The notes beneath the pieces were generated by a model. It worked only from the letters and a program-made list of their open reading frames with translations. It was not told the origin of the DNA and ran no database searches. DNA of 64,000 bases, from NCBI GenBank assembly GCA_965219995.1, contig CBDCOX010000002.1:2752001-2816000 (forward strand), read 5' to 3'. Position numbers and translations under genes: made by a program. Of this stretch, positions 1 through 64,000 are shown piece by piece (the stretch's first letter is position 1; the number at the start of each line of letters is the position of its first letter). Source of the DNA: Candidatus Latescibacterota bacterium. Its GTDB lineage: Bacteria; Latescibacterota; UBA2968; GCA-2709665.

Positions 1-1155
1 TTTACGTTCGACACCGGCGGAGACGCGAGCTTTATCGCGCCGCGGGTCGCCGACCAGCCTCATACCGTCAAGTGGTGGGACTACCGGGACCGAACCGATT
101 TTTCGGAACCCGGCTCTGAGAGCAAAAGTTCCGAGCAAATCTACAACGAACTGACGAGTCCCGCGCCATTCATCCAGGACAACCCCACCACCGTAGACGG
201 ACTCACCGCTTCCTTCGCCTACGGGCCGTACGACATGGCTCCCGGGGACAAGGTGAGGATCGTCTACGCCCTTGTGGCGGCCGCCCCGGTAGAGGAAAAC
301 ATCTGGGGGTGGGCCAAGCAGAGCCGGCAGGAAGATATGTTATCGGACAAGCCCATGAACAACCTCCTCAAACACCACAAGGCCGCCGCCGACGCCTTCA
401 GGTGGAACTACGATCTGCCCGATCCTCCGCCTGACGTAAAGACGGAAGTGACCGCGTCTGTCGACGGATTCAACCTGATCAAGTGGACCGACGCGGGCGA
501 CAACGCGACCGACCCGGACTACACGGGCGCGGAGGCGCAGGACATCGTGGGCTACCGGGCCTACCGGTCGGACTATAAAATCGACGACTGGAAGCTGATG
601 GCCGACATTCCGCTGAAGGACCCGGAGTACTACAGCGGCGGCACCTATCAGATTGAAGACCGGAAGTCCGTGGCGGGTTTCGAGTACACCTACCGGGTGG
701 CCGCCTACGACTCCGGGCACGACGACTGGAACGGTACCGGGATGGCCATTCCGTCCATGGAGGGCGGAAACAGCGCGCCCGAGCAGTGGGCGGGCGGCGT
801 CATGACCAGCGTTCCCTTCGTTCCGGCCAACGCGTCGGCCGACCAGTTGGCGCGGGACGTGATCGTCGTACCCAATCCGCACAAAGTGGACGGCGCCCAC
901 AATTACCCGTCCGCGGGTCTGATACGGTTCACGAATATCCCGCAGAAGTGCACGATCCGGATTTACACCGTGGCGGGCGAGCTTGCCGCCTTGATCGAAC
1001 ATAACGACCCCTCCCGTGGCGAAGCCGGATGGGACCAGATCCCCCACTCGCGCGGCGGGGACGTGCCCGCCGGTGTCTACTACTGGATCGTCGAATCCCA
1101 GATGCCGGGGAGCGCGGGCCAGACGCAACGGGGCACGTTGATGATCATCAAGTAG
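1..1155 (+). CDS. 5'-partial secreted protein with fibronectin-III-like domain and T9SS-type (FlgD/Ig-like) C-terminal sorting domain
   Basis: Frame is open from base 1 through ORF 235..1155. Motifs: 'GPYDMAPGDKVRIVYA', Fn3-like 'PPPDVK...LIKW...GYRAYRS...YTYRVAAYD', and C-terminal 'VIVVPNP...IRFTNIP..CTIRIYTVAGEL...W...GVYYWIVES...GTLMIIK'. Confidence 0.8.
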   Translation, partial: FTFDTGGDASFIAPRVADQPHTVKWWDYRDRTDFSEPGSESKSSEQIYNELTSPAPFIQDNPTTVDGLTASFAYGPYDMAPGDKVRIVYALVAAAPVEENIWGWAKQSRQEDMLSDKPMNNLLKHHKAAADAFRWNYDLPDPPPDVKTEVTASVDGFNLIKWTDAGDNATDPDYTGAEAQDIVGYRAYRSDYKIDDWKLMADIPLKDPEYYSGGTYQIEDRKSVAGFEYTYRVAAYDSGHDDWNGTGMAIPSMEGGNSAPEQWAGGVMTSVPFVPANASADQLARDVIVVPNPHKVDGAHNYPSAGLIRFTNIPQKCTIRIYTVAGELAALIEHNDPSRGEAGWDQIPHSRGGDVPAGVYYWIVESQMPGSAGQTQRGTLMIIK

Positions 1156-1214
1156 GGGCAGACCTCTATTTCTGCTCGGCTCAGGTCCATATTGAAATAC
1201 AAGGAGATGACGCA

Positions 1215-2168
1215 ATGAAACGGACGTTGTGGATCGGACTGACAGTGGCGGTGATCTGCGCCCTGCTCTACCCGCGGGGGGCGGATGCCCAGGACCAGCG
1301 GCGTTTGTCGCGAATGGTCCTCCCTGTTCTGAAGATCGATCATGGAGCACGAATGGCCGGTATGGGCGGTGCGTTTGTGGCCGTATCGGACAATATCGAT
1401 GCCATCTTTTCGAATCCTGCGGGTCTCACGCACATCGAGCGTGGCGCGTTTACGCTCGGATACACCCGGTGGCTGATGGGCGACCCCATCCTTACGGGCG
1501 GGATGGCCTACAACACGGCGTACGGCGTTCTGGGTGTTAACGTGGTTACGTTCAGCCCCCACGAGTTCGAAGAGACGACCATTTTCCAGCCCACCGGGAC
1601 CGGACGGAACCCCGATATGGGCGATCTCTCGCTGGGCGTGGTCTACGCCAGGAAACTGACGGACAAACTCTCCGTCGGCTCGATGTTCCGCTGGACGCAA
1701 CAAACGCTGGATACCGACCGGCTGACCGCGTTCGACGTGGGCGTATCCACCTTTTTCTACACCGGTTTCAGAAGCCTGCGTCTCGGCATGACGTTTGAGA
1801 ACATGGGCAAAGACGTCAAGGTGATTGATGACGTCAGAAAGATGCCTGTTTCCTTCAGCACGGCCGCGGCAATGGAAATTGTCGGCGCCGTGGGCGACCC
1901 GACCTATATCACGGCGACCTTTGAAAACACGTACGCCACGGATTTCGCAGATCCGCAGTACCGGTTCGGCGGCGAACTCTGGCTTCAGAACAACTTTGCC
2001 CTCCGGGCGGGATATAAGGCGAACTTCGACGAAGAGTCCTGGACGGCCGGGGCTGGGTTGAAATTCTCGATGCCGAACGGACGGGTGGTGCAGGCCGACG
2101 TCGCGTACAGCGACTTCGGCGTATACCTGGATGCTCCGCTTCGGTTCACGCTGAGCGGCGCATTCTGA
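1215..2168 (+). CDS. PorV/PorQ-family outer-membrane beta-barrel
   Basis: AAGGAG RBS before ATG 1215; signal peptide; 'LKIDHGARMAGMGGAFVAVSDNIDAIFSNPAGL' is typical of PorV/FadL-like barrels; C-terminal Phe. Confidence 0.85.
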   Translation: MKRTLWIGLTVAVICALLYPRGADAQDQRRLSRMVLPVLKIDHGARMAGMGGAFVAVSDNIDAIFSNPAGLTHIERGAFTLGYTRWLMGDPILTGGMAYNTAYGVLGVNVVTFSPHEFEETTIFQPTGTGRNPDMGDLSLGVVYARKLTDKLSVGSMFRWTQQTLDTDRLTAFDVGVSTFFYTGFRSLRLGMTFENMGKDVKVIDDVRKMPVSFSTAAAMEIVGAVGDPTYITATFENTYATDFADPQYRFGGELWLQNNFALRAGYKANFDEESWTAGAGLKFSMPNGRVVQADVAYSDFGVYLDAPLRFTLSGAF

Positions 2169-2191
2169 GTCTTCAGGTGCAATCGTTACAC

Positions 2192-2230
2192 AAAAGAAAT
2201 GGCGGTCCCCCGGGATTGCCATTTCTTTTT
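2192..2230. terminator. Intrinsic terminator, probably bidirectional
   Basis: AAAAGAAATGGCGGTCCC...GGGATTGCCATTTCTTTTT inverted repeat with A/T tails, just after the porV-like stop. Confidence 0.8.
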
Positions 2231-2349
2231 ATGAAGCTACTTAAAATTGGAAATGCGAATCAGATTGGCCAGGGTGATGTTGTGCAGTCTACCGGCGTTC
2301 TGATTCATCTCGATGGCCGGGGAAAATGGACATTTATCGTGCTTTTGGT

Positions 2350-2385
2350 TTTTATCCTGTCCATCCTGTCTATCCATGTAAGTTT
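2350..2385. repeat. ATCCTGT-type 36-bp repeat, copy 1
   Basis: TTTTATCCTGTCCATCCTGTCTATCCATGTAAGTTT; matches 15164..15199 with 2 mismatches. Confidence 0.8.
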
Positions 2386-2429
2386 GGGCTTTTGAATTAA
2401 AGAGGTCAATTGGCGGTCAGGGGCGAGCC

Positions 2430-3644
2430 GTGGGTCGATTCCGAAAGATATGCCTCAATTGCAATGCGCATCAGCAGGATGCCGCGGCATTGAATTGCGG
2501 TGTGTGCGCGGGACCACTGGGGTTTCGATACAGCTATAACGATGTACGCTGGGACGACCGCTTCGAAGGTTCCATGTGGCGCTACTGGCCCCTGCTTCCG
2601 GTCGACGGTCCGGACGAGGCCGTGACCCTCGGCGAAGGCGGCACGCCTCTGCTGCCCGCACAGAGCTTCGACGGACGCCAGGTCTTTCTGAAGGACGAGA
2701 CCCGCAACCCCACGGGATCCCACAAGGACCGTTCGCTCTCGGTCGCGATCACACACGCGAAGGCCGTGGGCGCGGACGTCTCCGTCATTGTATCGACGGG
2801 CAGCGCCGGCATCTCGAACGCCGCTCTGGCGGCCAGGGCCGGAATGCGCAGCGTGGTCGTGATGACGGAAGGAACGCCGCCGGAGCGGCTCTACCCCATG
2901 TTCGGCCTCGGCGCCGTGCTGCTCGAGGTGAGTGCGCAGATCGACCCGATCGTGGAGGGGGTTATTTCCGTCTGTAGGGCGCACGGTCTCTATCTGAGCA
3001 CCACCGGCCGGGACTCCAATCCGTACCAGTCCGAAGGGAACAAGACCATCGCCTTCGAGATCGTTGAGGAATTGGGGCGGGCGCCGGACTGGGTGGTGGT
3101 CCCCGTGGGCGGCGGCGGTACGGTTTCGGGGATCTGGCGCGGATTCCGGGATTGCCGCGAACTCGGGCTGATTGACACCCTGCCCCGGATGGTTGGCGTG
3201 GTCCCGCGAGACTATAACGCGCTGGAGGCGGCGTTCGATCGCGGTTTGGAAACGTGGAAAGCCGTGCTGGCGCTGCCTTATGACAACCTGCCGCCTTCAA
3301 TTCTGGTGAAGCTTGCTCACAGCTACCCGCCAGATGGCATGGAAGCCCTTCGGTCCGTCCGTTCGTCGAAGGGGTTTTTCGTTTCCGTAACAGACGACGA
3401 GGCACTGGAAGCCCAGGAGGCCTGCGGACGGCGGGAAGGGTTGTTCGTGGAGCCGTCCACGGGCGCCTGCCTGGCCGGAGCCACTCGCCTGATGGACTCG
3501 GGGCACGTCCGTCGGGAAGACGTCGTCGTCGGCATCGTCAGCGGCTCCGGATACCGGGAAACGGCCTGTACGATGGACTCGCGCCCGCTGCGGAAACAGT
3601 CCGTATCACTCAAGGAACTATCGGGAGCCCTGTCGGGAATTTAG
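2430..3644 (+). CDS. Threonine synthase-like PLP-dependent enzyme (fold type II)
   Basis: N-terminal CxxC..CxxC ribbon, 'TLGEGGTPLL', PLP lysine motif 'NPTGSHKDR', 'VPVGGGG', 'VEPSTG'. Confidence 0.85.
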   Translation: MGRFRKICLNCNAHQQDAAALNCGVCAGPLGFRYSYNDVRWDDRFEGSMWRYWPLLPVDGPDEAVTLGEGGTPLLPAQSFDGRQVFLKDETRNPTGSHKDRSLSVAITHAKAVGADVSVIVSTGSAGISNAALAARAGMRSVVVMTEGTPPERLYPMFGLGAVLLEVSAQIDPIVEGVISVCRAHGLYLSTTGRDSNPYQSEGNKTIAFEIVEELGRAPDWVVVPVGGGGTVSGIWRGFRDCRELGLIDTLPRMVGVVPRDYNALEAAFDRGLETWKAVLALPYDNLPPSILVKLAHSYPPDGMEALRSVRSSKGFFVSVTDDEALEAQEACGRREGLFVEPSTGACLAGATRLMDSGHVRREDVVVGIVSGSGYRETACTMDSRPLRKQSVSLKELSGALSGI

Positions 3645-3656
3645 GGGATCGAAACC

Positions 3657-4685
3657 ATGTCCATGCATCTGATGAAATGGCAGCGGCGGGAAGAACCGGT
3701 CCTGTCGGCCCTGACTACCCGGCAGGACTGGTGCCGGGTTGAACTCTACAACCCGACGGTGCTCCGCGTCGCGGACAGGTACATGATGTGGTACATCGCT
3801 CACGGTACCGCCACCCGTACAGACGATTCGGTCGTGGGCTTCGCCGAGTCGTACGACGGAATCCACTGGAACGAGCACCCGGACAACCCCATCCTCACCC
3901 GCGACGATCTGCCCGCCTGCGACGCATGGCAGACGCCCCACGTGATCTTCGACGCGGACGAGGGCCTGTACAAAATGTGGTTCATTATGTCGACCGTTGT
4001 CCGGGGCGGTCCAACCTGGCTCGTGAGCTTCGAGCAGCAACTGGGTTATGCCACCAGCCGCGACGGGCTGAAATGGGACGTTCATCCCGAGCCGATCTAT
4101 CACAGCGGGCGGCGGCCGTGCGTGATCAAGGACGGTCCCGGCGCCTACCGGATGTGGATGAACTCATCGCCGACGCCGGATGGAAGCTTCGACGATCTGG
4201 TCCGGCACATCTATCGATTCGAATCCACCGACGGCATTGATTGGACGCGGGACCCCGAACCCGCCGTAAGCTTCAACGAGAAGCTCAGGGGCACAATCTA
4301 TCCTTTCGTTATGCGAGACGGTGACGGATATACCATGTGGTACGGGGCCTGGCCTGCCGAAGGCGAAGTGCTGATTGACGCGGGCGCCGAGACGCCCCTG
4401 GTTCGCCCCGTGTTCGAGATCTACTGCTCCACGTCGTCCGACGGCTTGAACTGGACCCACCACCAGGACACGCCCGCCGTGCCTGCGACGCGTAATCCCG
4501 TCGACTACGACGGGCGGTATACCTCCACGCCGTGTGTCGTCGACGGCGGGGACCGCTACCTGATGTACTATTCCGCCAGGGACTGGGGTACGCTGTATAG
4601 AACGGGATCTGACACGCTGGGCATCGATAAGGCCGGAATCTACCGCCACATCGGCGTGGCCGTGTGCCCCAAGAAGCTGGTTTAA
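3657..4685 (+). CDS. Five-bladed beta-propeller glycosidase-like protein (GH32/43/130-like fold)
   Basis: Repeated 'GFAES.DGIHW..HPDNPIL', 'YATSRDGLKW', 'YKMWF' blades; paralog of 8827 and 31107. Confidence 0.7.
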   Translation: MSMHLMKWQRREEPVLSALTTRQDWCRVELYNPTVLRVADRYMMWYIAHGTATRTDDSVVGFAESYDGIHWNEHPDNPILTRDDLPACDAWQTPHVIFDADEGLYKMWFIMSTVVRGGPTWLVSFEQQLGYATSRDGLKWDVHPEPIYHSGRRPCVIKDGPGAYRMWMNSSPTPDGSFDDLVRHIYRFESTDGIDWTRDPEPAVSFNEKLRGTIYPFVMRDGDGYTMWYGAWPAEGEVLIDAGAETPLVRPVFEIYCSTSSDGLNWTHHQDTPAVPATRNPVDYDGRYTSTPCVVDGGDRYLMYYSARDWGTLYRTGSDTLGIDKAGIYRHIGVAVCPKKLV

Positions 4686-4857
4686 AATTACCGGTGAGTT
4701 CCCGAGCGCGAGCGAAAAAGGGGCGGTCAAGGCGGGCGAAGTCGCCCAAGAGAGGCGAGCGAGCGCAGCCTCGACCTCTCAATACGGGTGGCTTTGACCA
4801 ACACCGACCGGCGCTTTTGCAGCCGCGCGAAGACCGCTGGGAATTTTAAGACAGCTT
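4674..4857. mobile_element. MITE-like element (~184 bp) with imperfect terminal inverted repeats
   Basis: Left end AAGCTGGTTTAAAATTACCGG vs reverse complement of right end AAGCTGTCTTAAAATTCCCAG; no credible coding capacity; supplies the TAA of the upstream gene. Confidence 0.6.
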
Positions 4858-4894
4858 CAAAGACTTGATATGCCGCCCATAACGAGGAGAACGA

Positions 4895-6904
4895 GTGGAA
4901 GGCTCTCAAGCACAACGCCTGGGGAATCGGGCCTACCAACAACACGCGTCTTCGGAGAATCATCTCGCGTCTTCACGGGACGGTCTGACGTTGCGGGCTT
5001 TCCTGATCGGGCTCCTTCTCTGCGTGTTCCTTGGTGTCGCGCTGACGCACAATCGTATGGTCGTCCAGGGGCCCTTCATGGGCAGCTACTATATGGACCG
5101 GGGCGTGCTGTTCGTTTTCTTCGTCCTTGTTCTGGCCGTAAACCCCCTGGCGGCGGCCCTGAAGCGCCGATATGCGCTGGGGCGGGGCGAGTTGTTGGCC
5201 ATCTACGTCATGTTGCTGTTTCTGATGCCGTCGTGGAAAATCACCAAGGCCCTGCTGGGCTTTATGACGGGCGTCACCTACTATGCCTCGCCGGAAATGC
5301 GGCACCTGGAAGCGGTGTTGCCCAATGCCCTTCCCTGGCTGTCGAACCTGGATACGCAAGCGGTAAGGGGGCTGTACGACGGTCTTCCCGCCGGCGACCC
5401 GGTGCCCTGGTGGACGTGGGTGGTTCCCCTGTGGAGCTGGGGGTCGTTCCTGGTCGTACTCTACGTCGTGCTCGTCTGCCTGGCCGTCCTGATGAGAAAG
5501 CAGTGGGAAGAGCACGAACGGTTTGCGTTTCCCATCATGCAAGTGCCGCTCGAGATGAGCGAGGCAGGGGCGCGAAAGGTGGGTCCCCTGTTCCGCAGCA
5601 GGGTGATGTGGGGGGGATTCGCGGTTCCGTTTCTGATCGGAATGTTGAACGGCCTTCAGCGGTACTACTATTCGCTTCCGCGGATTCCTCTGAGAACGGT
5701 GATCTGGATCTTCCGACGGGCGATCCCCTTGCATATCGGCCTGCACTTTGCGATTTTTGGGTACTCGTATTTCGTGAATACGGACGTAAGCCTGAGCATC
5801 TGGCTGTTCAACGTCATCGCCAAATGCGTCAGCGGAACTCTGGCCATCGTCGGGGCGGAAACCTACGGCGTTTCCGGGGTTGTGGGACGGCACAGTTCGC
5901 AGGGATCGGCATTCCTGGCGATGATGGGCATGGGCTATATGCTCGGCCTGGCGGGGTACAGTCTGTGGATCGCGAGGGGACACCTGCGGCAGGTGTGGGC
6001 CAGGGCGACGGGCAGACCTTCGCGCCTGGACGATTCGGAGGAGGTGATCCCCTACCGCTCCGCCGTGGCCGGCATCGTTGCGGGGACGCTCTATCTGGGG
6101 TGCTGGCTTTATCAGGCGGGAATCTCGCCGCATCTCGTCCTGCTGCTGGGCTTCTTCTGCTTTGTCGTGTTTCTCGTTCTCGCCCGCATCGTGAGCGAGA
6201 CCGGATATTCCGTCACCTATTCCCCGCTCAACCCGTCGGAATTCGTGGTGTGCGCGGTGGGCTCAGCGGCGTTCGGACCCACGGGGCTGACTTCTCTCGG
6301 CGTCGGCTTCGCCTGGACGATGACCCGGCTGAATACGCTGATGCCCCGGGCCTCGGGCGCGCTGAGACTCGCGCGGGAGATCGGTCGCAAGCGGGGGCTG
6401 GTCCTGGCGATGGGCGCAGCGCTTGCAGCGGGCCTCGTCACCGCAGGCTATACAACGCTTCAACTGGGTTACGAACACGGCGGCCGCAACCTGGATTACT
6501 GGTTCAGGGACGTCAACGATTGCGCGCTTCCGTTCGACGAATACATCGGCCGCCGTCTGCTTTCGCCGACTCCGGTCTATTTTCCAGGATTTCTGTACAC
6601 GGCGCTGGGCGCCGGCGTTGTCGTCGCTCTGATGTCGCTCCGGTCGCGCCTACCCTGGTGGCCGCTGCACCCGGTGGCGCTTCCCGTAAGCACGATCGCC
6701 TATACACACCATTACTTCTTCAGCGTGTTTCTCGCCTGGGGAATCAAGGCGCTCTTGCTGCGGTTCGGAGGCGCCAATCTCTACAGAATGACCCGGCCGT
6801 TCTTCATGGGAATCATCCTGGGCGAGGCGGTCTGCCTGGGGATGTGGATCGTTATCGACAGCATCACCGGTAAAGTGGGCGGGATCTGGATCCTGCAACC
6901 CTAA
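4895..6904 (+). CDS. DUF6785/DUF6784-type polytopic membrane protein, putative transporter (paralog 1)
   Basis: Many hydrophobic segments; motifs 'LTLRAFLIG', 'RKQWEEHERFAFPIMQVP', 'ARIVSETG', 'WWPLHPV', 'RFGGANLYRMTRPFFMGIILGE'. Confidence 0.8.
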   Translation: MEGSQAQRLGNRAYQQHASSENHLASSRDGLTLRAFLIGLLLCVFLGVALTHNRMVVQGPFMGSYYMDRGVLFVFFVLVLAVNPLAAALKRRYALGRGELLAIYVMLLFLMPSWKITKALLGFMTGVTYYASPEMRHLEAVLPNALPWLSNLDTQAVRGLYDGLPAGDPVPWWTWVVPLWSWGSFLVVLYVVLVCLAVLMRKQWEEHERFAFPIMQVPLEMSEAGARKVGPLFRSRVMWGGFAVPFLIGMLNGLQRYYYSLPRIPLRTVIWIFRRAIPLHIGLHFAIFGYSYFVNTDVSLSIWLFNVIAKCVSGTLAIVGAETYGVSGVVGRHSSQGSAFLAMMGMGYMLGLAGYSLWIARGHLRQVWARATGRPSRLDDSEEVIPYRSAVAGIVAGTLYLGCWLYQAGISPHLVLLLGFFCFVVFLVLARIVSETGYSVTYSPLNPSEFVVCAVGSAAFGPTGLTSLGVGFAWTMTRLNTLMPRASGALRLAREIGRKRGLVLAMGAALAAGLVTAGYTTLQLGYEHGGRNLDYWFRDVNDCALPFDEYIGRRLLSPTPVYFPGFLYTALGAGVVVALMSLRSRLPWWPLHPVALPVSTIAYTHHYFFSVFLAWGIKALLLRFGGANLYRMTRPFFMGIILGEAVCLGMWIVIDSITGKVGGIWILQP

Positions 6905-6979
6905 CCGTAACCGGACCGGGTGCGGGCATTGAGTGAGGCTGGGTGAGGTCGGTCAACCCACTGAAAGAGAGTTGAAGAC

Positions 6980-7807
6980 ATGGAAGCGGGAACTGACGTG
7001 GACGAACAGTTGCTCGACAAACTGAATCAGATGTGCGTCAACGGCTGGTGTGTCGTCGAGGACGTCGTCCCTCCGGACCGGGTCGCGGCGGTGAGAGCGC
7101 GCGTTATGGATGCCGTGCATCGGCATGCGAACACCGAAACGCTCGAGGACAAGGGCATCGGGCACGTTTCGGGCTTTGTCGCCCGGGAACAGTCATTCGC
7201 GCCGTACGTGGCGGATTCCGGCGTCATGGGCGTCGTCAAGGGCATGCTGGGCGACCACGTCCGGATCTCTTTCACGACCGCAACGGTCAACTTTCCCGGA
7301 AACCCGCGCGGCGGATGGCACGCCGACTGGCCCTTCAACCAGAACAACGCCGGACATATCTCCGCACCCTATCCCGACGCGGTGATGCACCTTACCACGC
7401 TATGGATGCTCTCGCCCTTCAGCACGGAGAACGGCGGGACCCTCATTCTTCCCGGCAGCCACCGTTCCACGAACAATCCCAGCGGGGGAAACGGTTTCGA
7501 CCCGCTCGGCGCGATTCCCGGTGAATGCAACGCGGAAGGCGAAGCGGGAAGCGTGCTGATGCTGGACAGCCGGCTCTGGCACGCCACGGCCCCCAACCGT
7601 TCCCACGAGCCGCGCGTATCGGTGGTAATTCGCTACGCGCCCTGGTGGCTCGATACAAGCGTCCTGATGCCCGGGTCCGAAGAGCGGAGACTGATGTTGG
7701 AAGCAACGGGGCTGAATTCACCCGAAGTCCCGCCCGTCCCGCGGGAAGTCTATGACACCATGCCCGAAAGGGTGAAGCCCCTTTTCCGGCACTGGGTGCG
7801 GTCGTAG
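6980..7807 (+). CDS. Phytanoyl-CoA dioxygenase (PhyH)-family Fe(II)/2OG oxygenase
   Basis: 'GWHADWP' HxD, 'NGGTLILPGSH', distal 'WHAT', 'R.SV' 2OG-binding Arg. Confidence 0.9.
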   Translation: MEAGTDVDEQLLDKLNQMCVNGWCVVEDVVPPDRVAAVRARVMDAVHRHANTETLEDKGIGHVSGFVAREQSFAPYVADSGVMGVVKGMLGDHVRISFTTATVNFPGNPRGGWHADWPFNQNNAGHISAPYPDAVMHLTTLWMLSPFSTENGGTLILPGSHRSTNNPSGGNGFDPLGAIPGECNAEGEAGSVLMLDSRLWHATAPNRSHEPRVSVVIRYAPWWLDTSVLMPGSEERRLMLEATGLNSPEVPPVPREVYDTMPERVKPLFRHWVRS

Positions 7808-7857
7808 GGACGGGCGTCTTGTCGAAACGTGTCAATTTTGTCCGGAGGTGCAGCGAA

Positions 7858-8811
7858 ATGGCTGAGACAGCCAAATCAACCGCATATACCGCGCCGAATC
7901 CCGGGTTCGGGTTCTCGGATGTGCCGCAGACCGAATTCGACTTTCCATTTCCGGCCCTGACGCTCGAACAGCGGATGCGGTTCGAGCTGTTCGGGTACAC
8001 CATCGTCGAGGACCTGTTTACCGAACAGGAGTTGCTGTCCATCGAAGCGTCAGCCAACGGATTGAAGGCGGAAATCCTGGATGCGGCCGGCGACGTCGAG
8101 ATCACGCCGCCTCCGCCTCCGAGAAAATACGAGGACTTCAGGGACGGGGCGATGTGGCGGGCGAACCGGAGAAGGACGGCGTCGGGCGACCTGCACCTGG
8201 AACGCCTGGAGATCGAGAACGTGCTGGGGCTGGATCCCGTCTACCTGTCGGTACTTACCAGGCCGCGCGTACTGGGGGTTGCCACGGAACTGCTGGGCGG
8301 GACGTTTCGTTTCCACCAGGTCGCCGTCCGCTTCAACCGGCGTTCCGAAACCCCCGTTCTGGGATGGCACGGCGGGGTGACCCGGCACAAGGACAGGGCG
8401 GTCCGGAAGAACGGATGGTTCCATACGCAGATCCTTGGATTGATCCTCTATCTCACGGACGTGGGCCCCGGCGACGGCGGCACCGGAATCTTCGCGGGAA
8501 GCCACAGACTCGACCTCTCCTACGACGATTTGAAGCAGTATATCACGGACCATCCGGACTCCGAGTTCTTCCACCAGACCACGGCGAAGCGGGGCGCCGC
8601 GCTGCTGTTTGCCGACGGCCCGCTGATGCACCGGACCATCAACATCGAGACGGACAAGGAACGGCTTATCATGCTTTCGCGGATTGTCCATTCAGACTAC
8701 GAGTTCGGCGGTATGGAGTCGCTGGGGCAGACCGACCACGTACCGCATGAGCTGATGCCGCTGTTCTATGGACGAGCGTTCACGCCCAGATATCGACCCC
8801 GCGGCGAATAA
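7858..8811 (+). CDS. PhyH-family Fe/2OG enzyme with HxG in place of HxD
   Basis: 'FELFGYTIVE', 'GWHGG', 'YLTDVGPGDGGTGIFAGSH', 'LMHRT', 'ERL'; ATG 7858 preceded by GGAGG. Confidence 0.8.
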   Translation: MAETAKSTAYTAPNPGFGFSDVPQTEFDFPFPALTLEQRMRFELFGYTIVEDLFTEQELLSIEASANGLKAEILDAAGDVEITPPPPPRKYEDFRDGAMWRANRRRTASGDLHLERLEIENVLGLDPVYLSVLTRPRVLGVATELLGGTFRFHQVAVRFNRRSETPVLGWHGGVTRHKDRAVRKNGWFHTQILGLILYLTDVGPGDGGTGIFAGSHRLDLSYDDLKQYITDHPDSEFFHQTTAKRGAALLFADGPLMHRTINIETDKERLIMLSRIVHSDYEFGGMESLGQTDHVPHELMPLFYGRAFTPRYRPRGE

Positions 8812-8826
8812 GACAGGGAGAACGCA

Positions 8827-10107
8827 GTGGTGGCAAAGCGCGCTGCCAGGACGCCGAAATGGTATGCCCCCCGCATCCGCGGAGTCGACCCGACCGGAAG
8901 GACGATTTCAGTCAGGTCCGGGGAGACCATCGACCTTCGTCTCGAGGTAGAACCCTGTCAGTCGCTCCCGACCGGGCAGGTCTGGCGGCGCCTCTCCGAG
9001 CCGCTTCTGTCGGCAGCCACGACCCGCCAGGACTGGTGCCGCGTGCTCCTCTACATGCCATGCGTGCTGAGGGCGGACGGCATCTACAAGATGTGGTACG
9101 TAGGCAGTTCCGACCACGCGCGCAACCCTTCGTACATCCACCTCGGGTACGCCACGTCGACGGACGGTTTGCGCTGGGAACCGCATCCGGATAATCCGAT
9201 TGCCACCGACGATGCGATTCCGTGGGGCTGGCGTTTCCAGGCGCCGTACGTACTCTACGACGTGGAGGAGAAGGTCTACAGGATGTGGTTTACCGCCGTC
9301 GATGAAATCGACGTGGAGGGACGCCCGTGGTTGAACCAGCGTGTGGGGTACGGCGAGAGCCCCGACGGGATTTCATGGACGTTCCACCCGGAGCCGGTGC
9401 TGCGTACCGGGCGTCGTCCGTGTGTCCTGAAACTGGATGACGGGACGTACAGGATGTGGGTAAACGCGCCGTCCGGAAGGGATCCAGGTCTGCAGATGAC
9501 CATGAACGTCGTTTCCGCCCGGTCCGGGGACGGTCTGCACTGGAAACACGAAGGGGACGCGGTGCGGTACGGCGGGATCTACAGCTCCTGCGTGTATCCC
9601 TTCGTAATGCGCGACCGGGACGAACTGGCGATGTGGTTCGGCGGCCACCGGGCGGGCGGCGTTTTCGACATTTCGTTCGGGCGCACCCGCGACGGCAGCA
9701 CCTGGTACTACCAGAACGACGTGCCGACGTTTCCCCCGAACCCGCGCAGGGAAGCGTTCGACGGCCGGTACACGTCCACCCCTCACGTATTGAAATTGCC
9801 GGGCAGATACCTGATGTACTATTCCGCGCGCGACCTGGACGACGGCTGGATCGCGCCGGACGGTTCCCGCCAGCGGGACGCCGACGGGGTGTACCGCCAC
9901 ATCGGCTGCGCCGAACTGCCTGTCGACGCAAGGGAGGATCCGGGCCTCCGCTTTTCGTGGACGTCCGATGGCAAGGCAATACCCGGAAACGGCGGATCGC
10001 TGCGGTTCGAGGCGGACAGGGCGGGCAGGCATTCGATAACCTGCCGCGTGGAAAATGACAACGGATCAGCCGCGTACACCTGGGAGGTTGATGCAGGCAA
10101 TGGATAG
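8827..10107 (+). CDS. Five-bladed propeller glycosidase-like protein inserted in an Ig-like domain
   Basis: Core is a paralog of 3657 ('TTRQDWCRV', 'GRRPCV', 'DGRYTSTP', 'YYSARD', 'YRHIG'); extra beta-rich segments at both termini. Confidence 0.7.
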   Translation: MVAKRAARTPKWYAPRIRGVDPTGRTISVRSGETIDLRLEVEPCQSLPTGQVWRRLSEPLLSAATTRQDWCRVLLYMPCVLRADGIYKMWYVGSSDHARNPSYIHLGYATSTDGLRWEPHPDNPIATDDAIPWGWRFQAPYVLYDVEEKVYRMWFTAVDEIDVEGRPWLNQRVGYGESPDGISWTFHPEPVLRTGRRPCVLKLDDGTYRMWVNAPSGRDPGLQMTMNVVSARSGDGLHWKHEGDAVRYGGIYSSCVYPFVMRDRDELAMWFGGHRAGGVFDISFGRTRDGSTWYYQNDVPTFPPNPRREAFDGRYTSTPHVLKLPGRYLMYYSARDLDDGWIAPDGSRQRDADGVYRHIGCAELPVDAREDPGLRFSWTSDGKAIPGNGGSLRFEADRAGRHSITCRVENDNGSAAYTWEVDAGNG

Positions 10108-10264
10108 ATCCGTGATCCTGGCGGCGGACCGCCGCGCCCGATGCGCGGTGGAGGTGCCCGCGAATCCCGTGGACGGCGCCTATCACCTGGGCGGCATCGG
10201 AGGGAAGCGGGGGAATATTAACAACTTCCTGCTGGGGCACCTCTGGGGAATCGACAGGATTTGA
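10100..10264 (+). pseudogene. Probable truncated gene remnant
   Basis: ATG overlaps the upstream stop as in a coupled operon gene ('MDRSVILAADRRARCAVEVPANP'), but the ORF stops after ~54 codons, next to palindromic repeats and the hicAB module. Confidence 0.35.
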
Positions 10265-10287
10265 GACATGGGACTGGTTTATCCTGT

Positions 10288-10671
10288 TTAGCGCGTTCCA
10301 ACGCCTTTCGCCGACCCTTCGACAAGCTCAGGGAGCGGCTCAGGTCGCAGGCGCACAGCCAGCCGCGCGCTCACCAGCCGGTTCAGGCTCACGCCCTGTT
10401 CCGCCGCTTCGATAACCAGGGCGCGGTGCGACTCCGGCGGCAGACGAACCAGGAACTTACCGCTATACGCGCGGTCCGCCAATGGCGCCGGCGTTGGTTC
10501 ACCGGTGGCGCGCATGTCGTCCATGGATTCCCGAACGAGCCGCCGGATGCCGGACAAGGCCTCGTCGGGTGACGGCGCGAGCCAGCTCAACGACGGAAAT
10601 TCCGCGCAGAGACCCACGTGTTCGCTGTCGTCCGCGGACCACGTGATCCGGTAGGTGAAATGATCGTTCAT
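10288..10671 (-). CDS. hicB: HicB-family antitoxin
   Basis: 'HFTYRITWSADDSEHVGLCAEFPSLSWLA' and RHH-type 'YSGKFLVRLPPESHRALVIEAAEQGVSLN'; start overlaps the hicA stop (ATGA). Confidence 0.9.
   Translation of the reverse strand: MNDHFTYRITWSADDSEHVGLCAEFPSLSWLAPSPDEALSGIRRLVRESMDDMRATGEPTPAPLADRAYSGKFLVRLPPESHRALVIEAAEQGVSLNRLVSARLAVRLRPEPLPELVEGSAKGVGTR
10315..10333. repeat. REP-like palindrome CCCTTCGACAAGCTCAGGG
   Basis: Related copies at 26145..26163 and 60634..60654 (reverse orientation). Confidence 0.6.
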
Positions 10672-10916
10672 TTTAAGTCCTCGAGTTTGTTGATTGCCCT
10701 GATGACCTGGCGCACCTGATACGGCTTCGCCATGCCTTTGTGATTTTGGATGTTTATCCTTGGATCGCCCGTCCATGGCATCCGGTAGACCCGATGGCTT
10801 GTCCCTTTCTGGCGTGGTTCCCCGAAATAGTCGTCGCAGAGCTTTACAAGATCCGTAAAACGGACCCCATTCGGATTGTTACGAAGCGCTTTGAGGATTT
10901 CCGTCGTGCTCACCAT
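10668..10916 (-). CDS. hicA: HicA-family toxin
   Basis: 'NPNGVRFTDLVKLC..YFGEPRQKGTSHRVY...AKPYQVRQV', with the conserved His; coupled to hicB. Confidence 0.85.
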   Translation of the reverse strand: MVSTTEILKALRNNPNGVRFTDLVKLCDDYFGEPRQKGTSHRVYRMPWTGDPRINIQNHKGMAKPYQVRQVIRAINKLEDLK

Positions 10917-10950
10917 GATGTATGATATCAAAAATGATACTAATAGTCAA
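10917..10950 (-). promoter_or_regulatory. Sigma70 promoter with operator for hicAB, leaderless
   Basis: Minus strand TTGACT-17 nt-TATCAT-5 nt-ATG; TATCA-TTTT-TGATA palindrome in the spacer. Confidence 0.75.
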
Positions 10951-11084
10951 GTGGAGTTGTTTTGTGCCTGGAACGACGGGCGAGCCGGAACACACTTTCG
11001 ATCTGCATACGGTGACACGCTGATCGGACTACGAGTTGACAGAGGTTGCCTGATACCCCATCGCTAAGCAAGAAAGGTACCTGC

Positions 11085-12896
11085 ATGGATCAACCCATCC
11101 TGATATTGCGCGCGGGAAGCGACCCGTCGGAAGACCTGTGCGCCGAGGTGCTCCGGTGCGAGGGTTTTCCCTGGCTGGAAGAGCGCCCCGCCTCCGGATT
11201 TGACGGTGTGACTCCCGGCGTCGGCCTGGTCGTGCTGGCTGGCGCTGGCGTCGGCCGAACCATCGCGGAGCGCCTGGCAGGGGCTGTTTCCGCGGGTGTT
11301 TCGCTGGTCGCGCTCGCGCCCGACCCGGCAGTCGCGGCAGCGTTCGGCGTGTCGGGCGCCGATGCTGTGACCGACGCCCACCTGTCCGTGACCGCCCTGG
11401 ACGGTTGGGAGCATGGCGACGTGCCGCTGCTGTGCCCCGACGACACCGCCCGTCCCCTTCACGGCGGCCGGGAAGTGGCGGCGCTACGGGCCGATGGCGG
11501 AGAGCGATGCGGATCCGGAATCGCATCCGTCCGCGTGGGAGATGGAAGGGTATGGATTTACGGCTACGACCTCTGCCGGACCGTGGCCACGCTGCGTCAC
11601 GGCACGGGAGACGTGCGCGAGCGTCCGGCGAAGGACATGGGGCCGCTTACCGGGCCGCGGCACATCTACGGTTTCTTCGAGCTTTCCGATAAGCTGCCCC
11701 GGGACGTGCCGGTTTGCGACCTGCATCAGGATATTCTGAGGACGCTCGTTCTGTCCTCCCTCTCCGATAGCTGTCTTCCCCGGCTCTGGCACTTTCCCGA
11801 CGCCGCCCCCGCGCTCTGGTTCGTGAAGGGCGATGGCTGCGGCGAGGTCGGCGCCGACGTGGAGGTCCGGGTCGTCGAGGAATACGACGCCTATCTCACG
11901 TTCAACAGACCCCCCGTGAGCCGTTTCGGCGGCGACCTGATGAGGGATTGGCACGAGCGGGGGCACGGCATCACCATCGAAGCCAACCTGGACGACGTCA
12001 CGCGGCCCGTGGTCGACGTCTCGGGAAAGAAGGTCCGGCGATCACGCACCGCACAGGACCTGAACGAAAACGCGCTACCCGATATCCGCGCCAACCTGGA
12101 GGCGCACCGCGACAGCTTCTTTCGCGACACCGGTCTGGAAATGGACACGATCTGCATCCACGGCTGCCAATGGTCGGGGCAGCCGATGGCGGAGATGGTG
12201 GTCGACCTCGGCTGGTACACGCCCACCCACTTCGTCTCGCACGATCCGCGCATGCGCCACGATGAACGCTACGGACCGTACATGATTTCGACCGCCCTGC
12301 CCCTCCGATACTTCCAGCATGGTATGGGGGTTCTGGACCTGTGGCACATGCCGGCGCAGTGGGACGAGAGCCAGACGCTGGGGGAACGGGACTCCACGGA
12401 CCCGAAATCGACGGGCAGGGTGGGCCTGTCGGCGGAGGCATACGGCGAGGAACTCACCCGGTTCGCCGAAGACGCGGCGCGGCGCTGGCACGGCTGCCAG
12501 ATCGCGAACTTTCACCCCAGCTACGTCGCGATGTCCCAGGACGATCCCAGGGCCTCCCGGCGTGCGCTGGAGATGGGTCTGGACGGCGCCCGGGCGGCAG
12601 GGTGCCGGTTCGAGAACCAGGAGCGGTGGTCGCGGTTCTCCCGGGCCCGGGCGGACGTGCGGCTCGCGGAGCGGCGGACGGAGGGTGAAGCCGTCGTTCT
12701 GACGCTGGTCTCCCCCGGAGACCTGCATGGACTCACCCTGCTGCTGCCCGACCGTGTGACCGGAGTCCGCGGTGCCGAAACGGGGAACACCCTGGACGTC
12801 CGTGAGGTTGTGCTGGAGGGACGTCGCCAGCGGGCCGTATCCCTGAATCTCTTCGCGGAAACGCCCCGTACACTTCGAATGGATACCGCGACCTGA
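11085..12896 (+). CDS. Hypothetical protein: GATase-like N-domain plus polysaccharide-deacetylase-like (NodB) barrel
   Basis: Paralog of 51476..53188 ('LWHFPDAAPAL..KGD', 'HGCQW', 'NFHP'); GAAAGG before ATG 11085. Confidence 0.55.
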   Translation: MDQPILILRAGSDPSEDLCAEVLRCEGFPWLEERPASGFDGVTPGVGLVVLAGAGVGRTIAERLAGAVSAGVSLVALAPDPAVAAAFGVSGADAVTDAHLSVTALDGWEHGDVPLLCPDDTARPLHGGREVAALRADGGERCGSGIASVRVGDGRVWIYGYDLCRTVATLRHGTGDVRERPAKDMGPLTGPRHIYGFFELSDKLPRDVPVCDLHQDILRTLVLSSLSDSCLPRLWHFPDAAPALWFVKGDGCGEVGADVEVRVVEEYDAYLTFNRPPVSRFGGDLMRDWHERGHGITIEANLDDVTRPVVDVSGKKVRRSRTAQDLNENALPDIRANLEAHRDSFFRDTGLEMDTICIHGCQWSGQPMAEMVVDLGWYTPTHFVSHDPRMRHDERYGPYMISTALPLRYFQHGMGVLDLWHMPAQWDESQTLGERDSTDPKSTGRVGLSAEAYGEELTRFAEDAARRWHGCQIANFHPSYVAMSQDDPRASRRALEMGLDGARAAGCRFENQERWSRFSRARADVRLAERRTEGEAVVLTLVSPGDLHGLTLLLPDRVTGVRGAETGNTLDVREVVLEGRRQRAVSLNLFAETPRTLRMDTAT

Positions 12897-12931
12897 TGTG
12901 GCGTTCTCGACCCGGGATGCGGAGAATACCG

Positions 12932-14947
12932 ATGAAACGGACGATACGACGTACGGCGCTTCTGAATATTCAGAGAGTGAGCTATTCCCGCGAGCACGTG
13001 GCGCGAGTCCGGAGCGAGGGATTCACGGATATCGGCGTCTCCCTGAAAACCGGGGAACGGAAATTCACGGGCCAGGGATTCGACTCGGAACAGGTGTGTC
13101 AATTTGGCGCGTGGGCCGATGAATTCGGCCTGGGGATGACCGTGTTCACCGGTTACATGAAGTACAGGGAGAGTTTTCTGCGGGACCATCCGGAGCGGGC
13201 CATGGTATGCGTCGGCGGTTCGGGTACCGCGATGGACAGCGATAACCTCGTACGCACCAAATGGTTGTGCCCGTTCCAGCCGGAGAACAAGGCGGAATAC
13301 CTCGATCTCCTGAGGAGCGTCATCGGACTGCCGGCGCTCCGGGAGATCCATCTGAACGACGAAGCCGCGATCGGGTTCGCAAACGGCGACATCGGCTGCT
13401 ATTGCGACCATTGCGTATCCGAGTACGAAAAGAAACACGGGTCGCCGCCGCCCGCCGACTTCGACTGGGAGTCGGAGGCGTGGTGGGCGTGGGTGCAGCG
13501 CAGGATGGCGCGTTGGACGGAGGTCCATGCCTGGTTCCGTGCTCAGATCAAAGCCGAGCGCCCGGACGTGATGGTCGGCATTCAGTATTCGCCGGTGGTC
13601 GTATCCTTCAACGACAATACCTGGCGGGCGGGGATCGATCTCTCGCGGGATGCGCTGGCCCAGGACGTACTCTGTACCGACCCCTACCACTACAACCATA
13701 CGTCGCACTTCACCTACCGGCCCGCGCGCCGGATCCTGACGGAGGCGACCCGGACGCTCGCCGGCGCCACCGTGAGGCGTTCGCTGAATATCTATCCGCA
13801 GGCGTTCAGACCGCCCCTGGGGGGGCCGGAACTGACCCGCCGAGACGGTTTCATGGCCGGCGCGGTTCCCTACGCGCTCGGCGCGGACAACATTACGCCG
13901 TATTCCAATGACCTGGCCCGCATCATCCCCGGATTTCTGGACGGATTCCACGAAGCCGGGAAGCTCGTCCCCTATTTCGAGAAGACAAGACCCTATGCGT
14001 ACGCCACCGTTGTCAACCCCACACAGACGGAAATCTACGGGAATCCGGAAACCGGCTGGGGCCGGAAGGCGCTGGCGGTCTGGCCCGACGTCATGAACCA
14101 CGTGGGACTGCCGTGGCGGTGGCACTTCGACGGCCGTCTCGCCGACGCGGGGAACGTACTGGAAGGCCCGGCGATTCTGCCGGATACCCACTGCATGACC
14201 GGCGAACAGAGGGCCGTACTGCAGGCGCACGCCGCATCGGGCAACGGTCTGCTCCGGGTGGGAAGGACCCCGAACCGGGACTGGCCGGGAGCAGGTCCCT
14301 GTCCACCGCCGGCAGGGAAAACCATCGACAGCGCGGAAATGCGGCCGGTCAGTCCGGACCATCCTTTCCTGGAGGGTGTTTCGCATCCCGTCATGCTGCA
14401 GTCCGCGTTTTCCGAGCCGGGCATCGAAGGGGAGACGGTGGGCGAAATCGACGGGAGGCCGGCGCTGGTCTTGAACGAGGAAGACGGCGGCCGCCAGGTC
14501 TGGCTGGCGGGAGTCCCGGAGTTCAGCTACGTGACGCCGGGTGACCACAACGGCGTCCGGACGCCCACGGACGGCATTCCGCTGCTTCGGAATATCCTGA
14601 AATGGCTGGCGCAGGACGAGCCGGTTGCCCGACTATGGCCCTATCCTCCGGAGAATGCCTACCGGGACCTGCGGCCGTGGGACCGCCGCGACGTGCCGAC
14701 CATGGAACTGTTCCCGATGATCGGCGACGGCTGCCTGGTCTGTCTCATCTTCAACTACGTGGGCCTGGCCTATCGCACGAATCTCGTGATGCGCGCACCG
14801 GACGGTGCTGAAGTCGTCTCGCTTGTCGACGTCTTTAGCGGGGACGACAGGCTTCCCGCTTCGGAGGTCCGCGGCAGCGAGGTCATTCTGCCCGTCAGGA
14901 TGTCGAATGACACCGATTTCCTGGTCATGGAAATGACGTGGAAATAG
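12932..14947 (+). CDS. GH42-like TIM-barrel glycoside hydrolase with trimerisation-like domain (paralog 1)
   Basis: 'WLCPFQPENK', 'EIHLNDEA', 'GCYCDHC' Zn-type motif, 'TDPYH'; close paralog of 42444. Confidence 0.65.
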   Translation: MKRTIRRTALLNIQRVSYSREHVARVRSEGFTDIGVSLKTGERKFTGQGFDSEQVCQFGAWADEFGLGMTVFTGYMKYRESFLRDHPERAMVCVGGSGTAMDSDNLVRTKWLCPFQPENKAEYLDLLRSVIGLPALREIHLNDEAAIGFANGDIGCYCDHCVSEYEKKHGSPPPADFDWESEAWWAWVQRRMARWTEVHAWFRAQIKAERPDVMVGIQYSPVVVSFNDNTWRAGIDLSRDALAQDVLCTDPYHYNHTSHFTYRPARRILTEATRTLAGATVRRSLNIYPQAFRPPLGGPELTRRDGFMAGAVPYALGADNITPYSNDLARIIPGFLDGFHEAGKLVPYFEKTRPYAYATVVNPTQTEIYGNPETGWGRKALAVWPDVMNHVGLPWRWHFDGRLADAGNVLEGPAILPDTHCMTGEQRAVLQAHAASGNGLLRVGRTPNRDWPGAGPCPPPAGKTIDSAEMRPVSPDHPFLEGVSHPVMLQSAFSEPGIEGETVGEIDGRPALVLNEEDGGRQVWLAGVPEFSYVTPGDHNGVRTPTDGIPLLRNILKWLAQDEPVARLWPYPPENAYRDLRPWDRRDVPTMELFPMIGDGCLVCLIFNYVGLAYRTNLVMRAPDGAEVVSLVDVFSGDDRLPASEVRGSEVILPVRMSNDTDFLVMEMTWK

Positions 14948-15163
14948 TAATCGGGACTCGCGCTGCACGGCACCAATATGTATCTTGCGGCAGATTATCG
15001 GTGTTGTTTTATAATAGGATGTTTTTCAATAACTTATATTGGCATATGCCGGCAACTTCCACAGTTTTGAAGTCGGGCTGGTCAGAATTGTGTCGTGCGG
15101 TCTGCGGTGAAAGGGTTCGGCGCCATGGTTCGGAATTGGAAACAGGCTTCCCGCTGTTTTGGG

Positions 15164-15199
15164 TTTTATCCTGTCTATCCTGTCCATCCATGTAAGTTT
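15164..15199. repeat. ATCCTGT-type 36-bp repeat, copy 2
   Basis: TTTTATCCTGTCTATCCTGTCCATCCATGTAAGTTT; matches 2350..2385. Confidence 0.8.
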
Positions 15200-15225
15200 C
15201 GTTTTTATACCAGGAACCCTGGTTC

Positions 15226-16329
15226 ATGATCGAGGTCGTAGACGGCGGCATCCTTTCGTGGCGGCGCGGGCTGGGGGCGTACATGCCCACCATCACGCCG
15301 CTCTCGGACGGCAGTATGATCGCCTGCCAGCACGTGGGCGCCGAACTGGGTTCCGCGGACAATCACATCGAGGTCCTTCGCTCGACCGACGGCGGTGCAA
15401 ACTGGGCGAACGAGGGCAGCATCCACGGCGGAGGGCCGCCGGAAGACGGATGGAGCTACAGGGCGCCCCACGTCAGCGAAATCCCCGGAAACCGGCTGGT
15501 GATGACCGCGACCCGTTTCGAAATGCGGTCCCACAAGCTGTTCGACCCGAACTCGGAGGTGCTGCAGCGCCCGGAGATGCTGCTGTTCCGGTCGGACGAC
15601 GCCGGACGGACCTGGTCGACGCCGCAGGTGGTTCCGGTGGACCTGCCTCCCGAAAGGTACACCTGCAACGGCGCCGGTGTGCTCCTCCAGATCGCCCCGG
15701 ACCGGTGGATGTACCCGCTGGAAACGTGGAAGCCGGAAGGCTGCGAGGGGCCCCCGGATCAAAAGGCCGCGGCCGTCTTCTCCCCCAACCAGGGACGAAC
15801 CTGGGGTGAGTTTACCGTGGTGGCGGACGATCCTTCGGGGGCCGTACTCTGGTGGGACCAGATGAACACGGTACTGCCGGACGGCAGAATCTACACGATG
15901 CTCTGGACCCACCGGTACGGGACCTCCGAAGACCTGCCCAACCACTGGACCGTCTCCAACGACGGCGGGCGCACGTGGTCGGCGCCGCGGTCCACCAACC
16001 TGCGCGGGCAGGTCTGCTCCCCCATCGCGCTGGCCGACGGGCGCGTGGCGGCCATTTACAACTTCCGGCACGATCCGCAGGGTATCCGCGTGGCCCTCAG
16101 CGAGGACCTGGAGACATTCGACGTGGACGGCCAGGCCGTCGTGTTCGACGCGGGAGCCGAGGCGACCCTGGGTGAGCCGGAGACCGACAATTTCCTGGCC
16201 GAACATATGCAGATCGCGTTCGGCAAGCCCGGCGGGCTCTGCCTCGCCGGCGGGGATCTGATGACGTATTTCTGGTGTACGGTCGGTGGCGTCACGCACA
16301 CGCGCTGGGCGCGACTCAGGGTCGATTAG
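15226..16329 (+). CDS. BNR/Asp-box sialidase-like propeller protein
   Basis: Four Asp-boxes: RSTDGGANW, RSDDAGRTW, SPNQGRTW, SNDGGRTW. Confidence 0.8.
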   Translation: MIEVVDGGILSWRRGLGAYMPTITPLSDGSMIACQHVGAELGSADNHIEVLRSTDGGANWANEGSIHGGGPPEDGWSYRAPHVSEIPGNRLVMTATRFEMRSHKLFDPNSEVLQRPEMLLFRSDDAGRTWSTPQVVPVDLPPERYTCNGAGVLLQIAPDRWMYPLETWKPEGCEGPPDQKAAAVFSPNQGRTWGEFTVVADDPSGAVLWWDQMNTVLPDGRIYTMLWTHRYGTSEDLPNHWTVSNDGGRTWSAPRSTNLRGQVCSPIALADGRVAAIYNFRHDPQGIRVALSEDLETFDVDGQAVVFDAGAEATLGEPETDNFLAEHMQIAFGKPGGLCLAGGDLMTYFWCTVGGVTHTRWARLRVD

Positions 16330-16372
16330 TGTTTTGTGCGCCAGCCGAAACCGGTTTTGGGAGAATGGAAAT

Positions 16373-17452
16373 ATGAGTAGCCTCGATCAGGCTGAAGCGC
16401 GTGTGGCCGCGGATGTGCTGGAAACATTCGTGCGCGACCTGTTTCTGGCTGCCGGCGTACCTGGAGACGATGCGGAAACCATCGCCCGCGCAACACTTTG
16501 CCAGGAAATCCGCGGCAACACGACGCACGGGCTTCGGCTCACCCATTTCAATCTGCGAGGGCTGGCTGACGGGACGATTCGGGCGAATCCCGAACAGCCC
16601 GTCCTGAGCGATCGTGGGATGACCGCGGTCATCGAAGGCGACCACGGCGTGGGCATCATCGGCTGCATGAAGGGGATGCGGTTGGCGATCGATAAAGCCC
16701 GGGAAGGCGGCATCGGCATCGCCCTGGTCGTTCGCAACAACCACTTCCTCGCCGCCGTACCGTACTGCCTGGAAGCAGCCAACGCAGGCATGATCGGCAT
16801 CGCGTTTTCGAACACCAAGGGATCCATGGGATATCCAGGCGCCCGCGGTTCTGTCATCGGCAACACGCCGATGGGGTTCGGCATCCCCGCCGGCGGCGGA
16901 TTTCCGATCCTGTTCGACGCGTGCATGACCGCCTCCGGGGGCAGGATGAGGCAATGGATCCGGGAAGGCAGACGGATTCCGCCGGATATTCAGGGCTTCG
17001 ACAGGGACGGCAGGCCGACCGACGATCCGCAGGCCGTAATTGGCGGCGGCACGACGCTGCCCATCGGCGTCCACAAAGGCGCGGGGCTGGCCATTCTGGT
17101 GGAGGCGCTGACGGGCGTGCTGGGCGGCGCGGCTTTCCTGAGCGATATCACGCCCCCGGACCAGGCGGACCGAACCGACAAGACCCACGCGGTCAGCCAC
17201 TGCTGCATCGCCATCGACATCGGGGCGTTCATGCCCGTTGAGGCTTTCGAAGCCCGGATGGCGGACTTCATCGCCGACCTGAAGGGCAGTCCCCTGGACG
17301 GCGCGTCAGACGAGATCCGGCTGCCCGGCGAGAGGATGGAGCGGACCCGGCGGGAATGCGAAATTCACGGCATCCCGCTGGAACCGGACGTGCGAGAGGA
17401 ATTGGAGATATGGGCCGAACGGTTGGGTGTGCCCTTTCCCGACACCGTTTAG
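16373..17452 (+). CDS. Ldh_2 (malate/L-lactate/sulfolactate dehydrogenase type 2) family oxidoreductase
   Basis: 'RGNTTHG', 'VRNNHF', 'IGNTPMGFG', 'LPIGVHKGAGL', 'IRLPGER'. Confidence 0.9.
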   Translation: MSSLDQAEARVAADVLETFVRDLFLAAGVPGDDAETIARATLCQEIRGNTTHGLRLTHFNLRGLADGTIRANPEQPVLSDRGMTAVIEGDHGVGIIGCMKGMRLAIDKAREGGIGIALVVRNNHFLAAVPYCLEAANAGMIGIAFSNTKGSMGYPGARGSVIGNTPMGFGIPAGGGFPILFDACMTASGGRMRQWIREGRRIPPDIQGFDRDGRPTDDPQAVIGGGTTLPIGVHKGAGLAILVEALTGVLGGAAFLSDITPPDQADRTDKTHAVSHCCIAIDIGAFMPVEAFEARMADFIADLKGSPLDGASDEIRLPGERMERTRRECEIHGIPLEPDVREELEIWAERLGVPFPDTV

Positions 17453-17479
17453 CTACCCGCCTGATCGATGCGAGGGAAA

Positions 17480-17977
17480 ATGGACGACAGACATCGGATT
17501 CGCGCCGCAACCGAAGGCGACCTTGACCGGATTGGAGAAATCATCCGCCAGGCGTGGGAACCGATCTTCGGCCTGCACGAAGAGAACTGGGGCGAGGAAC
17601 TGTTCGGCGTCCTCTATGCGAACTGGCCGGAAAATATCAAGGCCAGCGTGGGACGCCACCTTGCGGAACACCCGGACTGGGCGTTCGTCGTGGAGGCGCG
17701 CGACAGCGGCAAGGTGGTGGCGTTCATCACCTATCTGCTGGAACCGAAGAAAGGCATCGGAATCGTCGGTCTGAACGCCGTGGCAGCCCGGTTGCAGGGG
17801 CAGGGAATCGGGACAAAGATGTACAACTTCGTCATGGACCGGTTCCGGGAAGCCGGGCTCAAATACGCACAGGTCCGGACCGGGCTGAACGACGCGCAGA
17901 CCGGCGCTCGCAGGGCCTACGAGAAAGCCGGGTTCAACATCGAACGCAAAGAGGTCATCTATTACGCGTACCTGTAA
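17480..17977 (+). CDS. GNAT-family N-acetyltransferase
   Basis: 'IRAAT..D', acetyl-CoA motif 'QGQGIGT', 'ARRAYEKAGF'. Confidence 0.9.
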   Translation: MDDRHRIRAATEGDLDRIGEIIRQAWEPIFGLHEENWGEELFGVLYANWPENIKASVGRHLAEHPDWAFVVEARDSGKVVAFITYLLEPKKGIGIVGLNAVAARLQGQGIGTKMYNFVMDRFREAGLKYAQVRTGLNDAQTGARRAYEKAGFNIERKEVIYYAYL

Positions 17978-17989
17978 AAGGGGGCGGGT

Positions 17990-19057
17990 TTGGAAAAATA
18001 CACCTTTCGCGGAGGCCCCGTCGAAGCGGGACGGGCGCAGGGCGCGCTCGATCCCGAATACGCCAGGCGTGAGTTGGAGAAGAGGTTAAGGCAGCCCCAG
18101 AACTTTGATGATAGCTACTTCCGTGAGAACATGGCCTTCATGCGGCGGGAATTCCCGGAACTGGTGACGCAGATGGAAGCGTACGGCGACGCGGCAGGGA
18201 TCGAAAACTTCGATCATACGTATCTGCTGCACGTTTACTTTACCGCTCCCGACCTGGACGGATGTTCGGCGCTCGGTACCATGCTGATGGACGACGGTCC
18301 GGCGATGTTGAGGACCTACGATACGAGTTCGGCCGGCAGGGTCGAGGATTTCGTGAAGGACAAGATCCTGATGCGCCTTCCGGACAGCAGGCCGCGCGGG
18401 CTGGTGGGCGGCGGGGAACGGTTCGGCACGACCGTCGGTACGGCGATCAACGACGCCGGGCTGCTGATCGGCAGCGCGTCGGGCCACCGGAAGTTCAACC
18501 CGGGCGTCGACCCGGAACACGTCAATCTCTACTTCACCGCTCACCTGCTCGCCCAGTATTGTTCCGACTGCGACGACGTGCGGCACTTCCTCCGTCAGTA
18601 CAGGATCTCGGGCATCAAGGGACTCACGGGCGTGGCTGTGGATGCGGACGGCGATATGGTCGGATTCGAACTGGAGTCCGAGAACATCGCCCTTCGGGAA
18701 CCGGAAAACGGGACGGTCATCGAGACCAACCACTGGCAGGACCCCGAACTTCAGAAACCGTCCCGCGAGGCGGATCCGGACTGGTGGGCGGGCACCTCGT
18801 ACTACAACTCCCAGAACCGGATCCAGTACATGGCCTGTCACAGGGATGCGTTCAAGAATATGCGTACCGTGAGTGAACTGGTGGATTTTTCGTTCGACGT
18901 GCACGAACCGGGGAGGATTCTTCAGAGCCCGGAAACCAATATCGGGAACTGGTACACGACCCACGGGATCTTCATGACGTCGCGCGACCGGAAATTGCGG
19001 GTCCACCGGTACCCGCTGGAAAAGGGCAAATTCACGGAAATGGCGTATGGAGAGTGA
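17990..19057 (+). CDS. C45-family (acyl-CoA:6-APA acyltransferase-like) Ntn-hydrolase, paralog 1
   Basis: 'GRAQG' N-terminus, autoproteolytic 'DG|CS', 'INDAGL', 'ETNHW'. Confidence 0.7.
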   Translation: MEKYTFRGGPVEAGRAQGALDPEYARRELEKRLRQPQNFDDSYFRENMAFMRREFPELVTQMEAYGDAAGIENFDHTYLLHVYFTAPDLDGCSALGTMLMDDGPAMLRTYDTSSAGRVEDFVKDKILMRLPDSRPRGLVGGGERFGTTVGTAINDAGLLIGSASGHRKFNPGVDPEHVNLYFTAHLLAQYCSDCDDVRHFLRQYRISGIKGLTGVAVDADGDMVGFELESENIALREPENGTVIETNHWQDPELQKPSREADPDWWAGTSYYNSQNRIQYMACHRDAFKNMRTVSELVDFSFDVHEPGRILQSPETNIGNWYTTHGIFMTSRDRKLRVHRYPLEKGKFTEMAYGE

Positions 19058-19170
19058 GATGGACGGGTTCGGTATCGATGTGGAATCTCGCACGCCAACT
19101 CAACCAGACGACGAGATTCGCTGACGAACTTGCAGCCGGAATGACGACCACCCGGGAGGAGCATCCGGAA

Positions 19171-20682
19171 ATGGCGGAGAACGACGCAGGAATGAACACC
19201 GACGCGGGCAGCGCGGACAGTTTCCTCCTGATGGACGGGATCGAGTCCGTACATCACGTGACGCAGGCGGTCTGCGAGGCGGAAAAGCATCCGCTCAATC
19301 CGGTGCTTCCGGTGGGTGACTCGCACGAGTGGGATTCCACGCATTGCGCGCCGTGGTCGTCGCCCACGGTGATCTACGACGATGAGGACAAGCTGTTCAA
19401 GGCCTGGTACGCGGGATCGGACATCGCGCCCTCCAGGTGGTGGGCGATGGGGTACGCGGTGAGCGAGGACGGGGTCAACTGGCACAAACCCGAACTGGGC
19501 CTGTACGAGTACAACGGGAGCAGGAAAAACAACATCGTCCTGGACGGACGCGGTCCGATCATCAAGGACGAGTCCGAGCCGGACCCGAACAAGCGCTTCA
19601 AGGGGATCAAGCGCAGCTTCGGCGGACAGAAGGTCTATGCCGGCAAGGGCGCCCGCGCCAACTACTCGCCCGACGGGATCCACTGGACCGAGGGCCCGAA
19701 TATCGACCTGCCCGAGTGGTTTCGCGGCCCGCCCGATATCGGCGTGCTGGTTCGCGACGACCAGGACCCCGATCCCTCACGCCGGTACAAGACCGTCTTC
19801 CAGGAGATGGTGCCGTTCGAAAAGCCGGATATCAAGCGCCACGCCGCGCGGTACCGCGGCCTCGGGCGCGCCAAGATACTGGCGTACGGCCCGGATATCG
19901 AGCACTTCCGAAGAGCCGGAGAAAACCCCCTGCTCTCCCCGGCCGACGGCCTCGAGCACGAAGACCACCACATTATGATGTCGCCGTACGGCGGCGCGTG
20001 GATCATCTGCTACGAGTACGGCTGGTACGTGCCGAGCCGTTACGGCTTCTACGGGATGTACTCGGCAGACATTCGCCTGGCGGTCAGCGGCGACGGGCTC
20101 AATTTCCATCGCGTGAATCCCCACCAGAAAGTCATCGCCCGCGGCTCCCACGGGGAGTGGGACGGGGGGCTGCTCATCATTACAGACAAGCCGGTCGTCA
20201 AGGACGGGACCATCCATCTGTTCTATGGCGGATCGGGCGAAGAATTCACGAGTTGGCCGCCGGAAAACGAGATCCCCGAGTTCATCCATGAGATGGGAGC
20301 CGGAAGCGCGCGAATGGCGCGGATGGGCCTGGCCACGCTCCGCGAGGATGGCTTCACCTGCCTGGAGACTCCGGACCGCGAGACGCCAGGACACGCGACC
20401 ACTTCGCCTCTGGAACTGACAGACCGATCGACTTCGCTTACCGTCAACGTCGGAGACGTTCGAATGAACCGCAACTGGGTCGAAGTCGAGGTCCTCGACG
20501 CGGATTCCGACGAGCCCATTCCCGGGTATGGATGCGAGGAATGCGACGACATCTGCGTCGACGGACTCCGGCGCCGCGTCACGTGGGGCGACAACCGTCT
20601 TGCCGGTATCGACCGCAGCCGCTTCAAGCTGAGATTCCATCTGTATGGCGCGGCCCGGCTTTACGGATACAGATTCGACTGA
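19171..20682 (+). CDS. GH32-like five-bladed propeller with C-terminal beta-sandwich
   Basis: 'KHPLNPVL', 'YAVSEDGVNWHKPELG', 'YSPDGIHW', 'GLATLREDGF', 'LRFHL..ARLYGYRF'; start chosen from a GGAGGA RBS. Confidence 0.7.
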   Translation: MAENDAGMNTDAGSADSFLLMDGIESVHHVTQAVCEAEKHPLNPVLPVGDSHEWDSTHCAPWSSPTVIYDDEDKLFKAWYAGSDIAPSRWWAMGYAVSEDGVNWHKPELGLYEYNGSRKNNIVLDGRGPIIKDESEPDPNKRFKGIKRSFGGQKVYAGKGARANYSPDGIHWTEGPNIDLPEWFRGPPDIGVLVRDDQDPDPSRRYKTVFQEMVPFEKPDIKRHAARYRGLGRAKILAYGPDIEHFRRAGENPLLSPADGLEHEDHHIMMSPYGGAWIICYEYGWYVPSRYGFYGMYSADIRLAVSGDGLNFHRVNPHQKVIARGSHGEWDGGLLIITDKPVVKDGTIHLFYGGSGEEFTSWPPENEIPEFIHEMGAGSARMARMGLATLREDGFTCLETPDRETPGHATTSPLELTDRSTSLTVNVGDVRMNRNWVEVEVLDADSDEPIPGYGCEECDDICVDGLRRRVTWGDNRLAGIDRSRFKLRFHLYGAARLYGYRFD

Positions 20683-20717
20683 GGATCAACGCGATCCACG
20701 CCGATTGGAGAACTCCC

Positions 20718-22547
20718 GTGGATGACGAACAGACGCGCGACGTGATTGTGGCCAGAGACGTAATGGTCCCCATGCGGGACGGCGTGCGTCTGGCCACAGA
20801 TTTGTACTTTCCGGGAACGGTCGCCCGTCAGCGCGGCGAGACCTTCCCCGCCGTCCTCAGCAGGACGCCGTACAACAGGACCGGCGGCGCAGACGCGGCG
20901 AGTTTCTTCGCGCGCCGCGGCTATATGGCCGCGGTCCAGGACTGCCGTGGGCGCTACGGTTCCGAGGGCGTGTTCTTTCCGTTCGTGGACGACCCCGAGG
21001 ACGGGTACGACACCATCGAGTGGATCGCCGATCATCCGTCGTGCGACGGGAAGGTGGGCATGTACGGGTGTTCCTACGATGCCTGGGTGCAGTTCCACGC
21101 GGCCACGCAGAATCCCCCGTCCCTGGCCACGATGATCCCCTTTGAAGGCCCCATCAACGCGTATCATTACAGCATGCGCGAAGGCGGCGCCCTGCACCTG
21201 GGGCTTCTGAACTGGGCAGTCCGGATGTCGACCACCAGCCAGGAGGCACGGGCGAACCCGGCGATCGCGGAGGCCATCAGGCCCATGTCCGGGGACGGGC
21301 CGCAATTCCTGGAGTGGGCGTCACGTATCCCCTGGCGGCGCGGTCAGACCCCGCTGGCGGTGGTCCCGCAATACGAAGATGCGGTTTTCCGGCTGTATTT
21401 CGAGAACAACGACTATACCGAGTTCTGGCGGCAGCCCGGGCTTGCCATGGACGAGTATTTCGACGCGTTCCCGGACATGCCCATGCTCTGGATGGTGGGC
21501 TGGTTCGACTGGTATCCGAGGACGATTATCGACGGCTTTCGGAAGATGGTGAGTATCGGACGCCAGAACCAGCACCTGCTGGTGGGTCCATGGACGCATG
21601 GCAACTGCGAACCGTCGTGCGGCGACGTGCACTTCGGACCGGAAGGAAATCTCCACTTCCACGAGGACTTCCTTCAGCTCTACCTGCAGTGGTTCAACCG
21701 GTGGCTCAAGGGGGATGCGACGGCGGACGTGGGCAGCGCGGTGCGGATGTTCCGGATGGGCGGCGGGGACGGCAGCCGGGACCGGGACGGCCTGCTGCAA
21801 CACGGCGGGAAGTGGTTCTGCGTGGACGGCTGGCCGCCGGAGGGCTCACGCGCAACAGCGTATTATATCCACGAGAACGGCATCCTGTCGCCCGAAGCGC
21901 CTGCCGGGGAAGACGCGTCGACGACCTACACCTATGACCCCCGCAATACCGTGTCCAGCAACGGCCGCTGTATCGTCCCCTACGGTCCGATGAAGCAAGG
22001 GTGGTTCAAGGGGATGGGTCCGCGCGATCAGATCGAGATCGAGACGCTTCCCGGCCATGGGATTCCGGGGATGCCCATCGCCTCGCGGCCGGATGTTCTG
22101 GTTTTTCAGACCGGGCCATTGAGCGCGGACCTCTCGATCGCCGGGAACATCAGGGGGGTTCTCTGGATATCCTCCGACGCACCCGATACGGACTTCTTTT
22201 TAAAGCTGCTCGACGTGTATCCCTCGAGCCTCGATTATCCGAACGGATACGCGCTTCCCGTTTCCGAGGGCATCCTGCGCGCGCGGTACAGAGACAGCTT
22301 CGAACTGCCGCGCTCGATGGAACCCGACACCGTCTATCGCATCGAAATCGACATGCAGCCGTCCGCGAACCTCTTCAGGGCCGGTCATCGGATCCGCCTG
22401 GATATCTGCAGCAGCAACTTTCCCAATTACGACATCAACAGGAACACGGGCGATCCCGACGACAGGAACTGGCGCATCGCGCGGAATACCGTCTATCACG
22501 AGGCCGCGCGCGCGTCGTACGTTGAACTGCCCATCTGGACGGTGTGA
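20718..22547 (+). CDS. CocE/NonD-family serine hydrolase
   Basis: 'VPMRDGVRLATD', 'RTPY', 'QDCRGRYGSEG', nucleophile 'GCSY', 'GWFD', 'GPWTHG', 'SSNFP'. Confidence 0.92.
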   Translation: MDDEQTRDVIVARDVMVPMRDGVRLATDLYFPGTVARQRGETFPAVLSRTPYNRTGGADAASFFARRGYMAAVQDCRGRYGSEGVFFPFVDDPEDGYDTIEWIADHPSCDGKVGMYGCSYDAWVQFHAATQNPPSLATMIPFEGPINAYHYSMREGGALHLGLLNWAVRMSTTSQEARANPAIAEAIRPMSGDGPQFLEWASRIPWRRGQTPLAVVPQYEDAVFRLYFENNDYTEFWRQPGLAMDEYFDAFPDMPMLWMVGWFDWYPRTIIDGFRKMVSIGRQNQHLLVGPWTHGNCEPSCGDVHFGPEGNLHFHEDFLQLYLQWFNRWLKGDATADVGSAVRMFRMGGGDGSRDRDGLLQHGGKWFCVDGWPPEGSRATAYYIHENGILSPEAPAGEDASTTYTYDPRNTVSSNGRCIVPYGPMKQGWFKGMGPRDQIEIETLPGHGIPGMPIASRPDVLVFQTGPLSADLSIAGNIRGVLWISSDAPDTDFFLKLLDVYPSSLDYPNGYALPVSEGILRARYRDSFELPRSMEPDTVYRIEIDMQPSANLFRAGHRIRLDICSSNFPNYDINRNTGDPDDRNWRIARNTVYHEAARASYVELPIWTV

Positions 22548-22578
22548 GGGGGTCGCCTGCCGGCCAAAGGAGGTTTGA

Positions 22579-23643
22579 TTGGGATCAGGGAATGCACTGT
22601 CGAATACCGAGCTTCGCGAGATTGCAGGCAGGAAGTTGCGGTGCCTGGATATTCTGGACGAACCGATCGACGTGTCCGGATTCGCCTGGCTGGACCGGGA
22701 GCGCAGGTTCTGCAGGCTTCCTGTCGACGCCCTGCCGGACATGAGCGAGGCGGTCCGGATGCTGGCGTGGTGCACCTCGGGCGGCAAGGCCCGGTTCAGG
22801 ACGAATTCCAGTACGATCGCTATACGCGTCGAACTGGCCGAAGTCGTCGACATGCCGCACATGCCGCGTTCCGGAAATTCCGGTGTCGACGTCTATTCGG
22901 GAGCCGGAAGAGAGAAGAGGTTCATCAACGCGGCCAGGCCGCCCCTGAACGAACGGGAATACGAAACGCTTCTGGTCGACGGGCCGGGCAGTGGCATGCG
23001 CGAGTGGACGCTGAATCTGCCGATTTACAACGGCGTCAGACGGCTTGTCGTCGGACTGGATCCGGGTGCTGAAATCGGCCCGCCCACGCCGTTTTCGCTT
23101 GAGAAGCCGCTCTTGTTTTACGGATCTTCGATCACGCACGGCGGGTGCGCGTCCCGTCCGGGGAACACCTACCCCCACATCCTGGCGCGCTGGCTCGACG
23201 CGAACCTGGTCAACCTGGGTTTCAGCGGCAGCGCGAGGGGGGAGCCGGCCGTGGCCCGTCTGATCGGGACCGTGGACATGAGCGTGTTTGTAATGGATTA
23301 CGACCACAATGCGCCGACGGCGGAACACCTGGAACAGACCCACGAGCCGTTCTTCAGAATCGTCAGGAATTCCCGCCCGGACCTGCCCATTGTGATCGTC
23401 TCGAGTCCGTCCATCAATGCCAATCCTTCACGCTGGAAGGGGCGGAGGGAAATCATCCGCGGGACGTACGAAAATGCCCTGAAACGGGGTGACGAAAAGG
23501 TCTGGTTCGTCGACGGGGAGACACTGTTCGGCTCGACCGACCGGGATGCCTGTACGGTCGACGGGGTCCACCCGAACGACCTGGGCTTCTTGCGCATGGC
23601 CAAGGCGATCCGTCCGTCTGTGGAGGCGGCCTGCCTTGCGTAG
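22579..23643 (+). CDS. SGNH/GDSL esterase (GDSL_3 type with N-terminal domain)
   Basis: 'YGSSITHGGCASRPG', 'NLGFSG', 'DYDHN', 'DGVHPND'. Confidence 0.92.
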   Translation: MGSGNALSNTELREIAGRKLRCLDILDEPIDVSGFAWLDRERRFCRLPVDALPDMSEAVRMLAWCTSGGKARFRTNSSTIAIRVELAEVVDMPHMPRSGNSGVDVYSGAGREKRFINAARPPLNEREYETLLVDGPGSGMREWTLNLPIYNGVRRLVVGLDPGAEIGPPTPFSLEKPLLFYGSSITHGGCASRPGNTYPHILARWLDANLVNLGFSGSARGEPAVARLIGTVDMSVFVMDYDHNAPTAEHLEQTHEPFFRIVRNSRPDLPIVIVSSPSINANPSRWKGRREIIRGTYENALKRGDEKVWFVDGETLFGSTDRDACTVDGVHPNDLGFLRMAKAIRPSVEAACLA

Positions 23644-23718
23644 TGTCCCGGGCGGACCTGTTCGCGAGGCGGAATCTGGAAATCTGAGAAAACTGAATCG
23701 TTTCGCAAGGGGGTGTAA

Positions 23719-24783
23719 ATGGAAACGCGCATCTTTCGCGGAAGTCCCGCCGAAATCGGCAAGGCCCAGGGCGCCATGAACCCGGAGGCCGCGCGGGACT
23801 ATCTTGCGTTCTGGCAGGCCCGACCGCACGATTTCGGAAATGCCTACTTTCGGGAAAACCTGGCGTTCATGCGGCGGGAGTTCCCCGATATGGTCGAACA
23901 GATCGGGGCGTTCGGCGAGGCCGCCGGAATGGCGTCCTTCGAGCACGCATACTATGGCCACATCCTCTGGTCGGGTCCGATGGGAGACGCCTGCTCGACC
24001 CTGGGTATCGTGCTGGAGGACGACGGGCCGGCAATGCTCTCCACCAATGACGGGGGCACGGACACGGTCCCCGGCACCGTATCGAACTCCGTTGTCTCGT
24101 TTTTCCCGGACACGAAACCGCACGGGATGATGGGGTTCGGCACCCGGCGGCAGGTCACCCTCGGAATGGCCGTGAACGACGCCGGGCTGGCCGTGGGGGC
24201 CAATTCCGGGCACCGTAAATACAATTTCGTTTCCAATCCGGAACACCTCAACCTCTACTTCGTCGTCCATTTGATCGCGCAGCACTGCGGCGACTGCGCC
24301 GACGTCCGCCATTTCGTCGATCAGTATCGCATATCCGGCCAGAAGGGCATGAATATGGTCACGGTGGACGCAGAGGGAAATATCCTCGGCCTGGAGCTCG
24401 AATCGGAGAACGTCGCCATTTCCGAAGCGCAGGACGGAATGCTCCTGGAGGTCAACCACTGGCAGCATCCCAGGCTCCAGAATCCCTCCCGCGCGGCCGA
24501 TCCCGCTTTCTGGGACGGACCCTATTTTTACAACTCCCAGGCGCGGGTGATGTATTTCGCGCATTTTCGGAACGTGTTCTCGCGGATGAAGACCCTGCAG
24601 GAACTGGTCGACTTTTCCTTCGACGTGCACGCGCCCGGGCGCATCCTTCAGATGCACGGGCTGAACGTAAGCGATCTGATCTCCTGCCAGGTAATGTTCG
24701 CGACCACGAGAGATCGAAAGATGAGGCTCTACCTGCATCCGATCGAAAAAGACGATTACGAGGAGTTCGTGTATCCGAATTGA
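23719..24783 (+). CDS. C45-family Ntn-hydrolase, paralog 2
   Basis: Shares 'YFRENxAFMRREFP', 'DA|CS', 'NDAGL', 'QYRISG', 'LVDFSFDVH.PGRILQ' with 17990. Confidence 0.7.
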   Translation: METRIFRGSPAEIGKAQGAMNPEAARDYLAFWQARPHDFGNAYFRENLAFMRREFPDMVEQIGAFGEAAGMASFEHAYYGHILWSGPMGDACSTLGIVLEDDGPAMLSTNDGGTDTVPGTVSNSVVSFFPDTKPHGMMGFGTRRQVTLGMAVNDAGLAVGANSGHRKYNFVSNPEHLNLYFVVHLIAQHCGDCADVRHFVDQYRISGQKGMNMVTVDAEGNILGLELESENVAISEAQDGMLLEVNHWQHPRLQNPSRAADPAFWDGPYFYNSQARVMYFAHFRNVFSRMKTLQELVDFSFDVHAPGRILQMHGLNVSDLISCQVMFATTRDRKMRLYLHPIEKDDYEEFVYPN

Positions 24784-25056
24784 CCGCAGGGGGGAAAGTT
24801 CGTCGCGAAGTGCGACGCATACAGCCTCCGGTCGTCTTTAATGAGCCTTGCGACAGAAAGTGACACTTCGAATGACGTTGACAGTTGCGATTCGGACGCG
24901 AATATTGTAGACTTTAGAGTAAATCCATCGATTCACCACGGCCACGCCGATGGCAGGATTTCACCGCAGGCTTCCAGGTGTGGCATTTTGCACGCTTGTC
25001 CTTTTCGTTTGCCCGACGCTGTCCGGCAAACCGGGGGACGTCTCGAAAAGGAGCAG

Positions 25057-25974
25057 ATGTTGAGCCGCATAAAGGAAGTTCCGTACCCGTACCTGAGGAT
25101 AGCGAATCTCAGAGTCGTTTCGCTCATGGTCTCCCTACTCATCCTCACCATCGGACTCGTTGCGCCCCAGGCCGCATTCGCGGGCGCGTGGACCCTTGAA
25201 AAGGGCCAGGTGTGGAGCAAGATTACCGGTCTGTACCAGGCCACCGACGAACACTTCGACAAGGATGGTGAACCGAGCGGGTTCCCCGCTGATTACACTT
25301 CGCGGGAGGTGTATCTCGATGTGTATTACGGGGTGACCAAGCGTTTCGATCTCGGCGTTCAGTTCGCGGCAATCAACCGCAAGTTCGAGAATTTCACATC
25401 GAACAGGCACAGGGAGATGTTCGGATATCGCGCAAAGGAGTCAGGTCTCGGCGACATCCGCGTCTTCGGCAAGGTCAATCTCGTTCACGAACCCGTCGTG
25501 GGCACCCTGATGCTTGGCATAAAGGCGCCAACCGGGGATTTCCGCGCCGCGCCCGAGGCCATGTCCGCAGGCAACGGCCAGTGGGACGTCGAAGTGGTGG
25601 CGCAATTCGGCAAGTCCTACTGGCCCATCCCGATATACGCCAATATCGATCTGGGATATCGCCTCAGAGAGACCAACGAGACCATTCACCACAACCCGGA
25701 CGACGAGTTGATCTACAATCTCGAGGTCGGCGCCAGCCCTGTCGAAATGTTGAACATAGCCCTCAAGCTGGAAGGGGTCTCGGGCGCCGGGCGGCGGGTC
25801 ACCTATGCGATTCCCACGGCGATCGTCAGCCTGCCGCAGGGCCTCGCCCTCGAAGCCGCGGCGCGTGTGTCAGTGCTCGGCCGCGCCGATCCCGCGTTGG
25901 GCGCGCCCTATACGTTCTTCGCCGGCTCCACATTCCTGTTCGGGATCTCCTATACCGGAAGCCTGATGCAATAG
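25057..25974 (+). CDS. Putative outer-membrane beta-barrel channel (MetA-pathway/transporter-like)
   Basis: AAGGAG before ATG 25057; signal peptide ending 'AFA|GAW'; 'SGLGDIRV', 'KAPTG', 'GNGQWD', amphipathic strands. Confidence 0.6.
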   Translation: MLSRIKEVPYPYLRIANLRVVSLMVSLLILTIGLVAPQAAFAGAWTLEKGQVWSKITGLYQATDEHFDKDGEPSGFPADYTSREVYLDVYYGVTKRFDLGVQFAAINRKFENFTSNRHREMFGYRAKESGLGDIRVFGKVNLVHEPVVGTLMLGIKAPTGDFRAAPEAMSAGNGQWDVEVVAQFGKSYWPIPIYANIDLGYRLRETNETIHHNPDDELIYNLEVGASPVEMLNIALKLEGVSGAGRRVTYAIPTAIVSLPQGLALEAAARVSVLGRADPALGAPYTFFAGSTFLFGISYTGSLMQ

Positions 25975-26025
25975 CAGCTTCAGCGGAGAACCCACCCATC
26001 GACGGCAGTCCACGCAGGCCACATT

Positions 26026-26064
26026 AAACAGGGGAAGGGGGCAATTGCCCCCTTCCCCTGTTTT
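26026..26064. terminator. Intrinsic terminator between convergent genes
   Basis: Perfect hairpin AAACAGGGGAAGGGGGC-AATT-GCCCCCTTCCCCTGTTTT. Confidence 0.85.
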
Positions 26065-26104
26065 CTATTCTCGCATCCGGACCGTTACGCTTTCACCTCA
26101 TCGT

Positions 26105-26180
26105 CACTCGCCCCTTGAGGGGGAGTCGCAGAACTCGAGCCGGACCCTGAACTTGCCGAAGGGTGTCGAACTGTCGAAGG
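26105..26180. repeat. Cluster of REP-like palindromes
   Basis: CACTCGCCCCTTGAGGGGGAGT and CCCTGAACTTGCCGAAGGG followed by a degenerate copy. Confidence 0.55.
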
Positions 26181-26217
26181 ATCGAAGGGCCGGCGACGAC
26201 TGATGCGGAAGGGGATT

Positions 26218-26625
26218 TCAGACAAACGGATCGATGAGTTCGACACCGCTGGCTTCGAAATCGCGGCGATTCCGGGTCGCCAGCCGTAACCCGTGAGTCA
26301 GGGCGGTGGCGGCAATGAAGCTGTCTTTGATCGGCATCGGTTTTCCAATTGAGCGGAGATGCGCCAGCAACTCGGCCCAACGCAGTCCCGTCTCGGCATC
26401 CCACGGGACGCAGTGGATACGGCGGGCGACTTCGTCGAACCAGCGTTCGAGCCCGCGGCGCTTCTGTCCCGAGGGCAGCAGGAGAATCCCGAATCGGACT
26501 TCTCCCAGAATCACCGGATCGACGGCCAGTCTTCGTTCGTTACGCGACAGCCACTCGATCACCCTCGGATCCGGCCTCGGCTGAGTCGCCTCGCACAGCA
26601 CATTGGCATCTACGAGGCACATCAT
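26218..26625 (-). CDS. vapC: VapC PIN-domain toxin
   Basis: 'LVDANVLCE', 'LGEVRFG', 'KDSFIAATAL', 'ATRNRRDF'. Confidence 0.92.
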   Translation of the reverse strand: MMCLVDANVLCEATQPRPDPRVIEWLSRNERRLAVDPVILGEVRFGILLLPSGQKRRGLERWFDEVARRIHCVPWDAETGLRWAELLAHLRSIGKPMPIKDSFIAATALTHGLRLATRNRRDFEASGVELIDPFV

Positions 26626-26864
26626 CGCGGCGATCCGAGGGCGTCGGTCGACTCCGATTCGATCGGCACGAACCAGCCCTTTTCGGGACACGAGAGCAGC
26701 GCGTTCACCAGACCATGGTTCATCGGGGGGTCGGCAACGACAAGGCGGTATTCACCTTCGTCTACCCGTTCAATTGCAAACGACTGGCCGGGTTCCAGTC
26801 TGTCCCGATGGCGAAACTCGGCCGGAATCACAATCTGACCCCGGGTTGAGAGGACTGTTTTCAT
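26622..26864 (-). CDS. vapB: AbrB/MazE-type antitoxin (VapB)
   Basis: 'MKTVLSTRGQIVIPAEFR' swapped-hairpin motif; overlaps the vapC start. Confidence 0.85.
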   Translation of the reverse strand: MKTVLSTRGQIVIPAEFRHRDRLEPGQSFAIERVDEGEYRLVVADPPMNHGLVNALLSCPEKGWFVPIESESTDALGSPR

Positions 26865-26900
26865 AGGAAGTAAGATAACGTCTTACACCAGGATTGTCAA
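26865..26900 (-). promoter_or_regulatory. Sigma70 promoter/operator of vapBC
   Basis: Minus strand TTGACA-17 nt-TATCTT-7 nt-ATG; GTAAGA-cgtta-TCTTAC palindrome over the -10 box. Confidence 0.75.
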
Positions 26901-27039
26901 TGCCTGCCATGTCTTCAACGGAAAGGTTGGCCCTTTACATTATCAGGTATGCACGGTATTTTCTCTTGGGGTAAAGCCGATGGCAGGGCCGTAAACCGGA
27001 TGGAGTATAGTACGAATTGGCTGAAGAGGGGACGTTGGA

Positions 27040-28182
27040 TTGACGCGGATTCGGCGGATGATCGGTTTTGGTTGGCTGGTTCTTGCGAGCACGGCGGTAC
27101 ACGCTCACGCCCAGACCCCGGTATCGGAAGCGCCGCGTTTTACGGAAAAGCACCGCGGCGTCTGTTTCGTGGCCGGGCCCGCCCGCCCCGCTGACGTGGC
27201 CTTCGACCGCCTGGCCGCGCTGAACGTGAACTGGATCTCCCAGACGCCATTCGGATGGCAGCAGAGCGCCGACAGCCCGGAGGTGATTCTTGCGACTTCC
27301 GGACGGGTCTGGTGGGGTGAATCGGACGAAGGACTGGCGGACACCGCCCGACGGGCGCGACAGCAGGGCATCCTGATAATCCTGAAGCCCCACGTCTGGA
27401 TCCGTGACCGCAGCGACGGGAGGTGGCGCGGGAATATTGATTTTTCGACGCCCGAAGAATGGGACCGGTGGTGGGCGAGCTACCGACGGTTTATCCTCCA
27501 TTACGCCGAACTGGCGGAAGCAACCGGGATGGAGGCGCTGTGCGTGGGGACGGAACTTCGGAGCGCCGTGTTGAACCGTCCCGAGGCATGGCGCGTGTTG
27601 ATTGCCGACGTGCGGGCGGTGTACGGAGGCGAACTGACCTACTCGGCGAACTGGTATCGCGAGTTCGAAGAGGTGACGTTCTGGGACGCGCTGGACTACA
27701 TCGGCATCCAGGTCTATTTCCCGCTGGCGGACAGCACGGGTAGCGATATGTCGCTCGACGCCTTCAAAGCGGCGTGGGCGCCCCATGTGGCGCGGATCGA
27801 AGCGCTTCAGCAGCGGGCGGGAAAACCGGTGCTCTTTACGGAGGTTGGCTACAGGAGCACCGCGGATTCCGCCGTGGAGCCGTGGGTCTGGCGATCGGCC
27901 GCACCCGTGGACGATGAACTGCAGGCGACGCTTTACGAAGCGATGTTCCGGACATTCTGGCGCAAACCCTGGTTTGCGGGCACGCACGTATGGAAGTGGT
28001 TCCCCGAGGGCAGCACGCGATTCGAAGGAAGGCGGGCGCGCCGCCGCGCACTTCAAAGGGAAAGGGGGTTCACACCGCAGGGGAAGCCGGCGGAAAAGGT
28101 GCTTGGCCGGTGGTATCGGACTGCTGAGCGACAGCCGGGCATGGATACCGACGGAAGGTCGGAGCAAGTTCCCGGTCCGTAG
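27040..28182 (+). CDS. GH113-like (GTA TIM-barrel) glycoside hydrolase, secreted
   Basis: Signal peptide; 'ILKPHVW', 'CVGTEL', 'LTYSANW', 'DYIGIQVYFPL', 'KPVLFTEVGYRS'. Confidence 0.85.
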   Translation: MTRIRRMIGFGWLVLASTAVHAHAQTPVSEAPRFTEKHRGVCFVAGPARPADVAFDRLAALNVNWISQTPFGWQQSADSPEVILATSGRVWWGESDEGLADTARRARQQGILIILKPHVWIRDRSDGRWRGNIDFSTPEEWDRWWASYRRFILHYAELAEATGMEALCVGTELRSAVLNRPEAWRVLIADVRAVYGGELTYSANWYREFEEVTFWDALDYIGIQVYFPLADSTGSDMSLDAFKAAWAPHVARIEALQQRAGKPVLFTEVGYRSTADSAVEPWVWRSAAPVDDELQATLYEAMFRTFWRKPWFAGTHVWKWFPEGSTRFEGRRARRRALQRERGFTPQGKPAEKVLGRWYRTAERQPGMDTDGRSEQVPGP

Positions 28183-28431
28183 CCGCAGGTGCGCCTCTGT
28201 TGAATGTAGCTCTTTACTTCACATCGATTGTTTCCCATATTAGACCATGCTTTCAACGAGTGTGCTGGCATGCGTCATCGTCGACGAATGCTGAAACAGG
28301 CGGCGATGGGTCTGCACGATAGATGAACCGCAGGCACGCTACCACGAAATTTTCTTCGGTCCGTGTCCGCACCTGTGGCCAACGATGCGGCGCCGAGGGT
28401 ATCTCTACACCAGCTGACAGGAGGTAGAACC

Positions 28432-28752
28432 ATGGCCAATTATATGTTCCGCACCAGGTACACGCGGTCGGGTCTCGAGGGCCTGCTCAGAGAAGGAGGC
28501 ACGGGCCGGCGAGAGGCTTTGAGGCAGACCATCGAAGGGATGGGCGGAAAGCTGGAGGGCTTCTACTACGCGATGGGCGATGACGATCTCATCCTGATCG
28601 CGGAGATTCCCGATCAAACCACCGCGGCGGCCATCGCGCTGAATATCGCCGCCGCAGGGGCGCTGGAGGTCTCCACGACGGTCCTGGTATCGCCGGAGAC
28701 CATCGACGAAGCGGTGAACAAGAGCGTGCCGTACCGCCTGCCTGGCGAGTGA
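28432..28752 (+). CDS. GYD-domain protein
   Basis: AGGAGG RBS; 'YT..GLEGL..EGG..R', 'GGKLEGFYYAMGDDD', 'YRLPG'. Confidence 0.85.
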   Translation: MANYMFRTRYTRSGLEGLLREGGTGRREALRQTIEGMGGKLEGFYYAMGDDDLILIAEIPDQTTAAAIALNIAAAGALEVSTTVLVSPETIDEAVNKSVPYRLPGE

Positions 28753-28866
28753 ATCTGGTGTCCTGAACAGATAATACCTCACCCTTTTGACGATGAAGGC
28801 CCCTTTTCGCATCTGAGAAGGGGCCGCTTACATGTTTGAGGTGCTGGAATTCAAAGGGTTTGATTC

Positions 28867-31065
28867 ATGACAATACAGGTTGAGGGTCAGGTTCGCGACG
28901 TTTCCTCGAGACGCGGACTCGAGAATGTCCCCGTTTCCAACGGGGAGCACGTGGTACGAACGGACGCGGCCGGGCGCTACGCCCTTCAGGTCTCGCCGGA
29001 TGGGCACCGATTTGTCTTCGTGACGGTACCGGATGGCTATCGGCCAGGTGAGGACTTCTACCGGTCGACGGCGGGTTGGACCGGCGACCAACGCAGGGTT
29101 GATTTCGACGTCGCGAGGCTGCCGGATGGGGACAGTGAAACCTTCTCGATGGCTCATATCAGCGACACCCATGTCGTGCTGGACGAAGACCGGACGCCTG
29201 GCAGGATGTTGTCGCAGGATCTGCGACAGCTGGTTCGCGAAGCCGACCCGGAACTGATCGTCGCGAGCGGGGACCTGACGGATTGGGGGACGCTGGAGGA
29301 ACTCGAACAGTTTCGCGCCGCCATCAAAAGCGTCTCGACGCCAGTGTTGCCCATGTTCGGTGGTCACGACGGGAATCAAGAGCGTTTCGGCGATCTAACG
29401 GTGGAAGAGTTGGTCGCGTTGAAACACAGGAGAGAGTACGCGAAGATCGAGGAGATCCTGAAGCAGCGGGAAGGGCAACCCTTCACCCGCAACTATGAAC
29501 GGGTACTCGGCCCCCCGTATTACAGTTTCGATCGCGGACGATGGCATTTTGTCCTCTATCCGAACGAGGATAATTTCTACCCGCAGGTGGACCGGAAGCG
29601 TAAGGAAGATTGGCTGTGGGCGGACCTGTCGCAACAACCGCGTGATCGTAGAATCGTCGTCTTCCTTCACAAGCCGCCGTCCATACCTTTTCTGAACGCT
29701 TTGAGCCGGTACCGGGTAGAGTTGGTCATGCATGGGCATTGGCACTCCAGCAAGGTGTTCACCCGGGAAGGAATTGTCGTTGCGGCGGTACCCCCGCTCT
29801 GTTTCGGCGGGCTCGATACACGACCGCGGGGCTCTCGAATCGTTGAATTTAAGGTTGCGGATTTCAGGTTTCGGCTTGAGCCGCTCTCTGTCGGGGCAAG
29901 CCCGTCGGGACCTTCGTCGAATACATCGATATCGCTCGATGACACCGGCCGGACCATGCGGCTTGTCTGGACGCATCAGCTTCCGGTGGGGGTGCACCGT
30001 GCGGCGCCGGTCCGTTCCGGCGATCGGATCCTGATAAGCCTCGCCGATGAAGGAGTTCCGGCCCAAAACGGCGTCGCGTGTCTCGACGCCGGAAGCGGCG
30101 CGCTTTCATGGCGGGTCTCGACGGAAACAGCTGTCAAGAACAGCGTGGCGATCACCCCGCCTTCAGCAGCTGCTGACACCGGGACCGATCTATGCGCAGC
30201 GGTGTCGGTCGCCGGGCGATTGTATTCGATGGAAACGGAATCGGGACGCGTTCGCTGGAAGGCAGACCTGCCAGGATATCCGGAGCGGTGGATCTATGCT
30301 TCTCCCGCGATTGACGGCGAGACGGTGTACGCGGGCGGCAAGTCCGGTTATGGGGCGTACGATCTGACAACCGGCGAGCAGCGGTGGTACACGTCGCTTG
30401 AAGGCGGCGATGGGTGGCCTTGCTACGCGAGTCCTCAGGTCTGCGGCGACCTGCTCATTCTGCTCGTCCAGCGCCGCGGGCTGATGGCGCTGGACAGGCA
30501 TAACGGCAAGGTGGTCTGGGAACGGACCATGGGCGTCGAGAATCCCTACGCGCAACCTCTGGTGGACGGCGGTGTCCTGATCACCGGCAGCGGCGCCCCG
30601 GTTCTTCACTGGTACGGCGGCGAACCGGCGCACATGGCGGGCCTGAGTATCAGTACCGGCGAACTGATGTGGGACCGGCCGGTGCTTCCTTCGAGATATC
30701 CCACCGGGCTGGCGATTCGGGGCGACCGGTTCTACGCGACCACGCCGGACGGCGAGGCGCTGTGTTTCAATCTCCACACCGGCGCGTTGCAGTGGCGATT
30801 CGGGACGGGCAATGACCTTATGGACATGGTCCCGGCGCGCCGCGGCGTCCGATCCATCCTGGCCGCGCCAGTCTTCTACAAGGACCGTCTGCTCATTGGC
30901 GGCGGTGACGGTTGCCTCTACGTACTGAATGCCGAAACCGGCGCACGCATCGGCCGCGCGGCGCTCGGATCCCAAATCGCGGCCGCTCCGTGTCTCACCA
31001 ATGACGGGTTCTGCGTGGGCACGTACGACGGTCGGTTGTATTGCTTCGCTGAATGTGAGGGATAG
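28867..31065 (+). CDS. Calcineurin-like metallophosphoesterase fused to PQQ-type beta-propeller
   Basis: N-domain 'VPVSNG..VVRTD..GRY'; 'ISDTH', 'GDLTD', 'GGHD', 'HGHWH'; C-terminal BamB/PQQ repeats. Confidence 0.85.
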   Translation: MTIQVEGQVRDVSSRRGLENVPVSNGEHVVRTDAAGRYALQVSPDGHRFVFVTVPDGYRPGEDFYRSTAGWTGDQRRVDFDVARLPDGDSETFSMAHISDTHVVLDEDRTPGRMLSQDLRQLVREADPELIVASGDLTDWGTLEELEQFRAAIKSVSTPVLPMFGGHDGNQERFGDLTVEELVALKHRREYAKIEEILKQREGQPFTRNYERVLGPPYYSFDRGRWHFVLYPNEDNFYPQVDRKRKEDWLWADLSQQPRDRRIVVFLHKPPSIPFLNALSRYRVELVMHGHWHSSKVFTREGIVVAAVPPLCFGGLDTRPRGSRIVEFKVADFRFRLEPLSVGASPSGPSSNTSISLDDTGRTMRLVWTHQLPVGVHRAAPVRSGDRILISLADEGVPAQNGVACLDAGSGALSWRVSTETAVKNSVAITPPSAAADTGTDLCAAVSVAGRLYSMETESGRVRWKADLPGYPERWIYASPAIDGETVYAGGKSGYGAYDLTTGEQRWYTSLEGGDGWPCYASPQVCGDLLILLVQRRGLMALDRHNGKVVWERTMGVENPYAQPLVDGGVLITGSGAPVLHWYGGEPAHMAGLSISTGELMWDRPVLPSRYPTGLAIRGDRFYATTPDGEALCFNLHTGALQWRFGTGNDLMDMVPARRGVRSILAAPVFYKDRLLIGGGDGCLYVLNAETGARIGRAALGSQIAAAPCLTNDGFCVGTYDGRLYCFAECEG

Positions 31066-31106
31066 CAATCCTGCGTTCGCACTTTAAGGGAAGTACGGGA
31101 GGTTTC

Positions 31107-32108
31107 ATGGCATCGCCTTTACAATCACAGCCTTGGGAACGGCCGGATACGCCGATCTTCAGCAATTCTCCGCCGCCGCAGGCGTGGATGAAATGCAACA
31201 TCTACTGCCCACGCGTCATCTACGCGGAGGGAAAATACCGTATGTGGTTCAGCGGGTCGGCGGTGCGTCCGACGCTGTATCGAACGTGTATCGGATACGC
31301 CGAATCGGACGACGGCCTCGCATGGACGCTCCACCCCGACAATCCGATTCTGACGGCCGACAGTCTTACCTGGGGTCAGAACCTGAATACCCCCAGAGTG
31401 CTGTACGACGAGGACGAGCAACATTACAAGATGTGGTTCCTGAGCACGACCCACGTGGAATACCGGGACGACGGCATTCTGGCGAAGAATATCAATTCGG
31501 CCATGGGGTATGCCACCAGTCGCGATGGCATCCACTGGGACTTCTGGCCCGAACCCCTCATAGAGGAATGCCGGGCGCCGTGCGTGCACAAGGACGGCGC
31601 CGGATATCGCATGTGGCTCAACGCCAGGCCCAGTCCGGAGGACTCGTGGGAAGCGGCCTACGGCTATGTGTATGAGTTCAGGTCGGAGGATGGGATTGCA
31701 TGGACGCGGCGTGAACACCCGGCGGTTCAGGCAACGGGCAACACGAAGTCGTGCGTCTATCCGGAAGTTCATAAGATCAATGGGACGTATTACATGTGGC
31801 ATATCGGACATCTGAAGAAGAAGGACGGTCCGATGAATATGGTCTACCACGAGATCTTCTGCGATACGTCGACCGATGGAATTAACTGGACGCTGAATCA
31901 CGAGACCCCCGCGTTTGCCGCTTCGAGGGATCTGGAACGTTTCGACTGGAAGACGGTATCGACGCCGTGCGTGGTGGATATCGGCGACACGTTGCGGCTG
32001 TATTACGCGGGGTGCAATCTGAAGACGAATTTCAATCTGTTCGAAGGCGGTGACAACGGCGAGGGGATGCACATCGCCGTGGCCACGATGGAAAAAGACC
32101 GGTTATGA
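31107..32108 (+). CDS. Five-bladed propeller glycosidase-like protein (paralog of 3657/8827)
   Basis: 'IGYAESDDGLAW.LHPDNPIL', 'GYATSRDGIHW', 'SCVYPEV', 'VSTPCVVD'. Confidence 0.7.
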   Translation: MASPLQSQPWERPDTPIFSNSPPPQAWMKCNIYCPRVIYAEGKYRMWFSGSAVRPTLYRTCIGYAESDDGLAWTLHPDNPILTADSLTWGQNLNTPRVLYDEDEQHYKMWFLSTTHVEYRDDGILAKNINSAMGYATSRDGIHWDFWPEPLIEECRAPCVHKDGAGYRMWLNARPSPEDSWEAAYGYVYEFRSEDGIAWTRREHPAVQATGNTKSCVYPEVHKINGTYYMWHIGHLKKKDGPMNMVYHEIFCDTSTDGINWTLNHETPAFAASRDLERFDWKTVSTPCVVDIGDTLRLYYAGCNLKTNFNLFEGGDNGEGMHIAVATMEKDRL

Positions 32109-33046
32109 CGCTTCCGGAAGAATCGATGTGCCAACGTAAAATACAGGCGACGGAGATTGACACCGGAATATCGGGTACAATCCGCACGTCCATAGATTTC
32201 CTCGACTCTGACGAAATCTTCCACGTTCCGGACCGGAACAGCCGGACGAAATGGAATGGGCCGTGGTGGCACATGGCGGCGCTGTTCGAGACGGGTGAGT
32301 CCGGACGAATTCCGGAATCGGCCGTCACCAGGGCGTTGAGACTCCTGAAAGACGGCGCCTGGCCCAGGTTCGTCATCAAGCCGGACGATGGGCCGCAATG
32401 CGGCTCCGACCGGACGAAAATGGACTGTTGCCACTGTGAGTTGGCCGTATTTTACATGATACTCGCGTCCTGTGGCTGCAACGTGGATGCCGAACTACCC
32501 TGGATTCGGGGGTGGTTTCTGCGTCACCAGTTGCCGGACGGCGGGTTGAATTGCTCCCCGGATGCCTATCGCGGCTCGAGGAAGAGCTCGATTGTCTCGA
32601 CGCTTCCGCCGCTGGAAGCCGTTCTCTTCTTCACCAGACGAAACTACACGGATGCGGAGAGGAATTTCCTGGACGAGGGCGCGCGCTACCTGATCGAACA
32701 TCGCCTCGTCTGCTCGAAGACGGTTGGCAATGTCATCGACGATGCCTGGTTGAAACCGCTGTTTCCCCGCTTCTTCGAATACGACATCCTGCGGGGCATG
32801 TACTTTCTCGCGGAGTGGGCACGAAGAACGGGAGGACCGCTTCCGATTGACGTGATCGAATGGGGCCTTGGCCGGCTCCGTCGACACATGGACGCTGGCG
32901 GAGTCGTCGTCGGTAGACATATCAACGATGGCAGCGGCGGATGGAATGGCAGCACGTTCTCGCTGATGGCGTCGACAGGCGCCGTCGGTACCGTTTCGCC
33001 ATACCTGACGAGGCAGCTGGACGTCGTGTTAAAGGCGGTGAGATAG
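32105..33046 (+). CDS. Hypothetical alpha/alpha-barrel protein (prenyltransferase/squalene-cyclase-like repeat)
   Basis: 'WFLRHQLPDGGLNC' QW-like repeat, 'FPRFFEYDILRGM'. Confidence 0.5.
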   Translation: MTLPEESMCQRKIQATEIDTGISGTIRTSIDFLDSDEIFHVPDRNSRTKWNGPWWHMAALFETGESGRIPESAVTRALRLLKDGAWPRFVIKPDDGPQCGSDRTKMDCCHCELAVFYMILASCGCNVDAELPWIRGWFLRHQLPDGGLNCSPDAYRGSRKSSIVSTLPPLEAVLFFTRRNYTDAERNFLDEGARYLIEHRLVCSKTVGNVIDDAWLKPLFPRFFEYDILRGMYFLAEWARRTGGPLPIDVIEWGLGRLRRHMDAGGVVVGRHINDGSGGWNGSTFSLMASTGAVGTVSPYLTRQLDVVLKAVR

Positions 33047-33071
33047 AGCAGCATTCAGTTGTCAGTTGTCG

Positions 33072-33424
33072 GCCGTCAGCCAGAAGCAAAAGCGAAAACC
33101 AGCTCACACGGAGACACGAAGACGCAAAGAACGGCAAATGTCGGCCGAAGTCCGGTAACGAAATTGCCAGGCGATAAATACGCGTTCCGGCTGGCGGACC
33201 TATCCCCCCTGCCTGCCGAAAAACCACCGGCAGGCAGGGACCCTTTCCTAAAGGAAAGGGAAACGAGCGTCACGTGATAGGATCCCACTTTCCCCCTTCC
33301 TTTAGGAAGGGGGTCAGGGGGTAGGTCTCGATGGCGGTTAGACGGGAGAGATTGTCTGCCCTGTGCGGTTTCATATCTTGCCAGAGGCATAACGGCAGAA
33401 CCAATCGGGCAAGGATTTCATCTA
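33072..33424. repeat. Composite repeat region (CACGGAGACACGAAGAC block, REP-type palindromes, 61-bp hairpin unit)
   Basis: 33090..33130 matches 47481..47521 (2 mismatches); 33364..33424 matches 47739..47799 (6 mismatches); CCTGCCTGCCG..CGGCAGGCAGG and CCCCTTCCTTTAGGAAGGGG palindromes. Confidence 0.75.
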
Positions 33425-33443
33425 TCGAAAACAGGAGAATCCC

Positions 33444-33860
33444 ATGGAAGTCAACAGGGTCGTCCCCTTTTTCGCCGTGAAAGAAATGCAGAAGTCGCTG
33501 GCGTTCTATCTCGACGGACTCGGCTTCGAGCTGGAGGGCAAGTGGGTCAAAGAAGGCGTAATCAGGTGGTGCAGCCTGCGGATCGGCAACGCCGAATTGA
33601 TGCTCCAGGAATTCAGGACCGAAGGCCACGATTCACGGCAATTCAGCGAGAACAAAGGCGAAGGCGTCTCGCTGTTCTTCTTCTGCGACGACGCGGTTGC
33701 ATACTACCGGGACGTCCGGTCGCGGGGCGTCGACGCTTCCGAGCCGCAGGTGGGAAACGGGATGTGGGTCACGTCCCTGGCCGATCCCGACGGATATAGC
33801 CTGTACTTTCAAAGCGCCACGGATGTGCCCGAGGAGACGAGACTATCGGAAGTGGAATGA
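33444..33860 (+). CDS. VOC/glyoxalase/bleomycin-resistance family protein
   Basis: 'PFFAV..MQKSLAFY.DGLGF', 'LADPDGY.LYF'; AGGAG RBS. Confidence 0.9.
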   Translation: MEVNRVVPFFAVKEMQKSLAFYLDGLGFELEGKWVKEGVIRWCSLRIGNAELMLQEFRTEGHDSRQFSENKGEGVSLFFFCDDAVAYYRDVRSRGVDASEPQVGNGMWVTSLADPDGYSLYFQSATDVPEETRLSEVE

Positions 33861-33942
33861 ATGTCGAGGAGTTACACACCGAAGTGAGCGGCCGTAGCCT
33901 TGCCGAACGGAGCGAGAGGCGATTGAAGTGGGACAATCGGGG

Positions 33943-35181
33943 ATGACCGACGGGGAACTGGAAACGAAGGCGATCAGGATCCAGTCCGTGGTGGAGGACA
34001 ACGTGGTGCAGCACCACGGCATGGTGCCCATGCTCGTTCGCGCCTGCGACTATCAGTTGCCGTCCGAGGATGACTATCGCGGCGCGTACCGCCACCGGCA
34101 CCTCCTGGGAAAGACCGAGGCGGAGGTCGGCATCGCCCCCATGCACGTCTGGCGCGCGTGGGAGAATACGCCCACGGACACCGCGTGGTATCTTGGCGCA
34201 ATGAGTTACCGGTACCGATGCGATGGCAACCCGAACGTCCTGGCAATCTGCAGGCGCACCTTCGGGGGTCTGAAGTATATCCATGGGCTCGGCGTCGAGA
34301 AGGGCGAAAGGGGGTTCATGTGCAAACCGTACGGCGGTGTGTACAGCAATCAGGCATCGGGCGACCAGGTGCAATGTATTCTGGTCGGGCTGGCCGCGTA
34401 CCGGCCCATTGCGCCGCCCGAAGACCTCGCCGCTATCGACGAGATCCTCGTGGACATGGCCGATTTCGACATCAAATGGAATTACGTCTCCCCCCATGGC
34501 TATTTCGGACATACCTACGAGTCTCTCGTAGAGTCTATTCTGGGTGAGAACTGGACCAATGCCGCGTGGTCCTACGCCATCATCCACACCCCCCTGCTGT
34601 ACCTGGCCTGGCAGGCCGCGGGACATCCGAAGTACCTCCGCGAGATCCACCGCTGGTACGAGGCCTGCGATACGAGCATCAGGTTCGAGCGCCCCACGGG
34701 CAGGATCACCGGCAGCCAGGGATGGCGCACGCTTTACCTGCCGGCGCTGTTGATGGCGTTCGATCCGGCGAACCACGAATTGTGGCGAAGCCTGATGCTG
34801 CAGACCTACGATATGGTTCGATCGGGCGTGCTGGAAGACGGGACGCAGGCTTACCAATGGAATTTCGACGTGGAAAGCGGCGAACGCGAACTCCTTCCCG
34901 CCAGTCTGTGGGGGGCGGGTCCCGCCGCGACCGGCAGGTCGGGCATCTTCGCCAGGGCCTGCGTCGCGGCGCAGCCGTGGTTTCCGGACGAGGACATGGC
35001 GTCCACCGCCCGGCATATTCTTGAGAATCTCGATTTGGATACATTCCGGTTTATCATGCCGCTGAATGAAAACCAGCCGGTGCCGCCTGAATGGAGGGTG
35101 GAGACCGGGCTGCTTGACATGGACAGCCTGACCGGATGGCTTTGGGGCTACTGGGAGGGCCGGTGGCGCGGGTACTGGTAA
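33943..35181 (+). CDS. Hypothetical protein, probable helical (alpha/alpha) toroid
   Basis: Long ORF with GC-type codon usage in operon context; 'WENT..DTAWYLGAMSYRY', 'SGDQ'. Confidence 0.55.
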   Translation: MTDGELETKAIRIQSVVEDNVVQHHGMVPMLVRACDYQLPSEDDYRGAYRHRHLLGKTEAEVGIAPMHVWRAWENTPTDTAWYLGAMSYRYRCDGNPNVLAICRRTFGGLKYIHGLGVEKGERGFMCKPYGGVYSNQASGDQVQCILVGLAAYRPIAPPEDLAAIDEILVDMADFDIKWNYVSPHGYFGHTYESLVESILGENWTNAAWSYAIIHTPLLYLAWQAAGHPKYLREIHRWYEACDTSIRFERPTGRITGSQGWRTLYLPALLMAFDPANHELWRSLMLQTYDMVRSGVLEDGTQAYQWNFDVESGERELLPASLWGAGPAATGRSGIFARACVAAQPWFPDEDMASTARHILENLDLDTFRFIMPLNENQPVPPEWRVETGLLDMDSLTGWLWGYWEGRWRGYW

Positions 35182-35293
35182 GTTGATCGAAATGTAGAGC
35201 CGACTCTTCGCCCTCAAGAGACCGACCGATCTGCGCGAAGCCGCTGATCACTCGCCTGGAGTTTGGATACGGATCCGGGCACGGGAGGTTCAA

Positions 35294-37396
35294 ATGAAAC
35301 CGCGGAAGATACAGCGAATCGCCTTCCTGCAGGACTACAGGAACCGGCCGGAGTCGCTTGTGGACGAGATTCCGGAGGTGGCCGGCCTGGGTTACCACGA
35401 GGTTACCGTGGCGGCAGTGATCGGCCACGAAGAGGCGGTAGCGGAGGTGGCCGGAAAAGCGGAGGAATATGGCCTCGAGGTCTCCACGTTCACCGGATTC
35501 ATGAAATACGCCTACCAGCATCTGGACGAGCATCCCGAGCAGAAGGCCGTGTTCAGCAAGGATGCGGACCACGAGGAACTGGGAAACCTGCCGGCCGTGT
35601 GGGGGTGTCCGTATAACAGGGTGTTCCAGAAGCGGTACCTCGATTTCCTGGAAAGGCTGGCCGAGATACCGAATCTCACGGAAGTGTGGGTGAACGACGA
35701 AGCCTATTTCGGCAGGGAAATCGATCTTCTGGCGTGCTACTGCAAGACCTGCCAGGCGGACTGGGATGACGAAGTCGGCGGGAGGATCCCCATGCCGCCG
35801 TTCAGCGACATGGACGAGAAGGCGCGGCTGGTGACCTGGCGGTTCCGGCGCTGGAACGAAGTACACGGAAAAATGAAAACGGCCCTGAACCGGAATCGCC
35901 GGATCCGGGCGGTATTTCAGAGCGGCCCGCAGCCCTTCTGGGACATCAACCCCTGGATATGCGGTATGGACATCGACGGAATGGTCGAAGCCATCGACGG
36001 CCTCGCAGTCGACGCCTATTACACCTGCGTGCTGCCGGCGGTGGGCAGCGGCCTGTTCACACCGCCCGAGATTTTCCTGAGCGAGTGCTGTCGATTCATC
36101 CGGGGGATGACGCTGGGAGAGGACAAGGTGAGCGTGATGCTGGGGCAGGGGATGTCGCACCCTGAATTCCACAGGCCGCTGGACGAAAGGGACGGATGGT
36201 GGCAGGCCGTGGTTCCGCCGGCCCTGGGCGTGGATCGCGTGACGGCCTATACGTACCGCCTTCAGCGAGCGTCTCCCATGCACCGGACCTTCCAGGAGGC
36301 GTTTCGTCTGGACCCCCATTTCGAACGCACCGAGCCCGTTGTTTCCGTAGCCGTCGTGGACAGCCTGGAAACCCAGTGTTACGACGAGTCCTTACCCGCC
36401 AGGGGCCGCGAGAACTGGCGCATGAGCCGGATGTTCTCCATGGGACAGATGGCCGCCCACTACGGTCTGTCCCATGGGTATCTGCCCTCGTCGAAACTCG
36501 TCCCCGAACATCTGGAACGATATCCGGCGGTGGTGCTGCCCAATGTCTCCTGCCTGTCCACCGACCAAAGAGAAGCGCTCCGTGCGTATGTACAGGACGG
36601 CGGTACGCTGGTGGCGGCGGGGGAAACGGCGACCGGGGACGAAATGGGACGCCCTTCGGACCTGTCGTTTCTCAATGAAGTATTCGGAATTTCGTCGTGT
36701 ACACCCGGCGGGAGTTCCCGCATCTTTGCGGCCGTGAGCGACCACGCGGCGTTCGAAGACCTTCCATGGCCGGATGAGAAAACCGCGTGGGACCCGTGGA
36801 AGGGCGGCAACCGACCTGTGCTCGGGCTGGACCTGGCGGTGGACGTCACATCGGAAGGCGAAGCGGATGTGCTGGCGGTGTTCGAGGAAGCGGGATCCCC
36901 GACCTCGCGTCCCGCCGTCACATTGAAACGCTTCGGCAGGGGGAACGCCGTATTCCTGGCGGGCATCCCGTCTCGATGGATGGATCTCAGGCCGGCGGGC
37001 ACCACGGTTCTCAGCTTTTCCCGCCAGGTGCTGGCGCAGTTGATCCTGTCGCTGGTGGGAGAGAGGTTGCCTGTGGTCGCGAAGGGATTTCCACCACGGG
37101 TGCCGCTGCAGGAGGCCAGACCTCTGGATATTCGATGGAAGCCGACCGTGGAAATCATGCCCTCGGTGGGCGAAGACCTGATCCTGGTGACGGTGCCATC
37201 CTATTTCAGGGAGCCCGGCGCATTCCGGATCGAAGCGAGGCTGCCGGACGGCAAACAGTGCGCCGAAGTGAGGGAACTGGTGTCGGATCAGCCGGTGGCG
37301 GCAACGAGACGGGACGGGCGATCGGTGGAAATCGACGTCAACCTGACCACCGAGGATTTCCTGAAGGTATATGCATTCACCCTCGCCCCGGCCTAA
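35294..37396 (+). CDS. GH42-like TIM-barrel hydrolase with beta-galactosidase trimerisation-like domain (paralog 2)
   Basis: 'FTGFMKY', 'VWVNDEA', 'CYCKTC', 'VVLPNVSCLS..Q.EALRAYVQDGGTLVA', 'FGRGNAVFL'. Confidence 0.7.
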   Translation: MKPRKIQRIAFLQDYRNRPESLVDEIPEVAGLGYHEVTVAAVIGHEEAVAEVAGKAEEYGLEVSTFTGFMKYAYQHLDEHPEQKAVFSKDADHEELGNLPAVWGCPYNRVFQKRYLDFLERLAEIPNLTEVWVNDEAYFGREIDLLACYCKTCQADWDDEVGGRIPMPPFSDMDEKARLVTWRFRRWNEVHGKMKTALNRNRRIRAVFQSGPQPFWDINPWICGMDIDGMVEAIDGLAVDAYYTCVLPAVGSGLFTPPEIFLSECCRFIRGMTLGEDKVSVMLGQGMSHPEFHRPLDERDGWWQAVVPPALGVDRVTAYTYRLQRASPMHRTFQEAFRLDPHFERTEPVVSVAVVDSLETQCYDESLPARGRENWRMSRMFSMGQMAAHYGLSHGYLPSSKLVPEHLERYPAVVLPNVSCLSTDQREALRAYVQDGGTLVAAGETATGDEMGRPSDLSFLNEVFGISSCTPGGSSRIFAAVSDHAAFEDLPWPDEKTAWDPWKGGNRPVLGLDLAVDVTSEGEADVLAVFEEAGSPTSRPAVTLKRFGRGNAVFLAGIPSRWMDLRPAGTTVLSFSRQVLAQLILSLVGERLPVVAKGFPPRVPLQEARPLDIRWKPTVEIMPSVGEDLILVTVPSYFREPGAFRIEARLPDGKQCAEVRELVSDQPVAATRRDGRSVEIDVNLTTEDFLKVYAFTLAPA

Positions 37397-37443
37397 TCGG
37401 ACGGACGCGCCGACACCATTTTGTGCAACGTTAGCTATCGCAA

Positions 37444-37878
37444 TCAGGAACGATTGATTCGCGATCGGATGCAGGCGTCCACACCGTATTTTCCGGCGCC
37501 GACCAGCAGGAACATCACCGCGATAGCCAGGTAGAGAAGCGCCATCTCCTTCCTGCCGAACGGGTCTGCTGCGTGCACGCCGAACGCGGCCACCAGCATG
37601 GTGAATCCCATCAGCGCCGTGCCCGGCCGCGTCAGCAGTCCCAGCGCCAGCATCAGCCCGCCTCCGAACTCCCCGAACGCGGCCGCCCAGGCGAAGAACT
37701 CCGGAAGGGGAAATCCCAGCTTTGCCGTACCGGCCACCAGTCCGGGGGACGGCGGTATCTTCCCGATGCCGTGCCCGAATGCCATACTCAGCCCGGCAAT
37801 AACCCTCAGGATTGCCAGTCCCAGATTCGCCTTGTCGGACTCAATCTCCGCACCGCCAAACAACAGTTCCCTGTACAT
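37444..37878 (-). CDS. DoxX-family membrane protein
   Basis: 'LAILRVIAG.SMAFGHGIGK', 'EFGGGLMLALGLLTR', 'GAGKYGVD'. Confidence 0.92.
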   Translation of the reverse strand: MYRELLFGGAEIESDKANLGLAILRVIAGLSMAFGHGIGKIPPSPGLVAGTAKLGFPLPEFFAWAAAFGEFGGGLMLALGLLTRPGTALMGFTMLVAAFGVHAADPFGRKEMALLYLAIAVMFLLVGAGKYGVDACIRSRINRS

Positions 37879-37896
37879 ACGTGTTCTCCCGTTTTT

Positions 37897-38156
37897 CGAT
37901 TACGGTTAATCGTGGATGGCTTGTCCGGTCTCCCCAGGCTGCCAACCACCGCGCCGATCTTGTTGCTCTTTGCACCCCATAAGCTTACCTTACACCTGAA
38001 GTGACTTCCCCCAATGCATCCCCTTTTCAGATGCTCCAGGCGCAGTTGAGACCCACTCGATCTTCCAACCACAATACCGATAGTCAGTATCGTCAAAGAG
38101 ACGACGCGGTGCGGCTCAGTCTGCTGGGAACCGCCCGTAATTCGACGTCGACGACG
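37897..38156 (-). ncRNA. Candidate structured RNA or cis-regulatory leader of doxX (family not recognised)
   Basis: Nested long-range pairings and a multibranch loop with many G-U pairs on the minus strand; upstream sigma70 promoter. Confidence 0.6.
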
Positions 38157-38161
38157 ATTCA

Positions 38162-38190
38162 AGTATAGTACATAACCCTTTGAAAAGCAA
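38162..38190 (-). promoter_or_regulatory. Sigma70 promoter driving the structured RNA/doxX
   Basis: Minus strand TTGCTT-17 nt-TATACT. Confidence 0.7.
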
Positions 38191-38269
38191 GATCGGTCGA
38201 GTGCCGTTCCCTTGCCGGGCAAGGCGCCGCGTCAACTCGGCCTTTGTCAGCATAAAAGGAGAAAAGCGC

Positions 38270-39430
38270 ATGAAGATTACCGACGTGAAAGTCCTGCCCA
38301 TCGATCGATATCTCTTTGTCCAGGTGCATACCGATGAGGGGATCGTGGGGCTGGGAGAGTCGGGCGCCTGGGGCTACCTGGAAGCCTCCGGCGAGGTGGT
38401 CAAGAGCTTCAGGGAATACCTGATCGGAAAGGACCCCCTGCGCATCGAACACCACTGGCAGGTCCTGTACCGGTGTACGCACTTTCGGGGCGCCGCGATC
38501 ATGGGCGCCCTGAGCGCGGTGGACATCGCCCTCTGGGATATTGCGGGCAAACATTTCGGGGTGCCGTGCTACCAGCTTCTGGGCGGCAGGTGCCGGGACA
38601 AGGCACGGGTCTACGGCCACGTCATCGGGAGCACCAAGGAGGAGCTTTTGAGAGGCTGCGTGCAGGCCAGGGCGGAGGGATATACAGCCGTTGGCCACCT
38701 GACGCCCTTTCTGGATGAGTCACGGAATGTCCCCTATTACAAGACCCATACGGACAAGATTCAGGACGCGATTCAGACGGTGGCGGCGTACCGCGAGGCG
38801 GTCGGCGACGAGGTGGACCTGTGCATCGAGATCCACCGGCGGCTGGACCCGGCAGAAGCCATCGTGTTGGGCAGGGCTATCGAACCCTATCGCCCGTTTT
38901 TCTACGAGGATCCAATCCGGCCCGACAATCTGGACGCCATGGCCGAAGTCGCAAAGAAAATCGCGGTCCCCATCGCCACCGGCGAGCGAATCCACACGAT
39001 CTACGAATTCGAAATGCTTCTTACGCGCAACGCGGTCCAGTATGTACGACCGGACGTCTGCATGGCCGGCGGCATCACCCATTGCAAGAAGATCGCGGCC
39101 CTCGCCGAGGCGCACTACGTGGACGTGGTGCCGCACAATCCGCTCAGCCCGGTGAGCACGGCCGCCTGCGTCCAGCTCGCCGCGTGCATCCCGAATTTCG
39201 CACTGCAGGAATACCCGAGGGGTGAAGGCGAGCCGCCGAAGAGCGAAATCGTGTCGGGCACGCTCACGCTGGACGACGGATTCCTGATCATCCCCGATGC
39301 TCCGGGAATCGGCGTGGAACTCGCGGAAGGCGCCGCGGAGAAATACCCGTTCCTCTCGCACCGACCGTTGCTGGATGAGGGGATGATGGTCACCAGGCTG
39401 CACGTCGACGGGTCCGTGGTCGACCAGTAG
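38270..39430 (+). CDS. Mandelate racemase/enolase-superfamily acid-sugar dehydratase (DgoD-like)
   Basis: 'VHTDEGIVGLGE', 'SAVDIALWDIAGK', metal ligands 'CIEIH..FYEDP..TGER', 'PHNP', 'LQEY'. Confidence 0.88.
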   Translation: MKITDVKVLPIDRYLFVQVHTDEGIVGLGESGAWGYLEASGEVVKSFREYLIGKDPLRIEHHWQVLYRCTHFRGAAIMGALSAVDIALWDIAGKHFGVPCYQLLGGRCRDKARVYGHVIGSTKEELLRGCVQARAEGYTAVGHLTPFLDESRNVPYYKTHTDKIQDAIQTVAAYREAVGDEVDLCIEIHRRLDPAEAIVLGRAIEPYRPFFYEDPIRPDNLDAMAEVAKKIAVPIATGERIHTIYEFEMLLTRNAVQYVRPDVCMAGGITHCKKIAALAEAHYVDVVPHNPLSPVSTAACVQLAACIPNFALQEYPRGEGEPPKSEIVSGTLTLDDGFLIIPDAPGIGVELAEGAAEKYPFLSHRPLLDEGMMVTRLHVDGSVVDQ

Positions 39431-39513
39431 GTCGTCGCATCTGAACGAATGATCGGAGAACCGGTAATATCTCATCCCAAACGCGTGATATCTGAATCAC
39501 AGGAGGACTCACC

Positions 39514-40308
39514 ATGCTCGCGGGGATCTCAGACGAACAGTGGGCGCAGTTTGAGAATGAAGGGTACGTACGACTTGGAAAGGTGATGGACGACGACGAA
39601 CTGGCGGGCCTGCAGCGGCGCATAGACGACATCATGCTCGGCAACGTCAAGGTCCACGATCAGATGTTTATGCAGCTGGACAGCGAGACGGGCGACTATT
39701 CGGAGAAGCGGATCACAACGAGAGGGCACCAGGTATCGACGTTGAACTATCGAAAGATCCAGGACCTGGAGTTCGACCCGCTGTTCCTGTCCTACATTCA
39801 GAAACCGGTTTTCCGCGACATCTGCGCGAGGGCCTACGGTCCCGAGACGCCGATATCCTGCTATCGGGCCATGTTTATGAACAAGCCGGCGGGGAAGGGT
39901 ACAACACTACCCTGGCACCAGGACCGGTTCAGCATTCTCGACACGGATCCGATCGTAACCGTGTGGACGGCGCTGGATCGGGTGTCGGTTGAGAACGGCT
40001 GCGTAGGGATCGTGCCCGGGTCCCACCGGGGCACTTTCGAGCAGGACGACTCCGCCAGCTTCGCCTTTCTGACCGACGATCAGGCCACCGCCGTTCTGGA
40101 AAGGGAAGCGCATGAGTACCTGGAAATGGAGGCGGGGGAAGCGGCACTGTTACATAACTGGCTGCTCCACGGATCGGGCGTGAACCGGACCGACGCCTCC
40201 CGCCGCGGGTTCAGCTGCTGTTACATGGACGCCGCCACAAGGTCCGACCATGGGACCACCTTCTCAATCATCTTCGGCGAGGGCGCCCTGACCCCCGGAA
40301 CACTCTAA
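39514..40308 (+). CDS. PhyH-family Fe/2OG dioxygenase
   Basis: 'NKPAGKG..LPWHQD', 'ENGC..IVPGSH', 'LLHGSGVN....RRG'. Confidence 0.9.
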   Translation: MLAGISDEQWAQFENEGYVRLGKVMDDDELAGLQRRIDDIMLGNVKVHDQMFMQLDSETGDYSEKRITTRGHQVSTLNYRKIQDLEFDPLFLSYIQKPVFRDICARAYGPETPISCYRAMFMNKPAGKGTTLPWHQDRFSILDTDPIVTVWTALDRVSVENGCVGIVPGSHRGTFEQDDSASFAFLTDDQATAVLEREAHEYLEMEAGEAALLHNWLLHGSGVNRTDASRRGFSCCYMDAATRSDHGTTFSIIFGEGALTPGTL

Positions 40309-40346
40309 GTCATCCGGCCGATCCCCACCATCAGAGGAATTCAGAA

Positions 40347-42362
40347 GTGGACGCTGTTTCGGCGAAAACGCCCGAATGCGCGGGTTCGGCGTCGAACGAG
40401 AAGACCGCCGAGAGAGATGGTCTGACGCCGCGCGCGTTCGGAATCGGCCTCATCCTGTGCGTACTCATGTGCGTGGGTCTCACCTACAACCGCATGATCA
40501 CCCAGGGCTCCTTCATTGGCGGCGGGTACTACATGGACCGGGGCGCGCTGATTGTTCTGTTCGTCCTGGTCCTGGCCGTGAATCCGCTGCTGGGCGTGAT
40601 CAGGAACCGGTTCGCCCTGACGCGTGGCGAATTGCTCGCCATCTACACCATGTTTCTCATCCTCCTGCCCGCGTGGGTGATGACCAAGCCGGTGATCCTC
40701 TATACGACCGGCGTCACCTACCACGCGACGCCGGAGTTGCGTCACATCGAGGCCGTTCCCCCCCACCTGCTGCCATGGCTGGTGCCGCAGGGCGCCGAGA
40801 CGGTCAAAAAACTCTACGAAGGACTTCCCAGGGGAGGTTCGATCCCGTGGCTGGGATGGGTTCTGCCCCTGTGGAGCTGGGGGTCGTTCCTTATCGTGCT
40901 CTTCATCGTGCTGATTTGCCTGGGCGTGCTGATGCGGAGGCAATGGGAGGAACACGAACGGTTCGCGTTCCCCCTGATGCAGGTGCCGCTCGCGATGCTG
41001 GAGTCCGGAAAGGGCCGGATCGCGCCTGTTTTCCGCAGCCGGCTGCTGGCCGCCGGGTTCGCGATCCCGTCTCTGGTCGGCACACTACGGGGGCTCCGGT
41101 ATTACTTTCCAAACATTCCCGTCATCAACCTGGGCACGCACGTTCGCATCTTCCGGCGGACGATGGTACTGCCCTTCAAGGTCCATTTCCTTGTACTCGC
41201 ATATTCCTATTTCATCAATCTGGACGTGAGTCTCAGCCTGTGGGTGATAAACCTGGTTACCAAGGTGATTCGCGGCGCACTGGCGATGGTTGGCGCGGGC
41301 CAGACCTGGGGCGTGTCCGGTGTCGTGGGACGTTACAGTTCCCAGGGATCCGAATTTCTGGCGTTGATGGGGATGGGGTATATCCTCGCGCTGGCCGCGT
41401 ACAGCCTGTACGTTGCCAGGGGCCACCTCCAGCAGGTATGGGAGCAGGTCCGCGGCCGCCCCTCGCGCCTGCGAGACTCGGACGAAATCGTCTCCTACCG
41501 GTCGGCCGTGCTCGGCGTTGTTCTGGGTCTGAGTTACCTTGGACTGTGGCTCTATCAGGCGGGAATTTCGCCGCCGCTGGTTCTGTTTCTTCTTGTTTCC
41601 AGTCTCATCGTCTTCTTTGTGATGGCGCGGATTGTGAGCGAAACGGGATTTGTCGCGACCTACTCCCCCCTCAATCCGTCCGAGTTCGTGGTGTGCGCGG
41701 TGGGCTCCTCGGCGTTCGGTCCGACGGGCCTGGCCACGCTGGGGATCAGCTACGTGTGGACGATGACGCGCAGAAATACATTGATGCCGCACGCCATGGG
41801 CGCGTTGCGGCTTGCGCGCGAAATCGGAAGGAAGCGGGGGCTTGTCTGGGCAATGGGAGCGGCGCTGGTCCTGGGGCTCGTCGCCACGGGCTACACGACG
41901 TTGAGTTTCGGGTATACCCACGGCGGCGTGAACATCGACTATCCGTGGTTCAGCAACGTGAACGACGCAGCTTCGCCGTTCGACGAATTTATCGGACGCC
42001 GGCTGCTGGAACCCAGCCCGGTCTTCACGATGGGTTTCCTCTATACGGCCCTGGGTACCGGGGTTGCCGCCCTGCTGATTCTGCTCAGGATGCGTCTGCC
42101 CTGGTGGCCGTTCCATCCGGCCGCGCTGCCTTTGAGTACGGTGTGGTACATGGACTGGTTCGGATTCAGCGTGTTCCTGGCGTGGGGCATCAAGGCGATC
42201 ATTCTGCGGGTAGGCGGTGCGGACCTCTACCGAAAGACGCGTCCGTTCTTTATCGGGATGATCCTGGGCGAGGTCATCTGCTCGGGAGGTTGGTCGGTGG
42301 TAAGCGCCTTTACGGGACGGCTGAAAACCTGGCCATTCATGGGCTACTGGAGTTCGTCGTAA
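40347..42362 (+). CDS. DUF6785/DUF6784-type membrane protein (paralog 2)
   Basis: 'GLTPRAFGIG', 'QWEEHERFAFPLMQVP', 'TYSPLNPSEFVVCAVGS', 'WWPFHP'. Confidence 0.8.
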   Translation: MDAVSAKTPECAGSASNEKTAERDGLTPRAFGIGLILCVLMCVGLTYNRMITQGSFIGGGYYMDRGALIVLFVLVLAVNPLLGVIRNRFALTRGELLAIYTMFLILLPAWVMTKPVILYTTGVTYHATPELRHIEAVPPHLLPWLVPQGAETVKKLYEGLPRGGSIPWLGWVLPLWSWGSFLIVLFIVLICLGVLMRRQWEEHERFAFPLMQVPLAMLESGKGRIAPVFRSRLLAAGFAIPSLVGTLRGLRYYFPNIPVINLGTHVRIFRRTMVLPFKVHFLVLAYSYFINLDVSLSLWVINLVTKVIRGALAMVGAGQTWGVSGVVGRYSSQGSEFLALMGMGYILALAAYSLYVARGHLQQVWEQVRGRPSRLRDSDEIVSYRSAVLGVVLGLSYLGLWLYQAGISPPLVLFLLVSSLIVFFVMARIVSETGFVATYSPLNPSEFVVCAVGSSAFGPTGLATLGISYVWTMTRRNTLMPHAMGALRLAREIGRKRGLVWAMGAALVLGLVATGYTTLSFGYTHGGVNIDYPWFSNVNDAASPFDEFIGRRLLEPSPVFTMGFLYTALGTGVAALLILLRMRLPWWPFHPAALPLSTVWYMDWFGFSVFLAWGIKAIILRVGGADLYRKTRPFFIGMILGEVICSGGWSVVSAFTGRLKTWPFMGYWSSS

Positions 42363-42443
42363 TTCGCCCGCGGTGCGGATGCGGATCGGGCAACCCGGCG
42401 TACGAAGAATTATACCCAGGCCATACCTTTAAGGGAGAATGCA

Positions 42444-44465
42444 ATGTCAGAACGCGACCGGAAACTCCGCCGTGCCGCGCTGCTGCTCTTTCCGGATGCC
42501 GTGCTGAACGAGGAGACGCTCGACCGGATTGTCCGGGAAGGGTTCACCGACGTGGGCGCGGGCGTCACGGTCACGCCGGCGATAAAACAACAGGGCTTCA
42601 CGCTGGAACAGTCGGAGGGACTCGCCCGGATGTGCGAGGAACGGAACCTGGGATTCATCGCCTTCACCGGGTACATCAAGTATCAGGAACATCTGTTGGC
42701 GGAAGAACCCCACCGGCTGATGTATATGGTCGGCGATGACGGGGTCCTGGACCTGGACGGGCTTCCGGTCCGGTATCTGTGTCCTTTTCGGCCCGAGAAC
42801 AAGAGCCACTACCTCACCCTGCTGATGGAAATCTGCAACTGGCCTGCGGTGCGGGAAATCCACCTCAACGACGAAGCATGCCTCGGGTTCGGAGACGGCA
42901 CAATCGGCTGTTACTGCGCGTTCTGCGAGTCTGAATTCAGCAGACGGACCGGCGTCATGCCTCCCCGGGTTGCGGATTGGGATGACCCGTTGTGGTATAC
43001 ATGGCTGGAAAACCGCTTTGAAAACTGGGACGCGGTGCACTCAGAGTTTCGAAGCGCCATCAAAGACGTCCGTCCCGACGTGGTTGTGGGCATCCAGCAC
43101 AGTCCCGCCATCCCCGAGCGGAACTACAATGCCTGGCAGACGGCCATCCGCCTCGCCCGCGACGCGCGTTCACAGGACGTAATCGCCACGGACCCCTATC
43201 ATTTCAATCACGACGATCTCATTCTGCACCGGCCGCATCGCAGGATCCTCTCGGAGACCACGAGAAGCCTGATGGGCGCGTGCATGGGCCGGCAGGTGGA
43301 TATCTATCCCCAGGGCTTCATGCCGCCGGCACAGGCGGTGCCGATGGGCAGGCAGGACGGTCTGCTCGCCGGCGTGGTGCCGTTCGCGCTGGGCGCAGAC
43401 CTGGTGATGCCGTTCACTTACGAGCAGATGAAGATCATCCCGGGATTCTTCGAAGCGTTCGACGAGACCCGGCGCCTCTTGCCGGTGTTCGCGTCACATC
43501 GTCCTTACAGCTTCGCCACGATGCTGATGCCCCAGCAGTCCGAAATCACCGGCCACTACGAGTCGAATTGGGGACACGAGGGGTTGATTCAGATGGTCGA
43601 TATGGTCTATCGGACCGGATTGCCGTGGCGATGGTTCTGGGACGAGCGCCTGGACGACGCTGGCGACCAGCTCACGGGACCGGTGATCCTGCCCGAGGCG
43701 CATTGCCTCACACAGTCCCAGCTCGATTGTATCAACGCGGTTGCGGAACGCGGAGAGGGTCTCCTGTGGGTTGGCAACCGGCCGACCGCTCCATGGCCGG
43801 GCAATGGTCCGTGCAAACTGCCCTTTGAAATTGAGTCGGGCGCCTTTGAAGTCGACCTCTTGCGCAACCATCCGCTTACAGAGGACCTGGAACATCCCGT
43901 GATCCTGGCGACCCGGGTGGAAGGCGGGCATCCGGACGGGCAGGTGCTGGGGACCGTGGATGGCGAGCCGGCCCTGGTGCTGGTCGAGGAAGGGTCCCGG
44001 CGGGAGGCCTGGCTGGCGGGCATGCCTGCCGTGAAATATACGGGAGCCGTACCCGGCATGTCTTTTCTGGAGGAGACGTCCAACGTTGCGTTGCTGAGGA
44101 GACTGATCTTCTGGGCGGCCGGCCGAAGGCCCCTGGCGCGGCTGACTCCCTTCCCGCCCGTGGACGATTACCGAACGCTGCGGCCGACCGACCGGAGGGC
44201 TGTGCCCACCATCGAGTTGCTTCCAATGTTCGATGGTGACGATACCCTGCTCGCTATCGTCTTTCCATATACGCCGGTAAGGAGCCAGACAGCGCTGGAG
44301 ATCGTCCTTCCCGAAGGAAGAAGCGCGCAAGACGTCAACGAGATCTGGTCGGGCGCAAACTGGAACGACCGCGTGATATCGGCGAAAGACGGAACGATGC
44401 GGATACCCCTCGATATTCCCGGCGACTGCGACCTCCTGGCAATACACATACAGTTCGCAGGTTGA
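42444..44465 (+). CDS. GH42-like TIM-barrel hydrolase (paralog 3)
   Basis: 'YLCPFRPENK', 'EIHLNDEA', 'GCYCAFC', 'TDPYHFNH', 'IYPQGF'. Confidence 0.65.
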   Translation: MSERDRKLRRAALLLFPDAVLNEETLDRIVREGFTDVGAGVTVTPAIKQQGFTLEQSEGLARMCEERNLGFIAFTGYIKYQEHLLAEEPHRLMYMVGDDGVLDLDGLPVRYLCPFRPENKSHYLTLLMEICNWPAVREIHLNDEACLGFGDGTIGCYCAFCESEFSRRTGVMPPRVADWDDPLWYTWLENRFENWDAVHSEFRSAIKDVRPDVVVGIQHSPAIPERNYNAWQTAIRLARDARSQDVIATDPYHFNHDDLILHRPHRRILSETTRSLMGACMGRQVDIYPQGFMPPAQAVPMGRQDGLLAGVVPFALGADLVMPFTYEQMKIIPGFFEAFDETRRLLPVFASHRPYSFATMLMPQQSEITGHYESNWGHEGLIQMVDMVYRTGLPWRWFWDERLDDAGDQLTGPVILPEAHCLTQSQLDCINAVAERGEGLLWVGNRPTAPWPGNGPCKLPFEIESGAFEVDLLRNHPLTEDLEHPVILATRVEGGHPDGQVLGTVDGEPALVLVEEGSRREAWLAGMPAVKYTGAVPGMSFLEETSNVALLRRLIFWAAGRRPLARLTPFPPVDDYRTLRPTDRRAVPTIELLPMFDGDDTLLAIVFPYTPVRSQTALEIVLPEGRSAQDVNEIWSGANWNDRVISAKDGTMRIPLDIPGDCDLLAIHIQFAG

Positions 44466-44500
44466 ATGCTTTCAAGCCGCAGTCCGGAGGTGCCCAACGA

Positions 44501-46480
44501 ATGGCTCAGGCAGCCCGAGTGGTCACGTCGGATGTCCGAAAAACGGCCGGGTCGACCGAAGACGGTCTGTCGTGCCGGGCGTTCCTGATCGGACTGGGGT
44601 TGTGCGCCCTTCTGGGGGTCTGGCTGACGTACAACCGGATGGTGGTCCAGGGGCCGTTTATGGGCTGGTACTTCCTGGACCGGGGCGTGCTGTTCGTCTT
44701 TTTCTGTCTGGCTGTACTGATCAACCCCCTGCTCGGTCTGCTGAAACGCCGCTTCGCCCTGGGCCGGGGCGAGTTGCTGGCCATCTACGCGATGCTGCTG
44801 CTCCTGATGCCCGCATGGGCGATGTGCAAGGCATTGCTCGGGTTCATGACCGGCGTCACCTACTACGCCTCCCCGGAGATGCGCCACCTGGAGGCCGTCC
44901 TGCCCTATTCGCTGCCGTGGCTGGCGGTCCTGGACGCCGAGCCGGTCAGGTGGCTGTACGAAGGCCTGCCGAAGGGAGGTTCCGTCCCCTGGTGGGCGTG
45001 GGTGGTCCCTCTATGGAGTTGGGGTTCGTTCCTGGTCGCGCTGTTTGTGGTACTGGGCTGTGTGGCCGTCATCCTGAGAAAGCAGTGGGAGGAACACGAA
45101 CGGTTCGCCTTCCCGATCATGCAGGTCCCCCTCGCGATGGGCGAGCGTGGAGAAGGTCTGATGGGACCGCTGTTCCGTGGCCGGATGATGTGGTCGGGTT
45201 TTGCGGTTCCGTTCGGCATCGGCTCCATCAACGCACTGCACAGCTATTTCCACACGCTGCCCCGGATAAGCCTGCGGGCGATGATCTGGGTCTTCAGGCG
45301 CGCGATTCCGCTGTCGATAAGGCTCAACTTCGCGCTTCTCGGCTATGCGTATTTCGTGAACCTGGACGTGAGTCTCAGCATCTGGCTCCTCAATGTCATC
45401 GCCAAATGCATCAACGGCGCGTTCGTCATGCTGGGCGCGGAACGATACGGCGTATCCGGGATGGTGGGACGCCACAGCTCCCAGGGCTCGGAACTCCTGG
45501 CGTTTATGGGAATGGGGTACATGCTGGCCCTGGCCGGGTACAGCCTTTGGATTGCCCGGGGGCATTTGAAGGCTGTCTGGGCAAAGACGCTGGGTCGCGG
45601 TTCGAGCCTGGACGATTCGGTGGAGGTGCTCCCCTATCGCACGGCGGTGGCTTGTGTGTTCGTGGGGACGCTGTATCTGGGATGCTGGCTATACCAGGCC
45701 GGGCTGCCGCCGCATGTGATCGCCATGCTGTTTGCGGCCTGCTTTGTCGTCTTTCTCGTACTCGCGCGGATCGTGAGCGAAACCGGCTATGCCGCAACCT
45801 ATTCTCCGCTGAATCCGTCCGAGTTTGTGGTCTGTGCGGTCGGGTCCTCGGCCTTCGGTCCCACGGGGCTGGTTACGAACGGACTGAATTACGTATGGAC
45901 GATGACGCGGCTGAATACGATGATGCCCCGTGCTTCCGCGGCGCTCCGGCTGGCGGGGGAAATGGGAAAAACCCGAGGCCTGATATGGGCGTTGGGCGCG
46001 GCCCTGGCCGTGGGTCTGGTCGTCGCCAGCCATACGACGCTGGATCTCGGATACGCCCACGGCGGACGAAACCTCGACTACTGGTTCCGCGACGTGAACG
46101 ACGCCGCCCTGCCGTTCGACGAATACGTGGGACGCCGCCTGCTGGATCCGAGCCCGGTCTTCTACGGGGGATTTGCATATACAGGATTGGGTCTCGGCAT
46201 TGCCGTGCTGCTCATGGTCCTGCGAATGCGCCTGCCTTGGTGGCCCCTGCACCCGGTGGCGTTGCCGGTCAGTACGATCTGGATGACGGAGCACTACTAT
46301 TTCAGCGTTTTTCTGGCCTGGGGGATCAAAGCGCTGGTGATGAAGTTCGGCGGGGCTTCCCTGTACCGGAAAACCAGGCCGTTCTTTATCGGGATTATCG
46401 TGGGTGAGGCGGTTTGTTTGGGAATGTGGAGCATTATTGACTATTTTACAGGGAAAGTCGGAAATATATCCCTGCTCTAA
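44501..46480 (+). CDS. DUF6785/DUF6784-type membrane protein (paralog 3)
   Basis: GGAGG before ATG 44501; closest to paralog 1 ('MTGVTYYASPEMRHLEAVLP', 'HGGRNLDYWFRDVND'). Confidence 0.8.
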   Translation: MAQAARVVTSDVRKTAGSTEDGLSCRAFLIGLGLCALLGVWLTYNRMVVQGPFMGWYFLDRGVLFVFFCLAVLINPLLGLLKRRFALGRGELLAIYAMLLLLMPAWAMCKALLGFMTGVTYYASPEMRHLEAVLPYSLPWLAVLDAEPVRWLYEGLPKGGSVPWWAWVVPLWSWGSFLVALFVVLGCVAVILRKQWEEHERFAFPIMQVPLAMGERGEGLMGPLFRGRMMWSGFAVPFGIGSINALHSYFHTLPRISLRAMIWVFRRAIPLSIRLNFALLGYAYFVNLDVSLSIWLLNVIAKCINGAFVMLGAERYGVSGMVGRHSSQGSELLAFMGMGYMLALAGYSLWIARGHLKAVWAKTLGRGSSLDDSVEVLPYRTAVACVFVGTLYLGCWLYQAGLPPHVIAMLFAACFVVFLVLARIVSETGYAATYSPLNPSEFVVCAVGSSAFGPTGLVTNGLNYVWTMTRLNTMMPRASAALRLAGEMGKTRGLIWALGAALAVGLVVASHTTLDLGYAHGGRNLDYWFRDVNDAALPFDEYVGRRLLDPSPVFYGGFAYTGLGLGIAVLLMVLRMRLPWWPLHPVALPVSTIWMTEHYYFSVFLAWGIKALVMKFGGASLYRKTRPFFIGIIVGEAVCLGMWSIIDYFTGKVGNISLL

Positions 46481-46541
46481 TGACTGAAACGTCCATCTTT
46501 GATCGATCGAACGATCACTTTTTTTGTAAGGAGTCAAGACC

Positions 46542-47420
46542 ATGCTTTCCGGAGAACAGATTGATTTCTACCGTACCAACGGCTATCTGGGGGTGGAGGA
46601 CGTTCTCTCCCGCGACGAGGTCGAGGAACTTTGCCGGGTGACCGACGCGTTTGTCGAAGCGTCGAGGCAGGTCACCGAAACCGACAGCGTATTCGACCTG
46701 GAACCGGGCCATACGCCCGAATTCCCCCAGTTGCGCCGTCTCATAGACCCGTCAAAGCAGCACGACGCGTATGCCCGGGGCCTGCGCCACGAGAAGATAC
46801 TCGACATAACCGCACAACTCATCGGGCCCGGTATTCGGACGAATGGGGACAAGCTCAATATGAAATCCGCGGAGGTGGGCAGCCCCGTGGAATGGCACCA
46901 GGACTGGGCGTTCTACCCCCACACCAACGACGACCTGCTGGCCGTCGGCGTCGCGATAGACGATATGACCCTCGAGAACGGCTGCCTGCTTGTCGTGCCA
47001 GGGTCTCACAAGGGGCGCATCCACGACCACCACCTCAACGGTCGCTTTGCAGGGGCCGTTACCGAGCTTGATTTCACCGGCGAAGGCGCGGTCCCGATCG
47101 AACTCAAGGCCGGCGGCATTTCCATCCACCACGTCCGGACGCTTCACGCATCCGCCCCGAACACTTCCGGCAAGCCACGGCGTCTTCTGCTATTTATGTA
47201 TTGCGCGGTTGATGCATTTCCGCTGGTTCAACCGATCAATACCTGGGAGGAGTTCAACGGCAAGATTCTTCGCGGGGAACCCACACGCGAACCGCGCATG
47301 GTCAGCGTCCCGGTGCGGGTCCCGCTTCCTCCGGCGGAACGCACCGGATCCATATATGAAATTCAGACCATCCTCGAGGAGAGTAAGATGACCCCTGTCG
47401 AAGCCGGCGCCGGAAATTGA
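46542..47420 (+). CDS. PhyH-family Fe/2OG dioxygenase
   Basis: 'KLNMK...GSPVEWHQDWAFYPHTND', 'ENGCLLVVPGSH', 'TLHASAPN.S..PRR'. Confidence 0.92.
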   Translation: MLSGEQIDFYRTNGYLGVEDVLSRDEVEELCRVTDAFVEASRQVTETDSVFDLEPGHTPEFPQLRRLIDPSKQHDAYARGLRHEKILDITAQLIGPGIRTNGDKLNMKSAEVGSPVEWHQDWAFYPHTNDDLLAVGVAIDDMTLENGCLLVVPGSHKGRIHDHHLNGRFAGAVTELDFTGEGAVPIELKAGGISIHHVRTLHASAPNTSGKPRRLLLFMYCAVDAFPLVQPINTWEEFNGKILRGEPTREPRMVSVPVRVPLPPAERTGSIYEIQTILEESKMTPVEAGAGN

Positions 47421-47468
47421 ACCCGCACGGTGCTCTCACAGAGAGGCTGGGCTGCCCATGAGTGATTA

Positions 47469-47940
47469 GCCGTCAGAATGAAGCGAAAATCAGCTCACAC
47501 GGAGACACGAAGACACAAAGAGAACCCGGAAGGCGGGGAGACGTTAGGCGTAAGAGGGGAGAGGAAATGAGTGCCCTAAAGGCGGGGAGACGTTAGACGG
47601 GAGATGATATCAGTGCCCAATGGTGTTTCTTGTCGTTACGATTACGGTAGAGAAACAGGCACGGTTAGCGTGAAAACACTGTGGTAACATTATCATCTAC
47701 CGTCTACCCTCTTACGTCTCACCGCTTTTCTTGCCCGATGCGGTTTCATTTCTCGCCGGAGGCATAAAGGTAGAACCAATCGGGCAAGGATGTCATCTAA
47801 CGTCTTACGTCTCACGTCTCTCCGGTTTTATTGCCCCGTGCGGGTTCATCGATTGCCGGAGGCAAAAAGGAAGAACCAAACAGGCAATAATGTCTTCTAA
47901 CCTCTCACGTCTAACGTCTTACCCCCGGAAAGGGGGTTAG
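47469..47940. repeat. Non-coding array of ~100-bp hairpin units separated by heptamer (TCTNACG) repeats
   Basis: Units at 47739 and 47839 (period 100); a diverged unit near 47612-47725; heptamers GAGACGTTAGACG (47581-47600) inverted to TCTAACGTCTTACGTCTCACG. Confidence 0.75.
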
Positions 47941-47944
47941 GTCG

Positions 47945-49867
47945 GTGGCGGAGTACACACGAGACGGACTGACGGGCAGGGCTTTTCTGATCGGCCTCGT
48001 CCTCTGCCTCGGTCTGGCACTGGCCATCCCGTACAACCGCATGGTGATCCAGGGCACCTCGCTGCACTATTATTTCGTGGACCGGGGCATCCTGTTTGTT
48101 TTTCTGTTTCTTATCCTCATCTGTAACGTCGTCCTCAAGCCGGCGCGCTCGCTGAAGCGAGGAGAACTCCTGTGCATCTTTTCGATGTTGCTGGTGTCCA
48201 TGCCCGCCCTGTGGATGGTCAAGTGGCTCATCGCCTTCCTCACCGGTGCAACCTACTACGCCTCTCCGGAGCGTCCAGACCTCGAGGCGGTGCTGCCCCA
48301 TATTTTGCCGTGGACGGCCCCACGTAACGCGGAGGCGGTACGAGGGTTCTACGAGGGGCTTCCGCAGCATGTTCCCCTGCCCTGGCTGGCCTGGCTGGCC
48401 CCCCTGGCGAGTTGGGGTTCTTTTTTTCTTGTATTGTTCGGAGTGCTGGTATGCATCGCCGTGATCTTTCGCAAACAGTGGGCCGAGCACGAGCGGTTTG
48501 CGTTCCCGATTCTGCAGGTGCCGCTGGAAATGGCCGAAACCGGAGACGGGCGGCTGGGTCCGCTGTTCAGGAACCGGTTGATGTGGGCGGGGTTCGCGAT
48601 TCCACTTCTGATCGGTACCATCAACGGGTTGAATCACTATTTCCATACGCTGCCCCGAATCCAGATGGGAACGATGCTCACGATCTTTCAGGGAACGACC
48701 CCGTTGCCCCTGAGGATGCACTTCGCAATTCTCGGGTATTCCTACTTTGTAAACCTGGACGTGAGCCTCAGCATCTGGCTTTTCAACGTGATCTCCAAGG
48801 TCATCAGGGGAACGCTGGCCGTTGTGGGCGCGGAGGTTACGGACGTGTCCGGGATGGTGGGCCGGTTCAGTTCGAGGGGCTCGTCGTTTCTCGCACTGAC
48901 GGGGATGGGGTATATGCTGGTGCTGGCCGCTTACAGCGCGTGGACGGCGCGGGGCCACCTGCGCGGGGTCTACGCCAGGGCGATGGGGAAGTCGGCGGCG
49001 GCCGATGATTCCGATGAAGTGATCTCCTACCGGGCGGCCGTATTCGGCACCCTGGGCGGCCTGGTTTATCTCGGGTGCTGGCTGCACCAGGCGGGAATCT
49101 CGTTCGTATTGATCCTGTTTCTGTTTTTTTCGTGTATCGTTGTCTTTTTTGTACTCTCCCGGATTGTGTGCGAGGCGGGGTTCGTGGCCACGTATTCGCC
49201 GATCAACCCCGCCGAGTTTGTGGTTTGCGCGACGGGTTCGTCGGCCTTCGGTCCGGCGGGTCTCGTAACGCTCGGGTTCGGATATGCCTGGACGATGACT
49301 CGTGTTAGCAATGTGATGCCCCGTGCGATGGGGGCGCTGTGGCTGTCGAGGACAATGAGACGCAGGCGCGGCCTGATCTGGGCGATGGGAGCGGCGATGG
49401 CGGTTGGACTGATCTGCGCGAGCGCGTTGACCCTGGACCTGGGCTACGCGCGCGGCGGACTGAACCTGGACCGGCACTTCCGTGATTATTCGCGCATTCC
49501 ATTCGATGCCTTTGTGGGTTCGCGCATGCTGGAGCCGAGTCCCGTATTCGCGAAGGGTATGGTATATACCGGACTCGGGATGGGGGTTGCGGGTCTGCTG
49601 ACCCTGCTGAGAATGCGGCTTCGATGGTGGCCGCTACACCCCGTGGCGCTGCCGTTGTGTACGATCTGGTACACGGATACGTATTTCTTCAGCGTGTTCA
49701 TGGCCTGGGCAATGAAAGCAATCGTCTTGAAATTCGGCGGCGCGACGCTCTACCGCAGGACACGGCCCCTGTTCATGGGGGTTATCCTGGGGGAGGCCAC
49801 TGGCGCGGGTGTGTGGGTCATCGTGGACTATTTCACGGGGACGATCACCAACAGGATCTTCATATAG
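47945..49867 (+). CDS. DUF6785/DUF6784-type membrane protein (paralog 4)
   Basis: 'DGLTGRAFLIG', 'KQWAEHERFAFPILQVP', 'WWPLHPV', 'KFGGATLYRRTRPLFMG'. Confidence 0.8.
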   Translation: MAEYTRDGLTGRAFLIGLVLCLGLALAIPYNRMVIQGTSLHYYFVDRGILFVFLFLILICNVVLKPARSLKRGELLCIFSMLLVSMPALWMVKWLIAFLTGATYYASPERPDLEAVLPHILPWTAPRNAEAVRGFYEGLPQHVPLPWLAWLAPLASWGSFFLVLFGVLVCIAVIFRKQWAEHERFAFPILQVPLEMAETGDGRLGPLFRNRLMWAGFAIPLLIGTINGLNHYFHTLPRIQMGTMLTIFQGTTPLPLRMHFAILGYSYFVNLDVSLSIWLFNVISKVIRGTLAVVGAEVTDVSGMVGRFSSRGSSFLALTGMGYMLVLAAYSAWTARGHLRGVYARAMGKSAAADDSDEVISYRAAVFGTLGGLVYLGCWLHQAGISFVLILFLFFSCIVVFFVLSRIVCEAGFVATYSPINPAEFVVCATGSSAFGPAGLVTLGFGYAWTMTRVSNVMPRAMGALWLSRTMRRRRGLIWAMGAAMAVGLICASALTLDLGYARGGLNLDRHFRDYSRIPFDAFVGSRMLEPSPVFAKGMVYTGLGMGVAGLLTLLRMRLRWWPLHPVALPLCTIWYTDTYFFSVFMAWAMKAIVLKFGGATLYRRTRPLFMGVILGEATGAGVWVIVDYFTGTITNRIFI

Positions 49868-49894
49868 GCGGCCGTTGGCGAAATGGGAGGCACG

Positions 49895-51442
49895 ATGCAT
49901 ATTTTCGACATGAATTGCATGCTGGGACCCACGCGTACCGACCGTGAACCGTGCTTCCGGACACCCGGCGCGCTGCTGGCCGAGATGGACAGGCTGGGCA
50001 TTTCGGAAGCGCTGGTCCACGCGAGCCACGCGGAAATGGGGCACCCCGCGGACGCGAACGCCCGGGTGGTGGAGGCCACGCGTTCCCACCCGCGGCTGCA
50101 TCCCTGCTGGGCCGTGCTGCCGCCGGGCACCGGAGAACTGCCCGAGCCGCAGGAACTCGTGGCGCAGATGCGTGCGCATGGGGTGCGGGCGGCCAGGATA
50201 TTTCCCGGAGTACACGTTTTTCCATTGTTGGAACGAATCCTGCGGCCGCTGCTCAAGGCCCTCTCCGAAGCGGGAATTCCATTGATTCTGGACCAGGGAC
50301 GCACGAGCTGGAGCCAGCTTACGGACTGGCGTGCGGTGTTCGAAATCGCAGAGGCGCATCCCAAGCTGCCGCTGGTGTTGATTCGCGAAGGGGGCGCGAC
50401 CGCGAGGGCGCTGTTCGGAGTTTGGGACGCGTTTCCCAACATCCACATCGAAGCGTCCTACATCCAGGAGTCGCGGATCGTGGAGGAAATTTCAGACCGG
50501 TTCGGCCACCATCGGCTGTTGTTCGGGACCGGGATGCCCGCCTGGGACCCGGGAGGACCGATGGGCCTCCTCGAGGGGGCCCGGATTTCACAGCCTCAGC
50601 GGGCCGATATCGCCGGAAACACCCTCCGGCGGCTGCTGGGCCTCCCGGAGCGGAGAGCCGGTACGGCGCCGGCCTGGCCCTGCGGCGCGGGCGGCTTCCG
50701 CGTGTTCGACGTTCACGGCCACCTGGGCAGATTTCATTCGAAGTACCACCGCGACTGGTCGGCCGATCAGATGGTGTCGCGCATGGATGAAGTGGGCGTG
50801 GAGCGGTTTGCGGTCAGCCACTTTCTGGCGATCGGCGCCGACTACCGCGAGGGAAACACGCGGATCGGCAGAGGCGTTGCGGCCTTTCCGGACAGGCTCG
50901 TGGGATACGCGGTCTACAATCCGAATTACGAATCCGAGATGGCCGATGAGATGGCGCGCGGGTTCGACCAGCTGGGTTGTTCGGGTATCAAACTGCACTG
51001 CACGCTTCACGACACCTCGACCGAGGACCCGCGCTACCGTCTCGCGTTTCAGACGGCGCACGATCGGAACTGTCCCATGCTGTGCCATGTCAACCGCGGA
51101 CCGTCTCCTGCCTTCCTGATGGATACGCTCGCGGCGTTCCCGAACGCGAAGTTCATTTACGCGCATATCGGCGGTGGCACTCGCGAGGAACTGAAGCCCT
51201 TTCTCGACGTCGCCCACGAGCGGCCGAATCTGTTTTTCGATCTGGGGTACTCGAAGATGGCTCGCGGCACCCTCGCCTGGCTCGTCGAACACGCGCCGCC
51301 CGCACAGATCCTGTACGGATCGGACCATCCCGTCAACGGGTTTACGTACCAGCTCGGGCGAGTGCTCTACGCCGACATTCCCGACGTGTTGAAGCGCATG
51401 ATCCTGTGGGACAACGCGGCCAGGATCTTCGGCGTGCAGTGA
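49895..51442 (+). CDS. Tandem amidohydrolase_2 (double TIM-barrel) protein
   Basis: Domain 1 'IFDMNCMLG...LLFGTGMP...IAGNTLRRLLG'; domain 2 'VFDVHGH...IKLH...CH...AHIG...ILYGSDHP...NAARIF'. Confidence 0.85.
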   Translation: MHIFDMNCMLGPTRTDREPCFRTPGALLAEMDRLGISEALVHASHAEMGHPADANARVVEATRSHPRLHPCWAVLPPGTGELPEPQELVAQMRAHGVRAARIFPGVHVFPLLERILRPLLKALSEAGIPLILDQGRTSWSQLTDWRAVFEIAEAHPKLPLVLIREGGATARALFGVWDAFPNIHIEASYIQESRIVEEISDRFGHHRLLFGTGMPAWDPGGPMGLLEGARISQPQRADIAGNTLRRLLGLPERRAGTAPAWPCGAGGFRVFDVHGHLGRFHSKYHRDWSADQMVSRMDEVGVERFAVSHFLAIGADYREGNTRIGRGVAAFPDRLVGYAVYNPNYESEMADEMARGFDQLGCSGIKLHCTLHDTSTEDPRYRLAFQTAHDRNCPMLCHVNRGPSPAFLMDTLAAFPNAKFIYAHIGGGTREELKPFLDVAHERPNLFFDLGYSKMARGTLAWLVEHAPPAQILYGSDHPVNGFTYQLGRVLYADIPDVLKRMILWDNAARIFGVQ

Positions 51443-51475
51443 TGGATTATTGAGAAAACATGGAGGTCGACAATC

Positions 51476-53188
51476 ATGAGAATCGGTATTCTGACACACA
51501 CTCCCGATCTTTCGGACTATGTCGCCGAGATCTTCGCGACCTGGGGGCTTGCCGCGTTCGACCGGATCGGCGAGGACCGGGTGGAGACCCTGGATCCGGA
51601 GACGAGCCCCGTACTGGTCTGCCCCGCAGGCGAAAGGGATGAACGTACGCAGGCGTCGCTGATCGGCTACGCGCGGCGCGGCGGCACCGTCGTGACGTTT
51701 TTGCCCGGAGACATACTCGCAGACGCCGCGGGGCTGGTTCGCGAAAGCGCCAGATCGGCGCCGCTGCGGCTGCGCCTCGTGCGATATCCGGCGGCCGGGG
51801 TTTCAGGAGAGGACTTCCCGGTTGTGGGAGACGCCGCGCATTACGCGGTACGTTCCGAAGCCGCGTCGGGTGTCGCTTATCTGTACAATCCCGACGCTTT
51901 CGAGGGGGAATCGGCGGGTGTCGTCGAAACCCCTGTTGGCGAGGGGCGCATCCTGGCCTTTGCCTTTGACCTGCCAGCGTGCGTATTCATCCTGCGGCAG
52001 GGCGATCCGGATCAGGTCGAGAGGGCCGTGGGCGGCAACGTGCGGGCCGACGCCATAGGCATCGACCTGGGTCCGGCCGACAGCGGCCTGATGCCGTTTG
52101 CCGATCTGCTGGCGCGGTGGCTGGTGGAACTGGTCTGCCGGTTCGTTCCCACGCCCGTCCCCCTGCTCTGGCACCTGCCTGGCGAGGCCGCCGCCCTTGT
52201 GCTTTATTCAGGAGACGAGGACGGGGCGGAGATTTCCGCGACGGAGCAGGAATTCCGGGATGTATCGGCGGCCGGCGCGCGCATGAGTCTCTACATCATT
52301 CCGATCGGGACGGATTCGACCGCCGAGGACGTCCAGCGGTACCGTCAGAATCACGACGTGGGTCCGCATCCGAATCTCCGGGCAATGGACGGCCGGTCGA
52401 TCGAGGACCGCGTCGCGGAATTCGAACGGCAGATCCGGCTGTTCGAAGAGATGTACGGTTTCAAGCCGACGAGCGTCCGCAACCACTGTCTTTCCTGGGC
52501 GGGATACCTCGAACTGGTGGAAGCGGAGGCGCGGCTGGGCATCCGGATGGACGCGAACTACCTGTGTTCGGCCTATATGCGGGACCGGTGCAGCGGACCG
52601 TACCACCTGAGAGGGGCGGCCATGCCCATGCGGTTCTGCCACCCGGACGGCCGCCTGGTTGACGTCATCCAGCAGCACACCCACCTTTCGGATGACGTCT
52701 GGTTCCAGGAAAGCGCCCCCAAATCCTTCCACTATTCCCCGGAGATGTACGGCGTACTCGCGGACCGCATCCTCAGCGACAGCGCCACCCGCTTCCACGT
52801 GCCGTACGGCGTGATCCTGCATCCCGGGAACTGGGTGCGATATTCCAGACCGCATGGCCTGGTCCTGCTGGAAAAGGCCGCGGAACGAGACGTTCCCGTG
52901 TGGTCTTACGACCAGTGGTGCGATTTCTGGCTCCTTCGGGACCGGTGGCGTATGGAGAGCATCTCCTGGCAGGACCATACGCTGAAATTCGCGGTCACGG
53001 GGCCGCCGGACGACGGGAATCTGCGCTGGTTGATTCCCTGCGCGTACAACGGCAGAATGCTTGAAGAAGTGTCGGTAAACGGTGTACCGGTACCAGTTAA
53101 CGCCGTCATCCGGTACGGGCAGCGCGTCATTCTGGCGTCGCCCGGCGCGGGCACGGAACATTGCGAGATAGAAGCGGCATACCACTGA
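51476..53188 (+). CDS. GATase-like plus polysaccharide-deacetylase-like protein
   Basis: 'SGDEDG', 'HDVGPHP', 'SVRNHCLSW', 'GIRMDAN', 'ILHPGNW'; paralog of 11085. Confidence 0.6.
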   Translation: MRIGILTHTPDLSDYVAEIFATWGLAAFDRIGEDRVETLDPETSPVLVCPAGERDERTQASLIGYARRGGTVVTFLPGDILADAAGLVRESARSAPLRLRLVRYPAAGVSGEDFPVVGDAAHYAVRSEAASGVAYLYNPDAFEGESAGVVETPVGEGRILAFAFDLPACVFILRQGDPDQVERAVGGNVRADAIGIDLGPADSGLMPFADLLARWLVELVCRFVPTPVPLLWHLPGEAAALVLYSGDEDGAEISATEQEFRDVSAAGARMSLYIIPIGTDSTAEDVQRYRQNHDVGPHPNLRAMDGRSIEDRVAEFERQIRLFEEMYGFKPTSVRNHCLSWAGYLELVEAEARLGIRMDANYLCSAYMRDRCSGPYHLRGAAMPMRFCHPDGRLVDVIQQHTHLSDDVWFQESAPKSFHYSPEMYGVLADRILSDSATRFHVPYGVILHPGNWVRYSRPHGLVLLEKAAERDVPVWSYDQWCDFWLLRDRWRMESISWQDHTLKFAVTGPPDDGNLRWLIPCAYNGRMLEEVSVNGVPVPVNAVIRYGQRVILASPGAGTEHCEIEAAYH

Positions 53189-53268
53189 CAAGCAGCGACG
53201 CGGACTCAGGCCCACCGCGAGGAGGGTTTGCGACGAAGCAGAATACCGCCGTGTGAAGGAGGTGCAGG

Positions 53269-53910
53269 ATGCAGAAGCTGGTCTTCCTGGGCATTGGATC
53301 CAACAACTCGGACATTCTGGACGCCGTACTGGAAATCAATGCCGTGAAGCCGACCTATGACGTGCTGGGATACGTGACGCGGGACGGCAATCCCCTGAAG
53401 AAGGGCGGTCTGAAACACATGGGCGATTTCGACATGGTCCGTACCCTGCCGGAGGACGTGCAGATCACCGGGTTTACGTTCGGCCCGGGGAGTTACCATC
53501 ACTGGCCGGGTACGGTGGCGGGGCTGGGCCTGTCGCGGGACCGGTTCGCCACCATTGTCCATCCCCACGCGTTCGTTTCGCCGCAGAGTACGGTCGGAAT
53601 GGGGTCGGTTGTCCTGGCGGGGACGACGGTGGGCGCGTTCGTAGCCATCGGCGACCACGTGATTATCCTGCAGAACGTGGGACTGTCGCACGATGACGTG
53701 ATCGAGGATTATTCCTGCCTGGCGGTGGGGGTGAGCTTTTCGGGAAGCGTACGGGTGGGTCGGAACTGTTTCCTGGGAACGAACTCGACGATCATCGGCG
53801 CAACGATCGGCGAGGGAAGCATGGTGGGCGCCGGCGCGCTGATCCGCCACGACGTGCCGGCGGGTGAGGTCTGGGTGGGCAATCCGGGAAGGTTCTTGAG
53901 AAAGGTGTGA
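53269..53910 (+). CDS. NeuD/PglD-family sugar O/N-acetyltransferase (left-handed beta-helix)
   Basis: 'LVFLGIG', 'FATIVHPHAFVS', hexapeptide repeats, 'SHDDVI', 'VWVGNPGR'. Confidence 0.88.
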   Translation: MQKLVFLGIGSNNSDILDAVLEINAVKPTYDVLGYVTRDGNPLKKGGLKHMGDFDMVRTLPEDVQITGFTFGPGSYHHWPGTVAGLGLSRDRFATIVHPHAFVSPQSTVGMGSVVLAGTTVGAFVAIGDHVIILQNVGLSHDDVIEDYSCLAVGVSFSGSVRVGRNCFLGTNSTIIGATIGEGSMVGAGALIRHDVPAGEVWVGNPGRFLRKV

Positions 53911-53917
53911 CGGCACC

Positions 53918-54583
53918 TCACCATCGCCAGACGCGGTTAACGGGTTTCTCGCCGATCACAATATTGAAATTCGCGATTAATTCTCCAATTTCCGATCCGG
54001 GCAGCGGCTTGAACGGAACTGCCAGCAGATCGTGCGAAGCACGGCCGGACCTCCGGAATATGGAGTCCCTCTGGTTGTCAGGGTTGCCCTTTACGTACAT
54101 CTGCGTCGTCAGAACACGGCGGCCGCTCCGGTTAATCGCAAAATGGATGTGCGCAGCCCGTGCCCCCGAATACCTGACAGGCTTGATCGTCCGAAAGCGG
54201 TATTCCCCCGTGGACCCGGTTTCGAATCGGCCGAAACCCTGAAAGTTCCGGTCCCGCCTGTTTCTCCCCCGGGCTTCGGTATGCAAATAGACGCCGTTAC
54301 TGTCCACCTGCCAGATCTCTACAACGGCATTCTTAACGGGCTTCCCGCCTATATCGACGACGCGCCCGGTCAGATGCGTGATTTCTCCCACGGCCGGCGT
54401 TATCGCGTCGTTAATGATCAGAAGATCGTTATCGACGTCCAGCGGCAGCCGGTCCGGATAGAAGGGACCCTCGGTCTGCCACGGAGTTCGCGCGAGTTGC
54501 TCGGCAAACGCCCCCGGCGTTACAAAAACCACGGCGCCCAACGCGCCCGCCTGGCACAGAAAACGCCTGCGATCAATCGCCAT
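53918..54583 (-). CDS. Tat-exported intradiol ring-cleavage dioxygenase (protocatechuate 3,4-dioxygenase family)
   Basis: 'DRRRFL' Tat motif; 'TEGPFYP', 'EIWQVD.NGVY', 'FRTIKPV.Y...RAAHIHF', 'LTTQMY'. Confidence 0.88.
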   Translation of the reverse strand: MAIDRRRFLCQAGALGAVVFVTPGAFAEQLARTPWQTEGPFYPDRLPLDVDNDLLIINDAITPAVGEITHLTGRVVDIGGKPVKNAVVEIWQVDSNGVYLHTEARGRNRRDRNFQGFGRFETGSTGEYRFRTIKPVRYSGARAAHIHFAINRSGRRVLTTQMYVKGNPDNQRDSIFRRSGRASHDLLAVPFKPLPGSEIGELIANFNIVIGEKPVNRVWRW

Positions 54584-54640
54584 CACGGCCTCCCTACGAG
54601 ATAATCTTCCTTTCGGTTGCCGCCCCCAGGACCCCACGTT

Positions 54641-55891
54641 TTAGTGATTGTAAATCAGGTTCAGTTCGACGAAACTGTCTCTCCGGCTCGCGAAGGACAG
54701 ATCCGCCGCGTCAACGTCCAGAAGGGCAATCGCCTCGAGGTGCAGAGAGAACCGGTCGGAAAGCCGCCGGTTGAATTCGAACGTTAACACCCGCGTGGTC
54801 GTGTCGATATCGTTCATCATGCTGCCGAGCACTTCGGTGCTCTGGATGTCGTTGAATGCAAGGCGGGCGGCAATGAAGACGTCGTTCTGAAAGATATTCG
54901 TCGCATTCCGGCCGCGTCCGTCGTAATTCCATTCCCCGATCAGGCTCAGATCCACCGCCGATCCGATTACGGAATAGAACGTATATTCGCCGCCCATCGT
55001 AGCCGCAACGTACTCCATCTCCACGCCGCGGCGGTCCCGCGCGCCGGCGCGGCCGAGCGCCTCGATCTTGAACAGCCAGGATCCGGCCGTCAATTGGGCG
55101 TCCAGTCCGACCTGCCGGATCCGCTCGTATTGGGGCAACAGGACCGGCAGCCCCTTTCGGTCGACACCCGGCATCAACAGAGGATCCCGGCTGTTGCCGT
55201 CGAATGCGCTGATTCCAACGTCCATATTTCCGGCACTGCGGCTGTAGCGCGCGGCAACGTCCGGATGCCACCGCCCGGCGTCGCTTTCGTACGACACCCG
55301 CTCATTGTCTATAAGGTACGGGAACCGCAAGCGGCCGGAGCGCCCCGGAAAGGTGCGGGCGCGGTGGAAGGTCATTCCGAACAGTTCCACCGCCCCCCAG
55401 TCGCCTGACAACGTGAGATGGGCCATGGGCTGGCCCAGCGTGGGCTCTTTGTACGGGTGTTCCACAAGGTCGATCTGGTTGACGATATTCACCAGGCGGC
55501 GCGATTCGGTCACGCCCCAGAACACCCTGTCGACGCCCAGACGCAGTTCCCATTCCTGGTTGCGGACCTCGCCGAAGAGCAGGAGATAAGCCTCCCGCAG
55601 ATCGGCATGGGTGCGCTGTCCATCCCCGGCATCGAGACGAAAGAACGGCGCCAGAGTGAGACTTCTGCCCCGGACGTCTTCAACGAAGATCCTTGGTTCA
55701 GCAACAAAGCCACTGCCGTGTGCGCGCTGACCGGAATAGGCGCCCGACTCTGGAAACCATCGGCTCTCGACACTCAGCCGCCCGGACCACTCAAGCGTTT
55801 CGATCTGGGCAATGGCGTTGCCGGTAAACAATGGCGCGAGGATCAAGGCGACGATAGCCGGCACGCAGCGGAGTACGATTCGGTTTGGCAT
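54641..55891 (-). CDS. Outer-membrane beta-barrel associated with RND/LolA-like operon
   Basis: Signal peptide from ATG 55891; 'RTHADLREAY', 'GVDRVFWGVTES', 'GQPM', 'RTFPG..GRLR'; start overlaps the upstream stop. Confidence 0.75.
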   Translation of the reverse strand: MPNRIVLRCVPAIVALILAPLFTGNAIAQIETLEWSGRLSVESRWFPESGAYSGQRAHGSGFVAEPRIFVEDVRGRSLTLAPFFRLDAGDGQRTHADLREAYLLLFGEVRNQEWELRLGVDRVFWGVTESRRLVNIVNQIDLVEHPYKEPTLGQPMAHLTLSGDWGAVELFGMTFHRARTFPGRSGRLRFPYLIDNERVSYESDAGRWHPDVAARYSRSAGNMDVGISAFDGNSRDPLLMPGVDRKGLPVLLPQYERIRQVGLDAQLTAGSWLFKIEALGRAGARDRRGVEMEYVAATMGGEYTFYSVIGSAVDLSLIGEWNYDGRGRNATNIFQNDVFIAARLAFNDIQSTEVLGSMMNDIDTTTRVLTFEFNRRLSDRFSLHLEAIALLDVDAADLSFASRRDSFVELNLIYNH

Positions 55892-56718
55892 CAGCGTACC
55901 CGCTTCAGCCCGGTTTTTCTGAAATCCCTGTCCTGGAGATCGGTACCGAACTGATAGTCCGTCCAGGTCAGCACGGTGCTCTTTCCGGTCAGATGATTGA
56001 CCATGGTCATCACGCCGGCGCGCCAGTAACGATCCAGGTGCTGCTGGTAGTCCTCCAGTGTGAGCGTCTTCAGATGGGCGTTCCTGCGGTCGTAGTACTC
56101 GACCTTCCAGACGCGAAGCTCGTCTTTGTCGCGCCACACCACCTGTCGGCTGTAGCCCGACTTCCTGTCGGTCGACATACGTTCCGTAACCGTACAGGAC
56201 AGATCGCCGCAGGGCTCGTCGCGGAGATAGCGGTAGGTGAATTTCTCCACGGCCTGGGCGGTCATATCTTCATAGGCGAACTCGCTGCCCATAAAGGAAC
56301 CGGAGCGGTTCGAGGAACTGATGCGCTTGACGCGTTTCAGAGCCGGCAGGTAAAGCCACTGATCGTCCGCGCTCTCCCGGTGCCCGTGAACAAGCAAAGC
56401 CGTTCCCCTGACGTCGCGCGGCTCGTCGAACACAAACAGGCTCTTGTCGCCGTCTTCCTGTACCTCCAGCACCCTTACGCGGAGTTGCCTCCGGCTTTCC
56501 TGTCCGTGCCTGTTGCGGAGCACCATGACCTGCCGCGCCGTGAAGTTGCCGAAGCCTTCCTCCAGGGCGCTGGCCTTCCTGGCAATGTCCAAACCGATAT
56601 CCTCGGGCGTCGCACTCTCGGAATGAGCCGGCGCTGCCAGGCAGACACATGTGACGACACGTAGCGCGTGCGCAAGGAACGGGAACATGCAGCCTGCGGG
56701 AAGACGTGGGAAAATCAT
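55891..56718 (-). CDS. Outer-membrane lipoprotein-sorting (LolA-like) protein
   Basis: 'GDKSLFVFDEPRDVRGT.LL', 'DDQWLYLPALKRVKRISS..RSGSFMGSEFAYED', 'EYYDR...LKTL'. Confidence 0.88.
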   Translation of the reverse strand: MIFPRLPAGCMFPFLAHALRVVTCVCLAAPAHSESATPEDIGLDIARKASALEEGFGNFTARQVMVLRNRHGQESRRQLRVRVLEVQEDGDKSLFVFDEPRDVRGTALLVHGHRESADDQWLYLPALKRVKRISSSNRSGSFMGSEFAYEDMTAQAVEKFTYRYLRDEPCGDLSCTVTERMSTDRKSGYSRQVVWRDKDELRVWKVEYYDRRNAHLKTLTLEDYQQHLDRYWRAGVMTMVNHLTGKSTVLTWTDYQFGTDLQDRDFRKTGLKRVR

Positions 56719-56848
56719 GAATGTCTCCGATCAATGGGATGTAACGAGAAAATCCCGCCCGTTAGAATCTCAATCCGCCAGCAACTACAGGCTGTTGGGA
56801 ATTTTGCCTTTTCCCGGCACTGTACTAACAGAGAGAAAATTCCGGGAA

Positions 56849-59152
56849 CTATGTTTTCCTTCTGTCAATCGCCATCAACAATGGGGGAAGAAGCAGAAAA
56901 TCGGCAACCAGCGCGAAGATGATCGTGATCGTGACCAGAAGGCCGAGCGCCCAACTCACCTGGAACCCCGACGTTGCGAATACCAGAAAGCCCGCCGACA
57001 GAACCGTAGTGGTTGTCCATAAAGCATGGCCCACGGTGCGGAACGAGTACCGAACGGCTTCAGGCGCGGCGTGACCCTCGCGTCGGGCCTTAAGGTACTT
57101 GCTCAGAAAGTGGATCGTATCGTCCACGACAATCCCGAAAACCACGGCGATGACGACCGATGACGCGATGCCCACGTTGCCCACGAGATATCCCCACAGC
57201 CCGAAACTCATGATCGCCGGGATGAAATTAGGCAGAAGACTCAGGAGCCCGATCCGTACGCTCTTGAAGATCCAGATCAGAATAAACGAAATAAGCGCCA
57301 TGGCCAGAATTGTCCCTCGAAGCATGCTCTTGATGTTCCGCAGCGACAGGTGCGCAAACACAATGCTCAGCCCCGATGCCTCCTGGGTGAAACCGGGCGC
57401 GTTCGTGCGAAGCCAGACCTGTGCGCGTTCATCGAGTTCGCGCAGGTCCCGAGACCATGCGTTTCTGGTGGTGACGACCATGCGCGTCGCGGATTTGGCG
57501 ACGTCGATGCGATCGTTGAGATCGCTTCCGAAGGGCAGCGACAGTTCGTATAGCAACAGGTACTGCGCGGCGAGCTCAGGGTCTTCTGGCAGACGATGAA
57601 AAGCCGGGTCGTCGCCGTGCATGTTCATGTTCAGCCGTTTCATGATGTCCGAAAACACCTGGACGTGAGTCACCTCGGGTTGCTGCCTGTACCACCCGGC
57701 GAAAGCATCGATCCGGCGCAGATATTCCGGGTCGGTGATGCCGCCGTCCCGTCCTGCGTTCAATGAATACTCCAGTTTGTCCAAACCGGTCAGATTCTCG
57801 ATGATAAAGTCCGTATCGCGGCGGAACTCGTAACGGTCATCGAAATATTGAGCCATGTTGTCGCTCAATTCAATGCGGGAAACGCCCAGGACGAGCACGG
57901 CGACAACCAGTACGAGGGCGACCAGCAGGAATCTGCTCCTGGCGATCACGAAGTCGGCGAAACGGTCGAGAAAATGGGTATCGCGAGGACCTCGGGCGGA
58001 CACACGCAACGGCAGGATGGATAACAGGGCGGGCAGCAGGGTGACTGAAAACACGAAAGCACACAAGACACCGAACGCAACGTAGTTACCCAATGTATGG
58101 AAAGGCGGTGAATCCGACGCATTCAGGCTGAGGAACCCCACCGCGGTTGTGACGGAGGTAATGAATACCGGATGGACGTTGATCCGGAATGACTCGACGA
58201 TTGCCGCATTTCTCTCCAGGCCGCGCCTCATGCCAAGCAAAACACTCGTGACGATATGTATGGCGTCCGCCATGGCGATCACCATGACGATAATGGGTAT
58301 TCCCGCGTTCGTGGGGCTGAACACAACGCGGCTCCAGCCGGCGAACCCCACGGTGGTATTGACGACGAACACGATCACGGCAACGATGGCCAACGTGCCG
58401 GAGACCGAGCGCAGAAGGACAATCGTTGCGCCTATAATTATCACAAACACGATCGGCGTGAGGGTCCGCATGTCATCCTGCGTGGCGTCGGAAAAGGTCC
58501 TGTTCATGACGACGTCGCCCGTGACGTGGTAGGCGAACTGCGGATGCCGGACCCGGGCCTGGTTCAGAAGCGAAGCCAGATAGTCGGTAATTTCAACGAC
58601 GGCCCGATCCGGATTCTCCGGAAGGACGAAGTTTATGACGACACCAGCCGTACGACCGTCATGGGAAACCAGGCGGCCGGCGATTTCGACGGCGTTCAGC
58701 GCGGTCTTTTCGATTCGCGCCAGATCGGCGTCACTCAGCCCCTGCGCATCCTCCACAAGAGGCGCTACGACAAGTTCATCCTCGAACGCCTCGCTGTGGG
58801 TATAGTTGGTGAGGGAGTTGACGCGGCTGGAGTACGGGGCGCGCCACGCGGAATCGGTCATATCCACAACCGCGCCGAGACCTTCGCGCGTGAACACGGA
58901 GCCCTCTTCGGGGGTAATGGCAATCAATGCCGCGTTGGACGTGGAGTACGTGTTCTCTAACTCATCGAAAGCGAGGAGCTGCGGATTGTCTTCGCTGAAG
59001 AGTACGCGGTAGTCGTTTGTCACCGTGATGAAACGAGCACCGGCCGTCATGGCGGCCATGAGCAGCGTCGCCAGCACGAGCACAATCCACCGGTAGCGCA
59101 GAATGGCATCTACGTATCGGTCCATGAGCACAATAGTCATCGCCGCTCCCAT
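56849..59152 (-). CDS. MMPL/RND-family transporter
   Basis: Two repeats with large periplasmic loops; 'IAMADAIH', 'TSVTTAVGFLSL', 'GIVVDDTIHFL', 'ALVADFLLLPPLL'. Confidence 0.92.
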   Translation of the reverse strand: MGAAMTIVLMDRYVDAILRYRWIVLVLATLLMAAMTAGARFITVTNDYRVLFSEDNPQLLAFDELENTYSTSNAALIAITPEEGSVFTREGLGAVVDMTDSAWRAPYSSRVNSLTNYTHSEAFEDELVVAPLVEDAQGLSDADLARIEKTALNAVEIAGRLVSHDGRTAGVVINFVLPENPDRAVVEITDYLASLLNQARVRHPQFAYHVTGDVVMNRTFSDATQDDMRTLTPIVFVIIIGATIVLLRSVSGTLAIVAVIVFVVNTTVGFAGWSRVVFSPTNAGIPIIVMVIAMADAIHIVTSVLLGMRRGLERNAAIVESFRINVHPVFITSVTTAVGFLSLNASDSPPFHTLGNYVAFGVLCAFVFSVTLLPALLSILPLRVSARGPRDTHFLDRFADFVIARSRFLLVALVLVVAVLVLGVSRIELSDNMAQYFDDRYEFRRDTDFIIENLTGLDKLEYSLNAGRDGGITDPEYLRRIDAFAGWYRQQPEVTHVQVFSDIMKRLNMNMHGDDPAFHRLPEDPELAAQYLLLYELSLPFGSDLNDRIDVAKSATRMVVTTRNAWSRDLRELDERAQVWLRTNAPGFTQEASGLSIVFAHLSLRNIKSMLRGTILAMALISFILIWIFKSVRIGLLSLLPNFIPAIMSFGLWGYLVGNVGIASSVVIAVVFGIVVDDTIHFLSKYLKARREGHAAPEAVRYSFRTVGHALWTTTTVLSAGFLVFATSGFQVSWALGLLVTITIIFALVADFLLLPPLLMAIDRRKT

Positions 59153-59300
59153 TCCTGTCCGGAAGCGGCGATGACCTGACCGTCATTTGCGGACGACAGC
59201 GTCAACTCCGGTAGATTCAGAGGCATTCGTTCCATTCTGGTTGAATTCTACTGCTACCCATTCGCCGTCGAAGGGCTGTTTTCCCAGGCGCAGGCATCGC

Positions 59301-60473
59301 TCAATACGGGCTTGACTTCGATGACTGGACGTGATCGGGCATCCTGTAGCTCATTCCGCCCAGGCCGGCCTCATCGTACACCGAAATCTCGAGCATCTGG
59401 GTGAAATTTTCCGATCGGATCGATTGCTTGCTTTTCAGCAGATGCTGAAAGCGCTGCTTCAGCCGATATGCCAGAAGTACGCCGAATGTATTGGTTTTTG
59501 GAAACCGCAACTGGTCCGCCAGCTTGTTTCCGATCAGGGACCTTGAAAGGCGGTAGGCCAGGGCCTTCACGTCTCGCTGTTCGTCGGGGTCCTCGATACC
59601 CGCCGTCAGCGGAATGGCCTCGACCAGGGCGTTCGCCATCGTTGCCGAATCGTGATCCGGTTCCGGCTCGCACATCAGCGCGATTTTGAATATCTCCCTT
59701 GCGTGCGCTTCATCGGTAAAGAGGATGGACTCGGGCACACCCATCACGTGACCGGCGTACCGCCAGATCCGAATGATGCTGTCTCTTTCCTCCCGGTTGA
59801 ATACAGCCCCCACGGAAGTCGAGTGTTGCAGCAGTCGCATGGAGAAGACGGTCATCGCGAAACCCAGGTGCGCCGCGCTTAACGGCATGCCCCACGCTCC
59901 GGTATTCCACTCATCGGAATGCGCCAGCAGGTGCCTCACCCGTGCGTGGACGAACCGAAGTCGCATGGACAACTTCCATCCGTCGCCGTCTCTCCGCAAG
60001 CCCCCCGGGAAGAACAGTTCCAGGAGATGGCGGTTATTCTGCATCAGGCGCCTTCGTGCGGTCGAACGGTTCAACACGCGCCCGGTCGTCGCGAAAGACT
60101 TCGCGATCATGGTCGCAAAACCCTCGATCAGTGTGCCCGTAACGAATCCGACAAGCATATTTGTGGTATTCAGATGAAAGGCGCGCATGCCGGATCGGAA
60201 GGACTCGTAGTCGAACCAGGGAGGATCTTCCAGATTATCGAAGAAGTCGCGCATCGACTGAGGGGCATCGCGAAAGGCGTCGTCGTCCTGGTCGATGCCC
60301 GCCTTGATGAACCGGTGCAGTTCCTGCGGAGGCGCGGACGCGACGTCATCCATTACCGGATCGAGCGCCGGGTCGCCGACGGTGGTGTGTCGGATATAGT
60401 TGTCCGCAAGCGCCTGATCGTATTGGCGTGCTTTCGGGTAGCCGTCTATATATGAGGAAGGTACCGTTAAGAT
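59301..60473 (-). CDS. MpaB/Lcp-like (DUF2236) heme oxygenase family protein
   Basis: 'GDPALD', 'PPWFD', 'SFATTGR', 'RRLMQN', 'RLRFVHARVR', 'WGMPLS', 'WRYAGHVMGVP'. Frame is open 40 codons upstream of ATG 60353 to an ATC placed 8 nt after AAGGAG. Confidence 0.8.
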   Translation of the reverse strand: MLTVPSSYIDGYPKARQYDQALADNYIRHTTVGDPALDPVMDDVASAPPQELHRFIKAGIDQDDDAFRDAPQSMRDFFDNLEDPPWFDYESFRSGMRAFHLNTTNMLVGFVTGTLIEGFATMIAKSFATTGRVLNRSTARRRLMQNNRHLLELFFPGGLRRDGDGWKLSMRLRFVHARVRHLLAHSDEWNTGAWGMPLSAAHLGFAMTVFSMRLLQHSTSVGAVFNREERDSIIRIWRYAGHVMGVPESILFTDEAHAREIFKIALMCEPEPDHDSATMANALVEAIPLTAGIEDPDEQRDVKALAYRLSRSLIGNKLADQLRFPKTNTFGVLLAYRLKQRFQHLLKSKQSIRSENFTQMLEISVYDEAGLGGMSYRMPDHVQSSKSSPY

Positions 60474-60569
60474 GCCGATATCTCCTTACGATGTCCTCAA
60501 GGTGTACCTGAACCAGCTGGCAGAATTGCCCTTTTTATCCTCAAGCCGCCGACCCGCTGGTTCAACCAC

Positions 60570-60745
60570 GTGTCCTGTCCCAAAAACACCTCACCGTTCT
60601 TCCGCAGATTCATCCCGTCTCGTTGCGTTGCTTGTGCTGAGCTTGTCGAAGTACCATCGCTTGCCGACCGTGCCGGGTCGGTGGCGCCTCGCGAGACGGG
60701 CGACTCTGCGTCCGAATTCAGACTACTTATTTCTGGGAAAGAACA
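60570..60745 (+). mobile_element. MITE family B, copy 1 (with nested REP palindrome)
   Basis: Starts GTGTCCTGTCCCAAAAA, ends TATTTCTGGGAAAGAACA; homologous to the reverse complement of 62305..62467. Confidence 0.75.
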
Positions 60746-61006
60746 CCAGCAATCACTTAATCTAATACTAAAACACTAAAATATAGCGGCCGATTGCTGC
60801 AAAGTCAACAGCATTCATACGATCAATTCGCCTGGTTTCGGCCATGTACCGTACCCTGGTCCGATGGCGTCGCAGGCAGACGGGATCGCACTGACGTCGT
60901 TTGTCAATCGCTATTCCGGTACACGGAAAACCGGGTCTAAGTCGAAAGAGAACCCCCGGTTACAAGGCGTGTATTTTCTATATTTAGTCTAATCCAAAAT
61001 TAAATC

Positions 61007-61040
61007 TTGACATAGACTGATATGTGCGTTATTTTTCGGT
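61007..61040 (+). promoter_or_regulatory. Sigma70 promoter, leaderless
   Basis: TTGACA-17 nt-TATTTT-5 nt-ATG(61041); no Shine-Dalgarno. Confidence 0.65.
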
Positions 61041-62228
61041 ATGATCACACGCGATCTGACGCCGAGACTTGAGACGTCCGCACGCACATTCCCCTCCATT
61101 ACCCTTACCGGCCCACGGCAAAGTGGAAAAACGACGCTTTGCAGGACCATATTTCCCGATCACCGATACACATCCCTCGAGTCTCCGGACGTTCGTGCAT
61201 TCGCGGTGGAAGATCCGCGAGGATTTCTGGACCAGTTTCCGGACGGCGCCATCATAGACGAGGTGCAGCGCGCACCCGCCCTGCTTTCCTACCTGCAGGG
61301 GATGATCGACGATGATCCGGCGCCAGGACGCTGGGTCCTGACGGGATCGCAGAACCTCTCCCTTCTCGAGTCAGTCAGCCAGTCATTGTCCGGAAGGACC
61401 GCGGTGTACGATCTGTTGCCGCTTACACGGGTGGAAGTCGAGCGGTTTCCCGCGTTTCCCGAGAGTCTTGAAGATGCTCTCTTTGCAGGCTCATACCCCC
61501 GTATATTCGACCGTGGTATGGATCCATCCGAATGGATCCGTTCTTATATCGCCACCTATATCGAACGCGACGTGAGAACCATCATTAACGTGGGAGATCT
61601 CGCGACATTCCAGCGATTTCTCGAATTGTGCGCCGGACGTACGGCTCAGTTGCTCAACCTTTCCGCGCTTGCAGACGACTGCGGGATATCCCAGCCAAGC
61701 GCAAGAGCCTGGCTAAGCATACTTGAAACCAGCTTTATCACCTTCAGGCTGCCGGCGTTCCACGCCAATCTTCGCAAGCGCCTCGTAAAAATGCCCAAAC
61801 TGCACTTCTACGACACGGGGCTTGTCTGCTGGCTGCTCGGTATCCGCACCCCTGAACAGTTAAGGAATCATCCTCTCCGTGGCCCGATTTTCGAGACCTG
61901 GGTCGTCTCGGAGATTGCAAAACACAGAAATAACATGGGCGAAACGGGTGGTATGTCCTTTTACCGGGACCGGAACGGGGCCGAGGCGGACCTCATCATC
62001 CAGCACCCATCCGGCATTGCGCTTGTGGAGTCCAAATCCGCGGAAACGGCGTCGTCGAACCTGTTTGACAGCGTAGGCCGCGTCCAGAAGCACCTCAGCG
62101 CGTTACCCTTGCCGAACTCCCTCTTTATCGCGTACGGTGGCAGACAGCACCAGCGCCGGGCGCGAGGCAGCCTGATTCCGTGGCGCAACATCCACGAAGC
62201 GGCGTTCCTGGACGACCGTTCAGGTTAA
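61041..62228 (+). CDS. AAA_14 ATPase with DUF4143 (PD-(D/E)xK-like) C-terminal domain
   Basis: Walker A 'GPRQSGKTT', Walker B 'IIDEVQ', 'LTGSQ', 'SLSGR', 'KMPKLHFYDTGL', 'EADLI...VESK'. Confidence 0.92.
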   Translation: MITRDLTPRLETSARTFPSITLTGPRQSGKTTLCRTIFPDHRYTSLESPDVRAFAVEDPRGFLDQFPDGAIIDEVQRAPALLSYLQGMIDDDPAPGRWVLTGSQNLSLLESVSQSLSGRTAVYDLLPLTRVEVERFPAFPESLEDALFAGSYPRIFDRGMDPSEWIRSYIATYIERDVRTIINVGDLATFQRFLELCAGRTAQLLNLSALADDCGISQPSARAWLSILETSFITFRLPAFHANLRKRLVKMPKLHFYDTGLVCWLLGIRTPEQLRNHPLRGPIFETWVVSEIAKHRNNMGETGGMSFYRDRNGAEADLIIQHPSGIALVESKSAETASSNLFDSVGRVQKHLSALPLPNSLFIAYGGRQHQRRARGSLIPWRNIHEAAFLDDRSG

Positions 62229-62304
62229 ATCATCCGAAAAACGGTTGTATTGATTGTATTTGATGACGAGCAACGACACTCAGATGGACCGGGGTGCGCG
62301 TCTA

Positions 62305-62467
62305 TTGTTCTGTCCCGGAAATAAGTTGCCTAAATTCGGCCGTCGAGTCGCCCGACTCGCAAGGCGCCAGAGCGCAGGCGACCTGGCCAGGTCGGCGAGC
62401 GAAGGCAACGCTGCGAGACGGGATGAATCGGCGGAAGAATGGTGAGGTATTTTTGGGACAGGACACT
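62305..62467 (-). mobile_element. MITE family B, copy 2, inserted in the 5' end of a kinase gene
   Basis: TIRs TGTTCTGTCCCGGAAATA / TATTTTTGGGACAGGACA; inverted relative to 60570..60745. Confidence 0.75.
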
Positions 62468-63541
62468 GATCCAATCATTGAGATCGCCTCCCGAAAATTC
62501 GATCTCGGCGCCTGCCGTCGTACGTCCCGCCTGACCGGCGGCGTCCTCAACGAGGTGTACCTTGCAGAGACGTCGCGCGGCGATTTCGTGATAAGGGTGA
62601 ATCGCGTCAGACGGTCCATGGACGAGATCGAGCGGCTCTCGGACTTCCTCTTACACCTCGACCGGAGCGGAATTCCAGTGGACGGGTTTGTTCGGACGGC
62701 CGGCGGACAGGTCGCCGTGGCCTTCGATGACGAACTTCTGTCTGTGCATCGATGTCTCCCGGGAACGGTTTACCCTTCTCCGGCGGATCTGACGGACAGC
62801 CAGGCGGCGAACATGATGAGGTTCCTCGCGGACTACCACTCCGCGGCGGGTCGATACCGCACAAATGGGGGGCTCGCGATCCGGAATGAATCGGTGCCGG
62901 TCATCTACACCGACGATCCGGCCCTCCTGAAAGGACGTTTCGAAAGCCTCCCGCAACCCACCCCGGTCGTAGAATCCGCCGTCAATGGCGCAATCGAACG
63001 GCTGGCTGGGTTCTTTTCCTCCGGACGATACCAGGAACTCCCACGGACCTGGATCCACGGCGATTACAGGTCCTGCAACGTGGCGTTCAATAGAGACCGG
63101 TTGTGCGGGCTGTTCGACTGGGACCTGCTATGCGACGGACCCCGGTTGTGGGACGTTGTGGTTGCGTCCAGCAACCTGGCCAGGATGGCTGGAGGGTCTC
63201 CTTCCCGCCAACCGGAAGCGTGGCGTCCCGGATTCGTTCGTCATCTCGCAGCCTACCGGAAGGAAGCACAGCGGCACGGGGCGGACATTACTGAGGCCGA
63301 TATCAGGTCCATTCCACACCTTCTGGCCGCTGATGCGCTTCTTAACGGCGTATATTTCGCGTTGTACCTGAGGAAACTGCCCCTGAAGCCCGGCGAGACC
63401 GGCCACCAGCGCCGTCAGCGGTCGGAAAGGCTGTTGTCGGAGTCCATCGACGACCTCGAAACGATCGACAGTCTGATCGGCGACGGGACGCATGCGTTCA
63501 CTTTAGCCTGTCTGGACGCGGCTGAATATGGCGAAACGTGA
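62423..63541 (+). CDS. Aminoglycoside/homoserine-kinase type II-like phosphotransferase (N-terminus disrupted by MITE)
   Basis: 'GGVLNEVY', 'FVIRV', 'LADYH', Brenner motif 'IHGDYRSCNV', 'LFDWD'; start uncertain. Confidence 0.8.
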   Translation: MNRRKNGEVFLGQDTDPIIEIASRKFDLGACRRTSRLTGGVLNEVYLAETSRGDFVIRVNRVRRSMDEIERLSDFLLHLDRSGIPVDGFVRTAGGQVAVAFDDELLSVHRCLPGTVYPSPADLTDSQAANMMRFLADYHSAAGRYRTNGGLAIRNESVPVIYTDDPALLKGRFESLPQPTPVVESAVNGAIERLAGFFSSGRYQELPRTWIHGDYRSCNVAFNRDRLCGLFDWDLLCDGPRLWDVVVASSNLARMAGGSPSRQPEAWRPGFVRHLAAYRKEAQRHGADITEADIRSIPHLLAADALLNGVYFALYLRKLPLKPGETGHQRRQRSERLLSESIDDLETIDSLIGDGTHAFTLACLDAAEYGET

Positions 63542-63629
63542 TAGGCTATTTCAAAATTGAATTTTAGTTTGGACTGTTTTCCGCGCCAGGCATGACCCAT
63601 TGCACAGAATGTGTACCGGAAAGGTAGAT

Positions 63630-64000
63630 ATGGATCTGGATCGGGTTGTCACGCGACTGGGAATCCAGCAGAGCCGGGAGGTCCTCAAGCCGGTATGGGA
63701 GGTCTCCCAGCGCGCGATGCCGGGCGGTGAGCTGCCTTTTCTTTCACCTGGTTATGTGAGAGAGGCCTGCGGTGGCATCTATCTGCCGGAAGAAATCGTG
63801 CAGGCTGCCGTCGCCGCTGCGGCCCGTGTCGCGGCAAGCCCCGCAATGCGCTCCCTGGCCTGGCACTGCCACTGGTGTCTCTACAACGTGGACGGATATC
63901 CCAGCCGTCAGGCCGATCACTGGCCGAGTCTGGCCGGCCCGCTCGGGGAGCTGTCAGGTTTCTTCTACCTGCTGGTTCTGCTGTCACGCTTTCCTGAGAT
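63630..64000 (+). CDS. 3'-partial hypothetical protein (resembles DUF5596/acyltransferase-domain proteins)
   Basis: GAAAGG RBS and an open frame to the window end: MDLDRVVTRLGI...W..SQRAMP...LPFL...LAWHCHWCLY...WPSL...FYLLVLL. Confidence 0.55.
   Translation, partial: MDLDRVVTRLGIQQSREVLKPVWEVSQRAMPGGELPFLSPGYVREACGGIYLPEEIVQAAVAAAARVAASPAMRSLAWHCHWCLYNVDGYPSRQADHWPSLAGPLGELSGFFYLLVLLSRFPE

Follow-up and report, generated by a model that had tools for sequence, protein, structure and literature searches.

GH42 enzymes are typically cytoplasmic, and the transporters usually partnered with them in GH42 gene clusters are of the ABC, MFS, or GPH type. The PULs of Bacteroidota are defined by SusC/SusD. 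In the OPT/Yellow Stripe family (OPT/YSL; TC 2.A.67; Pfam PF03169), the fold is known so far from one plant protein, barley Yellow Stripe 1 (HvYS1; PDB entries 7WST and 7WSR), a proton symporter and importer built from inverted repeats, with a Cys250-Cys671 disulfide and proton sites at Asp446, Asp490, and Asp494 (PMC9691689). Passages of the OPT literature describe 16 (or 17) transmembrane segments that arose by internal duplication (PMC3061005), and the cargo they name, which includes no sugars, comprises peptides, iron-siderophores, glutathione, folate, and metal chelates (PMC3061005, PMC12687453). Here, we describe four paralogous membrane proteins encoded in a 64,000-nucleotide stretch of contig CBDCOX010000002.1 of a Candidatus Latescibacterota bacterium, referred to below as the window. 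They belong to a family, DUF6785/DUF6784, that our search of about 8.4 million papers found nowhere mentioned.

Four DUF6785/DUF6784 paralogs

With Pfam HMMs, all four proteins matched DUF6785 (PF20581) at 335 to 371 bits against a gathering cutoff of 25 and DUF6784 (PF20580) at 88 to 97 bits against a cutoff of 26.4, in that N-to-C order in each (Table 1). Both domains, and nothing but these two, were found in 70/70 relatives scanned. The paralogs share 56.5 to 71.3% pairwise identity, and all four carry the invariant motifs W.EHERFAFP, TYSP.NP.EFVVCA.GS, and WWP.HP, in agreement with an initial annotation that had read them as diverged polytopic proteins with shared motifs. Paralog 1 shows at least 8 hydropathy peaks. 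The gene starts given in that annotation also hold for paralogs 1, 2, and 4, but the start of paralog 3 moves from 44501 to a TTG at 44462, which overlaps the stop of the preceding GH42-like gene by 4 nucleotides (nt); the ATG at 44501, in-frame Met14, is an alternative start. Overlapping long open reading frames in other frames (4870-6873, 40376-42739, 44572-46407, and 47897-49477 minus) were rejected, as they have no Pfam match and an atypical third-position GC of 0.46 to 0.59, versus 0.77 to 0.80 in the real DUF6785 frames.

The family is large, with 4575 cluster representatives (50% identity) matching at an E value of ≤0.001, and it is multicopy, with up to 3 copies per 20 kb. In an alignment of 125 sequences, W..E.ER..FP and WWPLHP are conserved family-wide, W179 is invariant, and E183, P188, W562, P563, and P566 are each conserved at ≥90%. 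The TYSP..NP..EFVVCA block is confined to the clade of the window proteins, whose clade-specific motifs are common to all four.

Table 1. Features of the window discussed in the text
Feature	Coordinates	Strand	Remarks
DUF6785/DUF6784 paralog 1	4895..6904	+	669 aa; PF20581 E 6e-106, PF20580 E 2.1e-26; predicted OPT-fold transporter
DUF6785/DUF6784 paralog 2	40347..42362	+	671 aa; PF20581 E 2e-101, PF20580 E 2.9e-27
DUF6785/DUF6784 paralog 3	44462..46480	+	672 aa; PF20581 E 1.1e-99, PF20580 E 7e-28
DUF6785/DUF6784 paralog 4	47945..49867	+	640 aa; PF20581 E 1e-110, PF20580 E 3.5e-25; protein modeled
GH130-like	3657..4685	+	Glyco_hydro_130 E 2.9e-7; NCBIfam beta-1,2-mannobiose phosphorylase match below cutoff
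GH130-like paralogs of 3657	8827-10107 (weak), 31107-32108		Paralogy by sequence comparison
PhyH dioxygenases, tandem pair	6980-7807, 7819-8811	+	Pfam PhyH E 4.2e-19, 3.6e-7
PhyH Fe(II)/2-oxoglutarate dioxygenase	39514..40308	+	Pfam PhyH E 3.7e-32
PhyH dioxygenase	46542..47420	+	Pfam PhyH E 1e-37; solved relatives EvdO2 (1e-17, nearest), EctD, SnoK
Enolase-superfamily sugar-acid dehydratase, galactonate-dehydratase-like	38180..39430	+	MR_MLE_C E 8e-62
GH42-like three-domain protein	42444..44465	+	673 aa; flanked by paralogs 2 and 3; AlphaFold2 and Foldseek
Paralogs of GH42-like 42444-44465	12896-14947, 35294-37396		Paralogy by sequence comparison
Amidohydro_2 hydrolase/decarboxylase-like, metal-dependent	49883..51442	+	519 aa; Pfam E 2.8e-40
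Unknown-family protein	51476..53188	+	570 aa; paralog 11046-12896

Predicted fold

Paralog 4 was modeled with AlphaFold2 from the 125-sequence alignment, with no templates, giving a pLDDT of 95.1 and a pTM of 0.94. The model contains about 14 long helices, one of them with 57 residues, and additional short helices. HvYS1 was the sole significant fold match in the PDB by Foldseek; its two entries, 7wst_A and 7wsr_A, scored E values of 3.7e-8 and 6.8e-8, a probability of 1.00, and TM scores of 0.65 to 0.70 (0.66/0.70 for 7wst_A), and all other matches had TM scores of ≤0.16, with 0.13 for the next best. About 686 aligned columns cover the whole length of both proteins. An OPT-like fold had been guessed at in the initial annotation, with an enzyme or polymerase fold named as the contrary outcome. 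No such fold was among the matches, and the guess is now backed by a confident model.

Sequence identity between the model and HvYS1 is only 10 to 13%. PF03169 matched 0/70 family members even at an E value of ≤10 and 0/4 window paralogs at ≤0.01, and NCBIfam at ≤1 gave the four paralogs no meaningful match and no OPT model. A phmmer search with paralog 4 against all PDB sequences (E ≤ 10) did not find HvYS1, and the 125-sequence profile returned zero PDB matches (hmmsearch, E ≤ 10), though HvYS1 was in the set. Comparison of the N- and C-terminal halves with hhalign gave a weak match restricted to the first helix regions (E value of 0.021, probability of 2%). A weak but independent hint came from the ESM Atlas, where the closest clusters outside DUF6785 were "peptide transporter" and OPT clusters (scores, 0.78 to 0.80). 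Our best reading is that DUF6785/DUF6784 represents a distant, predicted OPT-fold secondary transporter, with a fold link that is structural and invisible to sequence methods.

Gene neighborhood in the window

A hydropathy scan of the 2.4- to 53.2-kb region identified the four paralogs and a small DoxX protein (37444-37878, minus) as its only polytopic proteins. None of the 40 + 26 open reading frames scanned there belongs to the ABC, MFS, TRAP, or SSS families, so the four DUF6785 proteins are, as first proposed, the only transporter candidates. An MMPL/RND protein (56849-59152, minus) lies beyond this region. TonB_dep_Rec, Plug, SusD, and RagB are absent among the window open reading frames scanned, and no riboswitch or regulator offering a substrate clue was found.

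Each paralog sits next to co-oriented enzyme genes. Paralog 1 lies 209 nt 3' of the GH130-like gene and 75 nt 5' of the tandem PhyH pair. Paralog 2 follows a PhyH gene by 38 nt and precedes the GH42-like gene by 81 nt; paralog 3 is spaced -4 nt from the GH42-like gene and 61 nt before the next PhyH gene. Paralog 4 has a 524-nt upstream gap and only 15 nt to the Amidohydro_2 gene. Same-strand gaps between transporter and enzyme are thus -4 to 81 nt, the exceptions being the upstream gaps of paralog 1 (209 nt) and paralog 4 (524 nt). The co-oriented PhyH, GH-like, and amidohydrolase neighbors described earlier were all recovered (four PhyH, GH130-like, GH42-like, and Amidohydro_2), together with the MR_MLE dehydratase, and the partner enzyme families, like the transporter itself, have undergone duplication. 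With a crude heuristic based on N-terminal hydrophobicity and applied to predicted starts, a clear signal peptide was seen only in a GH113 protein (27040), consistent with the earlier remark that most neighboring enzymes lack one.

The GH42-like barrels of the initial annotation proved real at the fold level. An AlphaFold2 model of the protein encoded between paralogs 2 and 3 (pLDDT, 92.4; pTM, 0.94) has the full three-domain fold, and its top Foldseek matches are all GH42 beta-galactosidases, over the full length (E values of 5e-25 to 1e-18; TM scores of 0.60 to 0.68). The Pfam GH42 catalytic-domain model does not match this protein. It scores 22.7 bits with GHL10 (cutoff, 27.9), its paralog at 12896 is likewise subthreshold for GHL10, and that at 35294 has only a GH42M match (Pfam). 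Across 43 relatives, D143/E144 and a cluster of four cysteines are invariant.

The dehydratase scores 330 bits with NCBIfam NF010624 (cutoff, 311), and its BLAST cluster recurs next to DUF6785 in other loci (L030, L035/L037, L042, L062, and L065). In the PDB, the Amidohydro_2 protein matches 5-carboxyvanillate decarboxylase, though weakly (1.4e-5). The unknown-family protein downstream of it has zero matches in Pfam, NCBIfam, and PDB; a language-model lead connects it to polysaccharide-deacetylase clusters (score, 0.95), with no Pfam support. Also encoded in the window are a CocE/NonD S15 hydrolase (20532), two C45 Ntn acyltransferase/hydrolases (17990 and 23719), a threonine-synthase-like PLP enzyme (2430), an SGNH esterase, and a GNAT protein.

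Proposed function of the window paralogs

The predicted OPT/Yellow Stripe fold, combined with the sugar-processing neighbors, suggests that the paralogs probably act as nutrient importers, of a type not previously studied in bacteria. We favor a reading in which all four are OPT-fold carriers that import small glycosides or sugar derivatives for breakdown in the cytoplasm. Each would comprise a mobile core and a scaffold domain, formed from inverted repeats and operating in an elevator mode, and import would probably be ion coupled. Small glycosides, oligosaccharides, or sugar-derived acids would be delivered to the cytoplasm and there degraded by the presumably cotranscribed GH42-like, GH130-like, PhyH, sugar-acid dehydratase, and amidohydrolase enzymes, all apparently without signal peptides. 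The idea that the cargo may be acylated or modified sugars stems from the GH42-like fold, the SGNH esterase, the GNAT protein, and the polysaccharide-deacetylase lead. The initial annotation further proposed a single-subunit importer whose paralogs would be tuned to different substrates.

The paralogs might instead carry oligopeptides, glycopeptides, or amide- or carboxylate-rich compounds, closer to the peptides, iron-siderophores, glutathione, and folate that the OPT passages name (PMC3061005, PMC12687453), with the sugar-active neighbors present by coincidence or acting on a glyco-moiety. The S15, C45, PLP, and amidohydrolase proteins of the window would suit such cargo, as would the S9, S15, M42, and M28 peptidases, CN_hydrolase, AstE/AspA, FmdA, and Beta_elim_lyase proteins at other loci. 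However, the genes closest to paralogs 1 to 3 encode PhyH, GH130-like, and GH42-like proteins and no peptidases, the peptidase-like genes of the window lie 11 to 17 kb from the nearest paralog, and MR_MLE, GFO_IDH, aldo-keto reductase, sulfatase, and 3-keto-disaccharide hydrolase recur over loci. We consider this cargo unlikely.

Contexts of the family at other loci

We assigned 34 independent locus groups of DUF6785 to context classes by hand: 18/34 were catabolic-enzyme contexts, 6/34 contained a giant FtsX/MacB-like protein, 2/34 an SH3 protein and an ABC ATPase, and 8/34 fell otherwise. Metabolic neighbors included Amidohydro_2, MR_MLE, GFO_IDH, aldo-keto reductase, sulfatase, PhyH, 3-keto-disaccharide hydrolase, and S15 proteins, among others. 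SSF proteins, in 2 loci, were the only other solute importers among the 243 neighbor proteins scanned, which included no MFS, TRAP, or binding-protein ABC importers. The SH3 and ABC ATPase genes lie downstream of DUF6785, with HlyD also present in one of the two groups. Several loci adjoin PMT_2/TPR proteins or T9SS cargo, the latter in cluster 4. Mapped on the DUF6785 tree, the catabolic label is unclustered (14 changes versus 14.5 when shuffled), and the FtsX label is clustered (3 changes; 3/500 shuffles as low). The initial annotation had the family nucleating PUL-like loci. Family-wide, that claim fails, given the 18/34 and 6/34 counts, the unclustered catabolic label, and the lack of a SusC/SusD pair in the window; the family is not uniformly PUL-like because six groups lie beside giant FtsX/MacB-like proteins and four fusions occur.

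In those six groups (L013, L056, L059, the L061 group, L066/L068, and L070), an FtsX/MacB_PCD/M28 protein of 1400 to 1670 aa adjoins DUF6785 or lies within 10 kb, and a conserved partner of 660 to 810 aa travels with it. DUF6785-FtsX fusions number four (P0135, P0250, P0269, and P0270), but they may be gene-calling read-through across adjacent genes. PMT_2 glycosyltransferase-like/TPR genes occur nearby in L039, L063, and L070, and GT2 genes occur in L039 and L059. The FtsX/MacB neighbors and the four fusions point to an envelope or export role for at least one subfamily. Extended to the whole family, this would make DUF6785 an exporter, a flippase, or a partner of an FtsX/MacB mechanotransmission ABC system, and the clustered FtsX label fits such a role; the window copies would then export or recycle an envelope glycoconjugate. 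That extension seems improbable, since FtsX, ABC ATPase, and glycosyltransferase genes are absent near all four window copies, a long, fully supported branch parts the window clade from the FtsX-linked clades, the tight window neighbors are degradative-type enzymes that appear cytoplasmic, and the only solved protein of the same fold is an importer (PMC9691689).

Least probable is that DUF6785 is a membrane enzyme, sensor, or scaffold resembling HvYS1 by chance, or that the model misleads; the literature searched is silent on the family and the OPT likeness is structural only, but the model is very confident and came template-free from a deep, diverse alignment, the HvYS1 match is full length both ways and unique in the PDB, and the two DUF domains leave no soluble domain to house a catalytic site.

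Implications

Placement with OPT/Yellow Stripe proteins gives the DUF6785 family a testable mechanism, that of an ion-coupled elevator carrier, and would carry a fold so far represented by one plant structure far into bacterial phyla that have been little studied. Should the window paralogs import glycosides or sugar derivatives, as we favor, the substrate class would be new for the OPT fold. More speculatively, DUF6785/DUF6784 could be a vast, overlooked prokaryotic branch of OPT-fold elevators that, in Latescibacterota and Gemmatimonadota, has expanded to provide the main inner-membrane route by which glycosides and sugar derivatives are taken up. Its place would be between T9SS-secreted extracellular enzymes and cytoplasmic GH42-like/GH130-like/PhyH modules, in a SusCD-independent PUL logic, with a sister subfamily in FtsX/MacB-type machines. 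A cargo of glycosides or sugar derivatives would also explain how these phyla, with no recognizable ABC, MFS, or TRAP importers, supply their numerous cytoplasmic glycosidase-like and dioxygenase genes, and DUF6785 loci could in that case be annotated as uptake-and-degradation units.

Comparison with known systems

Like GH42 beta-galactosidase/alpha-L-arabinopyranosidase clusters, the window has a gene for a putatively cytoplasmic GH42-fold enzyme beside a transporter gene. It differs in that the enzyme has no Pfam GH42 catalytic-domain match and in that the partner is a predicted OPT-fold protein rather than an ABC, MFS, or GPH permease.

Compared with a Bacteroidota PUL, the window is without a SusC-like TonB-dependent transporter, SusD, or a hybrid two-component or ECF regulator, its candidate importer is a predicted inner-membrane secondary carrier, and its enzymes are, by the heuristic, apparently cytoplasmic for the most part. 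The two are alike in that degradative-enzyme genes form co-oriented arrays that include a dedicated (here predicted) uptake component and in that enzyme families are duplicated together with the transporter, and T9SS-cargo proteins adjoin DUF6785 in other loci.

DUF6785 differs from OPT/YSL proteins in having no sequence relationship detectable by HMMER, and Pfam keeps DUF6785 and DUF6784 as separate families of unknown function. Its neighbors are sugar-active and oxidative enzymes, not peptide or metal-chelate genes, and one subfamily shows fusion or linkage to ABC components of the FtsX type, an arrangement absent from the OPT literature examined. Prokaryotic OPT members are likewise described as widespread and as being assessed from their genome context (PMC3061005). 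DUF6785 shares with OPT/YSL proteins an all-helical, polytopic single chain (roughly 14 to 16 membrane helices in the model), a similar size (640 to 670 aa versus about 600 resolved residues in HvYS1), and, in the model, the global fold, aligned over its full length.

Four DUF6785/DUF6784 genes in the window

At the window's GC content of 61%, many long spurious open reading frames (ORFs) arise, and reading frames were therefore told apart by third-position GC, which is 0.72 to 0.86 in real genes; the plus strand carries almost every real gene between 2.4 and 53.2 kb. The initial annotation had named four DUF6785/DUF6784 paralogs and suggested an HMMER search against Pfam, and in that search all four ORFs matched both DUF6785 and DUF6784, the latter with E values of 2e-26 to 7e-28. 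The four are 56.5 to 71.3% identical to one another and are polytopic membrane proteins by hydropathy, and their alignment confirmed that the three motifs quoted in the annotation are invariant among them. The ORF of paralog 3 opens at TTG with a 4-nt overlap with the upstream stop, and position 44501 is its in-frame Met14. Chance ORFs are ruled out as an account of the paralogs by the Pfam matches and third-position GC. The alternative-frame ORFs that overlap these genes, of 526 to 787 amino acids (aa), have no family match in Pfam and an atypical third-position GC of 0.46 to 0.59; such ORFs are by-products of the high GC content and could lead gene callers astray.

Sequence searches linked the paralogs to no better-known family. 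When paralog 4 was compared with all PDB sequences by phmmer, the matches were noise alone, a profile of 125 family members had no PDB match at E≤10, NCBIfam gave no meaningful match to the paralogs, and none of 70 family members matched Pfam OPT, even at E≤10. The one recurrent extra Pfam match among those 70 was to UPF0182, a large membrane-protein family, below threshold in 3 proteins (best E 9.5e-5). The family is large, with 4575 representatives of 50%-identity clusters matching it at E≤0.001; at E≤1e-30 the number is 937. The source names seen were "hypothetical protein" or "DUF6785 family protein." The literature searched mentions neither DUF6785 nor DUF6784, and nothing relevant was found on Latescibacteria with OPT or PhyH.

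Coordinates of features in the window and in related loci (L numbers, loci in other genomes with DUF6785 genes)
Feature	Position	Strand	Basis
Paralog 1	4895-6904	+	Pfam DUF6785, E 6e-106
Paralog 2	40347-42362	+	Pfam DUF6785, E 2e-101
Paralog 3	44462-46480	+	Pfam DUF6785, E 1.1e-99
Paralog 4	47945-49867	+	Pfam DUF6785, E 1e-110
Alternative-frame ORFs	4870-6873, 40376-42739, 44572-46407 (+); 47897-49477 (-)		ORFs over DUF6785 genes
PhyH proteins	6980, 7819, 39514, 46542		Pfam
GH130-like proteins	3657, 31107; weakly 8827, 19054		Pfam/NCBIfam
Amidohydro_2	49883		Pfam/NCBIfam
Enolase-superfamily dehydratase	38180		Exceeds NCBIfam galactonate-dehydratase cut-off
673-aa GH42-like protein	42444-44465		Predicted structure
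Paralogs of 673-aa protein	12896, 35294
570-aa protein	51476-53188
Paralog of 570-aa protein	11046
HicB-family antitoxin-like ORF	within 10288-10931	-	Pfam HicB, E 1.5e-14
Small ORF upstream of HicB-like ORF	10668-10931
Metallophosphoesterase/propeller fusion	28867-31065
PorV/PorQ-family protein	1029-2168		NCBIfam, 147.7 bits (cut-off 90)
PorZ-like C-terminus	1-1155		Weak
MMPL/RND protein and LolA-like partner	55.9-59.2 kb	-
AAA_14/DUF4143 ATPase	61041-62228; L068:14581-15846
Giant FtsX protein	L013:11889-16640; L061:11761-16692; L056:4895-9361; L059:2057-6703; L070:11889-16124

Predicted structure of the DUF6785/DUF6784 proteins

Paralog 4 was modelled with AlphaFold2 from a 125-sequence alignment without templates; the model reached a pLDDT of 95.1 and a pTM of 0.94 and is helical throughout except for one hairpin. 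Among 350,542 PDB chains, Foldseek found exactly two matches at E≤0.001, 7wst_A and 7wsr_A, both of barley Yellow Stripe 1 (HvYS1), an OPT/YSL proton symporter of the elevator kind, and both spanning the whole length (probability 1.00, TM 0.65 to 0.70, about 686 columns, 10 to 13% identity). The next-best match, a proton pyrophosphatase, had a TM of 0.13, and the result rules out an enzyme or polymerase fold. On this evidence DUF6785 and DUF6784 are predicted together to make a single transporter-like fold of the OPT/YSL type that is unrecognisable as OPT by sequence. The annotation's guess of an OPT-like fold, with its proposed AlphaFold and Foldseek check, was thus upheld, and we regard the OPT fold, taken alone, as highly probable. 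In an independent language-model search the nearest clusters were those of "peptide transporter" and OPT proteins (scores 0.78 to 0.80), a lead at most, and an internal-repeat comparison by hhalign gave a weak match.

Blocks 301-320 and 415-431 are clade-specific, the second of them corresponding to the TYSP..NP..EFVVCA motif; in the model each comes after a long helix, and extended loops precede the next helix. One might speculate that this placing recalls the substrate-binding hairpins of HvYS1. Neither block varies among the four paralogs, and the two so do not explain specificity differences among them.

Neighboring genes and the sandwiched GH42-like protein

The spacing around the paralogs is operon-like. 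Paralog 1 is followed after 75 nt by a PhyH protein, after 11 nt by a second and after 15 nt by a GH130-like protein. Farther on, the order is PhyH, 38 nt, paralog 2, 81 nt, the 673-aa protein, a 4-nt overlap, paralog 3, 61 nt, and PhyH; paralog 4 is separated by 15 nt from the amidohydrolase, which lies 33 nt from the 570-aa protein. Further neighbors are a CocE/NonD hydrolase, two C45 proteins, an SGNH esterase, GH113, a BNR protein, Ldh_2 and GNAT. Pfam and NCBIfam agree with the initial description of PhyH, GH-like and amidohydrolase neighbors. By a crude heuristic GH113 alone has a clear signal peptide, in keeping with the earlier remark that most of these enzymes lack one. Among the ORFs scanned in 2.4 to 53.2 kb we found no ABC, MFS, TRAP or SSS transporter, and a small minus-strand DoxX is the sole other multi-helix membrane protein, which leaves the paralogs as the only importer candidates there, as had been claimed. 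Beyond this region there is an MMPL/RND protein that has a LolA-like partner.

The 673-aa protein has a sub-threshold GHL10 match as its sole Pfam match. Its model, from 43 relatives (pLDDT 92.4, pTM 0.94), matched GH42 beta-galactosidases and an alpha-L-arabinopyranosidase over the whole three-domain length (Foldseek E 5e-25, TM 0.60 to 0.68), with GH35, GH164 and a beta-1,2-glucosyltransferase ranking lower. D143/E144 and a four-cysteine cluster (C113, C156, C158 and C161) are invariant in the family alignment and presumably resemble the acid/base region and zinc-binding cysteine cluster of GH42. The family also occurs in Planctomycetota and Armatimonadota.

The nearest solved relatives of the PhyH protein at 46542 are EvdO2, EctD and SnoK, with small-molecule substrates that include glycosides. 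For the 570-aa protein, a language-model lead to polysaccharide deacetylases (score 0.95) found no confirmation in Pfam at E≤1, NCBIfam or PDB. In the window the 673-aa and GH130-like proteins each have two paralogs and the 570-aa and C45 proteins one each, and the enzyme set was therefore duplicated together with the transporter.

A promoter and terminator scan of 37.3 to 53.4 kb gave counts (5 and 12) not above those in shuffles (4.0 and 12.7), Rfam found no element in the window and hence no riboswitch clue, and the ORFs scanned in 2430-53188, about 50 kb of catabolic genes, included no recognisable transcription-factor family. The HicB-like ORF, on the opposite strand, lies in the only sizeable break in the plus-strand enzyme array; the small ORF upstream of it is common to the window and L008. 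A 732-aa fusion joins a calcineurin-like metallophosphoesterase (with MetallophosN) to a PQQ_2/BamB-like beta-propeller, and L063 has a separate PQQ_2 propeller near DUF6785. At the left edge lie a PorV/PorQ-family protein and a weakly PorZ-like C-terminus, both of type IX secretion.

Relatives in other genomes

Scanning a single genome for each species, with a 22-sequence alignment as seed, confirmed at least 567 relatives. The best 70 of these loci, a sample biased towards the query, comprise 46 from Latescibacterota, 10 from Gemmatimonadota, 9 unassigned and one each from Handelsmaniibacteriota, Verrucomicrobiota, Planctomycetota, Chloroflexota and Ratteibacteria; they carry 103 DUF6785 genes, multi-copy loci being common. 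Genes were called by third-position GC or, near 50% GC, by ORF length. Loci linked at DUF6785 identity of at least 80% fall into 34 independent groups; the members of the window's group (L001-L003, L006-L011, L051 and L067) have the same gene order as the window.

By hand-assigned context class, metabolic enzymes adjoin DUF6785 in 18 of the 34 groups, the window's group and L004 included. A giant FtsX protein with a conserved partner occurs in 6, an SH3 protein with an ABC ATPase (and HlyD in one locus) in 2, and other contexts (T9SS-cargo proteins, TPR/FG-GAP, PMT_2, miscellaneous) in 8. Pfam was run on 243 neighbors, the genes up to 4 positions from DUF6785 in a single representative locus for each of the remaining 33 groups. 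Of the families behind the metabolic class, GFO_IDH occurred in 5 of these 33 loci, and Amidohydro_2, MR_MLE, PhyH, Sulfatase and aldo-keto reductase in 4 each; S15, DUF3604, SDR and 3-keto-disaccharide hydrolase were present too. SSF, in 2 loci, was the only other solute importer, with no MFS, TRAP or binding-protein ABC importer among the 243. In a FastTree tree of 44 DUF6785 proteins, the window's paralogs and L004 form one clade with support of 100 and a long stem. The catabolic label is not clustered (14 changes, where shuffling gave a mean of 14.5); catabolic contexts are thus spread all over the tree, yet are not the rule, these being group counts and no measure of enrichment.

The FtsX label is clustered (3 changes, as low in 3 of 500 shuffles). 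The giant protein, of 1400 to 1670 aa, combines Peptidase_M28, a MacB-like periplasmic core and an FtsX permease domain; it directly adjoins DUF6785 in L013, L056, L061 and L070 and lies within 10 kb in L059 and L066/L068. Downstream come the conserved partner of 660 to 810 aa and then a protein of about 330 aa. In four database proteins (P0135, P0250, P0269 and P0270) DUF6785 is fused to the FtsX region. The existence of this FtsX-linked subfamily demonstrates functional heterogeneity within the family.

Large proteins of 600 to 1130 aa, often with CHU_C/FlgD_ig type IX sorting domains and with no recognised catalytic domain, directly adjoin DUF6785 in 6 independent groups (L022-L028, L033/L034, L039, L040, L044, L045 and L015/L047) and may form the part of an uptake system that works outside the cell. 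An AAA_14/DUF4143 ATPase recurs near DUF6785 in unrelated groups (the window, L068, L003 and L026), probably through coincidence or mobile-element linkage.

Proposed function and comparison with known systems

We propose that each paralog would transport a solute, that transport would be inward and driven by an ion gradient, by analogy with HvYS1 (PMC9691689), and that the cargo would be a glycoside or sugar derivative. The observed basis is the family membership and polytopic nature of the proteins, the unique whole-length fold match to HvYS1, the tight co-orientation with enzymes lacking signal peptides, the GH42-like fold of the sandwiched neighbor, and the absence of other importers from the region. 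One OPT-fold carrier per module, set among cytoplasmic glycosidase-like, phosphorylase-like, dioxygenase and dehydratase proteins, suggests that small glycosides, oligosaccharides or sugar acids are imported. We lean moderately towards this explanation as a whole, and the importer role by itself, argued from analogy, seems to us fairly probable. The sugar-type cargo by itself is a tentative assignment. A serious competitor is a peptide-like cargo, classical for OPT proteins: the window holds S15, C45, PLP and amidohydrolase genes, and PMC3061005 and PMC12687453 count peptides among OPT substrates. A further source was bioRxiv 10.64898/2026.08.27.747422.

The initial annotation inferred importers of acylated or modified sugars, with paralogs tuned to different substrates, that would nucleate loci like polysaccharide utilization loci (PULs). 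Its observation is confirmed and its reading partly supported: the OPT-like fold and the claim of sole importers hold, and the acylated-sugar cargo, the tuning of the paralogs and the PUL-like nucleation are conjectural. The association with metabolic enzymes is seen in 18 of 34 groups and is not the rule. SusC and SusD, the hallmark of a Bacteroidota-type PUL, are absent from the window, and the locus is therefore not of that type. The paralogs fail every sequence-based test of OPT/YSL membership and are therefore not filed in that family; by sequence they are members of DUF6785/DUF6784, which appear, from the model and by analogy, to be like the OPT/YSL transporters in predicted fold and proposed working.
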